A stretch of DNA of 57,544 nucleotides, taken from an uncultured Eubacteriales bacterium. GTDB taxonomy: Bacteria; Bacillota; Clostridia; Lachnospirales; Lachnospiraceae. Of this stretch, positions 1 through 57,544 are shown one piece after another. The stretch spans positions 1 through 57,544 of the forward strand of contig CADCOW010000100.1 of NCBI GenBank assembly GCA_902803205.1. Reading direction: 5' to 3'. Below the pieces are notes generated by a model. That model saw nothing but the letters and a program-made list of their open reading frames with translations, did no database searches and was not told the DNA's origin. The position numbers and the translations under genes are program-made. How positions within the stretch are numbered: the stretch's first letter is position 1; each line of letters starts with the position of its first letter.

Positions 1-126
1 TAATATTTTTGAAGAAAAACTATTGATTTTGTTGATAAATTTTTATTTTATGCACGTTTTTAACATTGTTGAGTGGACACTAATTAAGAAACTTTTAATA
101 GAGGTCTTATTATGAAAAAATTTAGT

Positions 127-134
127 AAAAAAAA
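127..134 (+). repeat. Poly-A(8) homopolymer at the first frame break
   Basis: Counted directly from the sequence. It lies between ATG112 and the signal-peptide-like frame. Confidence 0.9.
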
Positions 135-215
135 TTATTAGCATCACTTCTCGTTTTTGCTATATGCTTTTCAAGTAGTAGCATAAATATTTTAGCAAGC
201 AATACTTCGCTAAAT

Positions 216-305
216 AGTGGGGCAGGCAACATTGTAGAGAATCAAACTGCAAATGAGAATAGTGGAGCAAGTAACACTGCAGAAAATCAAACTGTAAATG
301 AGAAT
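216..305 (+). repeat. 45-bp tandem repeat x2 (encodes SGAGNIVENQTANEN / SGASNTAENQTVNEN in the signal-peptide frame)
   Basis: 216-260 and 261-305 align with a few substitutions. Confidence 0.85.
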
Positions 306-2265
306 GGGGCTCACAGAGTTCGCTCATACGGGGGGGGGGGACAATATAACAGGGACGGATACCATCTGCCCACTTGAGGGTATAGAAAGTAATGCTGATG
401 AAACTCTTTTTGGTGCTGCCCCTACTATAAATGTAGGAGATACACTTTACTTTGGTAGATACCCACAAAATACAAAAGACTCTGAAGTGCTTGAGCCTAT
501 AAAATGGAGAGTGATAGACAAAGCAACTGATGGTTCAAAGGCACTTCTCGCATCTGACCAAGTACTTGATTTTAAATATTATAGAAGTAGTAATCTTGAT
601 ACTGAATTTAAATCTTGGGCAGATTGTTATTTAAGAACTTGGTTAAATGATACATTCTATAATAAAGCATTTGATTCAGCTGAAAAAGCTGCTATAAAAA
701 AGGAAACTTTAACTACTACAGGTTCAGTGAATACTGAAGACAATGTTTTCGTATTATCAAGAGATGAAGCAAATACTCTTTCCCAAATGGATAGATGTAT
801 AAAACCTACAACATATACTAAAAATGTTTCTCGTAATAATTTAAATATTCGTGTATTTTACGGTAGAGTTTCGTGGTGGCTTAGGTCAACAGGTACAGGA
901 ACTTCAGTTTATACAGATTTTGTTAATGAAAATGGAGAATTGGGAACAATGAACGGATATGATGGAACTTTACGTGTGGGTGTTCGCCCATCTATCTACA
1001 TAGATTTAACTTCTCCATATTTTACTGCAAATGAAAGTAGCATAACTTTTAATCTTGATGGTGGAGACTGGATTAAGGATAATACAACTTGGAAAGAATT
1101 AAATAAATATAAAGAAGGAGTAGTGAATATTCTTCCAACTGCAGATGAAGTAAAAAAGGATTGGTATGTGCTTAAAGGTTGGTCAATAAATGGAAATGAT
1201 TTAACTGAAATTAGTATAAATACAACTTGGACGGGTAATCTTACTGTTAAAGCACTTTGGACTTATGAAGGGGATAGAGCTTTAACTGATAGAGAAAATA
1301 ATGCATTTATAGTTAGAGATGAGTGGACTGCTTGGGTTAAAAGTTTTACAAGTGAATTATCTGCACTTGATAAAAATGCGATTTCAAGAATATATAGCAA
1401 TATGGATTTCTATGATATGCAGTATAGATTTACAGAGAAATACAAAAAAGTTCCTGAATATCTTGATGAAGATGGGAAGCCAACAGATAAACTTAAAAAT
1501 CTGATTAAAGAAAAGAGGAAAGAGATAGCTGGTGGCTCAAATAAAGTAAAAGATTATCTAAAGTTTACTTCAACTCAGAATGGTTCAACAGTTGGTTTTT
1601 GGGTAACTGGTACTACGGACTATAATATGGGCTATTCAAAAGATGGTACTACATTTATAAAATGGAATCCTGGTGAAAATATAACACTCAATTCTGGAGA
1701 ATACATATATGTATATAATAAAACGGAAGTTCTTACAAAAAATATTACTTCTGGATTATATTTTAATTTGTCTGGTGCTATAGAAGCCTCTGGTAATATA
1801 ATGTCTATATTAGATTTTTCAGATGAAGTACCTTATTATGGTTTTTATGGTTTGTTTAGTGGGCAGTCTGGATTAACAAAAGCATCAGAACTTAAACTTC
1901 CTGCACAAAAAGTAGGTGAACATGCATATGATGAAATGTTTTTTAATTGTGCAAATTTGAAAGAGGCATCAGATTTACCAGCAACAACTATTGGAATAGG
2001 GGCATATTTTAGTATGTTTGGACTTTGTGCAAATTTAGAGAAGGGACCATATATAAAAGCAACATCAATAGGTGGTGGTGCCTTTGAAGAAATGTTTAGT
2101 GGTTGTACTAATTTGAATTATATAAAACTTGATTTCAGAGGGGCACTTGGTTTCATAAACTGGGTTCAAGGTGTGACAGCAACAGGTAAATTATATTATA
2201 ATGGACCAACAACTGACCACAGTAACAATAAAATCCCAACCAACTTCACAGTGGTGCCATTTTAA
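298..2265 (+). CDS. Surface protein: DUF6273-like N-terminal domain, one Listeria-Bacteroides (Flg_new) repeat, BspA/LRR-like C-terminal repeats. As written it lacks a signal peptide (frameshifted or phase-variable; full unit is 112-2265)
   Basis: Motifs YFGRYPQ..EPIKWRVI..ALLAS..LRTWLN..VFVLSRDEA..WWLRS..GVRPSIYI. Then ITFNLDGGDW..LKGWSINGN..VKALW. Then repeated F..C.NL blocks (MFFNCANLKEAS, MFGLCANLEKG, MFSGCTNLNYIKL). Confidence 0.7.
   Translation: MRMGLTEFAHTGGGDNITGTDTICPLEGIESNADETLFGAAPTINVGDTLYFGRYPQNTKDSEVLEPIKWRVIDKATDGSKALLASDQVLDFKYYRSSNLDTEFKSWADCYLRTWLNDTFYNKAFDSAEKAAIKKETLTTTGSVNTEDNVFVLSRDEANTLSQMDRCIKPTTYTKNVSRNNLNIRVFYGRVSWWLRSTGTGTSVYTDFVNENGELGTMNGYDGTLRVGVRPSIYIDLTSPYFTANESSITFNLDGGDWIKDNTTWKELNKYKEGVVNILPTADEVKKDWYVLKGWSINGNDLTEISINTTWTGNLTVKALWTYEGDRALTDRENNAFIVRDEWTAWVKSFTSELSALDKNAISRIYSNMDFYDMQYRFTEKYKKVPEYLDEDGKPTDKLKNLIKEKRKEIAGGSNKVKDYLKFTSTQNGSTVGFWVTGTTDYNMGYSKDGTTFIKWNPGENITLNSGEYIYVYNKTEVLTKNITSGLYFNLSGAIEASGNIMSILDFSDEVPYYGFYGLFSGQSGLTKASELKLPAQKVGEHAYDEMFFNCANLKEASDLPATTIGIGAYFSMFGLCANLEKGPYIKATSIGGGAFEEMFSGCTNLNYIKLDFRGALGFINWVQGVTATGKLYYNGPTTDHSNNKIPTNFTVVPF
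330..340 (+). repeat. Poly-G(11) homopolymer at the second frame break
   Basis: Eleven consecutive G counted in an AT-rich context. It separates the signal-peptide frame from the 298-2265 frame. Confidence 0.9.
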
Positions 2266-2295
2266 TAATTATTCATAAGGACATATTGAAAAATT

Positions 2296-2323
2296 GGGTG
2301 ACTTTACAAAGTCGCCCTTTTTA
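2296..2323 (+). terminator. Rho-independent terminator of the 298-2265 gene
   Basis: GGGTGAC (2296-2302) / GTCGCCC (2311-2317) stem with one G-T pair, followed by TTTTT. Confidence 0.65.
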
Positions 2324-2398
2324 TTGTCAAATTATTCTTTAAGCAAATAAGTCGCCCTTTTTATTATCAAATTATTCTTTTAGCAAATGAGTCGCACC
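2310..2398 (+). repeat. About 40-bp tandem direct repeat, 2.2 copies (AGTCGCCCTTTTTATTRTCAAATTATTCTTTWAGCAAATR)
   Basis: 2310-2349 and 2350-2389 are nearly identical; a partial third copy is at 2390-2398. The first copy overlaps the terminator 3' arm. Confidence 0.8.
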
Positions 2399-2459
2399 AA
2401 AAATAGTCTAATGTATACAGTTTGTAAAAAGCTGATATTTTATGCAATGATTTTATTAT

Positions 2460-2649
2460 TTGCAGATATGCTACATAAGAAAATAGTTGGAGCAAAAACA
2501 AATTTTTTGCAACAATGGCGATAGCCGAGCCTTAGAACTTTAGCACTGTCTGAGCGAAGCGAGTTTGCAAAGTTCTTGGCGAGGCAGAGCCAGTGCTTGC
2601 ATAAAAAATCTTGTTTTTGCGACCTATTTTCAATGTAGCATATCTGCAA
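2460..2649. repeat. 190-bp long imperfect palindrome bounded by perfect 17-bp inverted repeats (MITE-like element or structured RNA)
   Basis: TTGCAGATATGCTACAT (2460-2476) versus ATGTAGCATATCTGCAA (2633-2649). The inner arms 2477-2512 and 2597-2632 are also complementary. The centre is GC-richer. An extra partial arm copy lies at about 2662-2700. Confidence 0.7.
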
Positions 2650-2763
2650 ATGTTTATAGAGATTTGCATAAAAAAACTTGTTTTTGACCTATTTTTGGCA
2701 AAATCCATTTATTTATATAGAAATGTTTGTAAAATTAAGGAAAATGGCTGTAAAACAGGGCTA

Positions 2764-2792
2764 AAAAAGTATTAAAATAGTATTAAGATTTT
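2764..2792 (+). promoter_or_regulatory. Candidate operator: direct repeats AGTATTAA-N3-AGTATTAA upstream of the giant gene 1 promoter
   Basis: A 29-nt block, AAAAAGTATTAAAATAGTATTAAGATTTT, is identical at 25337-25365. Both copies start 48 nt upstream of the -35 start. Confidence 0.45.
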
Positions 2793-2811
2793 AAAAAATT
2801 GTGTATTTTTA

Positions 2812-2840
2812 TTGAAAATTAAGGCTCAATTATGTATAAT
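2812..2840 (+). promoter_or_regulatory. Sigma-70/SigA-type promoter of giant gene 1
   Basis: TTGAAA (2812-2817), 17 nt spacer, TATAAT (2835-2840). The same architecture precedes gene 2. Confidence 0.6.
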
Positions 2841-2992
2841 ATTGAAAATGGGTTTTTGTGCCTATTTGTATCTTTTTGCGTGAAAACGCTTAAAGTTTTA
2901 ATTGCTTATAGTAAATATTTTAGTTGAAAAAATTTATTTTTCAAAAAAGTATTTATGATTTGATTAAAAAAATTTTTAGAAGAGGTTTGGTT

Positions 2993-5900
2993 ATGTTTAG
3001 TCAAAAAGTAAAAAGAGTCATTAGTATCTTACTTGTGATATCTATGACTTTGTGTTGCAATGGATTCTCAGTCCTTGCAGGAAGTGTTGAAGGAGTTGTA
3101 GAAGAACAACAAGTTGCTACAAGTGAAAAACAAACTCCTAATTATTATTATGAGTACCAAGAGTACAAAGAAGAACAAATTGTGCTTATGGGAAATGCAG
3201 GAGATAGTAAAGATAGTGGAAAAGAAAAAGCTGAAGGAGAGAATGCAGAGCCTGGAAATGTAGAGAGCAACAATAAAGATGGTGATGCATTAGCAATCAC
3301 TGATGGTGAGTCAGATAATGATTCATCAAGTTTTGATGCTGAAAATGGTGAAGAGCCAGAAAATAAAAAAGAAAATGAAGAAGAACCAGAAGATGATGAG
3401 ACTACTACTGTAAAAGAGGAAGAAGAAACTTCTGAATCAGTTGAAGAGAGTGAATCAACTACTGAGACTTCTGAATCAGTTGAAGAGAGCGAATCTACTA
3501 CTGAGACTTCTGAATCAGTAGAAGAGAGTGAAACTACTACTGAAACTTCTGAATCAGTTGAAGAGAGCGAATCAACTACTGAAACGTCTGAATCAAAAGA
3601 AGAAAGTGAGTCAACTACTGAGACTTCTAAAAAAATTGATGAGACTGAAAGTGAAAAAGTAGAAGAAACAGAAAAAACTTCTGAGAGTGTTTCTGATGAA
3701 ACAGAAAGTAAGAAAGTAGAAGAAAGTGAATCAACTACAAAAACGTCAAAAGAAGATATAGAAACAAGTGAAACAACAAAAGAAGAAACAACTACAGTAG
3801 TAGCAAAAGAAGAAGAAACTACTACTATAGAAGAAACAACAAAAGATGATGGCAAAGAAGAGAATGAAAGTAAGACAACTGAGAAGTCTGAAGAATCAAA
3901 TACTAACGAAACAACAAAAGCCTCTGTTCAAGATATAGATGATGTAAAAAATAAAACTAATATAGAATTTGTAGAAGCAAGTGAGTCATATACTGAAACT
4001 TCTGTTAAAGTTATAAAGAAATATATTTATGCTACAAGATCAATCCCAGAAGATAGCATATGGACACTTAAGGAGATTTTGGCAAATGAAACTACAGGTT
4101 CATTTAAAAATCTTCCAAGAAACGAAGAAATTGTAGATAAATATCTTGCAAAAAATATAAAAGTTCTTGTTGAGAACCAATATGGTGACCAAAAAGTATT
4201 AACTGTTCCTGCTAAATGGGACATAGAAGTATTATCAAAAGTATATCGTCCAGAAGGATTTATTCCAAATGCTAATGATTATAAAGTAAGTGCTGATGGA
4301 AAACTTTATGAGATTGGTGAAGATGGAAAAGAGAAAGAGATAAAAGAAGAAGTAGAGACTAAAGAAGTTATTATAGAAGAAAATAACATAGATGATGAAA
4401 ATGCTGATATAAAAGTAAATGATGCAAAAGAAAATAAAGATGAAGATAAAAAAGAAGACGATACAAATATAGAAGTTACTACTGAAGAGAATAAAGAAGA
4501 AAATAAAGAAGATGAAAGTGTAGAGCCAACTGAAAAACAAGAAATAAATGAAAGTATAGAGCCAACTGTGGCTGGATTTACTGGAACTGATGATGAGAAG
4601 ACTGAAACAAATAATACAGATAATAATGAAGTAAGCAAAAAGACTGAGGAAAAGACTATTGAAACTACAGTTGATGAACATGATGCAAGTGTAGGCGAAG
4701 AGAATGTAGTATATGAGTATGAGACAGTAAGTGCTGATGAGCCTATAGTACCAAGTGAAGATGAACTTAAAAAAGATAATGTCATAGTAGGTAATGCAAA
4801 TAATAAGATAGTAAATGAGAAGAATGCTAAAGAAGAAGCTGTCGCTGAACTTAATCTTGCATCACTTGCAAAGAGTCTTGCAGAACTTCTTGGTGGAGAG
4901 ATTATCATTTCTCATGAAACAGGATTTAGTGACACTTTATTTGGTGCAACTGACCATGAACACTGGGTATGTGGCAGACAAGTATGTAGTGATACTCAAA
5001 GAAACCACTTCAATGAAAATATGAATACAAATCACCCAGTTACTGGTGTAAAATCATTCCAAGCTGTAAATAATTTTGATCAGTTTGAATCAGCTATAAA
5101 TAATACTGCTACATCTGATTATGATTATATAGTACTTACAGCAAATATAACTGTAAATAAGATGCTTAAATTAACTAAGCCACTTTTCCTTTGCTTAAAT
5201 GATTATACTTTAAGTTTTACAGAAGATGGACAATTATGTACATTCTATGATTATCAACAAGACCCACCTATAGATGTGCAACACGGTGCACTTACAAATG
5301 CTATATGTATATGTGGATGTAATGATAATAATGGTACTGCAGATGGAATATGTGGAACTATAGAAGGCACAGAAGCAAGATATGCTCCTGCTATATTCTA
5401 TACAAAGAATGCAGGTGTATATTTGTTTGGTTTAGGTAAGTCAAATGGTGCAGGAAGAGATGTTGCACTTCCTTATGGTGAGACAGGTACAGCAGCAGAC
5501 AATGAAGTTCGTATAAAAGTAAAAAATTTCACTCTTGCTGATGCAATAACTTCATATAGACCACACCCAGGTCAAAAAGAAGCACCAAGCGATACACAAG
5601 TTTATTCATATACCAATAACTACCTATATAATAAGAATAGTAACACTATACAAGCAGTGTCAGGAGTAGAAGAACCTATGTATAATGACTATTCTTCTTC
5701 ATTTATAGCTATGTCTATAAATGATAAAGGACAAGCAGAATCACAGACTTCAAGACAGGCTTTCTTCTATGCTCTTGATATAGAAAATATAAAATCAAAT
5801 GATGGTGGATTTGCAAATCTCTATTACCTCAATTCATTTGCCATGGAACATTGTAAGATAATAAATGTTGGAGCATTTAGAGGCGGCATAGTATCAGTTG

Positions 5901-8900
5901 ACTTCAATAATAGAAAGTTCTTAAATACTACAGATACTTCTGTAAATAATGACTATATAGATATAGGTCACAATAATATACAAAACTGTGGATTAAGTAA
6001 AGATTTCACTGGTTCTGGTGCAAACTCAAAATGGGGTGATGAAGGTAAATATAACAATGGTACAAATGTAACAGTAGAAACAGGTCATACTCTTATGGAC
6101 CCAGAAGAAGTATATTCACCAGATAAAAATGGATTGTTCTTACTTGAAAATTATAATGGTGGTTCTACTGATGAAAACTATCGTATCATAACATCAAATA
6201 ATTTTACAAGTAATGATTTAAGCCCAGCAAGTGTAACTACTGGAAATGTTGATGATGCAGTTCAACAATATTTGATTTATTTGACATTTGATTCAGTAGG
6301 TACAAATACTATAAATGTAAATGACAATACATTTACAAATAATAAAGCTGGTGTATTATATATAGAAAACTTATATAATGAAAGACATGGCATACCTGCT
6401 ACTGATGGTAGCCAAGGTATAGTTTATCTTGATAAAAATATTATAGATAACAATGTTATGGGTTCATCTGCACTTGGTACAGATGATAGACCAAAAACAC
6501 TTGGAGTAATGAACTTCCAAAATCTTTCAACAGTTCTTTTAAATACTAAAGTTACAACTACAACACAACAAACAGTAACTAACAATAAAGGTATAGGAAC
6601 TGGTGCAGTTAGAGTTTCTAATGCAAATATATTCTATGTATATAAAACAAAATTTGAAAACAACACTGCTTCAAATGATGGTACAGGTGTAAACACCGCA
6701 AGAGGTGGTGCAATATTTGTAAGTACTTGCTCAACTGTAAAGATAGGTAATGATGTTGTAAATCAGGCTGAAAAAGTTGAATTTATAACTAATGGTACTG
6801 ATTATATATTAAATGGTGGCGCTGTGTATGCAAATGATATAACATCACTTAATATATCTGATGTAAAATTTGATAGCAATGTATCAGATGGAAATGGTGG
6901 TGCTGTATATGCTGAAGGTGTAGGAAGAAACACAAGTACAAATATATATGGTTCAAAATTTGATTCTAATAGTGCATCTAACAATGGTGGAGCATTATAT
7001 TATAAAGGTGATGATGAAAAAATATATAAACATAATTTATATACTTCATATTTCTTAAATTTAACTAATGATACAATCAATAAATTTGATAAGAATAAAA
7101 CAGCATCTGGCGATGGTGGTGCTATATATCTTGCTAATTTAACAGATACATCTAATATGAAATATGTAGATGTTACATCTGATGGTGCGACTGCAAGAGG
7201 ACAATTAAATGAATTGGCAATTTATAATTCTACAGGAAAAGTAAATATAGCTAATTCTACAATTTACAATAATCAAAATGATTCATCTGTTGAAAGAAAA
7301 AATTACTCTACAATATATGTAAATGATGCTGAACTTGAACTTGATAGTGGTGTTCATATAAAACAAAATGTAAATGCAATTAGACTTGGTAAAGCTACAC
7401 TCAGTATGGCATCATATAGACATGTAACTCATAATGATATAGATGATTCCGATAATATATTGATAGAAGAAAATACTGGTGATTATATAATTGGTGTAGA
7501 AAATGATGAATCAAGTTATATAAATTTAAAACAAGGTAAGATAGATAATAATACATTGCTTGGAACAACAAGAAATGGATATGTTCTTGTGACAGCAGGT
7601 GATATAGCTTATGATGCTGCATTTGGTTATATAGGTAAAGTAGCAGATGAAGCTTCTATGAAGCAATCTACTATCCAACTTGGTGGAAATATAAGATTAA
7701 ACAACAATAAGAGAGATGGTGATGTACTTGCAAATATGCCAGTTGAGATAGTACCTGATGGTGTAGGTAACTATAGTAGACCACTTTATAGACACTTTAA
7801 TGCAGTAATTGTGCCTATCGCAACATCTGCATTTGCAGAAGCAGGTACGGCAGAAAAAACTGATGACTTACTCACATTAAATAGCGGTGTTATTGACACA
7901 AGACTTGGTAGAGATGCAAGAATAAGTCTTACTGCTATAAATGCTATAGAAGTTGATTATCCAACAGAAGATTCTGGTCATACAACTAGAGCAAAAAGAG
8001 CAGAGCTATTTAAATTTGATGATGATGAAGATACAGATTATATAAAATTTGATAATAGACATATACAAGGATATGATGGTGGCTCAGGTGGTGCTGGTGC
8101 ACAATCAATATTTACACTTGAAAGAAAAGGTCAAATGATACCTGGAATTACTATCGGTGGTACTACAGGAGATGTGTATGAGAACCGTGTTGTATATGCA
8201 AATAGAGGTGCAGGAGATAGAATATCATTATCAGACTCTGCTACACTTATTACATTTAAATTTAGAATGGTATTCCAGACAGATAGAGATAATCCAGATG
8301 ATTATGGATATGGCACATATGTAGATGCTATACCAGACCAAATGGTTGAAGAAGGAACTCCTGTAATGCAACCTATAAAAGACTATTCACTTGCAGAAGA
8401 GAGTAGTGCAATATATACTGATGCTGTAGCTGGAGTTAAAGAATATAAAGTTATAGATATTATAGGAAATAGTGAAGGAACAGTTGAAAGTAATCCAAGT
8501 AAGAGATTCCATAGTTGGGATTGGTCACAACATGTAACTAGGCCAGACGGAGCAGGTTCATCTTGGGCACCAGAACTTACTGCAATTTATGCAAATGTAA
8601 ATCATAAACATAAAGTTTGTGGTATAGAGTGGGGAGTAGAGTGTAGCCACCTTGGTGATACAAGAACAAATTATCATAAAGAATTTGGTGGAGACTGCTT
8701 TAAGAGAGATAATACAATAGATAAAACTTGTATAGATGTACGTATACCTGAGCAACTTATGTATGCAAAAGAGCATCCAGAGTATATGTATGTTTTAGGT
8801 GCAGATATAATAATTAAAGATAGTATAAATGGTGTAAACATAGAAAGAGTATTAAATGACCCAGACAACCCAATACCTAATCTTAAACTTTGCTTAAATG

Positions 8901-11900
8901 GTCATAAGATAATTATGGAAAGTAGCCAATCATTATTTGCACTTACAGGTGATTGCTACATCTGTGATTGTCAAGCAACACATGGAACTATTGAATATAC
9001 TGCTACTGAATCTATAATACCAAGAACAACACTTACTGGAAGTTTATTTAACTTTAGAGCATCAGAGAGTTCTATAGGTTCTGGAGTATATGTTGACAAC
9101 ACATTAAGCATATTTGGAAGAAATGGTGCAGATGCAAATCCATATATCACATTCAATAATTTAAGAATAGGAAATGATGATTCTCAAGGATTTGTAACTG
9201 GACTTAATAGAAATGATGTAGTAAGTGCAATTAGAATTGAAAACGTTAAATTTTTAGATGAGTATAATGATGGCACAGTCCATAAGAGTGAGAGAACTAT
9301 TGAACGTCCTATAATGAAAGTAGCAGGAAATGCCGCATTTGACAATCTTGTAGTTGACGGAATTAGTTTCAATAATAGTGGAAATTCAATTATAGATTTA
9401 AGTGAAAAAGATGATAGTACAACTAATGAATATAATATAAGAACTGGTAAATATATCAATAATCGTGTTGCAAGTGGTGGTTCATCAGTACTTAGAATTT
9501 TGGCAAAAAATGAATCTAATATACTTATACAAGATGACCAAAACAATGCAACTGATGAAGGTAGAGTTCATGTAAAGAACAATGTTATAAGAGACTATGC
9601 AGTATTTAGATTTGGATATGTAGATTCAACAACAAGAAATAATCCATCAAAAGCTAAATTTACTATGAAGTCAGTTGACTTTGATTACAATACAGCAATG
9701 GATGTAGTAGGTGTTCCTCAATATGATGTAAATGGTGTAGCACTTTTACTTGAAAACTTATATGGTTCATCACAAACTAATATGTATTCTATAGCTGATT
9801 GTAAGTTTATAAATAATGGATATAACATATATGATGGTGCAGGAAATTATAGCAATTATGATATGGCATTGAATGCAAATCATAAGATTTTAGGTGCTGG
9901 TATATGTATGATAGGAGACCAGACAGGTGGTTGGAACAATATAACATATACTGATTTAGAAATTAATGAAACTTTATTTGAAAAGAACTTTGCTTATAAA
10001 GGTGGAGCTATATACTTGAAAAATTCAAGAGGTATAAGAGTTCAAGGTGAGACAGTAGATGCTGAAGATGCATTCTTTAAAGGAAACTTTGCGGATGAAG
10101 GTTCAGTTCTTTATGCTGATTCAGAGGACTCTACTATACAAGGTAAAGGTTCTATAGTATTTGTAAGTCAAAGATTCTTAAATAATGGTATAAATTATGG
10201 AGCTGCGGGTGCAGTTGTAGAGGGCAATTCAGTAAAACAAAGCAAGAGTATGATTTATTATGCTGGTATAGGTAATAGCAATACTGATGGTGCAAGCTAT
10301 ATACAACTTCGTTTTATAAGCCCAACTATGAAATATAATTATGCAAATGATGGTTTGATAAAAGTTGGTAATGCAGGTTCAACAGTAGAGCCATATTCAG
10401 TTGTAATATCAGGAACTGATGCATCTGGTTCTATAGAGTATAATGGTCTTTATTCACAAACAAATACAGAGGCATACAGAACTTACTATGGTGGACCAGT
10501 GTTCTCATTCTGTAATGAAGTAGGACATAATCCAAGAATTAATATGTTTGAAAGAGATATGAATACTCTTGAATTTAATGTAAGATACAATTATGTAGGT
10601 GACATAGATAGTGATGGTAGCCATAGAAGTGCAGTTGAAAATGGATTACGTGCAGTAGAAGCAACTGCATCTATGATATTTGCAGGTAAATTTGTTATAA
10701 GAGATAATTTTGCAAAAGCAGCTGATGGCACATTTAAACAAGCAAATGTTGAAGTTAAACCTTCATTTACATTTACTTTAGATGACTCAGTAGATGCAAA
10801 CAATATGTATATATTCTTTAATACCAATAATTTAACTGAAGAAATGCCACTTATTAGATGGAGTGGTACAGGTGATGCTTGGCTTGCTAATCCATCAATA
10901 GAGCATATATATAATGATAATAAAGCACCAGTTATAACAGATGGTCTTCCATTTAGTAAAGATGGAACAACTGAGCATAGAACTATAGAGAATTTAGATA
11001 GACCAACAAATGTATCTGGAGATTATTCAGTAGTATATAAAGGTGATGATAAACAACTTTATATAGGTAGCCTTCAAAATTTTGCAAAAGCAATTTATGC
11101 AGTTGGAGATTATAAATTACTGACTGGAGAAAAATCTTGGACAGGACCGGAGGGACAAAGAGCTCTTGCACTTTATGGAAAGAGAGGTGCTACAATTACT
11201 TTTGACCAATATACAAGTACAGATGTTCCAAATAAAGTATTTAATGGTTTTGAAAAATATATGACTGAGCCAAATGGTAAAGGTTGGGATGCAAGAACAG
11301 ATGGTAATGATTATGTAGGAAAAACTGCTACAGGTGAATATAGAACTTGGGGATTTATTATAAAATCATCTGGAATAGTTACTACAGGATATGATGAGAC
11401 AAGTTATAAAGTAGATGTTGATAATACTGAACCAGGACATATAGATTATATATGGTATACCACTCACAATGCTCATGAGGGTTTAGATGTTGTAAGCAGT
11501 GATAGATCAGCACACGGCACATTTAATTCAGAATGGGTAGCTGCATATAGTCAGGCATTCCTTAGAACAACTTATGCAGGAAGTAGAACAAGTGGTGATA
11601 AATTAAATAATCCAGGCATAACTTCAGTTGATATAGCTCTTATGACAGATATAAGACTTGAAGAAGCTATAACAGATAAAGAAGGTATGAATATCTGTCT
11701 TAATGGACATGTATTATTTGCTCCACAAAATGACAATGTAGTTCGTCTCAAATCAACTTCACTTGATCAAGATAGCACTGCAAAGAAAATTGCAATTATG
11801 AATTGTCAAACAAATGACCTTACAGGTATACATGGATATCAATCAGCTACATTAGATGATAATAAGAGGAGAACTGGTTCAATTAGGCAACCATTATTTA

Positions 11901-14900
11901 AGATAGAAGGACTTGATAGTATAGGTGTTGCAAATAATGAAGCAACATTATATATAGAAGGTGTAACAATAGGTTGGTTTGATTATACAGGTTCAGAAGA
12001 TGGTGCTATAATACAAGCTTCATATTCAAATATATATATAAGAAAACATACTGGAACTACAGAAATAGATACAACTATATTATCAAATAGCAACAATGCA
12101 TTTACTGGTAATAATGTAAGTTTTAGAGGACATACTCCTATAAGCCTTTTTGATACAAGCCTTGAATTAAAGAATCTCACTGTAAAAGGTTTAGGCACAA
12201 CTAATGGAACTGATGAACATGCTCCTGCAAATCTTGGTGAAAATGGATTCATACATATGTATGGTTCAGGAACTATGCCAGATACATCAGAGTGGAGAAA
12301 TAAAATTACAAAATCATTTGCAGGTGACCCAGATTCAATAGCTATTAAAGATATAACACTTGATAGTGTATATTTCTCATCTGATAAGGCATTCTTCAAT
12401 CTTGAAGATGTAATGTCATCAAACACAAATGAAGGTGATATAATAATTGAGAACATAGAAACTAAAGGTACTGGAGTTCACAATAAGAAAGACAATGCAA
12501 AAGGAGGATTATTCTATATTTCAGTGCCATCAGACAATGGTGTAGTAACAAGAAACTTTAATTTAAAAGGTGCAAACTGGAATAATAATACAGGATTTAA
12601 TAACGAAACTTATGGTTCTGGTGCACTTATATATGTAGAAGACTTTAAAGCAAACTTAAGAGATAATTACTACAATGTAACATTTACAAATCAAGAATTT
12701 AAAAATTTCTATGCTGCAAAAGATGGTGGACTTGTTTACTTTAATACAAGTGGTATTTGGGATGCAAGATTAAATGTATTATTTGATTACCCACTAACTG
12801 CAAATATGTCTATTCATGACATAAAAGCAGGAAGAAACGGTGGATTAGTATATATGGGACAAACTAATTGGAATTCAGACCACAAAGTTAAGAATAAACT
12901 CACATTTGAAAAGACAGCAAACGCAGATAATATAAATATGTATTTATATAATATAGAAGCTGCAGAAAAAGGTGGTGTATTCTACTTAACTGATACTATA
13001 TTTGATACAAGAAAAACAAAAACTACTGGAGAAACTGGAAAATCTCCAAGAATGATAGTTGGTGTTGATTCTACTGGCACAGCACTCCCTGTAAAAGCAG
13101 CAGATGGTGCATACTTATATCAAAAGAGATCTATAACAACACTTAAAGATATAACTATAAGTGCAACTAATGAAGCAAGTGCAGTAGGCGGCTCTATAGT
13201 ATATGTAGATGGTTCAGAGATTCCACTTACAGGTGAAACAAGAGACTTAACACAAATGCATGATTCTATCACATTTGGTGGATATGAAGCAGGATTAGAA
13301 GCTACTTATCAAAACTTATCATTCTATATTGATGATGATAGAAACTACTATAATACTACTAAAGGTGCAGTAATTATAGGCACTTATTCAGATATGTATT
13401 TGAATGGAACTGTAATTATGAGCGATAAGAGAATATTTACTAACCACATAGATAAATCAGAAGTATTATATATTCGTGGCGTAGGTCTTAATAATGAAGA
13501 CTTAACAAATCTTGGAGTTGAGAGAAAGATATTAGCTAACTTCAGAGCAAATGATAGAGCATTAACAAATACAGATGATGCATCTACAGTAAATGGTTCA
13601 GTAATATATGGTTCAGTTGAAAGAGCAGATAGAATGCTTCTTAGTGGTTGGGTTGTAAGTGCATTGAACTTTAAAACTTCTATCTTCCCTTCATGGCAAT
13701 ATTACCAAGATGACCACTCAAAGACTATGAATACTTATGAATCAGGTTCAGCTGCTGATGCAAACATACATATAGGTTATACAGATGCAGTTATAAAATT
13801 CGTAACAACAAAACTTGACGACCCTAATCATCTTTATGAATTCCGTACTGCGGAAGGTGCTGGTATGGGTTCTGCAAAACTTATAAGTGGTGTAACAGAT
13901 GCAGAGTTTAGAACACTTGCAGTAGATGCTTCTGGAAGAAGTGCTGATGATTTACTTGGATTTGTAGCATATAGAAGTAACTCAACTGGTTCAAGTAAGT
14001 GGATTGGAAAATATATAGTTGATGAAAAAGATCCAGTAGATAATAGAGACCTTGGATATATATATGTAGCAAATCAAGAGAACTATGTAATAGCTGTATG
14101 GAAAGAAGAAACAAACATACCAGATGTAACTTTATTTAATGATAAATATGGTGAAACTGGATATAGTTTAGTGCAACCAAATCTGGGAGCAACAACTGGA
14201 CTTAGAAATTTTGTAAAAACAGAATTTTATGAGCAATTGTATTATACAGATGATACAGTATATGGATACAATGTAATTAATAATTTACAAGATGCTTGGA
14301 CTGTATTTGGAACTGGTGATAATACATCTGGATATACAGTTATATCATCAGGTTCTATTGCAGAGCCTATAATAAATGATGAAGAAATCATAGTGATGAA
14401 TGGTAAACAAATTTTCAAAAACTATGATACTCCTATTTATAATAATAACAACGGAACATTTGTTCTTTACAATAATGATACAACTACTGTGACTCTTGAT
14501 AATGGAAAGATAGGACCAAATAGAACAGCAGAACACATCACACATAATCTAATTTCAGCTAAAAATGTACAAATAGTTGGTAAAGTAAGATTTGATGGTC
14601 TACATTTTGAAGATGGCTCTGATGTAAGCCTTGTAGATATGCTTCAAGATGATTTAGGAAGTTATGGAACACTCCATATACTTGGAACAAATTTTGAAAA
14701 CATAACAAATCTTAAATTAAATCTTGCAAATGAACAACCAACATATATTTATGATACTGAATTTGATAATATGACAGGTCCTACTACACCAATATATTAT
14801 AAAGATTTTGATACTACAAGTAGAACAACAAGCACTATAAATATTGGAACTATGTCATTTGTAAATTCAAAAGTTCATAGTGTAATAAGTGTTCCTGGAT

Positions 14901-17900
14901 ATGCAACAAGTGAAGCTGATGAGACAAGATTTGGTGATGAGTTACTTATGATTGATAATTCAATATTCACAAATATTGAAGGTGCATACAATCATACTAT
15001 GAGTAGCGATGTTCGTTCAACAGATAGCTCTATATTAAGAGTTCGTAATGGCTTAAGTACTTATCAACAAGAAGTCTATTTGAGAAATACAAAACTTTCT
15101 TCAAATAAGAATTTAAATAGCATAATAGGTGTATATGGACATACACTTATGCTTGATACTTGTGAAGTAAAAGACAACACTGTAGAAATAGGTGAATATA
15201 TTATAGCTCAATATAAGGCTGATAACATTGTAGGACTTAATTATAGAATTAAAAATTCAACTATAACTAATAATATACTTACTGAATTATCAAGTGCAAA
15301 TGCTGGATACATAATTTATCAAGATTATGTAGATAGAAGAGTAAGTGACAATAGTTCAACAATTGCTATTTCTATGAACTTGATTGCTTCTACATCAATC
15401 ACAAATAATAGAGCAAATGCCGCTATATATAATAGTGATATAAGAGGTGGTGGCAGTGCTTCTATGAACTATTCATTTGGAGGTTATGTAGATATCACTA
15501 AAAATGTAAGACCAATAACTGGAAATCCAGAGTATAACTTACTTGTAAAAGATTCAGCTGCCTTTGTAGCACAAACTATAAACTTTGTTGGCAATAATAC
15601 AACACCTGGTCTTCCAGTAGATTTAAATGACCTTATATCATCAAAATCTACTATCGGTGTAAGAATGGAAGGCACATTCAATCCAAATGATGTTAAATTT
15701 ATAGCAAATGAAACTTGGATAGATGAAATTAAATCATTAGGTGCAACATATCAGATATTCAAATCTGATGATGATACACTTATACCTGTTAAACAAAATA
15801 ATAGTATTGTTTTGATGAAGAAGACAGAGATTTATAACTTAAATGTTGTACAAACTAATTTTGAGCCAAATGAAGACAATGTATCTGTAGATACACAATA
15901 TTTAAGACAAGATAGTGACAATGATATTGAAACTATAGCAGATAAACCAATTGACCCAGTAAGCGAAGTTCTTGACCATACATTTGACTCTTGGAGACAA
16001 GATAAACACTTAAAACAAGAGTATAGATTTGGTAGTGGTGGAACTCAACTTGAAGGTGAGGGAGTGAACCCAAGAATTGCTACTATCTATGGTTTGTGGA
16101 GAAAATATATAAAAGTAACTATAGTAACAAATAATGGTGGTAATGGTCTTGATGGTAATCCATTACCAGATGTAAAATATAATAATAGAGTAGTTGAGAT
16201 AGGTACTTATTCTGTTCTTCAAGGTAAGGCTTTAAGTAAGAGTGAGAAGTTTACTTATATTGATAAGACTTCAGGAACTGAGTATGAGATAACTGACCAA
16301 GTAATTCTTGCTACAAGAGCTGGACTTGAGAGATCAGGTATGTCTATGGCAGAAAATTGGTATACTGAAAACCATTTTAATGGTGGTCAAGGTGGTAGTG
16401 AATGGAAAGAAGAGTGGATATATGAAGATGATGTAGAGCATACTGTGATAAAAGATATGACACTCTATGTAAGATGGCTTGGTGATAAGAAGAAGATGAG
16501 ATTTGAGTATTATGATTCAGGTTCTACTTTATATGCTACTGGTTCAACTGCAGTGGACAATGTAAAAGGTGGTGACTATGACGACAGATATAATGCAGCA
16601 GTTGATGAATATTATAATGATGTAGTTGATGGCTTATTCACACCAGTTCGTTTTGGTTATAGATTTATTAATTGGCACAGTAGTCCATCAGAACTCTTTA
16701 GTGATGATAATGTTATCTACAATGGTAAACCATTTGTATGGACAGAAGATATAGTTGCTTATGCAGAGTGGAAACCAGCTACTTATAGCATAATCTTTGC
16801 TGTATCAGAAGAGAATAAAGAAATACAACACGAATCTGATGGTACACCAGATCTTGCTACAAGAGTTGAAGCTATACTTACATTTGATGAAGGACTCCGC
16901 AATTCTAAGTATAAATTAAATAATCCATTCTTTAAGAATGGTTATAAACCAACTGGTTATACATACGAGATGGATAAGAGACCAGATGATAGTGGAGAGA
17001 TAGAAGGAGTAGATACTCCACTTGGTAATATCAATCTTTATAATGCAGTTACAGTTCAAGAAGGTGATGAGTGGAAATTAGATAAAGGTGATCCAACAGT
17101 TGTATATGTAGAATACGAAGCAAATACATATAAGTTAATATTTGATACAAATGATGGAGCACTTGGAAATGGTGATACATATAAAGGTTCTAATCTAGTA
17201 TCGACTGCTTCAGAAATATTTGGCTCTGATTTCACTTATGATGCAGATACAAATAAATTTAGTGCAAACTTAGTATATGACACAGTAGTATCTGATAATA
17301 TTGAATTACCTGAAGCTATAAGAAAAGGATATACATTTGAAGGTTGGTACACAAACAAAGATAGAACTGCAGACCACAAGATAAATAATTCAGATACATT
17401 TAACTGGAAAGAAATTTCTACTAAAGCTCCAGAGTATACTGAATTTATAAAAGCTACTGATTCAACATTATATGCTAAGTGGACTAATAATATGTACAAT
17501 ATAGAATTTGTAGCAGCTGAAGATGAAGATTTAAGAAATAGTATAACAGTAGATACAACAAAAATAAAAACAATTAATGGTGTTTACTTTGATGCCACAG
17601 AGTCTATAACTATTCCAAATATATCTGGAACTGATGGAAATTACTTATATAAAGTTGATGGTTATGTATTTGAAGGTTCAACTGTAGATTATGAGGACCC
17701 AGATGACAATACTTATGAAGATGTACTTATACCTCATGCTACACAAAATATAGTATTTGATGTAAATAAAGAATTTAATAACTTGAAGATAGAAAACATA
17801 GGAGAAGGAACTCCAACAGTTAGAGTTGTAGGTAAGTGGAGAGAAAGACAATACGAAGTTCATTATAATGCAAATCCACCAGCAGGAAAAACTCTTGATG

Positions 17901-20900
17901 CAGGAGAGATAAATTATGCTACAGATTCTCTCACATATACAGAGAACTATGCTATAAGAATGCCATCAAATGAAAACCCACTTAAGATTACTGGATATAG
18001 ATTTGTAGGTTGGGCTACATTTAGCGAAGCATCAGCAAGTATAGCAGATGAGATTAAGTATAAGAGTGGAACAGACTACAATGAAGAAAGTAGACTTGCT
18101 GCTAAAGAACAATCTATAGTAGGCGATGAAAACGACAAAGTTGATGTATATAATCTCTATGCAATTTGGCAAAAGAGTCCATATAAAGTAAACTTTGTAG
18201 TGGCTGATGAAGGTGATGTAGATAATGAAGGTGTAGAAGATTATATCTTAGAAGATAAAGACTTTGAGCAATACTTCTCAGCAGACTTTGATTCTGTACA
18301 AAAATTCAATGCACTTGGATTTAAAGTACCTGGATATACATTTAAATATTGGAATGATACAGCGCCACTTGCTGGCAATAGATCAACATATAGTGATGCG
18401 TATGAGATACCAGCTCATTATAGTATAAGAAATGGTAGTGAAGATGAGACTATAGAAGAAGTAACACTCTATGGTAAGTGGTCTCAAAATAAATATACAA
18501 TCTACTTTGATGTAGAAGTACCAAAGTCACCACTTGCAGGAGTAACAAATGTATATAAAGGTTCTCAATCAGAAATAGTTGCAAAATATTATGATGAGAT
18601 AGATATAGCAGCAAGATATGCAGCTGAACCTGTAACTATAGATGGATATGTACTTGATTACTGGGAAGATGAGTATGGCAATAGATATGTATATGATGAA
18701 GAAAGCATTGATGGAAATATAGTTACTCAAATGGCTTCAACTGTATCAGATGCAGAAAGATATAAATTAACTGCTCACTTCAAGAAAGCAGAAGTACATA
18801 TAGAATTAAATCAAAACTGGGAAGATGCAGTAGAACTTCCAATATTCAATACTGTATTTGATGCAAGCTATAGTGAATTGCAAGAACTTCCAAAACCTGT
18901 AAGACCTGGATACAAGTTTATGGGTTGGACAAGAAAATTAGCAACTCCTTATGAGATAGTAGCAAGTGACAAATATGTATTAGGTAGTGATATAGTAAGA
19001 GCTACTCCAACTAATGCTGATAGTGATGAAGTTCTCTATGCACACTGGAACCACATACCTTATAAACTTACATTAGATTCAGGAAAAGAGACAGGCTTAT
19101 CTGGTTTAGTTCAAACTGGTACATACTCAACAACCAATAAAGCAACTATGTCAAGAACAGTAAGATATGAGAGAGTTATCGGTGAAAGAGGCGAAAGAGA
19201 TGAATATGTAGAAGAATTAGCTGTACCAGAACTTGCAGGATATAGATTTAATGGATATCAATATATATTAAATGGTCTTGAAGAAGAAGCTGATAAGAAT
19301 ACAGAATATTGGCAAACAAGTGATGGAACTATTACTGCATTATGGGAGCCAATAGAATATAAAGTAGAATTTGTAAAAGGTGCAGATGATGCTGAAGGAC
19401 AGATGGCTACTATAAGTGTAGTATATAATGAACTTACATCACTTACACCAATAGATGAGACAGGACCACTTGATCAGACATTTAAGAGAAAAGGATACTC
19501 ATTTGATTATTGGGAGAATACTAACTTTAATGCTGAGAATCTTAAGAATATAAATGCATATAATGGTTCGTTAAAAGTTCTTGCTTCATATTCAGATGCT
19601 GCTGATATTGGACACTTAACTGAAGTACACAATAAAGTAGTTACATTCAAAGCTAATTGGAAAGAGCACGAGTATGAGATAGAATTTAATAAGAATGTTC
19701 CAACAGTTACTGGACACCCTGAGATAGTTAATGATGTAAAGGGTGATATGGAAAATCAAGTTCTCAAATATACAAATAGTGAAAATAAGAAACTTACAAA
19801 GAATGTATATAAACTTGATGGATATGAGTTTATGGGTTGGGCAAGTAGATCAGATGCTACTATAGCAGACTTTAGTGATGAAGAAGTAGTTCATAAACTT
19901 GCAGGTGAAGGATACGGTCCAGATGGTGATAGAGATAATATTGATCCATTTGTATTATATGCTGTATGGAAAGCTAAAAAGTATAAAGTAAACTTTAACT
20001 TAAATGATAAAGATGAAAATGCATGGGGTTCTACAACAGCAAGTGAAGTTTATAAGAATGATGGAACTCCTGTAGATTTCAATAGAAAGAATTATGAATT
20101 AGAATTTACTTATGATGAGCCAATTGGTACACTTGTGGGTAGAGAAAATGCAAATCTACCAAACTTAAGAGCAGGTGAAAGAACTGGTTATGAATTTGTA
20201 GGTTGGGCATCAACTATAAGTAATATAGTACCAAAAGATGTAGCAAGATCTGCAAGAGCTGCAGCATCTTTAACAAAAGATACTATATTTAGAGCTACTT
20301 CAAATGTGACATTCTATGCAATGTGGAGTAATAAAGAATATAATGTAAATTACAATATTTATACAAGAAATTATACTTCACCTGGTGATGTACCTAACTT
20401 AGTAATACCGGAAGGTAGAGATAAGGTTTACTTTGACTGTGTATTTGGAAGTGATGGAGAACGTAATGGCATAATATCAAACCCAGGTGTGCTTCCAACT
20501 TCAGATGGTGGACAGTTTGCATTTAAGGGTTGGTATTATGATCAAAAATTCTATTTAAATGATGATTTAGTTACTATCAGAGATATAGCATCACCAGCAG
20601 AGAGTACAAGAGTATTTAATAATGATCCAGTATTTAACTATGATTTATATAAGGCAATTATAGCAACTTGGTCATGGGCAGATATACCTGCATCAGGATT
20701 TAATATCAATGCTTGGTATGCAGGAAAGAGTAGATCACTCTATATCAACCCTAATGGTGGTGAAATCTGGTTTGGTGGAAAGAGCAATACAAGAACAGTT
20801 GGACATAGATATAAAGCTACTGATTCATTTGTTGCAAGTATAGATGTATCTATGAATATTAAGATAAATGAAGCAGGCTTAGATGCACTTCCAGAAAATA

Positions 20901-23900
20901 ATAATACTTGGTTCCAAGATGCTGCTTTAGACACATTCTTAAGTGATAATAAAGATGCTGTATATAAAGGTGGATATACATTTAAAGGCTGGAGAACAGT
21001 AAGAAATACTGAAGGTCGTGGTGCTATGGTACCAGGATATATAACAAATGACATACCACCAGCAGGATATACAGGATATTGGTCAGATGCAGAAGATTCA
21101 TACATTAAAGCAGAATGGGAAGCAAGAAGATATCGTATAACTTATGATGTAAATATACCTAAGAAACCAGGCACAAATCAAGATGCTTCAACAAGAGATT
21201 TACTTACTTGGAGACATCCAGACCCAACTATGTCAGTTGATTCTGCACCAGATGATAAAGAAGTAACATTTGATACAGTTATACAACCAGCAGCTGGTGA
21301 AGTAGCTACATTCTCTATACCAGTTCTTCCTGGATATACATTCAAAGGTTGGTATATATATCAAAAAGATAAGAACAATAAATTAGTAAAGACAAGACTT
21401 GATGAAGGTGTACATACTTGGAAATATGTTGACTTTGAAAAATTCTATGACCCACAAGGTCAAAATGAATACTACATAGTTAGTGCAGCATACCCAGCTA
21501 TATCATACTTCCCATCAGGTGAAGTAAGAGAAGTGAAACCTCTTAAGATATATGCAGAGTGGCAAGCAAATGAATATGTACTTGCATTTGATGGATATAA
21601 AGGTAATGCTGAGACAGATTACTCATTTAGATTAAATGGAAAGACATATACAAGCACAAGTCAACTTGCAACTGTATCAATTACATTTGATACAAAGATA
21701 CCAAATACAAAATGGCCAACAAATATAACTAGAGAAGGCTATGATGCTATGGGCTGGTTCGCAATAAGTGGTGACTGGCCACAAGCAGATACTTGGAATA
21801 TGACTAATACTCACTGGTTTAGACCTGTTAAAAATTCAGAAGATTCATCAGTAGTAGTCGGACGTGATATCACAGAGTATGGACTTGAATTAGTAAGAGA
21901 TTATAATGCTACTACTAACCCAACTGATAATTTATATACTATGAATAACTTTACAGGAACAGTGACATTAAGACCAGTATGGTACCCAAAACAAATAGCT
22001 ATAGAGTGGGATGCTACTTATTCTACGGCATCAACTTTGCCATTTGTAAGAGGTGCTCAAAATAAATATACAAGTTACATATTGTATAATGATGCCTTTG
22101 GCTTAGATAGAAATACTCGTCCTATAGGACCAAATGAAGAGTTAGGAATAACTAAGACTTGGCCAGATCCAAATAGAACTCATGATGGTACAATTATTGG
22201 TCAAACTATCGCAGCAGGAAATGTAATAAGATATCAAGAAGACCCAACAGAAATTTATTTACCAGGTTATAGATTTGTAGGATGGAATGATAAATCTACA
22301 AGACTTGGAAATGACATAACTTATACAACTATAGCAACTGCACCAAATTCAGCTGCTAAAAAGACTGTATATGCTAAGTGGGAACCAGTAGCTCATAAGA
22401 TAACATTTGTAGCTAATACAGGCGGAGATTATGGTTCATCACCAATAACTGGTATACCAGCAGATGTAAATGTTGTATTTGATGGAAAGGTACCTACACT
22501 TCCATCTCCAACAAGGGTTGGCTATAACTTCAAAGGTTGGTATACAAAAGATGGTGTAGATGGTGGAACTTGGAGTGGAGACTGGGGAATAGAAATAAAG
22601 AAAGATGTAATTTATAACTGGAAGGATAATAAATCTGCACTTTACGGACTCACAACAGCTGAAAAGGCAGAGTTCAATGACCCTAATAATCAATTTACTC
22701 TTACTGTATATGCAAAGTGGGAGCCAAAGAAATATAATGTAAACTTCTACTTAAATGATAGCCGTCAAGGAAGAGGTTCTACACAAGCGAAGTTTAATGG
22801 CATAACAGGTATAGCAGAAAATGCAAACCCAGGTACTCTTTATGTATATTATGACCATTCATTATATGTAAAAGATTACACTAAGAAAGAAGGTGTAAGC
22901 GGTAGAAATAGAACTAATAAAGAATTACCACTTGCAGCAAATCTTGTAAGAACTGGTTATACACCAAATTCAAATACTTGGAACACTAACCAAGATGGTG
23001 TGTCAGGAAGCATACTTGATTTTAATGAAGCATATACTACAAATGGAAATACAAACTATTATGCAAATTGGGATGCAGAAACTTGGAAGATAACATTTGA
23101 TAGAACTGTTCAATCATCACTTAAACCAAAATCAGCAAAAGAAGCTCAAGTAGCTATAAGACCAATGGTACATACAAGTGATGAAGATGCTATAACAAAT
23201 ATTAATCCAAAAGAAGTATTGTTTGATACACCAATAGTAATAGATGAAGCAGCAGAACTTATAAGTACAAATGCAGGGGAAGAAGTTGTAGGTTATACAT
23301 TCAATAAGTGGTGTATAGATAAATCATACAACTTAAACAGAAGAACTTATAGATCAAATGATTCAATAACTATCAATAAATCATTGTTAGATCTTAACTA
23401 CATAGTAAAGGATGAACAAAATAAGACTATAACTCTTTATCCAACATTTGTAGAAAATGATATCATTATAAGATTTAACGATAACTATGATACTTACGAG
23501 GTAGAAGCATCACCAAGTCAGACATTAGACTTTGATCCTATAAGAGCATCATACAATGAGTTAGTTAATATATTAGACCCTATGGCTCATGGATTTGATG
23601 GAGCAAATAGAACACTTGAGTTTACAGGTTGGAGCACACATAAAACACCAAGACTTGCAAATACAGAACTTCCAGAGTATCCAATTTCAAATAATAATGA
23701 AATTAATGTAACAAGACTTGCAGGTAGTGGAGAAGTAACTCTTTATGCACACTGGAGACCAAAGAGATATAAGATTGATTATGAGAATGACAATAAGAAT
23801 ATTTCTTGGAATAGTATAACTGCAGATGTTCCTACTTGGTATGATGCTACACCTATGATAGAAAAAGTTGTACCAGGTGTAGGAGATGAAGGAGCACCAA

Positions 23901-25066
23901 AACGTGCAGGAGCAGAGTTCTTATACTGGTCATATCAATTCTATGATGATGAAGAGGGACTTATACCAAATGAAAATGTAGGTACAAGCTCAGAAACAAT
24001 GGATGAGACTGTGATTTATCCAGCAAAAGGTAAGAGATTAAAACTTACTGCAAACTGGAAAGTTCTTACAGGTGTACTCATCCTTGATCCAAATGGTGGT
24101 GAAGGAAATAGAGTAATACTTGATATGGGAGATTCAAATGGACCATTTGCTATACCTGCAACTGGATTCACATTTGGAGATAAGGTACTTGACCACTGGT
24201 CAACTGATCCAAATGATGCAAATGGTGTAATATACTATGGAGAAGTAACAAGTGTATATAGAGAAAGCAAGTATGATGATGTAATTATATATGCTATATG
24301 GAAATCAGTGAGAAATACTGAGAAGAAAGATAGTTCATTCATAAATGGTGGTAAGATAAGCCTTGGCGGTGGTGGTTCTGGTGGCGGCGGAGGTGGCGGC
24401 GGTGGCGGCGGAGGTGGCGGTGGTTCGCTCACCAACTTGAACCAAACTAATTTTCAAAACGCTGTTGCAAATAACACTCCACTTAATTTAAATCTTGCTA
24501 TAACAAATACTTCACTCTTAAATAACAATGGTAATTGGAGATATGATCCTACTTTGAATAAGTGGCAATATGTTGCAGATGTAGCAAATGCAAATGTAAC
24601 AGTTGGAAATACAACCGCAGGTCTATCACTTCTCGCTATGGGCGGAATTTATCAATTACCAGATGGAGTAGGAGGCACAGGACTTTACTATTTTGATAAC
24701 ATAGGCTGCATGCAGACTGGACTTCAAGAATATGCTGGAGCATACTACTACTTTGACATAACGAGCGGAAAGATGGTTACAGGATGGCAATTAGTAGGTG
24801 GACAATCAGTTTACTTCGGAAGTGATGGAAAGATGTTATTTAATATAGGAAATGTACTTAACGATGCTTCACAACTTAAAGCACTTCAAGCTCAAGCACT
24901 TGCTGCACAAGCTTTACAAGGACAACAAACAGGACTTGGAGGAACTACATCTGCTGCTATAGAGCTTCAAAATAAGGCACTTATAACTGCAGTTAATGAA
25001 TATAATGCTATGCTTGAAGCACAAATGATGTTAGCAGGACTTACTGCAACTTCAGGAACAAGATAA
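2993..25066 (+). CDS. Giant secreted cell-wall-associated surface protein / fibrillar adhesin, 7357 aa (PMP-repeat beta-helix cassettes + Flg_new array + CW_binding_1 anchor)
   Basis: One uninterrupted ORF. AAGAGG RBS lies 7 nt before ATG 2993; the track's TTG 2924 is an in-frame upstream extension. Signal peptide MFSQKVKRVISILLVISMTLCCNGFSVLAGS. GGAIY/GGAVY plus FxxN repeats. About 25 units ending GY.F.GW....LYA.W. C-terminal YYFD..G.M.TGW repeats. Confidence 0.9.
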   Translation: MFSQKVKRVISILLVISMTLCCNGFSVLAGSVEGVVEEQQVATSEKQTPNYYYEYQEYKEEQIVLMGNAGDSKDSGKEKAEGENAEPGNVESNNKDGDALAITDGESDNDSSSFDAENGEEPENKKENEEEPEDDETTTVKEEEETSESVEESESTTETSESVEESESTTETSESVEESETTTETSESVEESESTTETSESKEESESTTETSKKIDETESEKVEETEKTSESVSDETESKKVEESESTTKTSKEDIETSETTKEETTTVVAKEEETTTIEETTKDDGKEENESKTTEKSEESNTNETTKASVQDIDDVKNKTNIEFVEASESYTETSVKVIKKYIYATRSIPEDSIWTLKEILANETTGSFKNLPRNEEIVDKYLAKNIKVLVENQYGDQKVLTVPAKWDIEVLSKVYRPEGFIPNANDYKVSADGKLYEIGEDGKEKEIKEEVETKEVIIEENNIDDENADIKVNDAKENKDEDKKEDDTNIEVTTEENKEENKEDESVEPTEKQEINESIEPTVAGFTGTDDEKTETNNTDNNEVSKKTEEKTIETTVDEHDASVGEENVVYEYETVSADEPIVPSEDELKKDNVIVGNANNKIVNEKNAKEEAVAELNLASLAKSLAELLGGEIIISHETGFSDTLFGATDHEHWVCGRQVCSDTQRNHFNENMNTNHPVTGVKSFQAVNNFDQFESAINNTATSDYDYIVLTANITVNKMLKLTKPLFLCLNDYTLSFTEDGQLCTFYDYQQDPPIDVQHGALTNAICICGCNDNNGTADGICGTIEGTEARYAPAIFYTKNAGVYLFGLGKSNGAGRDVALPYGETGTAADNEVRIKVKNFTLADAITSYRPHPGQKEAPSDTQVYSYTNNYLYNKNSNTIQAVSGVEEPMYNDYSSSFIAMSINDKGQAESQTSRQAFFYALDIENIKSNDGGFANLYYLNSFAMEHCKIINVGAFRGGIVSVDFNNRKFLNTTDTSVNNDYIDIGHNNIQNCGLSKDFTGSGANSKWGDEGKYNNGTNVTVETGHTLMDPEEVYSPDKNGLFLLENYNGGSTDENYRIITSNNFTSNDLSPASVTTGNVDDAVQQYLIYLTFDSVGTNTINVNDNTFTNNKAGVLYIENLYNERHGIPATDGSQGIVYLDKNIIDNNVMGSSALGTDDRPKTLGVMNFQNLSTVLLNTKVTTTTQQTVTNNKGIGTGAVRVSNANIFYVYKTKFENNTASNDGTGVNTARGGAIFVSTCSTVKIGNDVVNQAEKVEFITNGTDYILNGGAVYANDITSLNISDVKFDSNVSDGNGGAVYAEGVGRNTSTNIYGSKFDSNSASNNGGALYYKGDDEKIYKHNLYTSYFLNLTNDTINKFDKNKTASGDGGAIYLANLTDTSNMKYVDVTSDGATARGQLNELAIYNSTGKVNIANSTIYNNQNDSSVERKNYSTIYVNDAELELDSGVHIKQNVNAIRLGKATLSMASYRHVTHNDIDDSDNILIEENTGDYIIGVENDESSYINLKQGKIDNNTLLGTTRNGYVLVTAGDIAYDAAFGYIGKVADEASMKQSTIQLGGNIRLNNNKRDGDVLANMPVEIVPDGVGNYSRPLYRHFNAVIVPIATSAFAEAGTAEKTDDLLTLNSGVIDTRLGRDARISLTAINAIEVDYPTEDSGHTTRAKRAELFKFDDDEDTDYIKFDNRHIQGYDGGSGGAGAQSIFTLERKGQMIPGITIGGTTGDVYENRVVYANRGAGDRISLSDSATLITFKFRMVFQTDRDNPDDYGYGTYVDAIPDQMVEEGTPVMQPIKDYSLAEESSAIYTDAVAGVKEYKVIDIIGNSEGTVESNPSKRFHSWDWSQHVTRPDGAGSSWAPELTAIYANVNHKHKVCGIEWGVECSHLGDTRTNYHKEFGGDCFKRDNTIDKTCIDVRIPEQLMYAKEHPEYMYVLGADIIIKDSINGVNIERVLNDPDNPIPNLKLCLNGHKIIMESSQSLFALTGDCYICDCQATHGTIEYTATESIIPRTTLTGSLFNFRASESSIGSGVYVDNTLSIFGRNGADANPYITFNNLRIGNDDSQGFVTGLNRNDVVSAIRIENVKFLDEYNDGTVHKSERTIERPIMKVAGNAAFDNLVVDGISFNNSGNSIIDLSEKDDSTTNEYNIRTGKYINNRVASGGSSVLRILAKNESNILIQDDQNNATDEGRVHVKNNVIRDYAVFRFGYVDSTTRNNPSKAKFTMKSVDFDYNTAMDVVGVPQYDVNGVALLLENLYGSSQTNMYSIADCKFINNGYNIYDGAGNYSNYDMALNANHKILGAGICMIGDQTGGWNNITYTDLEINETLFEKNFAYKGGAIYLKNSRGIRVQGETVDAEDAFFKGNFADEGSVLYADSEDSTIQGKGSIVFVSQRFLNNGINYGAAGAVVEGNSVKQSKSMIYYAGIGNSNTDGASYIQLRFISPTMKYNYANDGLIKVGNAGSTVEPYSVVISGTDASGSIEYNGLYSQTNTEAYRTYYGGPVFSFCNEVGHNPRINMFERDMNTLEFNVRYNYVGDIDSDGSHRSAVENGLRAVEATASMIFAGKFVIRDNFAKAADGTFKQANVEVKPSFTFTLDDSVDANNMYIFFNTNNLTEEMPLIRWSGTGDAWLANPSIEHIYNDNKAPVITDGLPFSKDGTTEHRTIENLDRPTNVSGDYSVVYKGDDKQLYIGSLQNFAKAIYAVGDYKLLTGEKSWTGPEGQRALALYGKRGATITFDQYTSTDVPNKVFNGFEKYMTEPNGKGWDARTDGNDYVGKTATGEYRTWGFIIKSSGIVTTGYDETSYKVDVDNTEPGHIDYIWYTTHNAHEGLDVVSSDRSAHGTFNSEWVAAYSQAFLRTTYAGSRTSGDKLNNPGITSVDIALMTDIRLEEAITDKEGMNICLNGHVLFAPQNDNVVRLKSTSLDQDSTAKKIAIMNCQTNDLTGIHGYQSATLDDNKRRTGSIRQPLFKIEGLDSIGVANNEATLYIEGVTIGWFDYTGSEDGAIIQASYSNIYIRKHTGTTEIDTTILSNSNNAFTGNNVSFRGHTPISLFDTSLELKNLTVKGLGTTNGTDEHAPANLGENGFIHMYGSGTMPDTSEWRNKITKSFAGDPDSIAIKDITLDSVYFSSDKAFFNLEDVMSSNTNEGDIIIENIETKGTGVHNKKDNAKGGLFYISVPSDNGVVTRNFNLKGANWNNNTGFNNETYGSGALIYVEDFKANLRDNYYNVTFTNQEFKNFYAAKDGGLVYFNTSGIWDARLNVLFDYPLTANMSIHDIKAGRNGGLVYMGQTNWNSDHKVKNKLTFEKTANADNINMYLYNIEAAEKGGVFYLTDTIFDTRKTKTTGETGKSPRMIVGVDSTGTALPVKAADGAYLYQKRSITTLKDITISATNEASAVGGSIVYVDGSEIPLTGETRDLTQMHDSITFGGYEAGLEATYQNLSFYIDDDRNYYNTTKGAVIIGTYSDMYLNGTVIMSDKRIFTNHIDKSEVLYIRGVGLNNEDLTNLGVERKILANFRANDRALTNTDDASTVNGSVIYGSVERADRMLLSGWVVSALNFKTSIFPSWQYYQDDHSKTMNTYESGSAADANIHIGYTDAVIKFVTTKLDDPNHLYEFRTAEGAGMGSAKLISGVTDAEFRTLAVDASGRSADDLLGFVAYRSNSTGSSKWIGKYIVDEKDPVDNRDLGYIYVANQENYVIAVWKEETNIPDVTLFNDKYGETGYSLVQPNLGATTGLRNFVKTEFYEQLYYTDDTVYGYNVINNLQDAWTVFGTGDNTSGYTVISSGSIAEPIINDEEIIVMNGKQIFKNYDTPIYNNNNGTFVLYNNDTTTVTLDNGKIGPNRTAEHITHNLISAKNVQIVGKVRFDGLHFEDGSDVSLVDMLQDDLGSYGTLHILGTNFENITNLKLNLANEQPTYIYDTEFDNMTGPTTPIYYKDFDTTSRTTSTINIGTMSFVNSKVHSVISVPGYATSEADETRFGDELLMIDNSIFTNIEGAYNHTMSSDVRSTDSSILRVRNGLSTYQQEVYLRNTKLSSNKNLNSIIGVYGHTLMLDTCEVKDNTVEIGEYIIAQYKADNIVGLNYRIKNSTITNNILTELSSANAGYIIYQDYVDRRVSDNSSTIAISMNLIASTSITNNRANAAIYNSDIRGGGSASMNYSFGGYVDITKNVRPITGNPEYNLLVKDSAAFVAQTINFVGNNTTPGLPVDLNDLISSKSTIGVRMEGTFNPNDVKFIANETWIDEIKSLGATYQIFKSDDDTLIPVKQNNSIVLMKKTEIYNLNVVQTNFEPNEDNVSVDTQYLRQDSDNDIETIADKPIDPVSEVLDHTFDSWRQDKHLKQEYRFGSGGTQLEGEGVNPRIATIYGLWRKYIKVTIVTNNGGNGLDGNPLPDVKYNNRVVEIGTYSVLQGKALSKSEKFTYIDKTSGTEYEITDQVILATRAGLERSGMSMAENWYTENHFNGGQGGSEWKEEWIYEDDVEHTVIKDMTLYVRWLGDKKKMRFEYYDSGSTLYATGSTAVDNVKGGDYDDRYNAAVDEYYNDVVDGLFTPVRFGYRFINWHSSPSELFSDDNVIYNGKPFVWTEDIVAYAEWKPATYSIIFAVSEENKEIQHESDGTPDLATRVEAILTFDEGLRNSKYKLNNPFFKNGYKPTGYTYEMDKRPDDSGEIEGVDTPLGNINLYNAVTVQEGDEWKLDKGDPTVVYVEYEANTYKLIFDTNDGALGNGDTYKGSNLVSTASEIFGSDFTYDADTNKFSANLVYDTVVSDNIELPEAIRKGYTFEGWYTNKDRTADHKINNSDTFNWKEISTKAPEYTEFIKATDSTLYAKWTNNMYNIEFVAAEDEDLRNSITVDTTKIKTINGVYFDATESITIPNISGTDGNYLYKVDGYVFEGSTVDYEDPDDNTYEDVLIPHATQNIVFDVNKEFNNLKIENIGEGTPTVRVVGKWRERQYEVHYNANPPAGKTLDAGEINYATDSLTYTENYAIRMPSNENPLKITGYRFVGWATFSEASASIADEIKYKSGTDYNEESRLAAKEQSIVGDENDKVDVYNLYAIWQKSPYKVNFVVADEGDVDNEGVEDYILEDKDFEQYFSADFDSVQKFNALGFKVPGYTFKYWNDTAPLAGNRSTYSDAYEIPAHYSIRNGSEDETIEEVTLYGKWSQNKYTIYFDVEVPKSPLAGVTNVYKGSQSEIVAKYYDEIDIAARYAAEPVTIDGYVLDYWEDEYGNRYVYDEESIDGNIVTQMASTVSDAERYKLTAHFKKAEVHIELNQNWEDAVELPIFNTVFDASYSELQELPKPVRPGYKFMGWTRKLATPYEIVASDKYVLGSDIVRATPTNADSDEVLYAHWNHIPYKLTLDSGKETGLSGLVQTGTYSTTNKATMSRTVRYERVIGERGERDEYVEELAVPELAGYRFNGYQYILNGLEEEADKNTEYWQTSDGTITALWEPIEYKVEFVKGADDAEGQMATISVVYNELTSLTPIDETGPLDQTFKRKGYSFDYWENTNFNAENLKNINAYNGSLKVLASYSDAADIGHLTEVHNKVVTFKANWKEHEYEIEFNKNVPTVTGHPEIVNDVKGDMENQVLKYTNSENKKLTKNVYKLDGYEFMGWASRSDATIADFSDEEVVHKLAGEGYGPDGDRDNIDPFVLYAVWKAKKYKVNFNLNDKDENAWGSTTASEVYKNDGTPVDFNRKNYELEFTYDEPIGTLVGRENANLPNLRAGERTGYEFVGWASTISNIVPKDVARSARAAASLTKDTIFRATSNVTFYAMWSNKEYNVNYNIYTRNYTSPGDVPNLVIPEGRDKVYFDCVFGSDGERNGIISNPGVLPTSDGGQFAFKGWYYDQKFYLNDDLVTIRDIASPAESTRVFNNDPVFNYDLYKAIIATWSWADIPASGFNINAWYAGKSRSLYINPNGGEIWFGGKSNTRTVGHRYKATDSFVASIDVSMNIKINEAGLDALPENNNTWFQDAALDTFLSDNKDAVYKGGYTFKGWRTVRNTEGRGAMVPGYITNDIPPAGYTGYWSDAEDSYIKAEWEARRYRITYDVNIPKKPGTNQDASTRDLLTWRHPDPTMSVDSAPDDKEVTFDTVIQPAAGEVATFSIPVLPGYTFKGWYIYQKDKNNKLVKTRLDEGVHTWKYVDFEKFYDPQGQNEYYIVSAAYPAISYFPSGEVREVKPLKIYAEWQANEYVLAFDGYKGNAETDYSFRLNGKTYTSTSQLATVSITFDTKIPNTKWPTNITREGYDAMGWFAISGDWPQADTWNMTNTHWFRPVKNSEDSSVVVGRDITEYGLELVRDYNATTNPTDNLYTMNNFTGTVTLRPVWYPKQIAIEWDATYSTASTLPFVRGAQNKYTSYILYNDAFGLDRNTRPIGPNEELGITKTWPDPNRTHDGTIIGQTIAAGNVIRYQEDPTEIYLPGYRFVGWNDKSTRLGNDITYTTIATAPNSAAKKTVYAKWEPVAHKITFVANTGGDYGSSPITGIPADVNVVFDGKVPTLPSPTRVGYNFKGWYTKDGVDGGTWSGDWGIEIKKDVIYNWKDNKSALYGLTTAEKAEFNDPNNQFTLTVYAKWEPKKYNVNFYLNDSRQGRGSTQAKFNGITGIAENANPGTLYVYYDHSLYVKDYTKKEGVSGRNRTNKELPLAANLVRTGYTPNSNTWNTNQDGVSGSILDFNEAYTTNGNTNYYANWDAETWKITFDRTVQSSLKPKSAKEAQVAIRPMVHTSDEDAITNINPKEVLFDTPIVIDEAAELISTNAGEEVVGYTFNKWCIDKSYNLNRRTYRSNDSITINKSLLDLNYIVKDEQNKTITLYPTFVENDIIIRFNDNYDTYEVEASPSQTLDFDPIRASYNELVNILDPMAHGFDGANRTLEFTGWSTHKTPRLANTELPEYPISNNNEINVTRLAGSGEVTLYAHWRPKRYKIDYENDNKNISWNSITADVPTWYDATPMIEKVVPGVGDEGAPKRAGAEFLYWSYQFYDDEEGLIPNENVGTSSETMDETVIYPAKGKRLKLTANWKVLTGVLILDPNGGEGNRVILDMGDSNGPFAIPATGFTFGDKVLDHWSTDPNDANGVIYYGEVTSVYRESKYDDVIIYAIWKSVRNTEKKDSSFINGGKISLGGGGSGGGGGGGGGGGGGGGSLTNLNQTNFQNAVANNTPLNLNLAITNTSLLNNNGNWRYDPTLNKWQYVADVANANVTVGNTTAGLSLLAMGGIYQLPDGVGGTGLYYFDNIGCMQTGLQEYAGAYYYFDITSGKMVTGWQLVGGQSVYFGSDGKMLFNIGNVLNDASQLKALQAQALAAQALQGQQTGLGGTTSAAIELQNKALITAVNEYNAMLEAQMMLAGLTATSGTR
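3428..3622 (+). repeat. 39-bp in-frame tandem repeat x5 (TSESVEESESTTE) inside an acidic E/S/T-rich region
   Basis: Units at 3428, 3467, 3506, 3545 and 3584. The last unit is diverged. Confidence 0.85.
4952..15800 (+). other. Three beta-helix cassettes of giant protein 1, each opened by a His(/Cys) cluster and a CLNGH/CLNDY motif
   Basis: Cassette heads at about 4952 (DHEHWVCGRQVC..LCLNDY), about 8600 (NHKHKVCGIEWGVECSH..LCLNGH) and about 11458 (THNAHEG..ICLNGH; His-rich, no Cys cluster). PMP-type GGA[IVL]Y/F..N motifs are seen, for example, at 6700-7150 and 12700-13000. Confidence 0.6.
15828..24305 (+). repeat. Array of about 25 Listeria-Bacteroides (Flg_new / InlB B-repeat type) domains in giant protein 1
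   Basis: Recurrent units of about 70-110 aa of the form Y.[IV].[FY]..N......GY.F.GW........[LV]YA.W, counted by their terminal YA.W-type motifs. Confidence 0.75.
24365..24424 (+). repeat. GGN-codon tract encoding a poly-Gly hinge (GGGGSG~14-15)
   Basis: A GC-rich run of GGY/GGA codons in AT-rich DNA. The equivalent tract in gene 2 is at 46741-46782. Confidence 0.9.
24521..24845 (+). other. Cell-wall-binding (CW_binding_1 / choline-binding-type) repeats, C-terminal anchor of giant protein 1
   Basis: GLYYFDNIGCMQTGLQEYAGAYYYFDITSGKMVTGWQLVGGQSVYFGSDGKM. Confidence 0.7.
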
Positions 25067-25095
25067 ATAGTAAAAGTAGGCTTATAGCCTATATG

Positions 25096-25121
25096 AGGGG
25101 CGGACAAACCGCCCCTTTTTA
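25096..25121 (+). terminator. Rho-independent terminator of giant gene 1
   Basis: GGGGCGG (25097-25103), loop ACAAA, CCGCCCC (25109-25115), then TTTTT. Confidence 0.8.
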
Positions 25122-25128
25122 ATTGTCT

Positions 25129-25289
25129 GTAGTGGCGGATATCATCCGACCATTTGATGCTAACACTGTAGTGGCGGATATCATCCGCCCACAAATAATA
25201 AAAAATTGGAAGATAATATCTTCCCCTACAAAAGTCCGTAGGGGCGGATATCATCCGCCCACACCCGTATGGGCGAACTATGTGAACCC
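25129..25289. repeat. Cluster of five family-A REP-like elements (GTAG + GC hairpin)
   Basis: 25129-25151 (+), 25168-25190 (+), 25208-25229 (- strand; variant GTAGGGGAAGATATTATCTTCC), 25238-25260 (+), 25267-25289 (+, decayed GTAT form). Confidence 0.85.
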
Positions 25290-25336
25290 AATGTTATGTG
25301 GATTTCAATAGCCCAAAATAGCCATTTTTTAGCATT

Positions 25337-25365
25337 AAAAAGTATTAAAATAGTATTAAGATTTT
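25337..25365 (+). promoter_or_regulatory. Candidate operator of giant gene 2 (AGCATTAA / AGTATTAA / AGTATTAA direct repeats)
   Basis: The 29-nt block is identical to 2764-2792 and sits at the same 48-nt offset to the -35. A third, weaker repeat is at 25331-25338. Confidence 0.45.
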
Positions 25366-25384
25366 TAAAAAAACTTAAAAAAGG

Positions 25385-25413
25385 TTGAAATTATAAGGCT
25401 TTTTATGTATAAT
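25385..25413 (+). promoter_or_regulatory. Sigma-70/SigA-type promoter of giant gene 2
   Basis: TTGAAA (25385-25390), 17 nt spacer, TATAAT (25408-25413). Confidence 0.6.
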
Positions 25414-25530
25414 ATTAAAAATGGGTCTCTTAGCTCATTTGTATATTTTTGCGTGAATACGCAATGTGTTTTAATTGCAAGAATAAAATTTTTGTGATTA
25501 AAAAAATAAAAATTTTTAAGAGGTTTGGTT

Positions 25531-28500
25531 ATGTTTGGTGAAAAAATGAAAAAAGCAATTTCAATAGCACTCATTTTTGGTATGGTGTTATCGGGAAATG
25601 GATTCACTATACTTGCTTCGAGTGTAGATGATGCCGTATTGAAATCGGAACAAGAGTCTGAAAATAAAGGACAAAAGAATTATTATCAGATGATGTATCA
25701 AGAACAATATTACGAGCAGACAACAGTCGTTAGTAATAATCTTTTTGGTACAGAAAATACAGAAGCTGAGAATAAAGAAAATAATATAGACTCAACTACT
25801 GCATTTGAAAATGATGGAAGTGAAAGTGGGGATGAAAATAAACCTACTTTACAAGGTTCAAATCAAAATCAAATAACTGATGGAGAAAATTATGGAATTG
25901 AAAAACCAGAAGATGCTTTTAATTCTGAAGAAGAAAATGAAGAAAATAAAGCAAACGAAGAAGAACCAGAAGTTGATGAAACTACAACCACAGTAAAAGA
26001 AAAAGAGGAAGAAACTACTGTTGATGAAACTTTAGTTATTTCTTCAAATGAAAATGAAAACCAAACAACAACCAATAATAATATAGATGAAACAACTATA
26101 GTTTCTGAAGAAACTACAAAAAATGAAAATGAAGAATCAACAACAGCGCCAGTTGAGACAACAAAAGAAGGTGAAGGCGAAAAAGAAACTAAGTCAGAAG
26201 AAGAGAGTACTACAGTAGAAGAAAGTACAACTGAAACAAGTAAAATAGATGAAAGCACTACTGAGACAAGTAAAGTTGAAGAAATCACTACTGAAACAAG
26301 TAAAGTAGAAGAAAGTGCAACTGAGACAAGTAAAGTAGAAGAGAGCACAACAGAAACAAGTAAAGAAGAAACAAGTGCAACAAATGAAAGCAGCGTAGAA
26401 TCAAGCGAGACAACACAAGAAACAACTACAGAAGAAGTTACTACTACTGAAGAAACTACTACAAAAGTGAAAGATACTGAAGATGAAGAAGCAACAAATA
26501 GTGAGACTAAAAAAAATATAACTGAAAGTGAAAATGCTACTAAGTCAGACGCAGATGAAACTGAAAATAATAATGTAGATGAAGCAACAGCTTCTAATGT
26601 AAGTGAGAAAAAAGAAGCAACTTTGTCAGAAATAGATTTAATCACTGATTTAAAATCTACAGAGAGCGAAATAAAATTTGAGAAAGTAGAAAAAGCGACT
26701 GTATCTATCGCAACTGTAAGTGTGGCAAGTGAATCAGAGACTACTGCTACTGAAAGTGTTATAAGAGTAGTAAAATATATAGTAGCTACAAGAGCACAAA
26801 TCGCTACTACAAGTATTTGGAAAGTTAAAAAGTTCCTTATAAATGATGACCTTACAGGTTCATTTATGGGTTCAGACCCAACTGAAGAAGAAATGAATGA
26901 AAAATATCTTCCAAAGAAAGTTAGAGTACTTATAGCAGACCAACTTGGCAATGAGAGAGTAGTTACTATTGATGCTAAGTGGGATAGAATAAGAGTTAAT
27001 CTTCAATCAGGAGCAAAAGTAGAAAGTGTACCTACAGCTACTAAAGCATTTATACCAGTTAATCTTTCAAATAGAGGACTTAAGGTTGATGTCAATAAAG
27101 GAACATTTGCTGCTGATACTATAGATGTAGCAAAAGAAGATGCAGATAGAAAGTTTAATGAGCAAGTTCAAAAAGGTATCAATGAGTTTTATGCTGAATC
27201 AATGTCAGAAGAATTGGAAAAAAGTGGAGAGACTATTGATGAAACAATTGAGACTGATGAAGATGGCAACATTATAAATACTACTATAGATGATGAAAAT
27301 AATAATCAAAATGAAGAAAATAATGAGCAAACTTCTACTACAGAAAAAGTAGAAAACGGTGATGAGACAACTATAAAAGAGACAACAAAAGAAGAAACAA
27401 CTACAGAAGAAACAACTACAGAAGAAACTACAAAAGAAGAAACTACTACAAATATAGCACCTACTGAAGCAACAACTGAAAAAGGTAATACAGAAGAACC
27501 TACAGTTGCTGGATTTAATTTGTCTGAAAATGATGCAGAACCAGAAGCAGATAGTGGTGAAGTAGATGATGATGGCAATAAGATAGTAGGTAGTCAAGCA
27601 TCAAATAATGTAGCAAACACATCTGAAGCTACAAATGATGAAACAACAGTTTCAAATAATGAAACCACAATAAGTGTATCAACAAGCAGCGTAATAGAAT
27701 CAGGTAATGATTCTGCTGTAGTTGAACCTTATAAAATTGAGACAGTTTATGAAAAAACAACTATAGAAAAAGTAGCTGAGTCAGATTTAGTTGAAGATCC
27801 AGGTTTACTTGGTAATGTGGCAACTCAAATAGTTAATCCAAATACTGCAAATTTCGCAGTAGGTGGTGAACTTAATATGGATTCTGCTTTATCAGATCTT
27901 GCTAATATTCTTGGGAATGATTCAGTAGTTATCATCCCACAATTAGAACCTATTCAACTTAAAACTTTTGGAAGTGGTAATAATAAATTAGGCCTTACTC
28001 CAAATGGTGGTGGTGGAGGTGGAGGACTTTTTGGTACTCCAGGACCAGGCTCACATGAAGGGCATGGAAGTAATATTAACTATCATGCAGCTGGTCAACA
28101 ATATGTAACTGATTTATCACACTATACAGTAGTTGATAAAACTTGGACAAATGCATATGTTGTTGAGAAAGAAAGTGATATAAGAGATTATGCAAATGAT
28201 AGTTCAAGAAATAATTGTTTATTAATTCTTGGTGCATCATTTACTATAAATGATGATGTAGATTTTAAGAAAAAGAATTTCTATCTTTGTGCAAATGGTA
28301 ATACACTTACTTTTGGATTTGAGGAAGATACAAAAAATAACACTGTAAAAGTGGGTAGAATATTACATTGTAGAGATATCATAGTAACTAACTGTAAAAC
28401 AACTGGTGGTATGTCTGGTCTTAATACTACAAGTACAGATGTTTCAACTCACGTTCCTTATGATAGAAAAGCATCTGTATCTTATGTCAATGAATCAGGA

Positions 28501-31500
28501 ACAGTAGCATATAAAAAAGTTTCTGCTACAGCTATACAAGGTGGAGAAAATAATGCAGATGTTGTATCAGTTACAAATGTAAAAGTAGAAGATATATTCT
28601 CAAATGTTCACGACAAGATACAATTTACAGGATATAATGATGATGCAGCAGCATTTATAAGATCAACAGCATCTTATGTATTTATGGGTAATGTAAAAGC
28701 TACAGGACTTGTAGGTGCACAAGGTGGACTTATGAAAGTAGGAGATGCAGAACTCTTACATGTAAGAGGCTGCGAATTTAAAGATAATAAAGCATTTAAA
28801 GGTGCTTGCTTCAATGTTCGCTTTAAGAAAGATACAGATGCCATAGTAAATGGTTCAGCAAATGGAACTAATAGAGGTGTATTTATCTATGACAATACTT
28901 TTGAGAACAATGCCTATGCATTCTTTGATAGAGATGATGAAAACCCATATACTTTTGGTAGATATACATTTGCAAAAACTCACTATTATAAAGTTGATGG
29001 TACAGGATTATTAAAAGAGAGAATAACAACTGGATTTAATAATACTGATGATGGAACAGGTGCTGGTTATACAAGAGCAAATGATTCTAAACCAAAGACA
29101 AGTGGAACTTATGAAACTTATCAATATCAAAATCTTGGATATGAAAAGACTACATATAATTATGACAAGACTGAAGCAAATGGACTTGTACTTGTCGATA
29201 ATGTGGGTATTGGATATTATAATGATACTGCTATAAGCATAGAAGGTAATAGCATAAAGAATAATATGCCATATGATTTATGTGGTGCTTTCCATGTATC
29301 TTTAAGCAATTCACTTTCAAGCAGTGTACCTGGAAGAGCTGGTAAGGATGCGATAAATATAGATGTATTTAGAAATACTATAGAGAATAACTGTCAATAT
29401 AAATCATCAAAGAATGATGGTGATGTAGCAGCAGGGCTCACTATATCTATGAACCCAGATGGATATGCTGACCATAGAACAGTAAGATATGAAGAAGCAT
29501 ATAAGATGAGTTCAAATTCAGAAGCTGAATCTTATCAAAAAGCAATATATGAAAATGGTGAATATGGTGTAGCTGGCAGACTTGATTTCTATAGCAACTT
29601 AGTTTATGACAATTACAATATGTCACCAAACCCAGCAGGTATATCTATAAGAAATATAAAAGAAGTACATATTAATAATAAAAAAGACCCTGGAATAATA
29701 TCAGGACATACAGAAGGAGCTACAAGAACTTTAGATGCTCGTACAAATGCAGCAAAGCATAATTATACTTCTGGTGGTGGTGCAGCATTTGAGTTTATGA
29801 GAAATGGAAAAACAAGAGTTTATAATATGCTCTTTGAAGAAAATGAAGCTGTTACTAAAGGTGGAGCAGTATATATAAATGGTGAACAAGATATAGAATT
29901 TGTAAATGAAGGAACAAAAGAAAATCCTACAGTTACATTTAAGAATAATATAGCAAGAACTTTCGGTGGAGCAGTATATGCTTCAGATTCAAATATGATA
30001 AAATTCACAAAAGTAGATTTTACAAACAACTATCTCTTATCAGGTAGTCGTTGGGTAACTACTATGGGTCTTGCTGACTACTATACAAACTGGTTCTACG
30101 GATATCAACAAGGTTCTATAAGAAAGACATTACCAAAAGAAATGGTAGATAAATCAAAAACTTTATTTGATAAGATAGTTGAATCAAGTGTTGATATGCC
30201 ATTTGCAAGTAGCACATATCTTGGACAATACTATTATGTAAAAGATGAAGATGCTACATATATATGCACACAATCTGATGCAACTTATAAATGGAGTCAG
30301 CTTGATGATGCTTGGACATACTATGAAGAGACAAGAAAATCAGCAGCTCGTGGTTTTGTTGAGCCATATCTTTTCGCAGATACAGGTAAGGGTGTATATG
30401 TAAAGAGAGGATCTACAGAGACTATTGATGATATGTTTGCAGGAAGTGCTGCGCTTGATGGAACTAATGTAATAGATAAACAAAAAATAGGAACTTATGA
30501 TTTGACTACAGGTGCAATTGGTGGAAAAGTAGTTAATATGGGTAAAGGTGGTGCTATAGCACTTGTAAGTAGTTTAGATACAAAACTCATATTTGATAAT
30601 TGTGATATAAAAGATAATATATCTTCATTTACTGGTGGTGCAATTTATGCAAATACTGAAAAAGGACTTATAAGTATATCAGGAAATGAAGCATCAAGAT
30701 CTGAAGTATCTGGCAACCTTGCTGGACGTTCAGGTGGATTTATGATGATTGAAAATACAAGAGCTTCATTTTCATATGTAAATGTTGAGAGAAACCATGC
30801 AGAACAAGGTGGTGCTATATTTACATTCACAGACCCTGATAAGCATTATAGAGAAGAAGATTCGGAACTTTATATCTATAAGACAGATATAGTTGAAAAT
30901 GGATTCTTGACTGATGCTGATAAGACTCCACATGAAGATTATGTAGAACCAAAAGAGAATTATAATTTCTCATATTTTGGAGATACATCTACAGGAAGAG
31001 AAGCAGTAGCTGATAAAGGTGAAATTAAAACTGATGGTCATAACTACACAGATATCAATAATGAAGCAAAACATACTATACATAATGCAACCGATAAGTC
31101 TGACTGGGTAAAGATTATGAAGACTGGAAATGCTGATGCAGGTGATAGTGGTACAGCATTTAATTCAGGTGGTGCAATTTATACTTATGCTTCACAAGTT
31201 AAATTTGATACAGGTGCTTATGTAGCAAAAAATGAAAATACTTTATATAGTATAGCTGGTTCAACTATACTTACAAGACAGACAACTAACCATGACTTAA
31301 ATACAAAAGAAGAAGAAATAACATTTGAACAAAATAGAGGACAATATGTATTTGGACACTTCTCTACATTTAAGGCTCGTTTCCAATTCTACGGTGGTAA
31401 GATTGTAAATAACGAACTTGATGAGAAGGCTGTTTCAGATGCAAAATATGATTATATAGATTCAGTAGAAAGAAAGATGGGTGGAAAGACTGTAAAGATT

Positions 31501-34500
31501 TATACAGCCTATGCCCTTTCAGACTTCAAGAAAGCAGAGGAAAGATCTATAGTTCTTGGTGGTAACATCATGATTAAAGACAACAAAGAAGGAACCAAGG
31601 TTAAGAACTTAGCACTTGAAGAAGGTGAACAAGATAGAAATTATAAATTTGAATTGTCAAAAGATCAGACACTTCATAAAAATGCAGAGATTTATTTAAC
31701 TCCACAAAGTCCAAATGGTATGAGATATCAATTATTCGGTAACTCAAAAGACACTTGGGAAGAGGAGTTAGTAGATAGAGCAGATAGAACAGCAAGAGGA
31801 GAAGCATGGTCAAACAATGGTTTATGGACTGATGAATGGGTAGCAAGTAGATCTGAAGGTGCTGTTGTACAAAATATATTCAAAAATGACTTTGCAGATG
31901 ACCCAATGGATGGCCGTGTAATTTATACTGCAAGAAATGTGGCTAATAACTCATCAGGTAAAGCACCAGATGAAGCTGGTTATGTTCAAGGTGATACTCC
32001 AGACTTTGGACAGATTTATCTTGAAGACCCAAATAACTTAATATCAATGAAATTTGAACTTTATGATTTAGATGAAAATGGAAATCATAGATATTCATCA
32101 CAACTTGAGACACAGTACTTCTCTCGTGGTTCAAGAGTGCAATCACCACTTTCTGATAGCCGTGAGACTATGAAGTTCAGTACTGATTCATCTATAAGAC
32201 TTATCGACTTGGTAGGATACTTAGGTTCAGAAAATTCAAAGAGATTTGCAGTATGGGATTATTCTTATCAGATTACTAAAGGTGATACTCCTATAAGAGT
32301 AGTAGATGAAAATAAATTAGTTCGTATCGCTGGAGAAGATGATACTTATAATGTTCAGACATTATATGCTATAAATGCTATGACTAACCATAGACATAAG
32401 ATTTGTGGTACTCCTATAGGTGTCCCATGTAATCACCCAGATGGTTCAACTCACGATAGCGAACAATATTATTATGGTGATGATGGAATAGATAATTTAC
32501 AAGAAGTAAGTAGAAAAGATTATGATGAGCCTGATTATGTAGAAGGTGGACATTTATCTATCGAAGTTTCTACACTTTCACAACTCATGTATGCAAGAAA
32601 GCATCCAGAGTATATGTATGTACTTACAAATGATTTGATTATAGAAAAATCTTGGTGGAATAGAGAGATAAATGGAATAATAAATGATACTTCTAAACCA
32701 TTAAAGAACTTAAAACTTTGCTTAAATGGTCATAATATATTTATAAATGACAATAGACAACTTGCCACATTCTTTGGCGATAATTGTTATATATGTAACT
32801 GCCAAGAGAAGGAAGTTAATATACATTATAATTATGATACAAGCACCAGCCACAACTATTATCCAAATACAACTGGTGCAGGATATGTATTTAATATAGT
32901 AAATAGTGGAACTAATAATACTAACTTAAATATCTATGGTAATGATAATGGTCATATAGTTATAGATGGATTATATATGTATAATACTAATAATTCACTT
33001 ATGAACTTATCAAATAATGATAAACTCAGTATGGCAAATGTTGACTTTAAGAATATTGGAAGAAATGGAACATTCGGTAATCCATCACTTCTTTCAACTA
33101 CACTCTTAGATTTGCCTGGTGATGCTTATATATCTACAGTATCATTTACAAATGTTCACCAGACATTACTTTCAACTAACCCAGGTTCAACAGACCATAA
33201 GATGGGTCAAGGTATCATAAGATTATATGATTACAATGAAGAAAATAAGAATTTAACTTATGCAAAGACTCAAATACTTAAGAATGTAACATTTGAAAAT
33301 GTATCAGTAGATAAACAATATAGTGCAATAATAGTATCTAACCTTAAGAATGATGGCTCACAATTTGATGTAGAAAATGTATCTATAGCAACAGCTTCAA
33401 TAAAAGGTAGAGCAGCAATAGCACTTTCACAAGCAGATGGTTATTATAAAGGTAATGTAACTATAAAGAATAGCACATTCTCTAATGTAAATGCACCTGT
33501 AGATAAAGTAACTACTGGTTATACTGGTGGTGCTATATATGTAGGAGGTTTACTTGGAAAACTTACTATAGAAAATAACTACTTCTATTCTTGTGGTGTT
33601 AAAGATGATAGCATTTCTTATGTAAAAGCACTTAATGGTGGTGCTATCTACATAGGTGATACTGATATATTAAGCTCAGCTCCAGGTTATAAGGGACAAT
33701 CTGTTGACCCAATAGATATAATAAACAATACATTTATTAATAATAATGGTGGAAATGGTGGAGCACTCTATATGAAGAATGTTCCAGATACAAACTTACT
33801 TAACAATATATTTGAAGAGAATATTGCTAATATGGGTTCTGCTGTTTACCATGAAAATACTAATAAGGCTTGTAGGCAAGGTTCTGTTGATGCATCAAAT
33901 AATACATTTACAAACAATGGTACTATAGATACAGCCAATAAAGTAACTACAAAAGGAACTTACTATATAAGACTTCCAAAACAAGAAGGAAAACCAGCAA
34001 CAACATATACATTTACTAACTTTAAAGCAGTAGGAAATGAGGGTGCTACATCAGTATTATATGCTGACTATCTTGATAAAGATAATGTAGTTCTCTTTAA
34101 AGGTGATACACTTATGACAGATAATATAGGTGGACCAGTTGTATCTATTTATAACTCGCTTGGTGGAACAAATGCAGGTTATATAAGATTTACAGAAAAT
34201 ACAAAGATAGCATCTAACTCAACAGGAACACTCTGGGCTATCTACTCAAATAAAGATTGTGTAATCAATGTTCAATTTGCAGGAGTTGTTACTGTATCTG
34301 AAAATAAGACAAATGGAAATACTGAAGCTAATATTTATGCTTCACAGCGTATTAGAACAGGTGTAGTGCCAGGTATGAAACTTGATGGACTTAATTCATT
34401 ACTTTACTATTCAACTGATACAGACCAAGCTATAATTGAGTGGGCAACTTCATCTATAGCAGGATTTGATACACCAGGACTTTACCTTGAAGATCATATA

Positions 34501-37500
34501 AAACCAGATAATGAATATCCTACAAGTCAATTCGTAATTTACAAGACAAATGAACCTGGTTCAGAATATACTGTATATATTGGTAAGAGAACTGATGCAG
34601 TTGTTATAAGAGGTTATTTGACTTCTACTATATCTACTGCTAAGAAGATGCTTGCAAAACGAAATGCAAGAGATGTATATATGGATAACTTTGCAACACC
34701 TACAGAAGCTCTTGCAGAATTAAGACTTACTCAGCCTCAATATAATAATTATGAATTTGGTGGTTGGATAATCAAAAATTCAGTAGGCGAATTTGAGACA
34801 CTTAATTATGGTAAGACAAAAATCAATGTAGATGATGAGATTACTCTTGATGCATACTGGATAACTAAAACTCATGACCATAAGTCATGTGGTTGTGATA
34901 AAGGAACTCCTTGTGTACACGGAACTCCTGATGATGAGACTTGGATAGGTGCATTTAGAGAATCAGTTCTTGGTATAAATAATAGTGCAAACTACTTGAT
35001 ACTTGAAGATATGGAATTAACAAAGACTATTACTGACCCTAAGAAGGGATATACTATTTGCTTAAATGGACATACTATAACAAGAAATATAAATAGTACA
35101 GCTATGACAAGCCTTGTAAATATTACAGGCACAGCACCTTATGAAACTGGATTTAACTTAATTAACTGTAAGAATAAGACAGCTACTGTAAGATTTACAG
35201 GTAGTGGTAAGTCAAGTTATCCACTTATAAAAGTAGTTAATAATGATTATGCTTCTACAAGTATAATTATGAAGAATTTTGAAATTAATAGTATAAAGAC
35301 TCAACAAAGTGAAGAAGGATGTATAGTAAATGCTTCTGGAGTAGACTTGACTTGGGAAAATATTACTCTTGATAAATCAGAAGTTATAAATAAAGCATTA
35401 TTAAATATGACAAATAGTAAGACAAATATCATTGGTAATGAGACTAATATGGATAGAACTTCGTTTGACTTCCCAGGTGGATATTATCTTGGTAGTGAAG
35501 GATTACTTGTATTTAATGGTGGTGAAGTTGAATTTAATTATGTAAAACTTAGCAATACAAGAGTTCCTCAAAGAGAAGGATTAATCAACTTAAAGAATCT
35601 TAAGTCATTTAAAGTTAATAATTCAAGATTTGAAAACAATGAAAATAATGTAAGCTATTCAGCAGTATTTAATGTGCAAGATGTGAAGTATGCATCAATT
35701 TCAAATACTTCTATGATAAACAACTATACAGGAAGAAGTGGAGGTGTATTCTATATTGCTAACTTAACTACTGCATCAACAATCAACATAGTGGATTCAG
35801 ATCTTTATGGCAATAGAGCAACTGAAGATGGCTCATCTATTTACTATAGAAATGAAGAAGCTGGTAATAAGTTGATAATTAATATCGTAGATACAAGAAT
35901 AGCTAACAATACCGCTCGTGGAGTTCAAAATGGTGGTGGAGCAATCTCATTATTCACAAAGACTGGTATAGTAGAGACTGAAATGACTGAACTTAATATA
36001 AAAGTAACAGATGCAAATAAAGCCCCAATAAATGACACTACTGCACGTGTAAGACAATTCAGAGAAAACAAATCAGGTGCAAATGGTGGATTTATCTATG
36101 CTAAAGATGCAATTATAACTATTGAATCAACTGACACAAGTCTTACATCATCAGACAAGGCATTAGAATTTGTATCTAATGATGCTGGTAATGGTGCAAA
36201 TGGTGGTACATTCTATCTTGAAAGATCTATACTTAACTTAAAAGCAGCTACTGGTTTTGTAAATGCTATAGATAATAAAACTGTATTAAATGGTAAAGGT
36301 TCATTCATCTATTCAGCAGGTACTGATAAAGTAGGAAATGAATCAAGCCATAAAGATGGAGTATACTTAAAGAATGTAACTGTAGAAAGAGGTACAGCTC
36401 TTAGTGTAAATGATTCATTACATGGTTTAGTTGCTATTGGACCATATAGCGATTTGAAACTTGATGGTGTAGTTAAGATTGGTGAAGATACTACAGGAAC
36501 TACTGTACCTGTACATAATGGTTTATATGAATTTACAAATGGTGCAGATGACCTTACTATCAATGTAACTAAAGCAAGTAGATCACTTGCAGATACATTT
36601 GATTATGGTGTAGTAGGAACTCCTACAAGTAAGATTTATGCAACTACAGAATATAAAGACTTCTATGTAATTGGACATTATACAGACCATGATAGAGCAG
36701 GTGGTATGAAGGTTAATCAAGTATTTTTTAAAGATAGTGGATATGATTCAGAATATCTTGTATCTCGTGCTGGAGCTATGAACAACAGAATAGTAATCAT
36801 AAGTAATACATCAGGTATTGTAAGATTTGATATAGGTAGCAATGCTACAATTAAATATAAAGATAATGGTGGATTAGATATAACGAGAGATCAAATGCTT
36901 GAAAATACTCAAACTATCCCATTTGATACAGGTGCTACACTTGATGATATATTCTATACAGGAGCAACTGCACCAGATAAAGCAGGATATGATTTCAAAG
37001 GTTGGGTAACAACTATTTGGGATGAAGTAAATAGTGAATATAAAATTGCAAACTTTGATTTTACAAATTCACTTGCTTACTTACCATCTCCACAAACTGA
37101 ACTTAATGTATATGCAGTATGGGCACCTAATGGAGAAAATAAAATAGAAGTAGAGCATTTTGAACAATTATACTTTATAGACAATACCTCTATATCACCA
37201 AATGAATACAATTATAAATTAAGCTCAAGCTTACTAGATGGCAAACTTATCGCTTCAAGATCAGATATAGAAGCTATGGCTCCATTTAATAAGGGTGGAA
37301 ATTACAGGATGATATTAGACTTAAATGGTAAAACACTTGAAATTCAACAAGACATCACTTCATTTAATGATGACAGTTATAGAGCAAGATTTGAAATTAA
37401 AAATGGAACTATAAAGTATAATAGTGCAAAAGCAAAAGAGCATCCTATGTTTACTGGCTCACTTCTTAAACTTGAAGGAGTAAATATAGAAGAGTTTAAT

Positions 37501-40500
37501 ATGAAGGGAAGTGTATTTGCTGACATTAAAGGTGATGGAACTAATGCAAATCAAGGTTTACATTTGAAAGCATATTCAAATTTAGGTCTTGTAAAACCTA
37601 CTAACATAGAAAGAAATGTCAACATAACATTTAGAACTAATGCTGATGGTCTTGAAATTGGAGAAAACACACACTTTAGCTATAACTCTGCAAAAGATGG
37701 TGTTACTGACTATTCACTTAAAGATTATCCACTTATTTACTTAACAGCACCAAAGAATGGCACATATAAGAGTAAGATAGAGGGATCAAGTTTCGACTTT
37801 AATACATATATTTATTCATATATTATGACAGAAATGTCTATGGCAGAAGTAGATTATACACTTGATATAACAAATTCAGAATTCCGTACTTCATTACTTA
37901 CTGGTGAGAAGTTTATAAAAGGTTATCCAGGCGCTGCTGAAGATTTGAATGCAATAATCAAGACTGTTCATAAGTCAAGTGCTTCAACAATAGGTAAGTA
38001 TAGAATTAGTAATGTTGACTTTATAACTGGTGATATGAATGTATTTAACTCTATAATTGATGCATATGATACTTCACTTGAGATAGAAAATATGCACTTT
38101 GATAACTTAAAAGCAGTTCAAAATATCATAGCTCAAGATGCACCAACAAAAGCAGCAACACTTATAGCAACTTCTTCTACATTTAACAATAATAAACTTA
38201 ATAACCATAGAGGTAGTGTGGTTATAATGAGAAGAAAAGCAAATACAGTTGTTGATAGATTTACTGATGTAGAGATAAAAGATAACTCTTCAACTTATGC
38301 TATGGCAGCTTATGCAGTAAATAGTAGTGTATTTACTTATCCAGCATACAGCTTCAATGGCGAGATTATAGTAAAAAATAATAAACATGAGAATATACTT
38401 AATAATAGAGGAACTGGTGATATAGTAATACCACAATTTACATCAGGAGAACAAGTACTTGCATTTAATACAGTTGGCAATAAGCCTATAACAACTACTT
38501 CAGAAATATCACTTTATAGACAAACTGTAGTAGATGGAGATTTGGTTGCAGATAAGACTTGGACACCACAAGTTCATGACCATACTACAGAAAGAATATT
38601 TACTATGAAAGATTCAAATGGTGTAAGTGATTATGTAGTTTATAGAGATGGTATATCACTTAGAGTTGCTAAGACAAGTTCTACACTTTATAAGACTATT
38701 ACATTTAACCTTAACAATGGAACAGATACTATAACAAATGAAGATATAGTTGTTAATACTCAGTATATAGCAGAGGGAACATATGTTGATGAACCTGTTG
38801 AGCCTATAAATGCAGCAGGGTATGCATTTGGTGGTTGGTATATTGTAGATACTAATACTCCAAATAAATATATAAGATATGATTTCACAAATACAACTTC
38901 TGATGATTATAGAATGTGGAGTGCTACAAGAAGTGAACTCTATGCTATGTGGACAAATAAACAAATTTATTTGACAGTTTATAGTAATGATAATGGACAT
39001 CCAAAATCAGATGCTTCAGTTATATTCGCACACACTAACCCTTATAAGGCTTACTTCAAAGTTCCTATGGGTGGAAAATTATCAGATGCAGTAGAGATAA
39101 GGAAATATGTACCTACAGCTTATGACCCTACAACACTTGCACCAACAGAAGGTGCTTGGGATTCTTGGGATGCTACAAGTGAATTTACTCGTGGCGGTCT
39201 TACTGATGCAGGCTGGTTTGATAAGAATGGCTGGAACGATGGAGCAAATGATGGAGCAGATGGCTGGGGCAATGAATGGAATAGAGTAGAGTCTATGTTC
39301 CTTATAGATAATGATAAACATAGTGAAACACTTGCAGATGGTAACTTGTTCGTTAAGTGGAGAGGTGCACTTATTGATATTAATTACAACTTAAATGATG
39401 CAAGTGAAGGCAGTGGTTCAACACTTGCTACATATAGTAGTGTAGGTGTTGCAACTCAGTCATATTATAATGACACTGTAGGTTCAGCAGAGTATAAACT
39501 TCCAGTGCCTACAAGAGTTGGTTATGAGTTTAATGGTTGGTATTCTGATGCCACACTTACAAATAAAGTAGAAAATGAAACAATATTCACTTGGACAACA
39601 GCACCAGTATTCTATGCTAAGTGGACAGCTATCAAATACACTATATCATATGTGACAGAACCTGGTGATGATACAACAGGTAAGACAAATGAAAATAAAG
39701 ATGATGAGTTTAAGTTTGATGAAGCAAAAAATTTAGCAAGAAATGGATATAAGATGGTAGGTCACAACTTCAAGTGGTGGGTAGCTACTGATTCAGAGAC
39801 TGGAATTGTAGCAACATACTCTGATATGCAAAATGTAATTAACTTAGCTACTATATCTGATACAAATATTAAACTTGCTGCAAGATGGCAAGCACAAGAG
39901 ACAAAGATGAAATTTATCTTAAATGATACTAAAGGTTCTAACACTGCTACAATGAGTGAGTCTCTTGCATCTAAGTCAGTAACTTATGGCAAGGAAATTG
40001 GTGAATTACCAGTGCCAGAAAGAAAAGGTTATAGATTTGCTGGTTGGTATAAGACAGTAAATTCAGCAAACAATGATAATGATGTAGATTTGATTAATGC
40101 TGATATGATATTCAATGAATCATTAAAATCTGGTTCTGCATTTGTTCCTGTAAAATCAGGAAATGTACAAGAAGTATCAGTATATGCAAGATGGGAAAAT
40201 AATATATATTCTATTAAGACTGAAAGTGGAGTAGCAGCAGATGATAAGTATCCTGTAAATAGTGGTGAAGACTATGAGTATGATTTAGCATTTGACTTCG
40301 CTGATAGTAATATAGGAAAAGAATATACAAGATTAAAACCAAAATTTGAAACTAAGGCTTCAAAGAAATATCAAAGAGATGGTTATAAATATCTTGGTTT
40401 GTATGCTACATATAGTGATACTGTAATATTCGCTGATAATAGAACTGAAAATGTAGAATTTACAAAAGGAAAACCATTATATAATTTAGGACTTAAGGAT

Positions 40501-43500
40501 ATTGCATCAGGCTCTAATATAGTATTTGTTGCATCTTGGTCAGAGTTGACATATAACTTGATTGTTAAGTCAGGTCATGAGATACTTGGAGAAGGTGTAA
40601 CATTTACAAATGTAAGTGATTATCCTGCTACTGTATCAGAGTTTAAGAATCTCAAATATACAGAAGAGTTTGTACTTAGCTCAAAAGCAACTCCTTATGA
40701 AATTGAAGGATATAAGTTTAATGGCTTTACTACTAAAGGATATGAGTTTGACTTTGATAGTGTATTAAGTGGTGCAACATTTAGTGATGTGATAAAGAAT
40801 AATGAAAATGTCACTATAACACTTGAAGGTCACTGGATAAGAAATCCATATACTGTAGTTTATAAGAATGCAAGAACTGAAGAAGAAGCAGCAAAAGTAT
40901 CTGGTAATCTTGCAGACCAAATCTTCTCAGTTGGTGAACCACAAGAACTTAGAAGTATAAGTAAACTTGTATATCCAGGACATACATTTGAATACTGGTA
41001 TGATGAAGGTTATGTAGAAGGTTCTGTAGGTAATAAAGCAACTTACTCTGATATAGAAAGAGTACAAGATATAAGAACTGACAGAGATGCAGTAGCTACA
41101 CTCTCAGCAGTATGGAGAGATAATGAATATAGTTTGATATTCAACGACAATGCTCCTGCAGGTACTACTGTAAGAGGTACAAAAGAAGCTATCAGAGATA
41201 TTAAGTACACAACTGAATTTGATATTGGTACTCCAGGATTTATAGTTGATGGATATAGAGCTACAAAGTTCACTAACCATGAAAAACTTGCTAAGTCAAA
41301 TCCAAAATATATAATTACTCCAAGTACGACAGAAGAAGTAAATATGGTTAAGGAATTAGTAGATGTAGATGGCACTGAACTTGAACTTTACTTACAATGG
41401 GAGCCAAATGAATATAAAGTTAAACTTGATTTGAATGATGGCAATTCTGAAACTAAGGCTGATCCATATATAAGTTCTATTTCACTTGCTTATAATAAAC
41501 AATTTAAATCACAACCTGAATATATGAATATAGTTAGAGGTGCTGCAGGTGCACCAACAAGACCAGGTTACAAGTTCTCTGGTTGGACAAAGACTCCAAA
41601 ACTTCCTACAGAGGAAGCAACAGAACTTGATAAGACTGAAATATTTAGACCAACTGAACTTGATATAAGTACATACTCAATGACTATCTATGCTTATTGG
41701 CAAGCACAACCATATACTATAACAGTAGATGCAAATACTATAGATGAAGTAGATGGTCATACAAAGAGTGTCAAAGGTGCAAAGACAGCTACAGTTAAGA
41801 AGGTACCTTATGATCAAAAGATAAATGATCCAAGCATACCAAGAGAACTTCCTATGTCTTACCTCGGAGGATATGAATTTACTCATTATGCTACAGCTTC
41901 TGAGTGGAGCGAAGGAATGATTAAGATAGATGGTGATACTATATTTAACTTTGAGGCTGGTCCAACTACAATTTATGCACAATATAAACCAATTAAATTT
42001 AAGATTCACTACTCAACAAATAGTGATGTAAATGTAGAAGGCAATATGCCAGATCAAAATATCACATATGCTGATGGAACAGAGTTTAGAGAGATAATTG
42101 AATCAAGTGAATCAACTACATTCAAGAAGAAAGGTTATACATTTGTCAACTGGACATATACTAACCCAGAGACACTTTACAATACTAAAGGTAAAACAAT
42201 AGTAAGAAAACCATATACATTTGACAATAAAGCTTCAGCTTCTCAAATAAGAGAATCAACTGGTAGTGTTGCTATAATGATTCCTAACTGGAAAGAACAC
42301 GAATATACTATTACATTTAGTCCAGCAACAGAGTCACTTGCAGCTTCAGGTCATCACGATTATACTGGTAGAGTAAATCCAATGACACTTAAGTATTCTC
42401 AAAATGCTAACTTACCAGATAGAGGATATAATATAACAGGTTACGATTTAGTAGCTTGGGTAGATGCAAATGATTCTTCAAAGAGATATGACCTTGGAGC
42501 ACCTATAAGTAAACTTGCTGGTGAAGAATATGGCGTAAAAGGTGAGAATAAAGAAATTAAGTTAAATGCTGTATGGCAAGCAAAAGAATTTGATATTACA
42601 TTTATAAGAAATGATGCAAGTCAAAACAACGGTTCAACTATAGCATCGCTTAGTGTAGCAGGTGTTGATATGGGACAAGCAGCATACACTATAAAAGCTA
42701 CTTATGATAGTGCATTCCCAGATTCAGTTGTATATAAGACTGTGCATGATTTGACAAAAGATATAATAGCTACAAGATCAGGATATGATTTCATTGGTTG
42801 GTCAACAGAACAAAATGTTGCATACATTGAAAGAGTAAATAAGACTGTAAAGGCTGATGCAGTATTCAAGAGTACATCAACTCTTCGTCTATATGCTATG
42901 TGGAAACCAAAAGAGGTAACTGCAAGACTTTATGTACAGACAAGAAACTTCGGAGTAACACCAAAGTGGACAACTGGAGCAAGAGTTGGTCAAGACGTAG
43001 ATGATACAAACCCAATAGAGCATACGTTATATTACGATCAACCATATAATAGATCAGAAACTCAAGGACTTGTAACTACTGCATTAGAATTACCAAGCAC
43101 AGTAGGATTTGACTTTGTAAGATATTTTGCACCAAGAGAAGCTTCAGAGTCTAACCCAACTGCAGAGTGGAGTAGTATCGGAAGAGAATCAGATGTGGAT
43201 AGAACAAAATTTGTAGATATAGATACAGAGGGTGCTGCAAGACTTGATACATTTGACTCACTTTATGAAGAAAATGGAAAATATTATATTAACCTCTATG
43301 GATTTTGGGAGGTAGGTGCTGTTAAACTTTATTTAGTATCTACTTACTCAAATGCTGATGGAAGCTCACCATATAGAAATAGTAGAGATGTAACTTATGG
43401 AGCAAGAGTAGGTTACTTATCAGATGGTACACTCAATCCATTGCCAGGCTACAATAATACTACAGGTCCAAGAAGACCAGGTTATGATTTCGTAAACTGG

Positions 43501-46500
43501 ATATCTATACCAACAGATTTATATCCAGCATCAACTTCAGAAGTTGTAGTCATAACAAATGAAACTCCTTACTGGAATACAGTTCAAAGTGCTACAGCTT
43601 ATGCAACTTGGAGAACAAAAGAAATAGCAGTTACATTTAATATAACTCTTGATAAAGAATCAGATTCTCAAAGTCCAATTACTTGGTCAAGAGATGTAGG
43701 ACAAACTTCAGGTAATAATCGTATCGGAAGATATATGTATACATCAAGAGTAGCTTCAACAAGCATACCAAAACCTGAGAGACCTGGATATAAGTTCATA
43801 GGTTGGAAGACTGCAGATAATGCTACAAAGATTTACTCAGCTGATACAGACTGGGAAAATATGGATATATATGAAAATACTACATTGTATGCTTATTGGA
43901 GAGGAGACACTTATACAGTAACATTTGACCTTTGGGGCGGATTTAATGGTGTTGGAGGCTCAACTCCTATGTTATCAAGCACTATAGTAGGAAAAGATGA
44001 AGATGGAAATGCTGGACAAACTTATTCTGCTGGAGTAGCATATGATATAGTAACAACTTCAATAGCTTATAAGTCATTATTCAGTACAGCATTTAACAAC
44101 ACTACAGACTTATTCAAACCAGTAAGAACAGGATATGACTTCGTTGGATGGTTTGCTCATAGAAGTGATAGATTCTGGAATCAAGGTTGGGATGCTTCAG
44201 GATATCATGGATATCGCAATAAACAAGGTGCAGATAATGAGCCACTTACAAAGAATGTAATGTTTGAAAGTTCAAATCTTGGATATACTACAGCATTACC
44301 ACAAAATGTAACTCTCTATGCATTATGGGTACCAAAGAATGTCAAGATAAGATATAAATATAACTGGGGCACTGATAATCAAAATAAAGCATTTAGAGGA
44401 ACAACTGAAGTAGCTAATACATATGTAGATTCAGAATTAGTATTTGGCGATAGATTTGGACAAGCAAGAGCAGCTGGAAGTATAAATAATGCTTCTGACA
44501 AGATGATTCCATCTGTGCAAGTACCAGGAAAGATATTTGCAAGCAATGCAAATGACCCTACAAAACAACATGCTTATCCAGCATCAGTAAGAACAGACAA
44601 TACTACAAGAAGAGAAGGATATACATTCAGAGGATATAATACTGCTGAAGACTTTAGTGGTGATTATATTACAAATGATACAGTATTTGACTATGCTGAT
44701 ACTACTAAGGAAGTATGGGCACACTTCACTCCAAATGATTACACAATTACATTTGTACCAAATACAAGTACAAATAATGCTGGTGGAAATGTAGGTGGAA
44801 GACAATACTATGATATAGAAAATGCAACATTTAAATTTAATGGTGCAGTTGTAGACTTAAATACTTGGACATCAGATGTTACATTTGGAACAAATACTTG
44901 GAGACTTCCTGTACCAGATCCAATACCTGGATATACATTCAAAGGTTGGTATACAAAGAATGCTGCAAATGCAGGTCTTATGAATAAGACTCAGACAGAA
45001 TGGGGAAGATATGTAGGTGGAGATTCTACAAATACTGCAGCAGCACCAAAATATGACTTGAACCTTGATGTAATAAGCGAAGGTTATGAATGGGTAAATG
45101 GTGCAGAGAACACAGCAGCCGCGAAAGAACAACTTAAGAAAGTTGCAAGAGATATAAAACTCTATGCAAGATGGGAAAGAAATAAATATAGAATTGATTG
45201 GAGAACAAATAGATATAATGGACTTTCTGAAGATGAGATAAATGGTTCTTCAATACCAAAACAAGTTGAGTCAAGAATTTCTACAGATGTATACTATGGT
45301 TTACCACTCAATATTGATAAAGATGGAAATGCAAGAACAGCTATGCCTACTACTTCAAGAGATGGTTATACATTTAAAGGTTGGAGTATAGAAGGCGGAC
45401 TTAGAACATCACCAATATTTGATTATGCAGGTGGTGAACAATTTAAACCAGTTGCAATGTATACATCAGGTGCTACAATACCTATGTATGCTATCTGGGA
45501 ACCAAAACTTTACACAGTAAAACTTAACTTCAATGCAAATGATACTAACTATAAGAGACCAAATATAGATAGTGCATATAATAATGCAGGAGATCATATA
45601 AATGATGTTGAGACTATGATAAGAAGTGACAATCCATCATCAGCATCTGGTTACGTAAATAGATTTACATTCAAAGTACCATTTGACGGACTAATTACTG
45701 ATTCAGCAAGCATACCAACAGGAACTAATGTTCACTTATATACTAACTATAATGCAGCAAGCACAAGTCATATAGAAGGATTTACATTTGATAAGTGGAC
45801 ATATGGAACTGCTAAGACAAGTGAAGAGTATGATTCAACACATAGATTAAATGCTTCATTTATAAGCACTTATGCAAGTGGCGATACAGTCAATATGTAC
45901 TCACAATGGACTCCAAAGACTTATACACTTAACATTGCTGGCTGGGCACATTCTGGTGAGACATATAGTTACAACGAAGTAGTTGAGATCTCATCACAAG
46001 ATATTACAGCAGAAGCTGGTATGATATTAATAGGTCTTGATTATAACCAAGGTGGCTTAGAACCACACTTCAATTTAGTAAATGATATTTCTAAGTTTAC
46101 AAGACTTACAGATGATGGAAGTATAACACTTGTACCAAGATTCAAATCACAAGAATTTGCTATTACATATAGAAATAGTAATGATAGAACAGTGATGACT
46201 GTTGATTCTACAAAGTATCCAGTATGGTATGATGTAGAAGGAAATAGTAACTTACCAGCATCAAGTTACCCTATAACAGAGATTCCTGAAAAACAAGGTT
46301 GGGAATTCCTTTGGTGGCAATATGATTGGGCAGAAGGCACTACAGGCACAGCTTCAGAGATAGTACTTCCACCAGTTGGTACTACAGGTGAGAAGGAAAT
46401 CACAGCAGTATGGACACCTGGAACAATAGAAGTTGTATTCCATAAGAATGATGGTTCTGGAGTAACTGCTATAGATGCTATAGGACTTGATAGAAAACTT

Positions 46501-47448
46501 AAGATTAATACTTATAACTGGACAAATGATGGTAATTCTAATTTAGTTATATCTTATTGGAACACAAGTCCAACAGGAAATGGTACTACTTATCAAATAA
46601 ATGGTACTATAGTATTACCAGAAAATGATTATTCAATAACAAGACTTGATTTATATGCTATTTGGGTAACTAATCCAAATGGTGGAGGCTCAGGTAGAAG
46701 TGGTAGAGGTGGTAATTCAGTAAATGGCGGCGGCTATAGTGGTGGCGGCGGCGGTGGCGGAGGCGGTGGAGGAGGCGGTGGTGCCGGTCTCGCAGCTGGC
46801 TCTGCAGCTTTTGGTGGAACTACACCACTCGGCGGCAATATCGGTGTAATTGCAGATGATAATGAAACTATTGCAAAGGCAGTTTACTCAAACAACAATG
46901 CAGCACAAGGTAGCTGGTTCTATAACCCAGTATCAAATGGTTGGTCATTTGCACTTACAGGTAACTTTGGTAATACTACAAATAATAACAAAGTTGCAGC
47001 AAATGGTTACTTCTTAGTTTCAAATTCTGTAGGTAACAAAGCTTGGTATAAGTTTGATGCATACGGAACTATGATGACTGGATGGCAAGTAGAAGCAAAT
47101 GCAGTATATTACTTAAATAACAATCCTAATAGTAAAGACTATGGAGCTATGATGAAGGGTTGGGTAACAGTAGATGGTCTTGATTACTACTTCGATAGTG
47201 CTGGTAAACTCTTAGTCAATGGTGTAACACCAGACGGATTTATAGTAAATGAGAATGGTGCAAAAGTAGGACTTGCTAATAACACTATGGGAGCACTCGC
47301 AGGAACACTCGACTTAAGCACAGCACAAGGACTTGTAAATGCAGCTCCACTCACAGTTACAACTACATTCGCAACATACATAGCATACTTAAATGCATTA
47401 AAACTTCAACAAATGACACAAATAGTTCCAACAACAACAGTACAATAA
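25531..47448 (+). CDS. Giant secreted cell-wall-associated surface protein / fibrillar adhesin, 7305 aa, paralog of 2993-25066
   Basis: One uninterrupted ORF. The AAGAGGTTTGGTTATGTTT RBS/start block is identical to gene 1. Signal peptide MFGEKMKKAISIALIFGMVLSGNGFTILASS. The domain order is the same as gene 1. Confidence 0.9.
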   Translation: MFGEKMKKAISIALIFGMVLSGNGFTILASSVDDAVLKSEQESENKGQKNYYQMMYQEQYYEQTTVVSNNLFGTENTEAENKENNIDSTTAFENDGSESGDENKPTLQGSNQNQITDGENYGIEKPEDAFNSEEENEENKANEEEPEVDETTTTVKEKEEETTVDETLVISSNENENQTTTNNNIDETTIVSEETTKNENEESTTAPVETTKEGEGEKETKSEEESTTVEESTTETSKIDESTTETSKVEEITTETSKVEESATETSKVEESTTETSKEETSATNESSVESSETTQETTTEEVTTTEETTTKVKDTEDEEATNSETKKNITESENATKSDADETENNNVDEATASNVSEKKEATLSEIDLITDLKSTESEIKFEKVEKATVSIATVSVASESETTATESVIRVVKYIVATRAQIATTSIWKVKKFLINDDLTGSFMGSDPTEEEMNEKYLPKKVRVLIADQLGNERVVTIDAKWDRIRVNLQSGAKVESVPTATKAFIPVNLSNRGLKVDVNKGTFAADTIDVAKEDADRKFNEQVQKGINEFYAESMSEELEKSGETIDETIETDEDGNIINTTIDDENNNQNEENNEQTSTTEKVENGDETTIKETTKEETTTEETTTEETTKEETTTNIAPTEATTEKGNTEEPTVAGFNLSENDAEPEADSGEVDDDGNKIVGSQASNNVANTSEATNDETTVSNNETTISVSTSSVIESGNDSAVVEPYKIETVYEKTTIEKVAESDLVEDPGLLGNVATQIVNPNTANFAVGGELNMDSALSDLANILGNDSVVIIPQLEPIQLKTFGSGNNKLGLTPNGGGGGGGLFGTPGPGSHEGHGSNINYHAAGQQYVTDLSHYTVVDKTWTNAYVVEKESDIRDYANDSSRNNCLLILGASFTINDDVDFKKKNFYLCANGNTLTFGFEEDTKNNTVKVGRILHCRDIIVTNCKTTGGMSGLNTTSTDVSTHVPYDRKASVSYVNESGTVAYKKVSATAIQGGENNADVVSVTNVKVEDIFSNVHDKIQFTGYNDDAAAFIRSTASYVFMGNVKATGLVGAQGGLMKVGDAELLHVRGCEFKDNKAFKGACFNVRFKKDTDAIVNGSANGTNRGVFIYDNTFENNAYAFFDRDDENPYTFGRYTFAKTHYYKVDGTGLLKERITTGFNNTDDGTGAGYTRANDSKPKTSGTYETYQYQNLGYEKTTYNYDKTEANGLVLVDNVGIGYYNDTAISIEGNSIKNNMPYDLCGAFHVSLSNSLSSSVPGRAGKDAINIDVFRNTIENNCQYKSSKNDGDVAAGLTISMNPDGYADHRTVRYEEAYKMSSNSEAESYQKAIYENGEYGVAGRLDFYSNLVYDNYNMSPNPAGISIRNIKEVHINNKKDPGIISGHTEGATRTLDARTNAAKHNYTSGGGAAFEFMRNGKTRVYNMLFEENEAVTKGGAVYINGEQDIEFVNEGTKENPTVTFKNNIARTFGGAVYASDSNMIKFTKVDFTNNYLLSGSRWVTTMGLADYYTNWFYGYQQGSIRKTLPKEMVDKSKTLFDKIVESSVDMPFASSTYLGQYYYVKDEDATYICTQSDATYKWSQLDDAWTYYEETRKSAARGFVEPYLFADTGKGVYVKRGSTETIDDMFAGSAALDGTNVIDKQKIGTYDLTTGAIGGKVVNMGKGGAIALVSSLDTKLIFDNCDIKDNISSFTGGAIYANTEKGLISISGNEASRSEVSGNLAGRSGGFMMIENTRASFSYVNVERNHAEQGGAIFTFTDPDKHYREEDSELYIYKTDIVENGFLTDADKTPHEDYVEPKENYNFSYFGDTSTGREAVADKGEIKTDGHNYTDINNEAKHTIHNATDKSDWVKIMKTGNADAGDSGTAFNSGGAIYTYASQVKFDTGAYVAKNENTLYSIAGSTILTRQTTNHDLNTKEEEITFEQNRGQYVFGHFSTFKARFQFYGGKIVNNELDEKAVSDAKYDYIDSVERKMGGKTVKIYTAYALSDFKKAEERSIVLGGNIMIKDNKEGTKVKNLALEEGEQDRNYKFELSKDQTLHKNAEIYLTPQSPNGMRYQLFGNSKDTWEEELVDRADRTARGEAWSNNGLWTDEWVASRSEGAVVQNIFKNDFADDPMDGRVIYTARNVANNSSGKAPDEAGYVQGDTPDFGQIYLEDPNNLISMKFELYDLDENGNHRYSSQLETQYFSRGSRVQSPLSDSRETMKFSTDSSIRLIDLVGYLGSENSKRFAVWDYSYQITKGDTPIRVVDENKLVRIAGEDDTYNVQTLYAINAMTNHRHKICGTPIGVPCNHPDGSTHDSEQYYYGDDGIDNLQEVSRKDYDEPDYVEGGHLSIEVSTLSQLMYARKHPEYMYVLTNDLIIEKSWWNREINGIINDTSKPLKNLKLCLNGHNIFINDNRQLATFFGDNCYICNCQEKEVNIHYNYDTSTSHNYYPNTTGAGYVFNIVNSGTNNTNLNIYGNDNGHIVIDGLYMYNTNNSLMNLSNNDKLSMANVDFKNIGRNGTFGNPSLLSTTLLDLPGDAYISTVSFTNVHQTLLSTNPGSTDHKMGQGIIRLYDYNEENKNLTYAKTQILKNVTFENVSVDKQYSAIIVSNLKNDGSQFDVENVSIATASIKGRAAIALSQADGYYKGNVTIKNSTFSNVNAPVDKVTTGYTGGAIYVGGLLGKLTIENNYFYSCGVKDDSISYVKALNGGAIYIGDTDILSSAPGYKGQSVDPIDIINNTFINNNGGNGGALYMKNVPDTNLLNNIFEENIANMGSAVYHENTNKACRQGSVDASNNTFTNNGTIDTANKVTTKGTYYIRLPKQEGKPATTYTFTNFKAVGNEGATSVLYADYLDKDNVVLFKGDTLMTDNIGGPVVSIYNSLGGTNAGYIRFTENTKIASNSTGTLWAIYSNKDCVINVQFAGVVTVSENKTNGNTEANIYASQRIRTGVVPGMKLDGLNSLLYYSTDTDQAIIEWATSSIAGFDTPGLYLEDHIKPDNEYPTSQFVIYKTNEPGSEYTVYIGKRTDAVVIRGYLTSTISTAKKMLAKRNARDVYMDNFATPTEALAELRLTQPQYNNYEFGGWIIKNSVGEFETLNYGKTKINVDDEITLDAYWITKTHDHKSCGCDKGTPCVHGTPDDETWIGAFRESVLGINNSANYLILEDMELTKTITDPKKGYTICLNGHTITRNINSTAMTSLVNITGTAPYETGFNLINCKNKTATVRFTGSGKSSYPLIKVVNNDYASTSIIMKNFEINSIKTQQSEEGCIVNASGVDLTWENITLDKSEVINKALLNMTNSKTNIIGNETNMDRTSFDFPGGYYLGSEGLLVFNGGEVEFNYVKLSNTRVPQREGLINLKNLKSFKVNNSRFENNENNVSYSAVFNVQDVKYASISNTSMINNYTGRSGGVFYIANLTTASTINIVDSDLYGNRATEDGSSIYYRNEEAGNKLIINIVDTRIANNTARGVQNGGGAISLFTKTGIVETEMTELNIKVTDANKAPINDTTARVRQFRENKSGANGGFIYAKDAIITIESTDTSLTSSDKALEFVSNDAGNGANGGTFYLERSILNLKAATGFVNAIDNKTVLNGKGSFIYSAGTDKVGNESSHKDGVYLKNVTVERGTALSVNDSLHGLVAIGPYSDLKLDGVVKIGEDTTGTTVPVHNGLYEFTNGADDLTINVTKASRSLADTFDYGVVGTPTSKIYATTEYKDFYVIGHYTDHDRAGGMKVNQVFFKDSGYDSEYLVSRAGAMNNRIVIISNTSGIVRFDIGSNATIKYKDNGGLDITRDQMLENTQTIPFDTGATLDDIFYTGATAPDKAGYDFKGWVTTIWDEVNSEYKIANFDFTNSLAYLPSPQTELNVYAVWAPNGENKIEVEHFEQLYFIDNTSISPNEYNYKLSSSLLDGKLIASRSDIEAMAPFNKGGNYRMILDLNGKTLEIQQDITSFNDDSYRARFEIKNGTIKYNSAKAKEHPMFTGSLLKLEGVNIEEFNMKGSVFADIKGDGTNANQGLHLKAYSNLGLVKPTNIERNVNITFRTNADGLEIGENTHFSYNSAKDGVTDYSLKDYPLIYLTAPKNGTYKSKIEGSSFDFNTYIYSYIMTEMSMAEVDYTLDITNSEFRTSLLTGEKFIKGYPGAAEDLNAIIKTVHKSSASTIGKYRISNVDFITGDMNVFNSIIDAYDTSLEIENMHFDNLKAVQNIIAQDAPTKAATLIATSSTFNNNKLNNHRGSVVIMRRKANTVVDRFTDVEIKDNSSTYAMAAYAVNSSVFTYPAYSFNGEIIVKNNKHENILNNRGTGDIVIPQFTSGEQVLAFNTVGNKPITTTSEISLYRQTVVDGDLVADKTWTPQVHDHTTERIFTMKDSNGVSDYVVYRDGISLRVAKTSSTLYKTITFNLNNGTDTITNEDIVVNTQYIAEGTYVDEPVEPINAAGYAFGGWYIVDTNTPNKYIRYDFTNTTSDDYRMWSATRSELYAMWTNKQIYLTVYSNDNGHPKSDASVIFAHTNPYKAYFKVPMGGKLSDAVEIRKYVPTAYDPTTLAPTEGAWDSWDATSEFTRGGLTDAGWFDKNGWNDGANDGADGWGNEWNRVESMFLIDNDKHSETLADGNLFVKWRGALIDINYNLNDASEGSGSTLATYSSVGVATQSYYNDTVGSAEYKLPVPTRVGYEFNGWYSDATLTNKVENETIFTWTTAPVFYAKWTAIKYTISYVTEPGDDTTGKTNENKDDEFKFDEAKNLARNGYKMVGHNFKWWVATDSETGIVATYSDMQNVINLATISDTNIKLAARWQAQETKMKFILNDTKGSNTATMSESLASKSVTYGKEIGELPVPERKGYRFAGWYKTVNSANNDNDVDLINADMIFNESLKSGSAFVPVKSGNVQEVSVYARWENNIYSIKTESGVAADDKYPVNSGEDYEYDLAFDFADSNIGKEYTRLKPKFETKASKKYQRDGYKYLGLYATYSDTVIFADNRTENVEFTKGKPLYNLGLKDIASGSNIVFVASWSELTYNLIVKSGHEILGEGVTFTNVSDYPATVSEFKNLKYTEEFVLSSKATPYEIEGYKFNGFTTKGYEFDFDSVLSGATFSDVIKNNENVTITLEGHWIRNPYTVVYKNARTEEEAAKVSGNLADQIFSVGEPQELRSISKLVYPGHTFEYWYDEGYVEGSVGNKATYSDIERVQDIRTDRDAVATLSAVWRDNEYSLIFNDNAPAGTTVRGTKEAIRDIKYTTEFDIGTPGFIVDGYRATKFTNHEKLAKSNPKYIITPSTTEEVNMVKELVDVDGTELELYLQWEPNEYKVKLDLNDGNSETKADPYISSISLAYNKQFKSQPEYMNIVRGAAGAPTRPGYKFSGWTKTPKLPTEEATELDKTEIFRPTELDISTYSMTIYAYWQAQPYTITVDANTIDEVDGHTKSVKGAKTATVKKVPYDQKINDPSIPRELPMSYLGGYEFTHYATASEWSEGMIKIDGDTIFNFEAGPTTIYAQYKPIKFKIHYSTNSDVNVEGNMPDQNITYADGTEFREIIESSESTTFKKKGYTFVNWTYTNPETLYNTKGKTIVRKPYTFDNKASASQIRESTGSVAIMIPNWKEHEYTITFSPATESLAASGHHDYTGRVNPMTLKYSQNANLPDRGYNITGYDLVAWVDANDSSKRYDLGAPISKLAGEEYGVKGENKEIKLNAVWQAKEFDITFIRNDASQNNGSTIASLSVAGVDMGQAAYTIKATYDSAFPDSVVYKTVHDLTKDIIATRSGYDFIGWSTEQNVAYIERVNKTVKADAVFKSTSTLRLYAMWKPKEVTARLYVQTRNFGVTPKWTTGARVGQDVDDTNPIEHTLYYDQPYNRSETQGLVTTALELPSTVGFDFVRYFAPREASESNPTAEWSSIGRESDVDRTKFVDIDTEGAARLDTFDSLYEENGKYYINLYGFWEVGAVKLYLVSTYSNADGSSPYRNSRDVTYGARVGYLSDGTLNPLPGYNNTTGPRRPGYDFVNWISIPTDLYPASTSEVVVITNETPYWNTVQSATAYATWRTKEIAVTFNITLDKESDSQSPITWSRDVGQTSGNNRIGRYMYTSRVASTSIPKPERPGYKFIGWKTADNATKIYSADTDWENMDIYENTTLYAYWRGDTYTVTFDLWGGFNGVGGSTPMLSSTIVGKDEDGNAGQTYSAGVAYDIVTTSIAYKSLFSTAFNNTTDLFKPVRTGYDFVGWFAHRSDRFWNQGWDASGYHGYRNKQGADNEPLTKNVMFESSNLGYTTALPQNVTLYALWVPKNVKIRYKYNWGTDNQNKAFRGTTEVANTYVDSELVFGDRFGQARAAGSINNASDKMIPSVQVPGKIFASNANDPTKQHAYPASVRTDNTTRREGYTFRGYNTAEDFSGDYITNDTVFDYADTTKEVWAHFTPNDYTITFVPNTSTNNAGGNVGGRQYYDIENATFKFNGAVVDLNTWTSDVTFGTNTWRLPVPDPIPGYTFKGWYTKNAANAGLMNKTQTEWGRYVGGDSTNTAAAPKYDLNLDVISEGYEWVNGAENTAAAKEQLKKVARDIKLYARWERNKYRIDWRTNRYNGLSEDEINGSSIPKQVESRISTDVYYGLPLNIDKDGNARTAMPTTSRDGYTFKGWSIEGGLRTSPIFDYAGGEQFKPVAMYTSGATIPMYAIWEPKLYTVKLNFNANDTNYKRPNIDSAYNNAGDHINDVETMIRSDNPSSASGYVNRFTFKVPFDGLITDSASIPTGTNVHLYTNYNAASTSHIEGFTFDKWTYGTAKTSEEYDSTHRLNASFISTYASGDTVNMYSQWTPKTYTLNIAGWAHSGETYSYNEVVEISSQDITAEAGMILIGLDYNQGGLEPHFNLVNDISKFTRLTDDGSITLVPRFKSQEFAITYRNSNDRTVMTVDSTKYPVWYDVEGNSNLPASSYPITEIPEKQGWEFLWWQYDWAEGTTGTASEIVLPPVGTTGEKEITAVWTPGTIEVVFHKNDGSGVTAIDAIGLDRKLKINTYNWTNDGNSNLVISYWNTSPTGNGTTYQINGTIVLPENDYSITRLDLYAIWVTNPNGGGSGRSGRGGNSVNGGGYSGGGGGGGGGGGGGGAGLAAGSAAFGGTTPLGGNIGVIADDNETIAKAVYSNNNAAQGSWFYNPVSNGWSFALTGNFGNTTNNNKVAANGYFLVSNSVGNKAWYKFDAYGTMMTGWQVEANAVYYLNNNPNSKDYGAMMKGWVTVDGLDYYFDSAGKLLVNGVTPDGFIVNENGAKVGLANNTMGALAGTLDLSTAQGLVNAAPLTVTTTFATYIAYLNALKLQQMTQIVPTTTVQ
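26221..26370 (+). repeat. 30-bp in-frame tandem repeat x5 (ESTTETSKVE)
   Basis: Five consecutive 30-nt units starting at 26221. Confidence 0.85.
28048..38690 (+). other. Four beta-helix cassettes of giant protein 2
   Basis: Cassette heads at about 28048 (SHEGHG..LCANGN), 32386 (NHRHKICGTPIGVPCNH..LCLNGH), 34867 (THDHKSCGCDKGTPCVH..ICLNGH) and 37150 (..ILDLNGK). PMP-type GGA[IV]Y/F..N motifs are seen, for example, at 29770-30000, 30540-30830 and 33500-33850. Confidence 0.6.
38692..46670 (+). repeat. Array of about 25 Listeria-Bacteroides (Flg_new) domains in giant protein 2
   Basis: Same unit signature as gene 1. Isolated extra copies lie at about 34600-34865 and about 36820-37125. Confidence 0.75.
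46681..46785 (+). repeat. Gly-rich hinge with an uninterrupted GGN tract (46741-46782)
   Basis: GGGSGRSGRGGNSVNGGGYSGGGGGGGGGGGGGG. Confidence 0.9.
46909..47270 (+). other. Cell-wall-binding (CW_binding_1-type) repeats, C-terminal anchor of giant protein 2
   Basis: KAWYKFDAYGTMMTGWQVEANAVYYLN...GAMMKGWVTVDGLDYYFDSAGKLLVNG. Confidence 0.7.
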
Positions 47449-47461
47449 TTACATAAAATAT

Positions 47462-47496
47462 AAAAGTGGGAGATTTTCTCCCACTTTTTATTTTTT
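47462..47496 (+). terminator. Rho-independent terminator of giant gene 2
   Basis: AAAAGTGGGAG / CTCCCACTTTT stem, loop ATTTT, followed by a T-rich tail. Confidence 0.8.
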
Positions 47497-47627
47497 AAAT
47501 TTGGGGACGGGGTATATTATTGGTGATTTGGGGACACCCTTGGGCGGATGATATCCGCCCCTACAGAATTTAAGTTTGGGTAAATTTGGGGACGGGGTAT
47601 ATTATTGCAATTTTGGGGACACTGTTG
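47497..47627. repeat. Left composite flank: B(+) 47497-47540, A(-) 47542-47564, B(+) 47582-47627
   Basis: AAATTTGGGGACGGGGTATATTATTGGTGATTTGGGGACACCCT, then GGGCGGATGATATCCGCCCCTAC, then TAAATTTGGGGACGGGGTATATTATTGCAATTTTGGGGACACTGTTG. Confidence 0.9.
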
Positions 47628-47633
47628 TATAAT
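47605..47633 (+). promoter_or_regulatory. Candidate promoter of the transposase gene, built partly from the B repeat
   Basis: TTGCAA (47605-47610), 17 nt spacer, TATAAT (47628-47633). GGAGG RBS at 47640-47644. The leader would be very short. Confidence 0.4.
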
Positions 47634-47652
47634 TGTTGTGGAGGACTAAAAT

Positions 47653-48447
47653 ATGCCAAGAGTTGCAAGAGATATTTCAGAAACAAAAATTTATCATATT
47701 ATGAGTAGAGCATTAAACAAACAAACTCTATATGATGATGAACAAGACTTCTTATATTTTTTAAAATTACTTAAAGAAGTGAAAAACGAAACGCATTTCG
47801 AATTGTATGCATATTGCATAATGACAAATCATTATCATTTGTTATTAAAAGAACATGATGTGAAGATAAGTGCAATTATGAATAAAATTAATTCACGATA
47901 TGCAAATTATTACAATTTAAAAAATGGAAGAACTGGTTATGTATTTAACGACCGTTTTCATAGTGAAAGTGTTGACAATTCATCATATCTTTTTAGGTGT
48001 GCGAGATACATTCATCAAAATCCAGTAAAAGTGGGGCTGTGCGATAAAACTTATAATTACAAATTTTCATCTATACATGCATATAGAAGACAGAAAGGAA
48101 ATTATTTAAAACTTGTTGACACTGATTTTATAAATAAGAATTTTAAGTCAAATGAGTTCGCAAGTTGGAATGACTTGGAGAGCCATGATAGATGTATGGA
48201 CATAGCAAATAATAAATTGTCTGATAAGGAAGTGACAAATATTTTATATAAACTCATGAAAGTTGATAATAAAAAAGAGTTTTTAAAAAAGAGTGAAGCG
48301 GAACAAATGTATTACATAATAAAACTTATAGATATGTCTATACCTTTAAAACAATTATCAAGAGTTACAGGACATAGTTATTATAAATTGCAAAAGTTGA
48401 GACGTGGTAAAGTTGGAAATGTAACTAAACTTACTTATAAACCATAG
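47653..48447 (+). CDS. IS200-like Y1 (HUH) tyrosine transposase of the REP-associated (RAYT-like, COG1943) type with a C-terminal HTH region
   Basis: N-terminus MPRVARD..IYHIMSRALNKQTLYDDEQDFLYFL. HUH motif NHYHLLL (H60/H62). Candidate catalytic Tyr in RYIHQNPVK (Y119). The C-terminal ~80 aa look helix-turn-helix-like. Confidence 0.8.
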   Translation: MPRVARDISETKIYHIMSRALNKQTLYDDEQDFLYFLKLLKEVKNETHFELYAYCIMTNHYHLLLKEHDVKISAIMNKINSRYANYYNLKNGRTGYVFNDRFHSESVDNSSYLFRCARYIHQNPVKVGLCDKTYNYKFSSIHAYRRQKGNYLKLVDTDFINKNFKSNEFASWNDLESHDRCMDIANNKLSDKEVTNILYKLMKVDNKKEFLKKSEAEQMYYIIKLIDMSIPLKQLSRVTGHSYYKLQKLRRGKVGNVTKLTYKP

Positions 48448-48451
48448 AGTT

Positions 48452-48570
48452 AGGGTGTCCCTAAATTACCAATAATATACCCGTCCCCAAATTTAAATGC
48501 TGTAGGGGCAGATATCATCCGCCCAAAAGGTGTCCCCAAATCACCAATAATATACCCCGTCCCCAAATTT
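48452..48570. repeat. Right composite flank: B(-) 48452-48494, A(+) 48502-48524, B(-) 48528-48570
   Basis: AGGGTGTCCCTAAATTACCAATAATATACCCGTCCCCAAATTT, then GTAGGGGCAGATATCATCCGCCC, then AGGTGTCCCCAAATCACCAATAATATACCCCGTCCCCAAATTT. Confidence 0.9.
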
Positions 48571-48572
48571 AA

Positions 48573-50192
48573 ATGGTAAGTAGAACTAAAAATATAATAA
48601 TAAATTTGTGCATGAGTACACTTGGTACAATTTTTTTGATTTATTATATCTTTAGGGGAAGTACTGATGTTGTGGCAAGTGATTATATTCGTATAATTAA
48701 TTATTATCTTGAAGATGTAAGTGATTTACACTATTTGTTGTCGTGGGAAGGAATTGCAAGAATACCATTCACATTTCTTATGAGATTTTTAAATGTCAAA
48801 ATATTTAGTTATTCAGTTTTTTTTGACAAAATTATAGGAACTTTTGGATTATTCTTATTTAATATGGTGATACTTAGTTTTGTACTTAAATATTTACATA
48901 GTAAACCCATAAGGATGATTGCAAGTTTTCTAATTACTTATATTTCATTTTCACTTATGGCTTGGGAAATGATTTTAAATGGCACTGGCTATGCTCACTT
49001 TTTAACGGTAGGACTCATGGCATTAACATTTAAAATGTTTGCAAATATAGAGGGAATGAGTATAAATGCAAATGTGAAATTAAAAAATCATTTACAACTT
49101 TCCTTACTAATAATCATTACTTCACTTTGTTTTGCTGGTAGTTATAGTGTATCATATCTTTGCACAATTATTTTCTTTTCAATCGTTTCTATAATAGTAA
49201 GATTGCACAAAAAAGAAAATAGAAAAGAAAAATTTTTAAGTCAAATAGTGTACATTGTGATTTCAATTGTTTGTCTTTCACTTTATTTCAAAAGCAATAA
49301 TACTGGTGAAGCATTGATACCAGTTGGATTTAAAGACATTTCTTTGATTGAATTACTAAAGACGCAACCATTGTTCCCTATTAAGTTTATGCTAAAAAGT
49401 TTGGCGAGCAGTATAATAGGTGTAGAAACATTTGACTATGCACTTAAATTTGGAACCATCAGTGAAAAGTTTATATTTTTGATAGGATTTATATATTTAA
49501 TAATAATTATATTTGTTATAGTATTACTTATAATTAAAATTATAAATGTTGTTCGCATAGTTTATTGTAAAAATGATGTTGATGGTGCGAATGTCACGAA
49601 ACAAAATGAAAGCGAAGTTCTTATAAATGAAGAATTAAGTTTATTTATTTTTATAAGTATGTTTATAGTAGCAGGAATAGCAAACTATTTACTTATATTT
49701 CTTGCAAGATACAAATTTGTTGTTGATAGTTATGGAATGACAAGTAGGTATTCGCTTCAATATATGTTTTTGACTATAGGAATTTTAATGCTTCTTTTAA
49801 AATTGATGGATGAATTATTGGCGAAGCATTTGCAAAATGATGTGAGCATAGTTCAGATGCAAAATAAAAGTGAAACTAAGAAAAAAGTTTTTTTATTAGC
49901 ATTTAATAATAAAATAAAAACATTTTTAATGGTGTCAAGTATAATGTCTCTAAGTTTTATAACGATAGGACATTTGACAACCAACACTGATGAAATTTTT
50001 AAAGCAGATTATAGAAAAATTATATATAGTGTAGTAGAAGATAAGGCAAAAAATTATAAGAATTTGACTGACCAAGATTTAGAAGATACCTTTGAGTATC
50101 ATAGAGGACCAGAACAAATTAGAAAAGCATTTGAAATTCTTGAAAATCAAAAACTAAATATTTTTAGGGAATCACAAAAAAATAATAATTAA
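48573..50192 (+). CDS. Polytopic integral membrane protein of unknown function (possibly cell-envelope glycopolymer related)
   Basis: 539-aa ORF with many long hydrophobic segments. The start is uncertain: ATG 48573 directly abuts repeat B and has no obvious RBS. It lies just upstream of rfbF. Confidence 0.55.
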   Translation: MVSRTKNIIINLCMSTLGTIFLIYYIFRGSTDVVASDYIRIINYYLEDVSDLHYLLSWEGIARIPFTFLMRFLNVKIFSYSVFFDKIIGTFGLFLFNMVILSFVLKYLHSKPIRMIASFLITYISFSLMAWEMILNGTGYAHFLTVGLMALTFKMFANIEGMSINANVKLKNHLQLSLLIIITSLCFAGSYSVSYLCTIIFFSIVSIIVRLHKKENRKEKFLSQIVYIVISIVCLSLYFKSNNTGEALIPVGFKDISLIELLKTQPLFPIKFMLKSLASSIIGVETFDYALKFGTISEKFIFLIGFIYLIIIIFVIVLLIIKIINVVRIVYCKNDVDGANVTKQNESEVLINEELSLFIFISMFIVAGIANYLLIFLARYKFVVDSYGMTSRYSLQYMFLTIGILMLLLKLMDELLAKHLQNDVSIVQMQNKSETKKKVFLLAFNNKIKTFLMVSSIMSLSFITIGHLTTNTDEIFKADYRKIIYSVVEDKAKNYKNLTDQDLEDTFEYHRGPEQIRKAFEILENQKLNIFRESQKNNN

Positions 50193-50231
50193 CATTATTT
50201 TATGAAACCTTAAAAATCAGAAAGGATAATT

Positions 50232-51002
50232 ATGAAAGTTGTGATTTTAGCAGGTGGCTTCGGTACAAGAATAAGTGAGGAGAGTCATCTAAGACCAAAA
50301 CCAATGGTTGAGATAGGTGATATGCCTATACTTTGGCATATAATGAAATATTATAGTAGTTTTGGATTTAATGATTTTATCATTTGCCTTGGATACAAAC
50401 AATATGTTATAAAAGAATTTTTTGCAGATTATTTTTTACACACATCTGATGTGACATTTGATCTTAAAAATAATGAGATGAAAGTCTTAAATAAAAATGG
50501 AGAAGACTGGAAAGTTACTCTCATTGATACAGGTTTAAATACAATGACCGGTGGTCGTGTAAAGAAAATTTTAGATTATGTTCCTGAAGAAGATTTCTTT
50601 TTAACATATGGGGATGGGCTTTCAAATGTAGATTTAAATAAATTATTGGAATTTCATAAGAGCCATAAAAAGATTGCTACAATTACTACTGTATCAATCT
50701 CAAGTATGAAAGGGGTGCTTGAGATAAATGATAATGATATCGTTACTTCATTTAGAGAAAAAGATGGAAGTGATGAAGCAATTATAAATGGTGGTTACAT
50801 GGTTTTGAATAAAAAAATAAAAGACTATATCGCAGGTGATAGCACACCACTTGAAAAAGAACCATTTACAAAATTATCAGAAGATAGAGAGCTTATGAGT
50901 TTTAGACATAAAGGTTTTTGGCAGTGTATGGATACTCAGCGTGAGATGAAATATTTAAATGAATTGTGGGAGAGTGGAAATGCTCCTTGGAAAAGGTGGT
51001 AG
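50232..51002 (+). CDS. rfbF: Glucose-1-phosphate cytidylyltransferase (CDP-glucose synthase)
   Basis: Matches the RfbF pattern along its full length: MKVVILAGGFGTRISEE..KPMVEIG..PILWHIMK.Y...F.DFIICLGYK.YVIKE.F..YFLH.SDVTF...TGGR..GDG......H......T.......G.......V.SF.EK......INGG..VL......W....GNAPWKRW. Confidence 0.9.
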   Translation: MKVVILAGGFGTRISEESHLRPKPMVEIGDMPILWHIMKYYSSFGFNDFIICLGYKQYVIKEFFADYFLHTSDVTFDLKNNEMKVLNKNGEDWKVTLIDTGLNTMTGGRVKKILDYVPEEDFFLTYGDGLSNVDLNKLLEFHKSHKKIATITTVSISSMKGVLEINDNDIVTSFREKDGSDEAIINGGYMVLNKKIKDYIAGDSTPLEKEPFTKLSEDRELMSFRHKGFWQCMDTQREMKYLNELWESGNAPWKRW

Positions 51003-51008
51003 GATAAT

Positions 51009-51887
51009 ATGAAAAAAATAAGATTATTGTTAATGGTATTTATCATTTGTAGTGTAATGTCAACATTTACATTTGCTAATTGGGAGAAAGATTCAAATGG
51101 CAGATATAAATTTTTAGAGCCATCAAGTAATCAGTATGTGACAAACAACTGGCTTCAAGTTGGTTCTAATTATTATTTTTTTGACAATAATGGTTTAGCA
51201 GTTACTGGTTGGTATTTAATCAATGGTAAATATTATTTGTTTGATGCAAATTGTGCTATGCAAGTTGGTTTCGCAGATTACAATGGAAAAACTTATTATC
51301 TTGATCCAAATTCTGGTCGGATGGTTACTGGTTGGATACAGGTTAATAATAATGGAGTATTAGATTATTATTATTTTGCAGAAGATGGAGTTATGTATGA
51401 TGGCTGGAACAAAATTGGAGACAAGTGGTTTTACTTTTTAAATGGTAAATGTCTTGTAGGTACATTTGCAGAGGTAAATGGTGTATGGTATCATTTTGGA
51501 GTAAATGGTGCGATGGATACAGGTTGGGTTTCAGCAAACAATAAAATGTATTATTTCAATTCAAAAAATGGTGGTATGATGAAAGGCTGGGTGCAAGATA
51601 ATAATGGAAATGAATACTATTTATCTGATATAGATGGAAGTTTGGTTGTGAATACAACTGTACAGCTTGGTGGAAGAACTTATGTATTTGATTCGCTTGG
51701 AAGATGTATAGGAAAAGAACAAGGTGTGTATATGGGAGTTTACTATGGTGATAATGCCATAACTAATTATGGAGTTAATCTTGGTATTTCACCAAGTCTT
51801 GGAGTTGGTATGGGTGTCAGTAGTTTTGAACAGCAAAGGATTGATTCGACACCACTTGAAGCAGGTGAAACTTCAGGTCCAAAATAA
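51009..51887 (+). CDS. Secreted cell-wall-binding repeat protein (CW_binding_1 / choline-binding-type repeats)
   Basis: Signal peptide MKKIRLLLMVFIICSVMSTFTFA. About 9 repeats of the form G.YY[FL]...G.M.TGW. Confidence 0.85.
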   Translation: MKKIRLLLMVFIICSVMSTFTFANWEKDSNGRYKFLEPSSNQYVTNNWLQVGSNYYFFDNNGLAVTGWYLINGKYYLFDANCAMQVGFADYNGKTYYLDPNSGRMVTGWIQVNNNGVLDYYYFAEDGVMYDGWNKIGDKWFYFLNGKCLVGTFAEVNGVWYHFGVNGAMDTGWVSANNKMYYFNSKNGGMMKGWVQDNNGNEYYLSDIDGSLVVNTTVQLGGRTYVFDSLGRCIGKEQGVYMGVYYGDNAITNYGVNLGISPSLGVGMGVSSFEQQRIDSTPLEAGETSGPK

Positions 51888-51890
51888 AAT

Positions 51891-53021
51891 ATGAAAGTAT
51901 TAGTTGCTATGTCAGGCGGAGTTGACTCAACCGTTACCGCTCATATATTAAAAAAACAAGGTTATGAAGTAGTAGGTGTAAATTTTAATTTTACTGGGAA
52001 TGATGCTACTTGCATAACCTTTGATGATATTGCTGAAAAATTAGATATTAAAATTATTTACAATGATTATAGACAAGAATTTTATGATAAAGTTATAACT
52101 TCTTTTGTTCGCGACTATGAATCAGGCATTACTCCAAATCCTTGTGCACTTTGCAACAATGTGATGAAATTTGCAAAACTTATAGATGTGATGAAAGAAG
52201 AAAGCTGTGATATGATTGCTACAGGTCATTATGCAAATGTTACAAAAATAAATGACAGATATTGCATAAAGAAAAGTGAAAATGAGATGAAAGACCAGTC
52301 GTATATGCTCTATCGTCTTAGCCAAGAACAACTTTCTCATATCATTTTCCCAATAGGTAATATGGATAAAAAGAATGTGAGGCAAATTGCAACTGAACTA
52401 AATCTTGAAGTTGCAAATAAAAAAGATTCTCAAGATGTTTGTTTCATAAAAGATATTCCATATCAAGAATTTATAAAAAGATATGAATATGGTGATGATT
52501 ATAAAGAAAGAATTGCAAGAGGTGAACTTAAGGAAAAAGATATTTTATTTAAGCCTTATCTTAAAAAGGGAGAGTTTATAGATACCGATGGTAAGGTTTT
52601 AGGTTTTCATAATGGTATAATAAATTATACTATTGGACAAAGAAAAGGATTAAATATTGCTTTTGGTGAAAGAAAATTTGTAGTATCTATAGACGCAAAA
52701 AAAAATCAAGTAATACTTGGGAATAATTCTGATTTACAAGCAACAGAATTTAAAATATATGATATTGTCTACAGTGGACTAACAAAAGAAGAACTTTTAA
52801 CTTTCAGCAAAAAGATGTTTGCAAAACTTCGTTATAGGCACGAACCGACTGAATGTCATTTAAATTTGGGGACGGGGTATAATATTTATGATTTGGGGAC
52901 ACTGTTTATTCCAGTCAAACTTTCAAGTCCAGTTAGAGCCATAACCCCAGGTCAGTCGGCTGTTTTCTATGATGAAGAGGGGAGAATACTATTTGGCGGT
53001 AGAATATCATCACCATCGTAG
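51891..53021 (+). CDS. mnmA: tRNA-specific 2-thiouridylase MnmA, carrying an in-frame repeat-derived insertion
   Basis: PP-loop SGGVDS, NPCALCNN..KF, ATGHYA, KDQSYML, KKDSQDVCF, ITPGQSAVFY. The stop codon TAG 53019-53021 lies inside the GTAG of a family-A repeat. Confidence 0.93.
   Translation: MKVLVAMSGGVDSTVTAHILKKQGYEVVGVNFNFTGNDATCITFDDIAEKLDIKIIYNDYRQEFYDKVITSFVRDYESGITPNPCALCNNVMKFAKLIDVMKEESCDMIATGHYANVTKINDRYCIKKSENEMKDQSYMLYRLSQEQLSHIIFPIGNMDKKNVRQIATELNLEVANKKDSQDVCFIKDIPYQEFIKRYEYGDDYKERIARGELKEKDILFKPYLKKGEFIDTDGKVLGFHNGIINYTIGQRKGLNIAFGERKFVVSIDAKKNQVILGNNSDLQATEFKIYDIVYSGLTKEELLTFSKKMFAKLRYRHEPTECHLNLGTGYNIYDLGTLFIPVKLSSPVRAITPGQSAVFYDEEGRILFGGRISSPS
52860..52907 (+). repeat. 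Family-B repeat copy inside the mnmA coding sequence (48 nt, 16 codons: LNLGTGYNIYDLGTLF)
   Basis: TTAAATTTGGGGACGGGGTATA...TTGGGGACACTGTT matches the intergenic copy at 47582-47627 over 21-nt and 14-nt identical blocks. Confidence 0.85.
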
Positions 53022-53090
53022 TGGCGGATACCATCCCCAAATGTAGGGGCGGATATCATCTCTGATTGTAGCGGCGGATATCATCCGCCC
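53018..53090 (+). repeat. Three tandem family-A REP-like elements directly after (and overlapping) the mnmA stop
   Basis: GTAGTGGCGGATACCATCCCC (53018-53038), GTAGGGGCGGATATCATCTCT (53043-53063), GTAGCGGCGGATATCATCCGCCC (53068-53090). Confidence 0.85.
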
Positions 53091-53103
53091 ATGGTAAAAA
53101 ATA

Positions 53104-54393
53104 ATGAAGTACAAAAATATACAAAAAATAAATAATATTTTAAGAGTAAAGAGTTGTATCATTTTAATTATTGCTCTAATAGTCAATTTATTTGCATGTG
53201 CAAAAACACTAAACTTAGTAGATCCAAATGAAGTAGCAAAAGAATCATTTGATACAGAAACTTTGCAAGCAGTAACCATAGGTATTGAAGCGTATAGTGA
53301 CTTAGATAAAGTTTATCCAAGTGGATTATATAGTGCAGATCAAAAAAATATAGACACTTTAAATGAAAATACTAAGGATGAAATAGATGGTACTGATGAA
53401 AGTATAGAAATTGAAGAAGTCATAGATGAACAAGATTCAGATACAAATGATAATCAGGATAGTGAAAATGGTTTTGAAATAAGACAAGATTTATATGAAG
53501 TTTTAGATATTGATTCAGATAAAACTTCAAGCACAGTATTAGCTACAAGTTCTAATGGCAAGACTATAGTTCGTAATAAAAAAAGGTTTATTGATTATGA
53601 ATACGATACTCTTGACCCAGTGATTGTAAAAAAAGTTTATCTTAATAAAGATTATCAATTTGCAACATTTTCAGTTATAAATTCTGGCTATGCCACACTA
53701 TATATGGTCAATAAAAAAGTTGTGCCAAATTATAAAGGGAAAGTTGTAGCAGTAAATGCCGGACATGGAGTAAATGGTGGAACAAGAAAAAAAACTTTTT
53801 CTCATCCAGATTTTACACCAAAAGTATCAGGTGGGTCAACAAAAGAGGGGGCAATATATTCTTACGCCATATCAGATGGGATGGTTTTCTTAAATGGGAT
53901 TCAGGAATCAGTTGTTAATCTTTTAGTAGCAATTAAACTTCGTGATAAATTAATAAATGAAGGATATACTGTGCTTATGATGCGAGAGGATGAAAAGAGC
54001 CGGCTTGATAATATTGCTAGAATAGTGATTGCAAATGAGTATGCTGACTGTCATTTATCAATTCATTTTGATTCAACTGATGGCGATAAAGGAATTTTTT
54101 ATGTAAAGCCAATTAACAATAAAAAATTTCTTGAGATGGAACCACTTAAATCAAATTATGATAATATAGTTAAATTTGGTAATTGTCTAATAGAGGCATT
54201 TAGAGAAAAAAATGAAAAAATTTGGAGAAATGAGGGCATACTTCCAGGTGACTTAACTCAAATTGCATTTTCAACAAATGCAAGTGTCGATATAGAACTT
54301 GGTGATCGTGCAAGTGTAGTTGATGAAGCAAGAGCAGATGTCTTGGCAGATGGACTACTACTTGGAATCCAAAAATTTTTTGACTTAAATTAG
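53104..54393 (+). CDS. N-acetylmuramoyl-L-alanine amidase (Amidase_3 family), predicted lipoprotein
   Basis: Lipobox-like LFAC after a hydrophobic N-terminus. C-terminal domain VVAVNAGHG...E..VNL.VA.KL...L...GY.V.M.RED........R...AN.....HLSIHFDS. Confidence 0.75.
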   Translation: MKYKNIQKINNILRVKSCIILIIALIVNLFACAKTLNLVDPNEVAKESFDTETLQAVTIGIEAYSDLDKVYPSGLYSADQKNIDTLNENTKDEIDGTDESIEIEEVIDEQDSDTNDNQDSENGFEIRQDLYEVLDIDSDKTSSTVLATSSNGKTIVRNKKRFIDYEYDTLDPVIVKKVYLNKDYQFATFSVINSGYATLYMVNKKVVPNYKGKVVAVNAGHGVNGGTRKKTFSHPDFTPKVSGGSTKEGAIYSYAISDGMVFLNGIQESVVNLLVAIKLRDKLINEGYTVLMMREDEKSRLDNIARIVIANEYADCHLSIHFDSTDGDKGIFYVKPINNKKFLEMEPLKSNYDNIVKFGNCLIEAFREKNEKIWRNEGILPGDLTQIAFSTNASVDIELGDRASVVDEARADVLADGLLLGIQKFFDLN

Positions 54394-54534
54394 GGGACGG
54401 GGTATATTATTTGAAATTTAGGGACACCCTTTAAAATCAAGTAAAATAAACCATTTTTAAGACCAACAGTGTCCCCAATTCGTCAATAATATACCCCGTC
54501 CCCTAATTTAAAAACCAACAGTGTCCCCAAATTT
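54385..54534. repeat. Family-B inverted doublet plus a solo half-copy (REPIN-like)
   Basis: B(+) 54385-54430, B(-) 54464-54510, half copy CCAACAGTGTCCCCAAATT at 54516-54534. Confidence 0.85.
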
Positions 54535-54542
54535 AAAAAAGT

Positions 54543-55148
54543 ATGTTACAACTTCACATAAAAAAAATGAATGTTTTAATTTCTGCCCTCTGCCTTATGG
54601 CATTTCTTTTTGCTTGCTCTACACCTTATGATGAAGAATCAATAAATTCTAATTATATTCCTGAGGCTGCAAATCAATTTGCATTGGATAAGGAAACAGA
54701 GGTTGAGACTAATGAGCCGACTAAGGCACACCGCAACTGGCCAAGCAACTTTAAGTTAAATCCAGCGAAGGAAATTGCGATTGGCGAGAAGCAGTATTTG
54801 ACTAAAATCAACTACATTTACAACAATATTGACCAGTTTCTTGAATCTACCATTATTATAGAAGGAATGTATGGGCAATATACATCTTGGGATGGTACTT
54901 TCAAGAGCCCGATGGTTTATAGAAATGGTCCTGCCGAGCATGGCGATGACCAATATGGCGGTTTTTATCTTGTAAATATAAATGAGCAGGCATACACTTT
55001 AAATGACTGGATAAGGGTGGAGGGAAAGCCATTTATGTATGACCACACTGATACGGATGGTGAAATTCAACACTTTTTGTTCTTAAATGTTGAAAAAATA
55101 GATATTTTGACTGTTAAAGACCGTAAGCCAGAGATGGTAAATGATTAG
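54543..55148 (+). CDS. Predicted lipoprotein of unknown function (GC-richer than its neighbours)
   Basis: Lipobox-like ..MAFLFAC-S. The start may instead be the internal Met at 54567. Hand counts give about 43-47% G+C in 54661-54780 versus about 27% in 53581-53640. Confidence 0.6.
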   Translation: MLQLHIKKMNVLISALCLMAFLFACSTPYDEESINSNYIPEAANQFALDKETEVETNEPTKAHRNWPSNFKLNPAKEIAIGEKQYLTKINYIYNNIDQFLESTIIIEGMYGQYTSWDGTFKSPMVYRNGPAEHGDDQYGGFYLVNINEQAYTLNDWIRVEGKPFMYDHTDTDGEIQHFLFLNVEKIDILTVKDRKPEMVND

Positions 55149-55194
55149 ACTTCTTTAAATGCGAAATCCGCCCAAAGGGTGCCCTTAAAAACAC

Positions 55195-55223
55195 TTGCAA
55201 AATATACGAAAATAGTGTAATAT
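55195..55223 (+). promoter_or_regulatory. Candidate promoter of the 55285 gene
   Basis: TTGCAA (55195-55200), 17 nt spacer, TAATAT (55218-55223), with TG immediately upstream. Confidence 0.45.
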
Positions 55224-55284
55224 AGATATGTATGAGTTTTACCCTTGGAAGTTTGGGTTGCAAAAAAATTGTAGAGGAATAGGT

Positions 55285-57165
55285 ATGAAAAATAGAGTAT
55301 TAAAAACAGTTTTTATAATACTTATGTTATCAGTTTTTAGTTCTATGGCTTCTTTTGCTGTAGGCTGGGTTTCTGATGGTGGAGAAAACTGGATGTATGT
55401 AGAAAATGACGGTAATTATTTAAGAGATACTATAAGAGCTTCAGGTAATGATAAATATTATCTTGATATAGATGGTAGGATGGTTAGAGATTATTTACTT
55501 GAAGACTATAATGAAGCTGTATATTATTTTGATGATTCAGGAAAGATGGTTACCAATACTTGGGTTGCAGTAGAGCCTACACAAGTATATAACCAGATGG
55601 ATAATCCTCCTACAATTTATTTGTATTATTTTGGATCAAATGGTAAAGCATTTAAATCAAAAAATGGTGTAGTTAGAAAAGTTATAGATGGTAAAAAATA
55701 TTTATTCAATGAAAATGGTCAGATGCTTTTTGGTTGGATAAATGAAGAAGGCGAAAGATTTAATGAGTATGAAGATGACACAGACCCTTTTAATGGATAT
55801 TGTTATTTTGCAGGAGATGAAACTGATGGTGTGCTTCGTGAAGGTTGGACAGCTTATGAAGAAGGTTCAGTGGAAGATAGATATTATTTGAAACAAACTT
55901 TATGGTTTTATTTTAAGACAAGCGACAATAAAAAAGTGCAATCAGAAAATGAAAGCGAACTCAAAAAGAAGACAATAAATGGAAAAACTTATGCCTTTGA
56001 CGATCAAGGTGTCATGGCTATGGGTTGGGATTCAGATGTATTAGACTCAGATAATGATGATTTGTCAATTCAATCAAAAAATTATTTCTACGAAGAAGGA
56101 AGTGATGTAGGTAAACTTGCTAAAAAGGAATGGTATTATGCAGTTCCTTCTCAAAAACAAAACCTTGATGACCATGACCAAGATGTTCAAAGATGGTTCT
56201 ATTCTCTTGGTAGTGGAAATGTAGTAAAAGGTGAGGTAAGAAAAATAAATTCTTCATATTATGCATTTAATAACAGCGGTATTATGAAGACTGGTCTTGT
56301 AATAGTTGATAAACATTCAAGAAAATATGTAGATTGTATAGATGCTGAAAGAACTGATGGTAGAGACTTCATCATAAGCAGACATTATATAAGTGTTGAT
56401 AATACAAGAGATAATGCAGGCGACTCTGCTATAAGTTCTTCAGAGTTCAATATATTTAAAGATGATACTCAAGCTATATATTATTTCAATGAAAATGAGA
56501 CTGACCCAAATTATGGAAAAAGACAGGCTGCAGAAAATACAGTAGCATTTGGTGATGATGATTATACATTTGTGTCTAAAAATACAGGTGAGTATGAGGG
56601 ACTTAAAAATAAGAAATATTATCAAGCAGGTATAAGATTAAAGGTAGATTCTGGGCTTGGGCTTGGTATAGTTCTTCTCGGATTTTCAAATAAAGAAGAT
56701 GGTGGTTCAGTAGATATAGAGCCAATCTATTATAATTCAACACATCCATTCGCACAACCAGATGTAAATCACAATGATATTTTAAATGATTATGTGGTTA
56801 TTAGAGATACTGATAAGTTGTGGGAAGAATATGGTGTAACTCCTGTATATGCTGTAATCAGTTCATCAGGTAGTAGGGTAAATAAAGCAAATACAGTAAA
56901 AAAAGACTCATCAAAAAGATATTGGGCTATAGGTAGAGATGGTACACTTTTAAATATATATGATATTCCTATTAGATACAATAAAACAAATGGTTGGGAG
57001 TTCCAAAGTGAGTTCCCTGTAAGAGATAGAGTTCAAAAGGCTTGGATGCCATTTGGTACTGTAGATGAATATGGAAAAACTTGTAAGGCAAGTAAGGTAG
57101 ATCCAGGTGAATATGGCGTATATTTAGATGAAACATACTGCACAAATTTCCGTTTTGCAGATTAA
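55285..57165 (+). CDS. Secreted cell-wall-binding repeat protein with a C-terminal domain of unknown function
   Basis: GAGGA RBS at 55274-55278. Signal peptide MKNRVLKTVFIILMLSVFSSMASFA. CW_binding_1-type repeats (YYLDIDGRMVRD, VYYFDDSGKMVTNTW, KYLFNENGQMLFGW, TYAFDDQGVMAMGW, YYAFNNSGIMKTG). The track's start at 55228 is an upstream in-frame extension. Confidence 0.8.
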   Translation: MKNRVLKTVFIILMLSVFSSMASFAVGWVSDGGENWMYVENDGNYLRDTIRASGNDKYYLDIDGRMVRDYLLEDYNEAVYYFDDSGKMVTNTWVAVEPTQVYNQMDNPPTIYLYYFGSNGKAFKSKNGVVRKVIDGKKYLFNENGQMLFGWINEEGERFNEYEDDTDPFNGYCYFAGDETDGVLREGWTAYEEGSVEDRYYLKQTLWFYFKTSDNKKVQSENESELKKKTINGKTYAFDDQGVMAMGWDSDVLDSDNDDLSIQSKNYFYEEGSDVGKLAKKEWYYAVPSQKQNLDDHDQDVQRWFYSLGSGNVVKGEVRKINSSYYAFNNSGIMKTGLVIVDKHSRKYVDCIDAERTDGRDFIISRHYISVDNTRDNAGDSAISSSEFNIFKDDTQAIYYFNENETDPNYGKRQAAENTVAFGDDDYTFVSKNTGEYEGLKNKKYYQAGIRLKVDSGLGLGIVLLGFSNKEDGGSVDIEPIYYNSTHPFAQPDVNHNDILNDYVVIRDTDKLWEEYGVTPVYAVISSSGSRVNKANTVKKDSSKRYWAIGRDGTLLNIYDIPIRYNKTNGWEFQSEFPVRDRVQKAWMPFGTVDEYGKTCKASKVDPGEYGVYLDETYCTNFRFAD

Positions 57166-57194
57166 TTAAGGGTCAAATTTAATAACTTTTGTAA

Positions 57195-57219
57195 GGGTGG
57201 TCAATAACCGCCCTTTTTA
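57195..57219 (+). terminator. Rho-independent terminator
   Basis: GGGTGG (57195-57200) / CCGCCC (57208-57213) stem, followed by TTTTT. Confidence 0.7.
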
Positions 57220-57238
57220 TTTATACTAAAATCCATCT

Positions 57239-57440
57239 GTATGGGGCGAATATCTTGCTTATCGTAGGGGCGGATATCATCCGCCTATTGTATTGGCGGA
57301 TATCTTGCCTATCGTAGGGGTGGATATCATCCGCCTATTGTATGGACAGATACCATTTGCCTATCGTAGGGGCGGATATCATCCGCCTATTGTATGGACA
57401 GATATCATTTGCCTATCGTAGGGGCGGATATCATCCGCCC
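57239..57440 (+). repeat. Head-to-tail array of 8 family-A REP-like units, alternating decayed (GTAT..) and intact (GTAGGGGCGGATATCATCCGCC) forms
   Basis: GTAG heads at 57264, 57314, 57366 and 57418 (spacings of 50, 52 and 52 bp). The interleaved GTAT units are homologous to the same motif. Confidence 0.85.
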
Positions 57441-57483
57441 GATTTATTAAGAAATTGTTAAGAAAACTTTATAATAAATTATA

Positions 57484-57512
57484 TTGAATTTTCAAGCAAT
57501 TTTTTATATTAT
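57484..57512 (+). promoter_or_regulatory. Possible promoter for a gene beyond the window end
   Basis: TTGAAT, 17 nt spacer, TATTAT. Confidence 0.3.
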
Positions 57513-57544
57513 AGTATCATAACTAAGTGTACAGCTTAGAATAA

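What the first reader, a model, noticed from the sequence alone, without database searches (positions are those of the whole stretch)
2993..47448. Tandem pair of >7300-aa paralogous surface proteins filling about three quarters of the window
Two back-to-back single-ORF genes of 22.07 and 21.92 kb (7357 and 7305 aa; roughly 0.8 MDa each at about 110 Da per residue). Each has its own promoter and terminator, and both share one architecture:
- signal peptide, acidic repeats, and a short V..LP..V.VL......V.V.A.WD segment (Big_4-like by eye, weak call);
- beta-helix cassettes with chlamydial PMP-type repeats;
- about 25 Flg_new repeats, a poly-Gly hinge and 3-4 CW_binding_1 repeats.

The paralogs are collinear repeat by repeat. 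Matching pairs include NWKEHEYEIEF / NWKEHEYTITF, KLAGEGYGPDG..AVWKAKKYKVNF / KLAGEEYGVKG..AVWQAKEFDITF, and HWRPKRYKIDYEN..VPTWYD / RFKSQEFAITYRN..YPVWYD. This points to duplication of an already giant gene, followed by divergence without homogenisation of the arrays.

The layout suggests a wall-anchored C-terminus, a long Flg_new stalk and a distal beta-helix tip. Proteins this large are rare. Non-covalent anchoring of about 0.8 MDa through only a few choline-binding-type repeats is notable.
Basis: partly seen in the sequence, partly recalled or inferred. Interest (0 to 1): 0.8.

Follow-up and report, generated by a model that had tools for sequence, protein, structure and literature searches.

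The report
Tandem giant wall-tethered surface adhesin genes
Two neighbouring 22-kb genes of an uncultured rumen Lachnospiraceae bacterium each encode a secreted protein of about 0.8 MDa that is probably tethered to the cell wall; the pair is real and conserved in related species, but it is a very large example of a familiar kind of bacterial adhesin, not a new kind of system.

Summary
Gene A (2993-25066, 7357 aa, 817 kDa) and gene B (25531-47448, 7305 aa, 808 kDa) are intact, same-strand ORFs. Each has its own promoter-like site and terminator.

The two proteins are collinear but only about 25% identical. HMMs support most of the shared layout:
- a Sec-type signal peptide and acidic Ser/Thr/Glu-rich repeats;
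- four beta-helix cassettes, with Chlam_PMP above threshold in A and just below in B;
- about 24-25 Flg_new-type domains, a poly-Gly linker and 3-4 choline-binding-type wall repeats.

The Big_4 call is not supported.

The same A-like then B-like pair occurs in other uncultured assemblies: goat rumen Lachnospiraceae MAG RGIG3219 (goat1 43% identical to A, goat2 49% to B), a second Lachnospiraceae MAG and a 63-kb metagenome contig. The duplication is therefore ancient, and the ORFs are not assembly artefacts.

The cassette family is rare (14 representatives among 1.84 billion proteins) and unannotated. No enzyme or toxin domain was found.

Best reading: paired, non-covalently wall-tethered fibrillar adhesins. 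This is a new member of a known kind, comparable to Apilactobacillus Giant1-5.

Side findings: a promoter and two-hairpin 5' leader conserved across paralogs and species, and a REP/RAYT system.

The parts
2764..2992 (+). Promoter and 5' leader of gene A. It holds an exact 29-nt upstream element (2764-2792), a -35 TTGAAA and extended -10 TGTATAAT (2812-2840), a two-hairpin leader (2842-2904) and the ribosome-binding site.
   Evidence: The region is about 79% identical to the region upstream of B.
2993..25066 (+). Gene A: 7357 aa, 817 kDa, pI 4.6.
2993..3082 (+). A signal peptide, MFSQKVKRVISILLVISMTLCCNGFSVLA|GS: a basic n-region, a hydrophobic core and an AxA-like cleavage site.
   Evidence: Read directly from the sequence. 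It is conserved in the orthologs. No signal-peptide predictor was available.
3170..4912 (+). A N-terminal region. Two acidic low-complexity stretches (aa 60-330 with 35% D+E and 32% S+T; aa 440-640) flank a small conserved domain (aa ~330-420, ...KYLAKNIKVLVENQYGDQKVLTVPAKWD).
   Evidence: A301 matches B399-485 at 47% identity. The small domain gets no Pfam hit, Big_4 included.
4910..8212 (+). A cassette 1 (aa ~640-1740). It starts with a His/Cys cap (HEHWVCG at 655, CLNDY at 734), followed by a beta-helix carrying Chlam_PMP repeats (GGAVYA-type turns at 1238-1375).
8210..11152 (+). A cassette 2 (aa 1740-2720). The cap is NHKHKVCG...C.H (1871), LKLCLNGH (1967) and CYICDCQ; a beta-helix follows. 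This is the part best conserved between A and B.
   Evidence: AlphaFold core pLDDT is 70-88. Foldseek returns only beta-helix proteins. phmmer of A cassette 2 against B cassette 2 gives 1e-28.
11150..16084 (+). A cassettes 3 and 4 (aa ~2720-4364). Cassette 3 carries ICLNGH at 2902; the cap of cassette 4 is degenerate. No Pfam family matches this stretch.
16085..24352 (+). A stalk: about 24-25 Flg_new / List_Bact_rpt-type domains of about 100-120 aa (aa 4365-7120).
24380..24427 (+). A poly-Gly linker (aa 7130-7145). It is encoded by mixed GGN codons.
24530..25063 (+). A wall-binding module: a W.YD..KW.Y motif plus 3-4 choline-binding-type repeats (aa 7180-7284), then an Ala/Gln/Leu-rich tail. 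There is no LPXTG motif.
25095..25117 (+). Intrinsic-terminator-like hairpin after gene A.
25337..25530 (+). Promoter and 5' leader of gene B. It holds the same 29-nt element (25337-25365), the promoter-like site (25385-25413), the two-hairpin leader (25415-25477) and the ribosome-binding site.
25531..47448 (+). Gene B: 7305 aa, 808 kDa, pI 4.8.
25531..27930 (+). B signal peptide (aa 1-30), acidic Ser/Thr/Glu-rich regions (aa 40-400 and 560-800; a 30-nt array at 26214-26370) and the small conserved domain (aa ~405-495).
28048..38688 (+). B cassettes 1-4 (aa ~840-4386). Caps lie at 2287/2397 and 3115/3177. One Flg_new-type domain is intercalated at aa 3772-3865. Aa 1400-2400 is the part most conserved with the goat MAG ortholog (67-74% identity).
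38689..46710 (+). B stalk: about 24 Flg_new-type domains (aa 4387-7060).
46741..47445 (+). B poly-Gly linker (aa 7071-7086), 3-4 choline-binding-type repeats (aa 7127-7246) and a C-terminal tail.
47462..47488 (+). Terminator-like hairpin after gene B (12 base pairs plus a T-run).

Best explanation
A and B are ancient tandem paralogs. Each encodes a Sec-exported, non-covalently wall-tethered fibrillar adhesin of an uncultured rumen Lachnospiraceae bacterium.

Proposed working, with the status of each step:
1. Both genes are driven by near-identical promoters and 5' leaders, so they are probably co-regulated (sequence conservation shown; co-regulation inferred).
2. A standard signal peptide sends each protein through Sec (inferred from the sequence).
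3. The C-terminal module of 3-4 choline-binding-type repeats holds the protein on a wall polymer (domain identity shown; ligand and anchoring inferred).
4. A poly-Gly linker gives a flexible joint (sequence shown; flexibility inferred).
5. About 24-25 Flg_new-type beta domains form a long stalk (domains shown; rod shape inferred).
6. The N-terminal ~4000 residues form four right-handed beta-helix cassettes. Each starts with a His/Cys-rich cap (HxHxxCG...CxH...CLNGH...CxICxCQ) and some carry PMP-type turns. They present large binding surfaces far from the cell, capped by acidic Ser/Thr/Glu-rich bristles (fold class shown for one cassette; binding inferred).

The likely targets are plant-fibre polysaccharides or other cells in the rumen. 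Both paralogs have been kept through speciation while diverging to about 25% identity, which suggests different ligands (inferred).
For: The ORFs are intact and have the stated sizes.

Domain calls:
- Flg_new is above threshold in both proteins. Chlam_PMP/TIGR01376 is above threshold in A. PF19127 is above threshold in both C-termini.
- The C-termini resemble the toxin A CROP repeats (E 5.7e-13).
- The AlphaFold model of A1740-2720 has an all-beta core with pLDDT 70-88. All its Foldseek neighbours are right-handed beta-helices, including the adhesins pertactin, Ag43 and Fap2.
- No enzyme or toxin Pfam family appears, even at E <= 1. There is no LPXTG motif.

Composition. Cys is low (0.3-0.4%) and Thr/Asn/Gly/Asp/Glu are high. 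A published account describes similar signatures for giant surface proteins (PMC10756260).

Conservation:
- Goat rumen MAG RGIG3219 carries goat1 (7030 aa, 43% identical to A over the full length) followed by goat2 (at least 6012 aa, 49% identical to B).
- The CAMIYN MAG and contig JAEEGL010822579.1 also carry an A-like then B-like pair.

Anchor. A neighbouring surface protein in the goat MAG ends in the same C-terminal module. Choline-binding-repeat proteins lie just downstream in the window. Rumen Butyrivibrio is reported to hold large cell-associated proteins on the wall through C-terminal PF01473 repeats (PMC2914790).

Precedent. Apilactobacillus kunkeei Giant1-5 have the same overall layout: a tandem array of 3000-8000-aa proteins with an N-terminal beta-solenoid, a long repeat stalk and a non-covalent C-terminal wall-binding domain (PMC12863079).
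Against: - There is no expression, localisation or binding data. The organism is known only from metagenomes.
- Foldseek E-values are weak (>= 0.07), so only the fold class is established, and only for one cassette. The second model failed, with mean pLDDT 32.
- Chlam_PMP in B is below threshold.
- Three or four wall-binding repeats is a small anchor for 0.8 MDa. Repeats of this type can also bind external glycans, as toxin CROPs and glucan-binding proteins do, so the topology could be reversed.
- Beta-helices are also the fold of many polysaccharide lyases and hydrolases.
Confidence: 0.62

Rival explanations
1. The proteins are cell-surface, multi-catalytic polysaccharide-degrading enzymes. 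Each beta-helix cassette would be a divergent lyase or hydrolase of the pectate-lyase fold, displayed on a stalk to attack plant fibre.
For: - The top Foldseek neighbours include PL6 alginate lyases, GH28 polygalacturonases, a fucoidan lyase and phage tailspike depolymerases.
- Rumen Butyrivibrio anchors its core pectin, xylan and starch enzymes through C-terminal PF01473 repeats (PMC2914790).
- A 6869-aa beta-helix protein of Epulopiscium was interpreted as a surface glycosyl hydrolase (PMC10756260).
Against: - No PL, GH, CE, Beta_helix or NosD Pfam model matches any 560-aa piece, even at E <= 1. NCBIfam finds none either.
- Foldseek E-values are >= 0.07 at 7-12% identity, so no catalytic family is identified.
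- PMP-type GGA(I/V)Y turns are typical of adhesin passengers.
- The sequence search of the PDB with A1-4400 is empty.
Confidence: 0.13
2. The proteins are released rather than anchored. The C-terminal repeats would bind glycans on a target (plant, microbe or host), as toxin CROPs and streptococcal glucan-binding repeats do. The protein would then act as a bridging or aggregation factor, or as a matrix component.
For: - The C-terminus matches the C. difficile toxin A CROPs and weakly matches the glucan_65_rpt model.
- Only 3-4 repeats are present, there is no LPXTG and there is no transmembrane segment.
- The A. kunkeei Giants are found both in cell lysate and in supernatant (PMC12863079).
Against: - Several other surface proteins of these genomes end in the same module, which fits a generic wall anchor.
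- No toxin or effector domain is present.
Confidence: 0.12
3. The proteins are a structural coat or spacer: a brush-like outer layer that protects against phage, protozoal grazing or enzymes, with no specific ligand binding.
For: - The proteins are very long, acidic (pI 4.6-4.8) and carry low-complexity bristles.
- Divergence between orthologs is fast (43-49% identity), as expected for exposed antigens.
Against: - Specific blocks are strongly conserved: B1400-2400 is 67-74% identical to its goat ortholog, and the cap of cassette 2 is the best conserved part between paralogs. This points to constrained functional surfaces rather than a bulk coat.
- No SLH or S-layer domains are present.
Confidence: 0.1
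4. The ORFs are an assembly artefact or pseudogenes, for example collapsed or chimeric repeats that create spurious giant ORFs.
For: The window comes from metagenome data, and no long-read support is available. The copy numbers of the 39-nt and 30-nt arrays and of the Gly tract could be mis-estimated.
Against: - There are no stops across 7300 codons at 32% GC.
- Apart from the short acidic arrays, neither gene contains long near-identical DNA repeats.
- Independent assemblies from other animals carry collinear orthologs of nearly the same length: 7030 aa, with gaps of at most 18% per 200-aa window.
Confidence: 0.03

Closest known systems
Apilactobacillus kunkeei Giant1-5 extracellular proteins (PMC12863079)
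   Same: - Consecutive genes in a Firmicute encode 3000-8000-aa secreted proteins.
- Each has an N-terminal beta-solenoid head, a long repeat stalk and a C-terminal non-covalent wall-binding domain.
- There is no LPXTG and no dedicated secretion system nearby.
- The paralogs have diverged.
   Different: - The Giant1-3 stalks are alpha-helical repeats; here the stalk is Flg_new beta domains.
- The Giant anchor is SH3b-like; here it is choline-binding-type repeats.
- Here there are four beta-helix cassettes with a His/Cys cap, not one solenoid.
PMP-repeat beta-helix adhesins (chlamydial Pmps; Fusobacterium Fap2; Ag43 and pertactin-type passengers)
   Same: - GGA(I/L/V) turns match PF02415/TIGR01376 in A.
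- The fold class is right-handed beta-helix. Fap2, Ag43 and pertactin are among the Foldseek neighbours.
   Different: - There is no autotransporter beta-barrel, and the host is Gram-positive.
- PMP repeats cover only a small part of the cassettes, and B is below threshold.
- Several cassettes sit in one chain.
Flg_new / Listeria-Bacteroides repeat (InlB B-repeat) surface proteins
   Same: The repeat family PF09479/TIGR02543 is above threshold in both proteins, with the GYxFxGW core motif.
   Different: Here there are about 24-25 very divergent copies (25-38% identical to one another) used as a stalk of about 2700 aa. There is no LRR internalin domain.
PF01473-anchored cell-associated proteins of rumen Butyrivibrio (PMC2914790), and pneumococcal choline-binding proteins
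   Same: [quoted passage not shown]
   Different: - The Butyrivibrio proteins are recognisable CAZymes of ordinary size; no CAZyme domain is found here.
- Only 3-4 repeats are present.
- Choline dependence is unknown. No lic genes are seen in the window, and the nearby nucleotidyltransferase is RfbF-like.
Giant surface proteins of Ca. Epulopiscium viviparus, a Lachnospiraceae (PMC10756260)
   Same: Same bacterial family. The largest is a secreted protein of about 6900 aa with parallel beta-helix repeats. A Cys-poor, Thr/Asp/Glu-rich composition is described there for the other large secreted proteins.
   Different: That protein has a transmembrane domain and Fn3 domains and was read as a glycosyl hydrolase. 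No tandem paralog pair is described. Homology was not tested.
C. difficile toxin A/B CROP region
   Same: This is the best PDB sequence match for the C-terminus (7u1z, E 5.7e-13).
   Different: Only the short repeats are shared. No glucosyltransferase, protease or translocation domain is present.

Membership tests
Flg_new / List_Bact_rpt repeat proteins (PF09479, TIGR02543) | The HMM match is above the curated threshold. | tested here: met
   PF09479 scores 93.1 bits in A and 85.0 and 68.6 bits in B, against a threshold of 27. TIGR02543 scores 70.4 bits against 20.95.
Flg_new / List_Bact_rpt repeat proteins (PF09479, TIGR02543) | There are tandem copies with the GYxFxGW core. | tested here: met
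   Each protein has 14 clear motifs. An HMM built from this window's repeats finds 15 in A and 19 in B, and the spacing fits about 24-25 per protein.
Chlamydial-type PMP repeat (PF02415 / TIGR01376) | The repeat HMM is above threshold. | tested here: met
   This verdict is for A only: 46.6 bits against a threshold of 20.6, and TIGR01376 at 34.5 bits against 15. B is inconclusive at 19.3 bits, although it has 9-10 GGA[IVL][YFA] turns.
Chlamydial Pmp / type V autotransporter adhesins | There is a C-terminal autotransporter beta-barrel in an outer membrane. | tested here: not met
   No autotransporter family appears in any Pfam scan. The C-terminus is choline-binding-type repeats, and the host is a Gram-positive-type Lachnospiraceae. 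The proteins share a repeat with Pmps but are not members of that family.
Right-handed parallel beta-helix fold | The predicted structure matches solved beta-helix proteins. | tested here: inconclusive
   Model of A1740-2720: core pLDDT 70-88 and all-beta. All of the top 50 Foldseek hits except one (an atadenovirus capsid entry, 6qi5) are beta-helix proteins, but E >= 0.07 and TM-score <= 0.38. The model of B1380-2280 failed.
Choline-binding / cell-wall-binding repeat proteins (PF01473 clan) | The repeat HMM is above threshold at the C-terminus. | tested here: met
   PF19127 scores 43.6 bits in A and 38.0 bits in B, against a threshold of 27. PF01473 itself scores 8.3 bits in A and 20.0 bits in B, against 20.5.
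Choline-binding / cell-wall-binding repeat proteins (PF01473 clan) | The ligand is choline on teichoic acid, with a lic locus in the host. | not testable with these tools
   The window has no lic genes. The nearby NTP-transferase is a glucose-1-phosphate cytidylyltransferase (TIGR02623, 368 bits). The rest of the genome was not available.
Sortase-anchored (LPXTG) fibrillar adhesins / MSCRAMMs | There is a C-terminal LPXTG motif, a hydrophobic segment and a basic tail. | tested here: not met
   No LPxT[GAN] occurs anywhere in A or B. Both C-termini end in an Ala/Gln/Leu/Thr-rich tail.
Serine-rich repeat proteins (SRRPs) | There are long Ser-rich repeats, an extended KxYKxGKxW-type signal peptide and an adjacent SecA2/SecY2 locus with glycosyltransferases. 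| tested here: not met
   The signal peptide is about 30 aa and of standard type. The acidic S/T/E regions span only about 300-600 aa. The flanking genes encode no accessory Sec components.
Big_4 (PF07532) bacterial Ig-like domain | The HMM matches the V..LP..V.VL...V.V.A.WD segment. | tested here: not met
   There is no Big_4 hit for A320-430 or B405-500 at E <= 10, and none for the 560-aa pieces at E <= 1.
Polysaccharide lyases and glycoside hydrolases of the beta-helix fold (PL1/3/6/9, GH28) | There is an HMM match to a catalytic family. | tested here: not met
   No such family appears at E <= 1 in any piece of A1-5060 or B1-5060. The PDB sequence search with A1-4400 is empty.
Apilactobacillus Giant1-5 | There is sequence or structure homology of the head and stalk. 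| not tested
   Only the published description was read. The resemblance is in architecture.

The most novel reading that the evidence does not exclude
Two elements would together form a new kind of module.

1. The His/Cys-rich cap that opens each beta-helix cassette (NHxHKxCG...CxH...LCLNGH...CxICxCQ). It is the best conserved protein element between the paralogs. It could be a metal-dependent functional site, in catalysis or ligand binding, that defines an undescribed domain family.
2. The promoter plus two-hairpin 5' leader shared by both paralogs in three genomes. It could be a dedicated cis-regulatory or RNA-stabilising element that makes full-length expression of 22-kb genes possible.

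The evidence does not exclude either reading. The cassette family has only 14 strong representatives in 1.84 billion proteins and no Pfam or PDB relative. The leader has no Rfam match.
Probability: 0.12. Interest if true: 0.6.

Novelty: new member of a known kind. Interest (0 to 1): 0.35.

Why it matters
About 44 kb of one genome is spent on two proteins, and the pair has been kept through speciation. The cell therefore pays a large cost for them, and they are probably central to how this uncultured rumen Lachnospiraceae lineage attaches to plant fibre or to partner cells.

The find also gives:
- a defined, rare and unannotated beta-helix cassette family with a distinctive His/Cys cap, suitable for structural work;
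- a conserved promoter and leader that could be used to study how Firmicutes transcribe and stabilise 22-kb mRNAs;
- another natural example, alongside the Apilactobacillus Giants, of tandem giant adhesins that diverge rather than homogenise.

It does not change current concepts of bacterial surface proteins.

Tried and rejected
- Protein searches that failed. A 3800-aa query timed out.
- Word-indexed homolog searches found almost nothing. Cassette 2 of A gave 3 hits, the cap alone gave none and B1380-2280 gave 2 hits. The exhaustive HMMER search was the informative one.
- The second AlphaFold job, on the most conserved block of B (aa 1380-2280), gave a mean pLDDT of 32. It was discarded.
- The Big_4 call was tested three ways and rejected.
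- The idea that the neighbouring nucleotidyltransferase is LicC, which would have supported choline decoration, was rejected. It is a glucose-1-phosphate cytidylyltransferase.
- Invertible-promoter (phase-variation) idea. The inverted repeats flanking both promoters are short (13-15 nt), AT-rich and imperfect, and I saw no such arms by eye in the goat and sheep upstream alignment. I took them as chance.
- Gene conversion between A and B. Outside the promoter and leader the two genes share only short low-complexity or motif-level DNA matches.
- No Rfam family matches anywhere in the window, and there is no tRNA.
- No homolog was found on PLSDB plasmids, which include the Butyrivibrio megaplasmids.
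- The covariance model of the leader found only its own five training sequences in 185 kb. It gives no independent support.
- The scFv hits in the PDB search are artefacts of the Gly linker.
- The minus-strand ORFs inside the genes (3148-3855, 4306-4908, 11983-12456 and 25890-26951) lie, except 11983-12456, opposite the GAA-rich acidic repeats. I took all four as non-genes.


Full report

Yes. The ORF listing finds two same-strand ORFs at 2924-25066 and 25525-47448. The likely starts are the ATGs at 2993 and 25531. Each lies behind the same sequence, AAGAGGTTTGGTTATG. Masses are 817 and 808 kDa, and pI 4.6 and 4.8.

The window is 32% G+C. About 7-8% of random codons would then be stops, so 7300 stop-free codons cannot be chance.

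Each gene has its own regulatory sites:
- a promoter-like site with 11 of 12 consensus matches (2812-2840 and 25385-25413);
- a terminator-like hairpin (25095-25117 and 47462-47488).

**2. How are A and B related?**

They are collinear but distant. BLASTP aligns A1-742 with B1-928, A1230-2021 with B1665-2456, and A4041-7345 with B4172-7295, at 24-27% identity. When 200-aa chunks are searched separately, the best cross-hits stay on the diagonal.

The best conserved stretch is A1800-2020 against B2220-2455 (36-44% identity). Cassette-by-cassette phmmer gives A cassette 1 against B cassette 1 at 2e-5, cassette 2 at 1e-28, cassette 3 at 0.004, and cassette 4 not significant.

At the DNA level the genes share only short low-complexity or motif-sized matches. 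Internal tandem repeats are confined to a 39-nt x 5.7 array, a 30-nt x 5.2 array and the Gly tracts. There is thus no sign of homogenisation. There is also little substrate for assembly collapse.

**3. Architecture**

Pfam and NCBIfam results:
- Chlam_PMP/TIGR01376 is above threshold in A (46.6 and 34.5 bits). In B it is marginal (19.3 bits against a threshold of 20.6), although B has 9-10 GGA[IVL][YFA] turns.
- Flg_new/TIGR02543 is well above threshold in both.
- Choline_bind_3 (PF19127) is above threshold at both C-termini (43.6 and 38.0 bits). PF01473 itself is sub-threshold.
- Nothing else matches. In particular there is no Big_4, no catalytic family and no toxin domain, even at E <= 1 on 560-aa pieces.

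Reading the sequence gives this order of parts:
1. A signal peptide of about 30 aa.
2. Acidic Ser/Thr/Glu-rich low-complexity regions (up to 35% D+E and 32% S+T). They flank a small conserved domain of about 90 aa with no family match.
3. Four cassettes of about 500-1300 aa.
4. About 2700 aa of ~100-aa Flg_new-type domains.
5. A poly-Gly run.
6. A W.YD..KW.Y motif plus 3-4 twenty-residue wall-binding repeats.
7. A short Ala/Gln/Leu-rich tail.

There is no LPXTG motif.

Most cassettes open with a His/Cys-rich motif: NHxHKxCG...CxH, then (L/I)CLNGH, then CxIC(D/N)CQ. It occurs at A655/734, A1871/1967, A2902, B2287/2397 and B3115/3177.

For the Flg_new stalk, an HMM built from this window's own repeats finds 15 copies in A and 19 in B. 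One of the B copies lies between cassettes 3 and 4. The gaps between hits fit roughly 9 and 6 more copies, so 'about 25' is fair.

**4. Fold of a cassette**

An AlphaFold2 model of A1740-2720 was built from a five-sequence alignment. Its mean pLDDT is 56, but the core (residues 173-740) reaches 70-88 and is all-beta.

All but one of the 50 best Foldseek matches against the PDB are right-handed parallel beta-helix proteins; the exception is an atadenovirus capsid entry (6qi5). They include PL6 alginate lyases, phage tailspikes, GH28 enzymes, pertactin, Ag43 and Fap2. However, E >= 0.07 and identity is 7-12%. The fold class is therefore supported, but no family or activity is.

A sequence search of the PDB with A1-4400 is empty. 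The C-terminal part hits the C. difficile toxin A CROP repeats (7u1z, 5.7e-13) and a cell-wall-binding repeat protein (4nby). The scFv hits in that search come from the Gly linker.

A second model, of B1380-2280, failed with mean pLDDT 32.

**5. Distribution and evolution**

An exact copy of the flanking MnmA protein occurs only on ENA metagenome contigs.

An exhaustive HMMER search with the cassette-2 profile against 1.84 billion representative proteins finds 14 proteins at E < 1e-30 and 18 at E < 1e-10. Several are long fragments (3240, 4263 and 6486 aa) with the same layout. The other ~170 hits cover only the generic PMP-like turns.

The genome collection (GTDB species representatives) holds relatives only in uncultured Lachnospiraceae MAGs. 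Two of them, from goat reticulum and sheep omasum, are rumen-derived.

- Goat MAG RGIG3219. A 7030-aa ORF (goat1) is 43% identical to A over its full length. It is followed directly by an ORF of at least 6012 aa (goat2) that is 49% identical to B.
- The CAMIYN MAG has two ORFs of about 6900 aa and at least 6230 aa. The second is closer to B.
- The 63-kb metagenome contig JAEEGL010822579.1 has an A-like cassette 2 (72% identity) and a B-like one 23.4 kb downstream.

The duplication therefore predates these lineages, and the gene order A-like then B-like has been kept. Four independent assemblies agree on the gene size, which argues strongly against an artefact.

Conservation along the orthologs is uneven. 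B1400-2400 is 67-74% identical to goat2, against 40-55% elsewhere. This suggests that the distal cassette 1 and the junction into cassette 2 form the most constrained surface of B.

**6. Best explanation**

The proteins are paired, Sec-exported, non-covalently wall-tethered fibrillar adhesins.

- Shown: the domain identities, the fold class of one cassette, the absence of LPXTG and of enzyme domains, and the conservation of the pair.
- Inferred: anchoring through the C-terminal repeats, a rod-like Flg_new stalk, beta-helix heads that bind ligand away from the cell, and different ligands for A and B.

Support for the anchor comes from three directions:
- the same C-terminal module ends a neighbouring surface protein in the goat MAG;
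- choline-binding-repeat proteins are encoded just downstream in the window;
- rumen Butyrivibrio is reported to hold large cell-associated proteins on the wall through C-terminal PF01473 repeats (PMC2914790).

Choline itself is not established. The nearby nucleotidyltransferase is RfbF-like, not LicC.

Rivals, in order of my estimate:
- surface-displayed beta-helix polysaccharide enzymes;
- released bridging proteins whose C-terminal repeats bind foreign glycans;
- a protective brush layer;
- an assembly artefact.

**7. Comparison with known systems**

The closest analogue in layout is the tandem Giant1-5 cluster of Apilactobacillus kunkeei. Those proteins are 3000-8000 aa, with an N-terminal beta-solenoid, a long repeat stalk and a C-terminal SH3b-like non-covalent anchor. 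They have no dedicated secretion system (PMC12863079).

Ca. Epulopiscium, also a Lachnospiraceae, encodes a 6869-aa secreted protein with beta-helix repeats (PMC10756260).

By the yardstick of a recent survey, 'large' begins at 10,000 aa, and giant proteins reach 85,804 aa (bioRxiv 10.1101/2023.11.21.568195).

The present proteins are not members of three families they resemble:
- the chlamydial Pmp/autotransporter family, because there is no beta-barrel;
- the LPXTG adhesins;
- the SRRPs.

They share repeat types with the first and a general design with the others.

**8. Verdict**

The pair is a real and well-conserved pair of giant surface-protein genes.

It is a new member of a known kind. 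The cassette family is rare and unannotated, but the building principles are familiar. Interest is moderate (0.35).

The points most worth following up are the His/Cys cap of the cassettes and the conserved promoter and leader, described in the side observations.

Noticed in passing
window 2764-2992 and 25337-25530; L004 4870-4933; L007 4048-4110; L005 2091-2152: The promoter and 5' leader of A and B are about 79% identical in DNA, although the proteins are only about 25% identical. The shared parts are an exact 29-nt element AAAAAGTATTAAAATAGTATTAAGATTTT upstream of the -35, an extended -10 TGTATAAT, and a leader with two hairpins. Hairpin 1 is AAAUGGGU...ACCCAUUU at the predicted 5' end. Hairpin 2 is UUGCGUGAAAACGCAA followed by a U-rich run.

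The same leader precedes both orthologs in the goat MAG and the sheep ortholog. Hairpin 1 keeps its pairing through GC-to-GU changes, but there are no double compensatory changes. There is no Rfam match. The covariance model found no further copies in 185 kb.

It could be an mRNA 5' stabiliser, or an antitermination or operator element for 22-kb transcripts. This is speculative.
   Followed up: partly
window 25134-25259, 47543-47559, 48507-48523, 53023-53089, 57260-57439; gene 47653-48447: This looks like a REP/RAYT system. Palindromic elements GTAG(G/T)GGCGGATATCATCCGCCC carry the GTAG head typical of REPs. The pattern search gave 19 matches on both strands, about 12 distinct sites in intergenic regions, against 0.01 expected by chance. 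They include a 7-copy array at the right end of the window. The DNA hairpin folds with z = -4.2.

The gene directly after B encodes a Y1 (IS200-like) transposase with an added HTH. It scores 77.8 bits on NCBIfam REP_Tyr_transpos (cutoff 80), and oppositely oriented REPs flank it. The CAMIYN MAG has a different element with the same GTAGGGGCG head upstream of its B-like gene.
   Followed up: partly
L004 1-3843 (goat MAG, gene upstream of goat1); window 51009-51887 and 55228-57165: The C-terminal wall-binding module (W.YD..KW.Y plus choline-binding-type repeats) is shared with other surface proteins of these genomes. Examples are a protein of at least 1281 aa upstream of goat1 and two choline-binding-repeat proteins downstream in the window. 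This fits a generic anchor used by many secreted proteins.
   Followed up: partly
window 48573-51002: A 539-aa multi-pass membrane protein matches no family. It lies next to a glucose-1-phosphate cytidylyltransferase (TIGR02623, 368 bits). The two may be part of a wall or surface polysaccharide pathway. The transferase is not a LicC choline-activating enzyme.
   Followed up: partly
window 298-2265: The upstream gene encodes a 655-aa protein with a DUF6273 domain (66.5 bits) and no obvious signal peptide at the called start. A 45-nt tandem repeat overlaps its start (213-305), so the true start may lie further upstream.
   Followed up: no
window 2296-2700: The long spacer between the DUF6273 gene and promoter A contains a terminator-like hairpin (2296-2317), a 40-nt x 2.2 tandem repeat (2309-2395) and a 55-nt inverted repeat (2458-2512 against 2597-2651, 73% complementary). 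Their nature is unknown.
   Followed up: no
L004 4653-4739; L005 1904-1990: In the goat and sheep MAGs a tRNA-Leu(taa) gene lies directly upstream of the A-type gene's promoter. The window has no tRNA gene there and has a different upstream neighbour. The left border of the locus is therefore not syntenic.
   Followed up: partly
window 36844-37125 (B aa 3772-3865) and comparable linkers such as A aa ~2700-2830: Flg_new-type domains are not confined to the stalk. One sits between beta-helix cassettes 3 and 4 of B (domain E 5e-14). The linkers ahead of other caps look like degenerate copies by eye. Each cassette may therefore be a unit of one Flg_new-like domain, a cap and a beta-helix.
   Followed up: partly
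window 3148-3855, 4306-4908, 25890-26951 (minus strand): Minus-strand ORFs of 200-353 aa lie opposite the GAA-rich acidic repeat regions of A and B. I took them as by-products of the low-complexity sequence, not genes. I did not test them further.
   Followed up: no

Follow-up and report, generated by a model that had tools for sequence, protein, structure and literature searches.

Can one transposase serve two families of repeats, or have two systems come to overlap at one place? The question is raised by a locus of a low-GC gut Firmicute, an uncultured Lachnospiraceae bacterium, in a stretch of 57,544 nucleotides (the whole stretch is called the window below), where the gene of a 264-aa HUH/Y1 protein stands between groups of short repeats named A and B. 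The original prediction took the locus for a REPtron-like unit, in which a single protein of the RAYT (REP-associated tyrosine transposase) type has both families as its clients.

The features of the locus are collected in Table 1. Coordinates and nhmmer matches agree with the predicted layout: B-A-B composites stand as mirror images on both sides of the gene, far beyond chance, and the GTAG ends of both flanking A copies point at the gene. Together the outer B and A modules make up about 87 nt of inverted repeat, one part of 51 nt matching at 96% and another of 41 nt at 93%. Every flanking B contains TTTGGGGAC twice at a spacing of 27 nt, as had been claimed, and the window holds 12 TTWGGGGAC sites where 0.3 are expected. 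The gene has one good promoter upstream on the + strand, TTGCAA-17-TATAAT, and the second GGGGAC box of the inner-left B falls within the spacer of this promoter; an overlap of B and promoter in this layout was seen in 14 of 37 relatives. The two elements fold differently. A is a canonical 23-nt GTAG REP (8-bp stem, 3-nt loop, -9.5 kcal/mol, z -4.8), while B tested alone gave no fold, and a palindrome or terminator was therefore ruled out for it. On the left the unit is bounded by the intrinsic terminator of the upstream giant ORF. A scan of 47000-57544 against Rfam gave no known RNA family, the sub-threshold sraA-like matches being at that terminator.

Table 1. Positions of the repeats and neighbouring features in the window.
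Feature	Position	Strand	Remarks
Three head-to-tail A copies	25127..25261	+	downstream of first giant ORF
Intrinsic terminator of upstream giant ORF	47462..47488	+	12-bp stem, then T run
Left composite	47497-47622		B+, A-, B+
Outer-left B	47497..47537	+	TTTGGGGAC twice, 27 nt apart; nhmmer E 9e-15
Left A, 23-nt GTAG REP	47541..47566	-	CTGTAG, 8-bp stem, 3-nt loop; GTAG end toward gene
Short piece like terminal part of inverted B (cccaaacttaaatt)	47567..47581	-	belongs to inverted repeat with 48486-48526
Inner-left B	47582..47622	+	nhmmer E 6e-14; holds -35 box of the gene's promoter
Sigma-70-like promoter TTGCAA-17-TATAAT	47605..47633	+	10/12 consensus matches
Gene of 264-aa class-2 Y1 HUH protein	47653..48447	+	RAYT-like core about 1-145, then C-terminal HTH about 190-251
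Right composite	48455-48570		B-, A+, B-
Inner-right B	48455..48494	-	starts 8 nt past stop codon; 78-83% complementary to inner-left B
Right A (CTGTAGGGGCAGATATCATCCGCCCA)	48500..48525	+	GTAG end toward gene
Outer-right B	48530..48570	-	38-nt core same as outer-left B
Dispersed B within mnmA	52862..52902	+	in frame; kept in L084
Three head-to-tail A copies	53016..53091	+	first gives mnmA stop codon
Dispersed B, inverted pair and half-B	54387-54427, 54469-54509; half-B 54521-54537	+, -; half-B -	found by nhmmer
Head-to-tail A array	57262..57440	+	four good copies, degenerate ones in between; period 26/52 nt

Further copies of both elements lie in the window. By nhmmer there are 10 clear and about 5 degenerate ones of A, short of the 18 or so first counted, and three full copies and one half of B, so that the count of at least eight for B stands only if half-sites are included. 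One more B lies immediately past the window end (L216). The B copies amount to about nine in about 60 kb, all within 12 kb of the gene. Dispersed copies adjoin amidase and choline-binding genes; the one in mnmA gives a protein loop that exceeds that of solved MnmA structures by about 9 aa, and the inverted pair forms a long hairpin (-33.8 kcal/mol, z -8.9).

What kind of protein stands between the composites? It carries the motifs N59-H60-Y61-H62 and R118-Y119-I-H-Q-N123-P124. The HUH residues and the tyrosine in RYIHQNP, from which the original prediction had started, are together with N-P unchanged in 36 homologs down to 34% identity, and the context Y119-IHQ-N123-P124 is the Y---NP which, combined with HUH, is the published signature of class-2 TnpA-Y1 (PMC6006769). 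Pfam detects Y1_Tnp (1.4e-12). The NCBIfam model REP_Tyr_transpos (NF047646) is covered in whole at 77.8 bits, with a curated cut-off of 80, while the IS200 model gives 16.6 bits, with a cut-off of 55. For the AlphaFold model (pLDDT 84.9), the top structure in Foldseek is E. coli TnpAREP, 4ER8 (E 5.6e-8, TM 0.77 as TMt), and chains of IS200 and IS608 follow at E 4e-5 or worse. Profiles and predicted structure thus support a place on the RAYT/TnpAREP side of the Y1 superfamily rather than with IS200, in line with the RAYT type first proposed. The closest named homologs come from MAGs of Lachnospiraceae and Clostridia.

The C-terminal HTH-like region that had been noticed is there as well. Pfam finds HTH_26 (2e-5) at residues 225-258, and the predicted structure has five C-terminal helices of good confidence at 191-251, the last three of which span this match. 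Among 36 family members, HTH_26 is matched in 11, HTH_23 in 7 and HTH_28 in 3. A C-terminal HTH of the HTH_23, HTH_28 or Bac_DnaA_C type has been reported for subclass 2.1, which is also marked by another motif at the GTAG-recognition positions and by a conserved Ser after the core (PMC6006769). S140, after the core, is invariant in the 36 homologs. At the positions where TnpAREP contacts GTAG, VFNDRFHSESVD of our protein aligns with IWQPRFWEHAIR of 4ER8: W94, Q95, E/D100, H/R101 and R104 of the E. coli protein face F98, N99, S104, E105 and D108, and no equivalent of W94, H101 or R104 was found in this alignment, their places being taken by F, E and D. Judged by these features in common, and not by the profiles of Quentin et al. 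or a tree, the protein would be a long HTH-bearing class-2 TnpA-Y1 of the type known as subclass 2.1 (Quentin et al. 2018, PMC6006769) or, in corresponding terms, as TIRYT/TIRtron (Di Nocera et al. 2013, PMC3733652). Like TIRYTs, it belongs to class 2 of the Y1 HUH proteins and exceeds classical RAYTs in length, with an HTH of HTH_23/HTH_28-like kind and a conserved Ser past the core, and the GTAG-recognition motif is absent. The published TIRYT examples are mostly from Proteobacteria and Acidobacteria, unlike the window.

Could the unit nevertheless be a recently inserted autonomous IS of the IS200/IS605 group, or else a composite transposon with the 87-nt inverted repeats as its ends? The Y1_Tnp match and the near-perfect outer repeats, which look like transposon ends, would agree with this, and so would some distant relatives that occur twice within 20 kb or in one MAG (L008, L057, L037/L079 and L053/L058). 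With the TnpA of IS608 and ISDra2 the protein shares the HUH/Y1 fold and, presumably, single-strand cleavage at DNA secondary structures. It departs from them in Y---NP instead of Y---Q, in the very low IS200 score, in flanks that are inverted and not on the same strand as IS200/IS605 ends are, and in a fixed position; no tnpB-sized ORF adjoining the gene is in the ORF list, and no target duplication is evident at the 1.07-kb unit. The original prediction, too, had held that the framing was not that of IS200/IS605, and named many identical copies of the 1.07-kb unit as the mark of an ordinary IS; these were not seen, the exact protein having one genomic context across all the contigs that carry it. 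Moreover, orthologs at 87-88% identity lie at the matching place in the chromosome, with the same membrane-protein gene downstream, and in L084 synteny takes in the next genes too, those of the NTP-transferase and mnmA. Homolog clusters mostly have one or two contigs as their source, and the family is rare on plasmids (14 of 72,556 records). A gene that keeps its place in the chromosomes of related species is no ordinary IS; synteny and model scores together ruled that candidate out, and we give the insertion explanation a very small chance. Same-species contigs of other samples are 100% identical and show no polymorphism of A or B, so no recent movement of either is visible.

Which of the two repeats belongs to the protein? 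The flanks of TIRYT or subclass 2.1 genes are inverted repeats that contain GGGG[AT][CG]A[CG] (PMC3733652, PMC6006769), whose copies form small dispersed families of singles and dimers, as those of B do. In B, GGGGACAC matches the published motif GGGGWSAS; it is present in the outer and inner-left copies, and the diverged inner-right copy has GGGACAC. A scan of a genome collection listed relatives at 31-40% identity, and the close relatives were fetched singly. Among the matches listed, 31 of 48 relatives have inverted GGGGAC[AG]G on both flanks, and the wrong orientation is rare. Upstream, the motif typically begins some 60-66 nt ahead of the start codon; downstream, it lies some 9-22 nt past the stop codon. 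In these relatives the motif sits in a hairpin whose stem covaries: 73.6% of cells are paired, against 45.6% when shuffled and 35-43% when slid, with a covariation score of 0.67 against 0.21. Close relatives (50-89% identity) have a B-type flank upstream, and most have another after the stop codon, which in L087, L214, L220 and L221 follows directly and in L222 after a few more nt. The inner-left B is near-identical in L084 and L214 (one substitution, at the 3' end), and is the ancestral flank common to the orthologs. Because B holds the TIRYT motif, and because relatives throughout Bacillota are flanked by inverted copies of B or of a hairpin with loop GGGGACGGTTCT, B is, as far as sequences can tell, the cognate element of the 264-aa protein.

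This hairpin reaches REP-like density in some genomes, with some two copies in each kb, often arranged in inverted pairs at a distance of about 50 nt; Mesobacillus subterraneus has 39 copies in 20.7 kb, of the type AAACACGGGGACGGTTCTACTGTTT. The Bacillota relatives differ in this from subclass 2.1 as published, which is described as having no REP-like structures (Quentin et al., PMC6006769), and the GGGGACGGTTCT-loop hairpin family in Bacillota may be undescribed. The B of the window is in turn unlike published TIRYT flanks in being bipartite, non-palindromic and promoter-bearing, and in the GTAG REPs nested in both flanks. Is B then new, as had been supposed? Partly: TIR-type flanks with this motif have been published, and for the bipartite, promoter-bearing form we found no published description. 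Searching the literature for the motifs of A and B and for two peptides, VGADIIRP and GRMISAPT, brought up unrelated primers and nothing else.

There is a further question, whether nuclease chemistry is involved at all. The protein might be a pure DNA-binding regulator, with B copies near cell-wall genes as its operators (a ATTGCAAT palindrome between two GGGGAC boxes) that multiplied by ordinary duplication. The HTH domain, the promoter embedded in B, the lack of a hairpin in the window's B, the amidase and choline-binding genes beside dispersed B and the samples without polymorphism can all be accommodated in this way. However, the invariance of HUH, Tyr and N-P in the 36 homologs argues that nuclease chemistry has been kept, and operator duplication gives no explanation for the REP-like densities and inverted pairs of the hairpin elsewhere. 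A regulator without Y1 chemistry appears unlikely to us.

Then where does A come from? One answer is that of the original prediction: the 264-aa protein mobilises A with its Y1 core and B with its HTH, and the B-A-B composites are its own ends. The gene has the REPtron trait of inverted GT[AG]G-tagged hairpins on both sides through its two A copies, with GTAG inward and outer B plus A modules 94-100% identical; its catalytic residues are intact, and no other RAYT is seen within the 57.5-kb window, where tblastn found no small RAYT. A further point for this answer is the ninth close-relative lineage, L215 (89% identical protein), in which the gene has symmetric flanks of another tagged hairpin, GTAC-GGGCGAGC...GCGAGCCC. 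Against it stands the distribution of A. In eight of nine close lineages (L084, L214, L087, L220-L222, L089 and L093), that is, the orthologs at 87-88% and six more, A was not found while a B-type flank is kept, and GTAG-tagged hairpins show no association at about 90 loci of the family. Conversely, metagenome contigs with the A 22-mer number at least 120 and range from 33 to 67% GC, and a gene of the 264-aa type is on none of them; 11 of them carry a small RAYT (about 165 aa) with A copies beside it and in frame inside it. In-frame REPs inside the own RAYT gene are a published trait of subclass 2.4. The small RAYT contains WQxxFxD[HR]xIR, that is, the W, Q, D, R/H and R of GTAG recognition, which in the 264-aa protein are changed at W94, H101 and R104. 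A single system with two client families is therefore not borne out, and we regard it as quite unlikely; of the supposed co-occurrence of gene and repeats across genomes, the part concerning B holds in close and distant relatives and the part concerning A does not. As most relatives examined keep B without A, A is widespread without the gene, and the small RAYT has the GTAG residues, A probably belongs to another system. The three A copies at 25127-25261, past the first giant ORF, are likewise of the A family and not a B/TIRYT unit.

Taken together, we put the probability at about 60% that two separate, already known kinds of Y1-nuclease/repeat system overlap at this locus. The make-up of the locus, the family of the protein, the conserved flanks, the synteny and the differing distributions of A and B are observed; binding, autoregulation, cleavage and the sequence of events are our inference in what follows. 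In the first system, the 264-aa gene would encode a domesticated, chromosomally fixed HTH-bearing class-2 Y1 HUH nuclease with B as its cognate DNA. The origin of B may be a small hairpin whose stem varies between species and whose loop, GGGGACGG(TTCT or GGGT), is conserved; in the window lineage its AT-rich stem would have eroded, leaving two GGGGAC boxes around the ATTGCAAT core as a bipartite non-palindromic B. The protein would bind B, with the HTH on duplex and/or the Y1 core on single strands, and in doing so might repress its own promoter; occasionally it might cut and rejoin single-stranded DNA at B, which could have given the nearby singles, the inverted pairs, the in-frame mnmA copy and the half-B. 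In the second system, A would be driven by the other, small RAYT with GTAG-recognition residues, encoded elsewhere or lost. A may have entered the junction between tandem B copies, and the outer B plus A module may then have been copied or homogenised onto the opposite flank to give the mirror image.

Several observations count against this explanation: no small RAYT was found in the window, A is symmetric around the gene, the REP_Tyr_transpos score is just below its cut-off, and B in the window is without a hairpin, unlike the substrates of all characterised Y1 enzymes. Symmetric tagged hairpins at both the window gene and L215 would be expected of a true REPtron association, and that chance nesting should have occurred twice is somewhat uncomfortable. 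It is conceivable, though rather improbable, that the 264-aa protein works with two kinds of DNA, its own loop-tagged B and the active tagged REP hairpin of the host, A here and the GTAC-tagged one in L215. If so, the flanks of the gene would be a recurrent docking site or a second substrate, and a two-client RAYT, as well as a functional REP system of a Gram-positive, would have been shown for the first time.

How does the overlap of two systems compare with the REP systems already described? With canonical REPtrons (E. coli YafM, PDB 4ER8; S. maltophilia and Marinomonas, group 3, PMC8266576) the 264-aa protein shares the catalytic fold and Y---NP, and its gene has inverted repeats on either side; it also appears to be present once and to be inherited vertically. 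A itself has the exact group-3 REP format (GTAG, a perfect 8-bp stem, a 3-nt loop and CT before), the format of the S. maltophilia REP, for which biochemical study found cleavage at CT. Unlike in canonical REPtrons, the protein is without W94, H101 and R104 and has an extra HTH, and A does not co-vary with its gene across relatives; elsewhere the partner of A is its own small RAYT with in-frame REPs, as in subclass 2.4. The REPIN-RAYT systems of Pseudomonas and Neisseria (Bertels and Rainey) are similar in inverted doublets that form long hairpins, as the B pair does, and apparently also in pairing a single-copy transposase with short non-autonomous clients and in vertical inheritance among close relatives. 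They differ in their GTAG-palindrome client, which B is not, and in the copies of B being few and close to the gene. As first stated, such systems are best characterised in Proteobacteria: a 2013 survey had no GTAG REPs among Firmicutes. RAYTs of Group 1 have been reported from Clostridia (PMC5581495).

What does the locus mean for the family? No other class-2 Y1 subclass is as large as subclass 2.1, yet no function is known for it, and its DNA partner has so far been loosely defined inverted repeats. To our knowledge, binding, cleavage or mobility has been demonstrated for none of its proteins. The partner is here a defined one: across Bacillota it is a hairpin whose stem covaries and whose loop is invariant, placed at fixed distances from the gene and overlapping its promoter, and it offers concrete oligonucleotide substrates. 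That Bacillota have a large undescribed REP-like GGGGACGGTTCT-loop hairpin family driven by subclass 2.1 proteins seems to us likelier than the working of one protein with both A and B. The hairpin extends REP-like biology to Gram-positive bacteria, barely covered by published REP surveys. The locus also teaches that flanking position alone does not identify the client of a RAYT, since a canonical GTAG REP can be nested on both sides, in symmetry, of a gene which is very probably not its driver. Finally, the same A 22-mer in hosts of 33-67% GC, in frame inside its own RAYT, gives a useful handle on the movement of REP systems between hosts.

The region around the Y1 gene is organized as the original prediction described it: an ORF for a 264-aa protein, inverted B-A-B composites on both sides, and the GTAG ends of both flanking A copies facing the gene. 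Each flank holds two copies of the 41-nt unit B (AAATTTGGGGACGGGGTATATTATTGGTGATTTGGGGACAC) with one 23-26-nt hairpin unit A (CTGTAG-GGGCGGAT-ATC-ATCCGCCC) in between. This arrangement is not due to chance, because shuffled sequences gave 0 expected matches for the full B pattern and likewise for the full A pattern, and TTWGGGGAC occurs 12 times in the window against 0.3 expected. A folds into a hairpin (8-bp stem, 3-nt loop; -9.5 kcal/mol, z -4.8); folding gives no hairpin for B on its own. With nhmmer, 12 clear A copies (2 flanking and 10 elsewhere) and about 5 degenerate ones were found in the window, together with 7 full B copies (4 of them flanking) and one half-B, so that the number of B copies first proposed holds if half-sites are included and is too high otherwise. 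The half-B looks as if a full B had undergone a deletion between its two GTCCCCAAA internal direct repeats.

Features of the Y1 locus and further B-derived sequences in the window
Feature	Position	Strand	Basis or remark
Outer-left B	47497-47537	+	sequence and nhmmer
Left A	47541-47566	-	between the two left B copies
Inner-left B	47582-47622	+	sequence and nhmmer
Y1 gene	47653-48447	+	ORF, 264 aa
Inner-right B	48455-48494	-	sequence and nhmmer
Right A	48500-48525	+	between the two right B copies
Outer-right B	48530-48570	-	sequence and nhmmer
Inverted B pair	54387-54509		folds into a long hairpin, -33.8 kcal/mol, z -8.9
Half-B	54521-54537		GTGTCCCCAAATTTAAA

In nearly all recognisable window copies of A, GTAG lies on the plus strand, which codes for all large ORFs here; the copy left of the Y1 gene is a clear exception, and a weak degenerate copy on the minus strand lies at about 25212-25230. 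The A arrays run head-to-tail, unlike the BIMEs of E. coli with their alternating orientation. Two tandem giant ORFs are also found on the plus strand (2924-25066, 7380 aa; 25525-47448, 7307 aa), with Gly runs, repeated GY.F.GW modules and, at the C-terminus, repeats resembling those that bind cell walls. A terminator follows each of them, the first is also followed by A copies and the second by the B-A-B composite, and their upstream regions have a conserved stretch in common (about 2766-2900 and 25339-25470). A 55-nt inverted repeat upstream of the first (2458-2512/2597-2651, 73% complementary, 84-nt spacer) has no relation to A or B. In the ORF-rich region 298-2265, about 11 consecutive G within 333-372 directly precede a degenerate A-like copy (351-372); they may form a slippage or phase-variation tract, or reflect a problem of assembly.

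What kind of protein lies between the composites? Pfam Y1_Tnp matches residues 13-123 (1.4e-12), and a C-terminal Cro/C1-type HTH is found at residues 225-258 (HTH_26, 2e-5). The HUH motif (H60-Y-H62) and the catalytic Tyr with its context (Y119-IHQ-N123-P124) show no variation among 36 aligned homologs, the most distant of them at 34% identity. Note that Y---NP marks class 2 (TnpAREP-like) Y1 proteins, while Y---Q marks the IS200-type class 1 (PMC6006769). The protein scores 77.8 bits with NCBIfam REP_Tyr_transpos, just below the 80-bit cut-off, and 16.6 bits with the IS200/IS605 model against a cut-off of 55. Its AlphaFold2 model (mean pLDDT 84.9) is structurally closest to 4ER8, the E. coli TnpAREP with REP hairpin (E 5.6e-8, TM 0.77), followed by the IS200, IS608 and ISDra2 TnpA, and has five extra helices past the Y1 core, the last three of which (residues 215-251) cover the HTH_26 match. 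C-termini across the family match HTH_26, HTH_23 and HTH_28. This is the architecture given by Quentin et al. for subclass 2.1 (PMC6006769): no class-2 subclass is larger, and its members have Bac_DnaA_C, HTH_23 or HTH_28 at the C-terminus and a Ser conserved past the core, to which the invariant S140 corresponds. Subclass 2.1 includes most TIRYTs of Di Nocera et al. (PMC6006769, PMC3733652), whose flanking inverted repeats have GGGG[AT][CG]A[CG] in common (PMC3733652), and GGGGACAC in the window's B matches this motif exactly. The unit is probably a class-2 Y1 (RAYT-superfamily) gene of TIRYT/subclass 2.1 type that has B flanks of its own, inside which an unrelated canonical GTAG REP family is nested.

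On comparative grounds, B appears to be the cognate element of the gene. Its expected co-occurrence with the gene is found: close relatives keep B-type flanks, and among distant relatives (at least 80 loci at 31-40% identity in a scan of species-representative genomes; those listed come nearly all from Bacillota and a few from Prevotella) GGGGAC[AG]G stands inverted on both sides in 31 of the 48 loci with usable flanks. It typically starts about 60-66 nt upstream of the start codon and, on the other side, is located about 9-22 nt past the stop codon, and is seldom seen in the wrong orientation. B lies on either side of the gene in loci L087 (69% identity to the window's protein) and L214 (88%), the right copy beginning right after the stop codon; L084 (87%) keeps the upstream B alone, with one 3'-end substitution relative to the window's inner-left B; and L221 (62%) has AATAAA-AGGGACGGGG-TTTATT, then TGCAATATAAGGGACAC. 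The flank motif forms the loop of a small hairpin, and the stem varies by species, e.g. CAATCA/TGATTG, AAGACA/TGTCTT and GGGACA/TGTCCC. Over 84 distinct hairpin copies 73.6% of stem cells are paired (column shuffles, 45.6%; slid partner, 35-43%), and the covariation score is 0.67 versus 0.21. The loop variant GGGGACGGGGTT of two distant loci (L013, L038) is the same as in B. In some genomes the hairpin forms a REP-like family of dispersed repeats, with an invariant loop GGGGACGGTTCT, species-specific stems and 13-39 copies per about 13-21 kb around the Y1 gene (L052, L072, L006, L043, L007): 39 in 20.7 kb of Mesobacillus subterraneus (L052), 20 in Bacillus litorisediminis (L072), 20 in a MAG from Lachnospiraceae and 13 in one from Syntrophomonadaceae, frequently as inverted pairs about 50 nt apart. 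In L089 (9920-13980, 50% identity), inverted hairpins GAATAATGGGGACGGACCTCATTATT bracket the Y1 gene together with an abutting 1015-aa DUF6273 gene, and a third copy is 9.5 kb distant. The inner-left B also contains the promoter of the Y1 gene: TTGCAA-17-TATAAT at 47605-47633 is the sole good promoter-like site upstream, and the second GGGGAC box of this B sits in its spacer. In 14 of 37 relatives the upstream motif is directly followed by a TTGACA-like -35 box, with a -10 box 16-18 nt on.

Then whose client is A? It looks like that of another system. REP families usually range over one species or genus. The exact A 22-mer GTAGKGGCGGATATCATCCGCC occurs on at least 120 metagenome contigs (L094-L213, e.g. 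L114 7250-8000, L131, L108, L106) of 33% to 67% GC, many copies being inverted doublets 44-50 nt apart. No member of the 264-aa family is encoded at any of these listed loci, while 11 encode a small RAYT-like protein of about 165 aa (REP_Tyr_transpos 62-72 bits). In the loci read in detail, A copies lie directly 5' of the small RAYT gene and also in frame within it, between the HUH and Tyr motifs, encoding GRMISAPT and VGADIIRP. REPs in frame within their own gene have been reported for subclass 2.4 alone (PMC6006769). The format of A (GTAG, an 8-bp perfect palindrome with a 3-nt loop, CT mostly in front) is that of a canonical REP, the S. maltophilia group-3 REP, cleaved at CT by its TnpAREP (PMC8266576). 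Might the 264-aa protein nevertheless use both B and tagged REP hairpins? The window encodes no small RAYT that could drive A, and in L215 (1-975, 89% identity) inverted copies of another tagged hairpin, GTAC-GGGCGAGCTATGCGAGCCC, stand on either side of the gene, replacing part of the inner-left B and the entire right B. Two independent symmetric associations of this kind could mean that REPs land preferentially in the flanks, or else that the protein does use such hairpins. However, A and the gene, paired in the original prediction, are distributed separately: A is found without the gene on those metagenome contigs and is absent from L084, L214, L087, L220-L222, L089 and L093, which have B-type flanks. 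Furthermore, GTAG is contacted in E. coli TnpAREP by W94, Q95, E100, H101 and R104 (PMC6006769); the small RAYT keeps these residues (WQKSFxD[HR]xIR), but the 264-aa protein has F98, N99, S104, E105 and D108. GT[AG][GC]-tagged perfect hairpins at about 90 family loci are scattered singletons away from the genes. Use of both repeats by the one protein is therefore unlikely, and we favor B as the sole cognate element.

An ordinary IS can be rejected. The exact protein has the same neighbours on all three contigs read (the window's own is a fourth record), and the genes of 87% and 88% identical proteins stand immediately 5' of one and the same membrane-protein gene. L084 shares the downstream NTP-transferase, 292-aa and mnmA genes, though its upstream neighbour, clpX, is not shared. 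The family comprises about 359 clusters at 50% identity (full-length relatives, E <= 1e-30). Most homolog clusters are drawn from one or two contigs, and only 14 of 72,556 plasmid records carry a member. Parts of it may be more IS-like, as a few distant relatives (L008, L057) are locally duplicated. A B-like segment lies in frame in mnmA of both the window (52862-52902) and L084 (6943-6985), encoding a loop that exceeds its counterpart in solved MnmA structures by about 9 aa; since it is common to both, B was already present before the two species split. In the window the mnmA stop (53016-53021) comes from the TAG within a GTAG repeat, and the final residues SSPS look A-derived.

How did the mirror image arise? 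L214 has tandem B-B without A on the left and a single B on the right; compared with it, the window carries an inserted A where the two B copies meet, between CCTT and AATTT. Its outer B + A modules mirror each other almost perfectly as inverted copies (51 nt at 96% and 41 nt at 93%), the outer B copies being identical across the 38-nt core tested, while the inner pair has diverged to about 78-83% complementarity. The two pairs thus are unequal in age, and the outer module was probably recently copied or homogenised from flank to flank, one possible route being gene conversion between inverted repeats. We propose that the 264-aa protein would bind B through its HTH on duplex DNA and/or its Y1 core on single-stranded DNA, would repress its own promoter, and would occasionally cleave and rejoin at B. 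Such events may have scattered B locally, as in the mnmA copy, the inverted pair, the half-B and one copy immediately beyond the window end. Whereas IS608 and TnpAREP use a guide tetranucleotide at the hairpin foot, B-type hairpins are conserved in the loop, which suggests, speculatively, a different mode of recognition. Quentin et al. found no REP-like sequences with subclass 2.1 (PMC6006769), and a full-text literature search for the hairpin motif returned nothing relevant. A loop-tagged hairpin family tied to such Y1 proteins across Bacillota may be new as a broader result.

Follow-up and report, generated by a model that had tools for sequence, protein, structure and literature searches.

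In-frame copy of a RAYT-associated repeat at the predicted hairpin tip of MnmA in an uncultured rumen bacterium

The mnmA gene of an uncultured bacterium of the Lachnospiraceae lineage contains, inside its open reading frame, a copy of a short repeat (family B) that also occurs between the genes nearby. We consider this 48–50-nt segment to be, quite probably, the fossil of a mobile-repeat insertion, with a single B unit lodged in the tip of a hairpin of the MnmA protein. The window referred to below is the whole 57,544-nt stretch of DNA that was analyzed (contig CADCOW010000100.1, positions 1 to 57,544). The gene and the repeat copy within it are as follows.

51891–53021, plus strand: mnmA, intact, encoding a tRNA 2-thiouridine(34) synthase of 376 aa (Pfam, NCBIfam, Foldseek, dN/dS).
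52858–52907, plus strand: B-repeat copy in mnmA, encoding (H)LNLGTGYNIYDLGTLF, residues 323/324–339 (sequence match).

The segment at 52860–52907 reads TTAAATTTGGGGACGGGGTATAATATTTATGATTTGGGGACACTGTTT, keeps the reading frame within ORF 51891–53021, and is translated as LNLGTGYNIYDLGTLF, placed between RYRHEPTECH and IPVKLSSPVRAITPGQ. The first-pass annotation had described it as an in-frame copy of family B at this junction, and both the sequence match and the translation of the open frame bear out that observation. The copy shares 40 of 48 bases with the intergenic copy at 47580–47627, including identical blocks of 21 and 15 nt; the first of these lengths had been given correctly, and the second had been put at 14 nt. 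The 19-mer AAATTTGGGGACGGGGTAT occurs four times exactly in the window and twice more with one mismatch, and none would be expected by chance, judging from 100 shuffles. Comparison of the copies suggests that the repeat truly starts about 2 nt earlier, at the AT of a CAT codon (52858), where it would begin ATTTAAATTT... As read from the sequence, the other two forward frames of B run into TAA, and in the commonest intergenic variant of B the frame that mnmA uses is interrupted by a TGA, which is missing from the genic copies. Two further features were considered for the mnmA copy and set aside: an internal promoter was dropped, as the promoter scan gave no plus-strand promoter-like site in the copy despite a TATAAT there, and a G-quadruplex was rejected on inspection, the copy having only three G-runs.

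The product of ORF 51891–53021 scores 354.9 bits against NCBIfam NF001138 (cut-off 284), contains three Pfam domains (tRNA_Me_trans, _M, and _C), and has solved MnmA structures as its best sequence and fold matches, with TM values of 0.81–0.83 between its model and 2HMA, 2DEU, and 2DET (Foldseek). In an alignment of 35 sequences, SGGVDS (S8–S13, PP-loop), C85, C88, and C184 are invariant columns, and we take the three cysteines to be the equivalents of the catalytic cysteines of E. coli MnmA. All of the conserved motifs are present in this alignment, in agreement with the earlier view that the ORF is open and its catalytic motifs are intact. An AlphaFold2 model built from the same alignment (mean pLDDT 88.4, pTM 0.87) places residues 324–339 in a surface loop at the tip of a β-hairpin, with strands 320–324 and 338–349 bordering the insert and pLDDT values of 65–74 in the loop itself. 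Structural modeling had been proposed as a check on the 16 residues, and a loop at the hairpin tip is what is predicted; alignment and model likewise support the original placement of the site in a variable strand-connecting segment of the C-terminal domain that directly precedes the PGQ motif, and show it as the variable tip of a β-hairpin in the C-terminal barrel. Compared with the MnmA chain of PDB 9hln, the window protein has 9 more residues in this hairpin, and the distance from RYR to TPGQ is presumably about 8 residues longer than in E. coli MnmA.

Among 114 near-full-length MnmA homologs, the baseline form of this hairpin is CxIKRxGDxLxCKL, and distant homologs read, for example, RYRHxxTxCxIKRxGDxLxCKLKEPVRAITxGQ at the site. 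The pattern LNLGTGY...GT(L)F is found in the protein set only in the window protein and in P0001–P0004 (79–99% identity); contig L143, which was met through the repeat scan, likewise has LNLGTGY..GT(L)F in its MnmA. The DNA boundaries of the B copy are identical in the window, L042, L043, L170, and L143. Orthologs from relatives that are without B in their sequenced flanks have no homologous segment at this position, so a comparison that the first-pass annotation had named as able to overturn its reading came out in favor of that reading. It could be argued that the segment arose natively, as an elaboration of the MnmA hairpin peculiar to this lineage, and that the intergenic B copies are either chance likenesses or derived from the gene, and hairpin length does vary naturally among MnmA homologs. 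We regard this account as very improbable, however. The 19-mer found no match in any of the shuffles; B is present at dozens of intergenic sites, in the flanks of a RAYT-like gene, and in a gene unrelated to mnmA, and its arms are the same every time; and within MnmA the segment is restricted to the closest ortholog clade. The distribution of B copies by itself already contradicts a native origin.

The gene that carries the insertion is under selection, and the insertion is old. Among the B-carrying taxa, mnmA shows dS values of 0.4–1.0 and dN/dS values of 0.10–0.14, which indicates purifying selection, and because the B copy is common to at least five taxa separated by dS of up to ~1, the insertion predates their divergence. 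These values also bear on the proposal that mnmA is decaying or no longer functional and just happens still to be open, or that the insertion is an assembly artefact. The data come from one window, and a second mnmA elsewhere in the genome is possible, but a dN/dS of ~0.10 maintained over such distances speaks against a dead gene, a concern that the first-pass annotation had itself raised. In addition, the conserved motifs are all in place, gene order around mnmA is conserved among relatives, and the identical insertion is seen in five taxa that come from independent assemblies of different samples. Taken with the dN/dS value, these observations leave decay or artefact exceedingly unlikely.

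The earlier description of the segment as a 16-codon insertion stands insofar as the B copy is in frame, but it does not stand as a plain addition of 16 codons. The net gain of the hairpin over baseline is just 8–9 residues for a repeat-derived peptide of 16 residues, which means that ~6–7 ancestral codons are missing or were overwritten. Either the insertion was not a clean one or an earlier insert was replaced, and it is possible that B took the place of such an insert at the hairpin site. A scan of GTDB genomes returned no genome above 60% MnmA identity; the nearest, at 57–60%, come from sheep omasum and water-deer rumen and are MAGs that carry the label Lachnospiraceae.

B belongs to a RAYT-associated repeat system, as shown by its physical association with a RAYT-like gene that sits 4.4 kb upstream of the mnmA copy. 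The first-pass annotation was correct in treating B as a repeat family, but the palindromic character that it had brought to mind did not hold, and in the window B is instead part of this system, the components of which are listed here.

47495–47626, plus strand: left flank of the RAYT-like gene, with B at 47495–47541, an A-type GTAG REP at 47542–47564 (minus strand), and B at 47580–47626.
47653–48447, plus strand: RAYT-like Y1 (HUH) tyrosine transposase of 264 aa with a C-terminal HTH-like tail (Pfam Y1_Tnp, 1.4e-12).
48455–48573, minus strand: right flank of the RAYT-like gene, an inverted composite with B at 48455–48498 (minus), an A-type REP at 48502–48524 (plus), and B at 48530–48573 (minus).
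53011–53091, plus strand: three A-type GTAG REP copies directly 3′ of mnmA (repeat family D7).
54385–54531, both orientations: inverted B pair, REPIN/MITE-like, at 54385–54431 (plus) and 54469–54512 (minus), with a partial third copy at 54517–54531 (minus).

The 264-aa transposase scores 77.8 bits against NCBIfam REP_Tyr_transpos, just below the cut-off of 80, compared with 16.6 for IS200. HYH and RYIHQNP motifs are seen in its sequence, and it is 87% identical to the product of the syntenic gene in L043. The gene is bordered by repeats in inverted orientation, B-A-B on the left and the inverted counterpart on the right. A promoter-like TTGCAA-17-TATAAT (47605–47633) lies inside the B copy before the start codon, and in both L043 and L166 the RAYT gene is preceded by a conserved copy of this B variant, which has the GCAATTTT linker. 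The B-REP-B arrangement upstream of the gene is also present in L166; L043 has a single B, on the upstream side only. The REP between the upstream B pair differs between L166 (L166:13878–14060) and the window (47495–47626), and the B copies are nearly identical; the sandwiched REP of L166 is of the GGGCGAGC...GCGAGCCC type, which is also found in related contigs, for example L045.

When folded as single-stranded DNA, family A (GTAGGGGCGGATATCATCCGCCC) gives a strong hairpin with a GTAG tag (−9.4 kcal/mol, z = −5.1). B alone has a z of ~0 on either strand, with no significant structure, and is not palindromic. The typical form of a REP, a short GC-rich palindrome tagged with GTAG (or CGTC) at its 5′ end, is therefore that of family A and not that of B. 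The B pair after the amidase gene (54385–54512) forms a long hairpin (−34 kcal/mol, z = −8.4), and an orthologous pair is located at the same place in L042; the copy in mnmA is itself a singleton. The Rfam search gave no family for A or B, merely two sub-threshold sraA matches on a terminator hairpin.

Repeat copies also supply the ends of two genes in the window. The first copy of the B pair gives the amidase ORF (53104–54393) its last two codons and stop, TTA AAT TAG. This end, FFDLN followed by the stop, corresponds to the start of B in the mnmA frame with TTG changed to TAG, and it is identical in L042 (L042:4248–4256); in L045, which is without B, the amidase ends FFALD (TTA GAC TAG). No target-site duplication was identified for the B pair, and none is definable because the ends of the pair (TTAAAT/ATTTAA) belong to the inverted repeat itself. 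At mnmA, the first GTAG after the gene supplies the TAG that serves as its stop codon, so that MnmA ends GGRISSPS here, and relatives end GGRIA. The REP cluster at 53011–53091 is absent from L042, L043, L143, and L170; in L042, mnmA adjoins the amidase start codon.

In-frame embedding of repeats runs through a whole group of uncultured rumen bacteria, and mnmA is one case of it. The metagenome scan yielded ~40 B copies across ~20 low-GC contigs, nearly all of them intergenic. Most of the 120 stretches matching the 16-mer TTWGGGGACGGGGTAT were discarded as chance matches in unrelated higher-GC contigs, which left ~20 true low-GC loci, and a protein database search with a 40-aa tandem profile of the B peptide produced zero candidates. 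MnmA homologs P0001–P0120 range from 364 to 492 aa in length, and the variation is concentrated in five hotspots, given below in window residue numbering with the number of sequences, among 114 MnmA homologs, that have at least 5 extra residues.

After residue ~39: 72 of 114, largest insert 53 aa.
After residue ~119: 64 of 114, largest insert 33 aa.
After residue ~188: 36 of 114, largest insert 44 aa.
After residue ~298–302: 31 of 114, largest insert 40 aa.
After residue ~326 (the B site): 57 of 114, largest insert 27 aa.

With half of the homologs carrying extra residues at the B-site hairpin, this site tolerates insertions. Many of the MnmA inserts are translations of GTAG REPs in two stop-free forward frames, as in the peptides VGADTIRP, TVGAKND x4, and RRGELHEP. 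Tandem 21-nt units are seen among the inserts as well, for example TVGAKND four times at L042:1968–2041. Inside long ORFs lie 28 of the 64 REP tags in the loci examined, a fraction biased upward because several loci were chosen for containing mnmA, and 23 of those 28 are co-oriented with the gene. In L045 all 14 REP tags are on the plus strand, and in L001, L002, and others the tags are likewise nearly always on the gene strand.

Further repeat-related features were observed elsewhere in the window. The N terminus of ORF 298–2265 (DUF6273), encoded at 298–420 as MRMGLTEFAHTGGGDNITGTDTICP, resembles two degenerate REP translations; an 11-G homopolymer at 330–340 in this ORF could be slippage-prone, or the true start could lie downstream. 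A tandem array at 57255–57460 is built from two alternating REP variants, GTAGGGGCGGATATCATCCGCC and GTATGGACAGATA(C/T)CATTTGCC, with a 26/52-nt period. Two adjacent giant ORFs, 2924–25066 (7380 aa) and 25525–47448 (7307 aa), have many internal repeats, among them a recurring GGATATACATTCAAAGGTTGG (G-Y-T-F-K-G-W) unit and, near their 5′ ends, acidic Thr-rich tandem repeats.

In-frame B copies in other conserved genes, which the first-pass annotation had advised checking for, do occur: the U32 peptidase of further taxa has one. The hotspot in this protein is located between CRLPY and YILSMKDMCAL, where the baseline is 3–10 residues. In five U32 proteins this spot is taken by the B peptide, HLNLGTGYIIGKKGT(L/P)F, read in the frame that mnmA also uses, the carriers including L063:4559–5614, L167, L168, and L169, and dozens of U32 relatives have REP peptides at that spot.

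In both mnmA and the U32 peptidase gene, no other stretch of the gene is as conserved at the nucleotide level as the B copy, an unusual pattern. The longest nucleotide-identical codon run of mnmA (five taxa) is made up of the first 8 codons of B, which show 0 synonymous differences compared with ~14.5 expected (gene-wide pS 0.453). GGG ACA CTG in the second B arm is also invariant, and the codons just before B nearly all have synonymous changes. In the U32 peptidase gene (four taxa), B likewise provides the longest identical run, of 13 codons. Chance values estimated from column counts are 0.418^8, or ~1e-3, for mnmA and 0.385^13, or ~4e-6, for U32, values that are rough because they are drawn from only four to five related sequences. 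The linker of the mnmA copy reads GAT TTG in the window, like its RAYT-flanking copies, and AAA AAG or AAA ATG in the other taxa. A lack of any synonymous change in the B arms is unlike the prediction for an old insertion that is passively tolerated. The invariance of genic B points to one of three causes: the DNA or RNA itself may be under constraint, other B copies may overwrite genic B by gene conversion, or B may have been inserted at the site anew.

This pattern leads to a second account of the genic copies, one that we consider a reasonable possibility although short of probable: genic B would not be a passive fossil but would be kept uniform either by a role as a binding or recognition site or by repeated conversion or re-insertion. 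Candidate binders would be the RAYT-like protein, through its catalytic or its HTH part, or a host factor. Such an account supplements an insertion origin and does not contradict it. It draws support from the invariant runs in both genes, from the near-identity of intergenic B across contigs with different REP types, and from the resemblance of the window's mnmA linker to its own RAYT-flanking copies. However, neither a binding nor a conversion event was seen, the divergence of the mnmA linker means that homogenisation is at most partial, the intergenic copies of L143 are without the genic linker type even on the same contig, and the number of related sequences keeps the statistics rough.

A broader reading, which we offer tentatively and hold to be the more doubtful, is that in MnmA, the U32 peptidase, and probably many other housekeeping enzymes, permissive loops at the protein surface could act as long-lived landing pads for RAYT-associated repeats, with genic copies remaining live and being recognized, refreshed, or exchanged at the DNA level by conversion or re-insertion. 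Because the genic copies would then be refreshed and not decaying, the sites would cycle between REP-type and B-type inserts, and the arms would stay invariant while the host gene diverges. If true, a REPIN-like population would be living partly inside the proteome.

For the copy in mnmA, the fossil of a mobile-repeat insertion is the origin that we favor, and the course of events was probably as follows. B is ordinarily found between genes, alone or in inverted pairs, as well as in the RAYT flanks and promoter region, and one unit would have inserted into mnmA in an ancestor shared by the members of a small clade of low-GC, uncultured rumen bacteria. The insertion may have survived because the sole stop-free forward frame of B was used, because the length of the insert kept the mnmA frame, and because the site is a structurally permissive surface loop. 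Afterwards it would have been translated as part of a functional enzyme, with the extra peptide probably just tolerated. Both GGGGAC-containing arms have remained unchanged since then, and the linker has drifted and is without the TGA of the commonest intergenic variant. The RAYT-like enzyme, or recombination between repeat copies, could have placed B in mnmA. Hairpin DNA is the substrate of the known RAYT and IS200-type enzymes, and since B by itself folds into none, it is conjectural that the RAYT-like enzyme mobilised a lone B unit directly; the RAYT gene of L043, with B on one side only, also weighs against the favored account.

Repeats that lie in frame in protein-coding genes and are translated at structurally compatible sites are known as RPEs in Rickettsia (PMC3733652, PMC10969869), and the likeness that had been drawn between these palindromic elements and B is apt as an analogy. 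In both cases a short repeat sits in frame in housekeeping genes, the gene stays open, the extra peptide is translated, and copies are common to related species; like RPEs, the mnmA copy of B is an in-frame insertion in a functional gene and, according to the model, occupies a surface position. RPEs, however, are palindromic, with ~100–150 bp in the best-known family, and their host is an alphaproteobacterial obligate intracellular parasite, whereas B is ~50 nt long, forms no palindrome on its own, is hosted by rumen Bacillota of low GC content, and has a physical link to a RAYT-like gene.

The REP/REPIN-RAYT systems (Di Nocera et al. 2013, PMC3733652; Bertels and Rainey, PMC3116915) share with the window a single RAYT-like gene with inverted repeat flanks, a GTAG-tagged hairpin REP (family A here), and inverted doublets (the B pair at 54385–54512). 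GTAG/CGTC REPs lying inside genes have been described in Opitutus, Thauera, and Rickettsia, among others (PMC3733652, PMC10969869). In the relatives considered here, coding-region REPs add 7–50 residues, in many cases as dimers or clusters. Also described, under the term 'TIRYT', are tyrosine transposases bordered by inverted repeats of a non-REP kind, which make up small families of repeats (PMC3733652). The present case differs from REP systems in that the element in mnmA is the non-palindromic B and not a GTAG hairpin, and in that the host is of a clostridial lineage; the stem 'Clostridi' is absent from the main text of PMC3733652. In addition, repeat types replace one another here at several hotspots within a gene, and the genic copies are more nucleotide-conserved than the rest of the gene. 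With respect to the bacterial MITEs that make in-frame fusions (for example ERIC, BOX, and Nezha; reviewed in PMC10969869), the counterpart in the window is the MITE-like B pair, which has inverted arms of ~47 nt, encodes nothing, and folds into a stable hairpin. Unlike MITEs, the mnmA copy is a single arm, the associated enzyme is Y1/HUH and not DDE, and there is no identified target-site duplication.

Rickettsia and a handful of proteobacteria supply the best-known in-frame repeats in functional genes, and a literature search returned nothing on in-frame repeat insertion in Lachnospiraceae-like rumen bacteria; the cases described here now add uncultured rumen Bacillota. The window unites a likely mobilising gene, a classical GTAG REP, a non-palindromic second repeat, and a decorated gene. 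With hotspots in two genes (five in MnmA and one in the U32 peptidase, where a single site can gain as many as ~50 residues) and repeat arms that are invariant inside coding sequence, this lineage amounts to a natural experiment, one that can inform which loops of a protein accept insertions and whether the uniformity of REPIN-type elements is due to selection, conversion, or continued transposition. Such inserts also inflate and fragment metagenome protein families and can be mistaken for real domain variation. Overall, the kind of insertion seen in mnmA is already known from the Rickettsia RPEs and the intragenic GTAG REPs, and what is unusual is its extent in these bacteria and the conservation pattern of the repeat within the genes that carry it.
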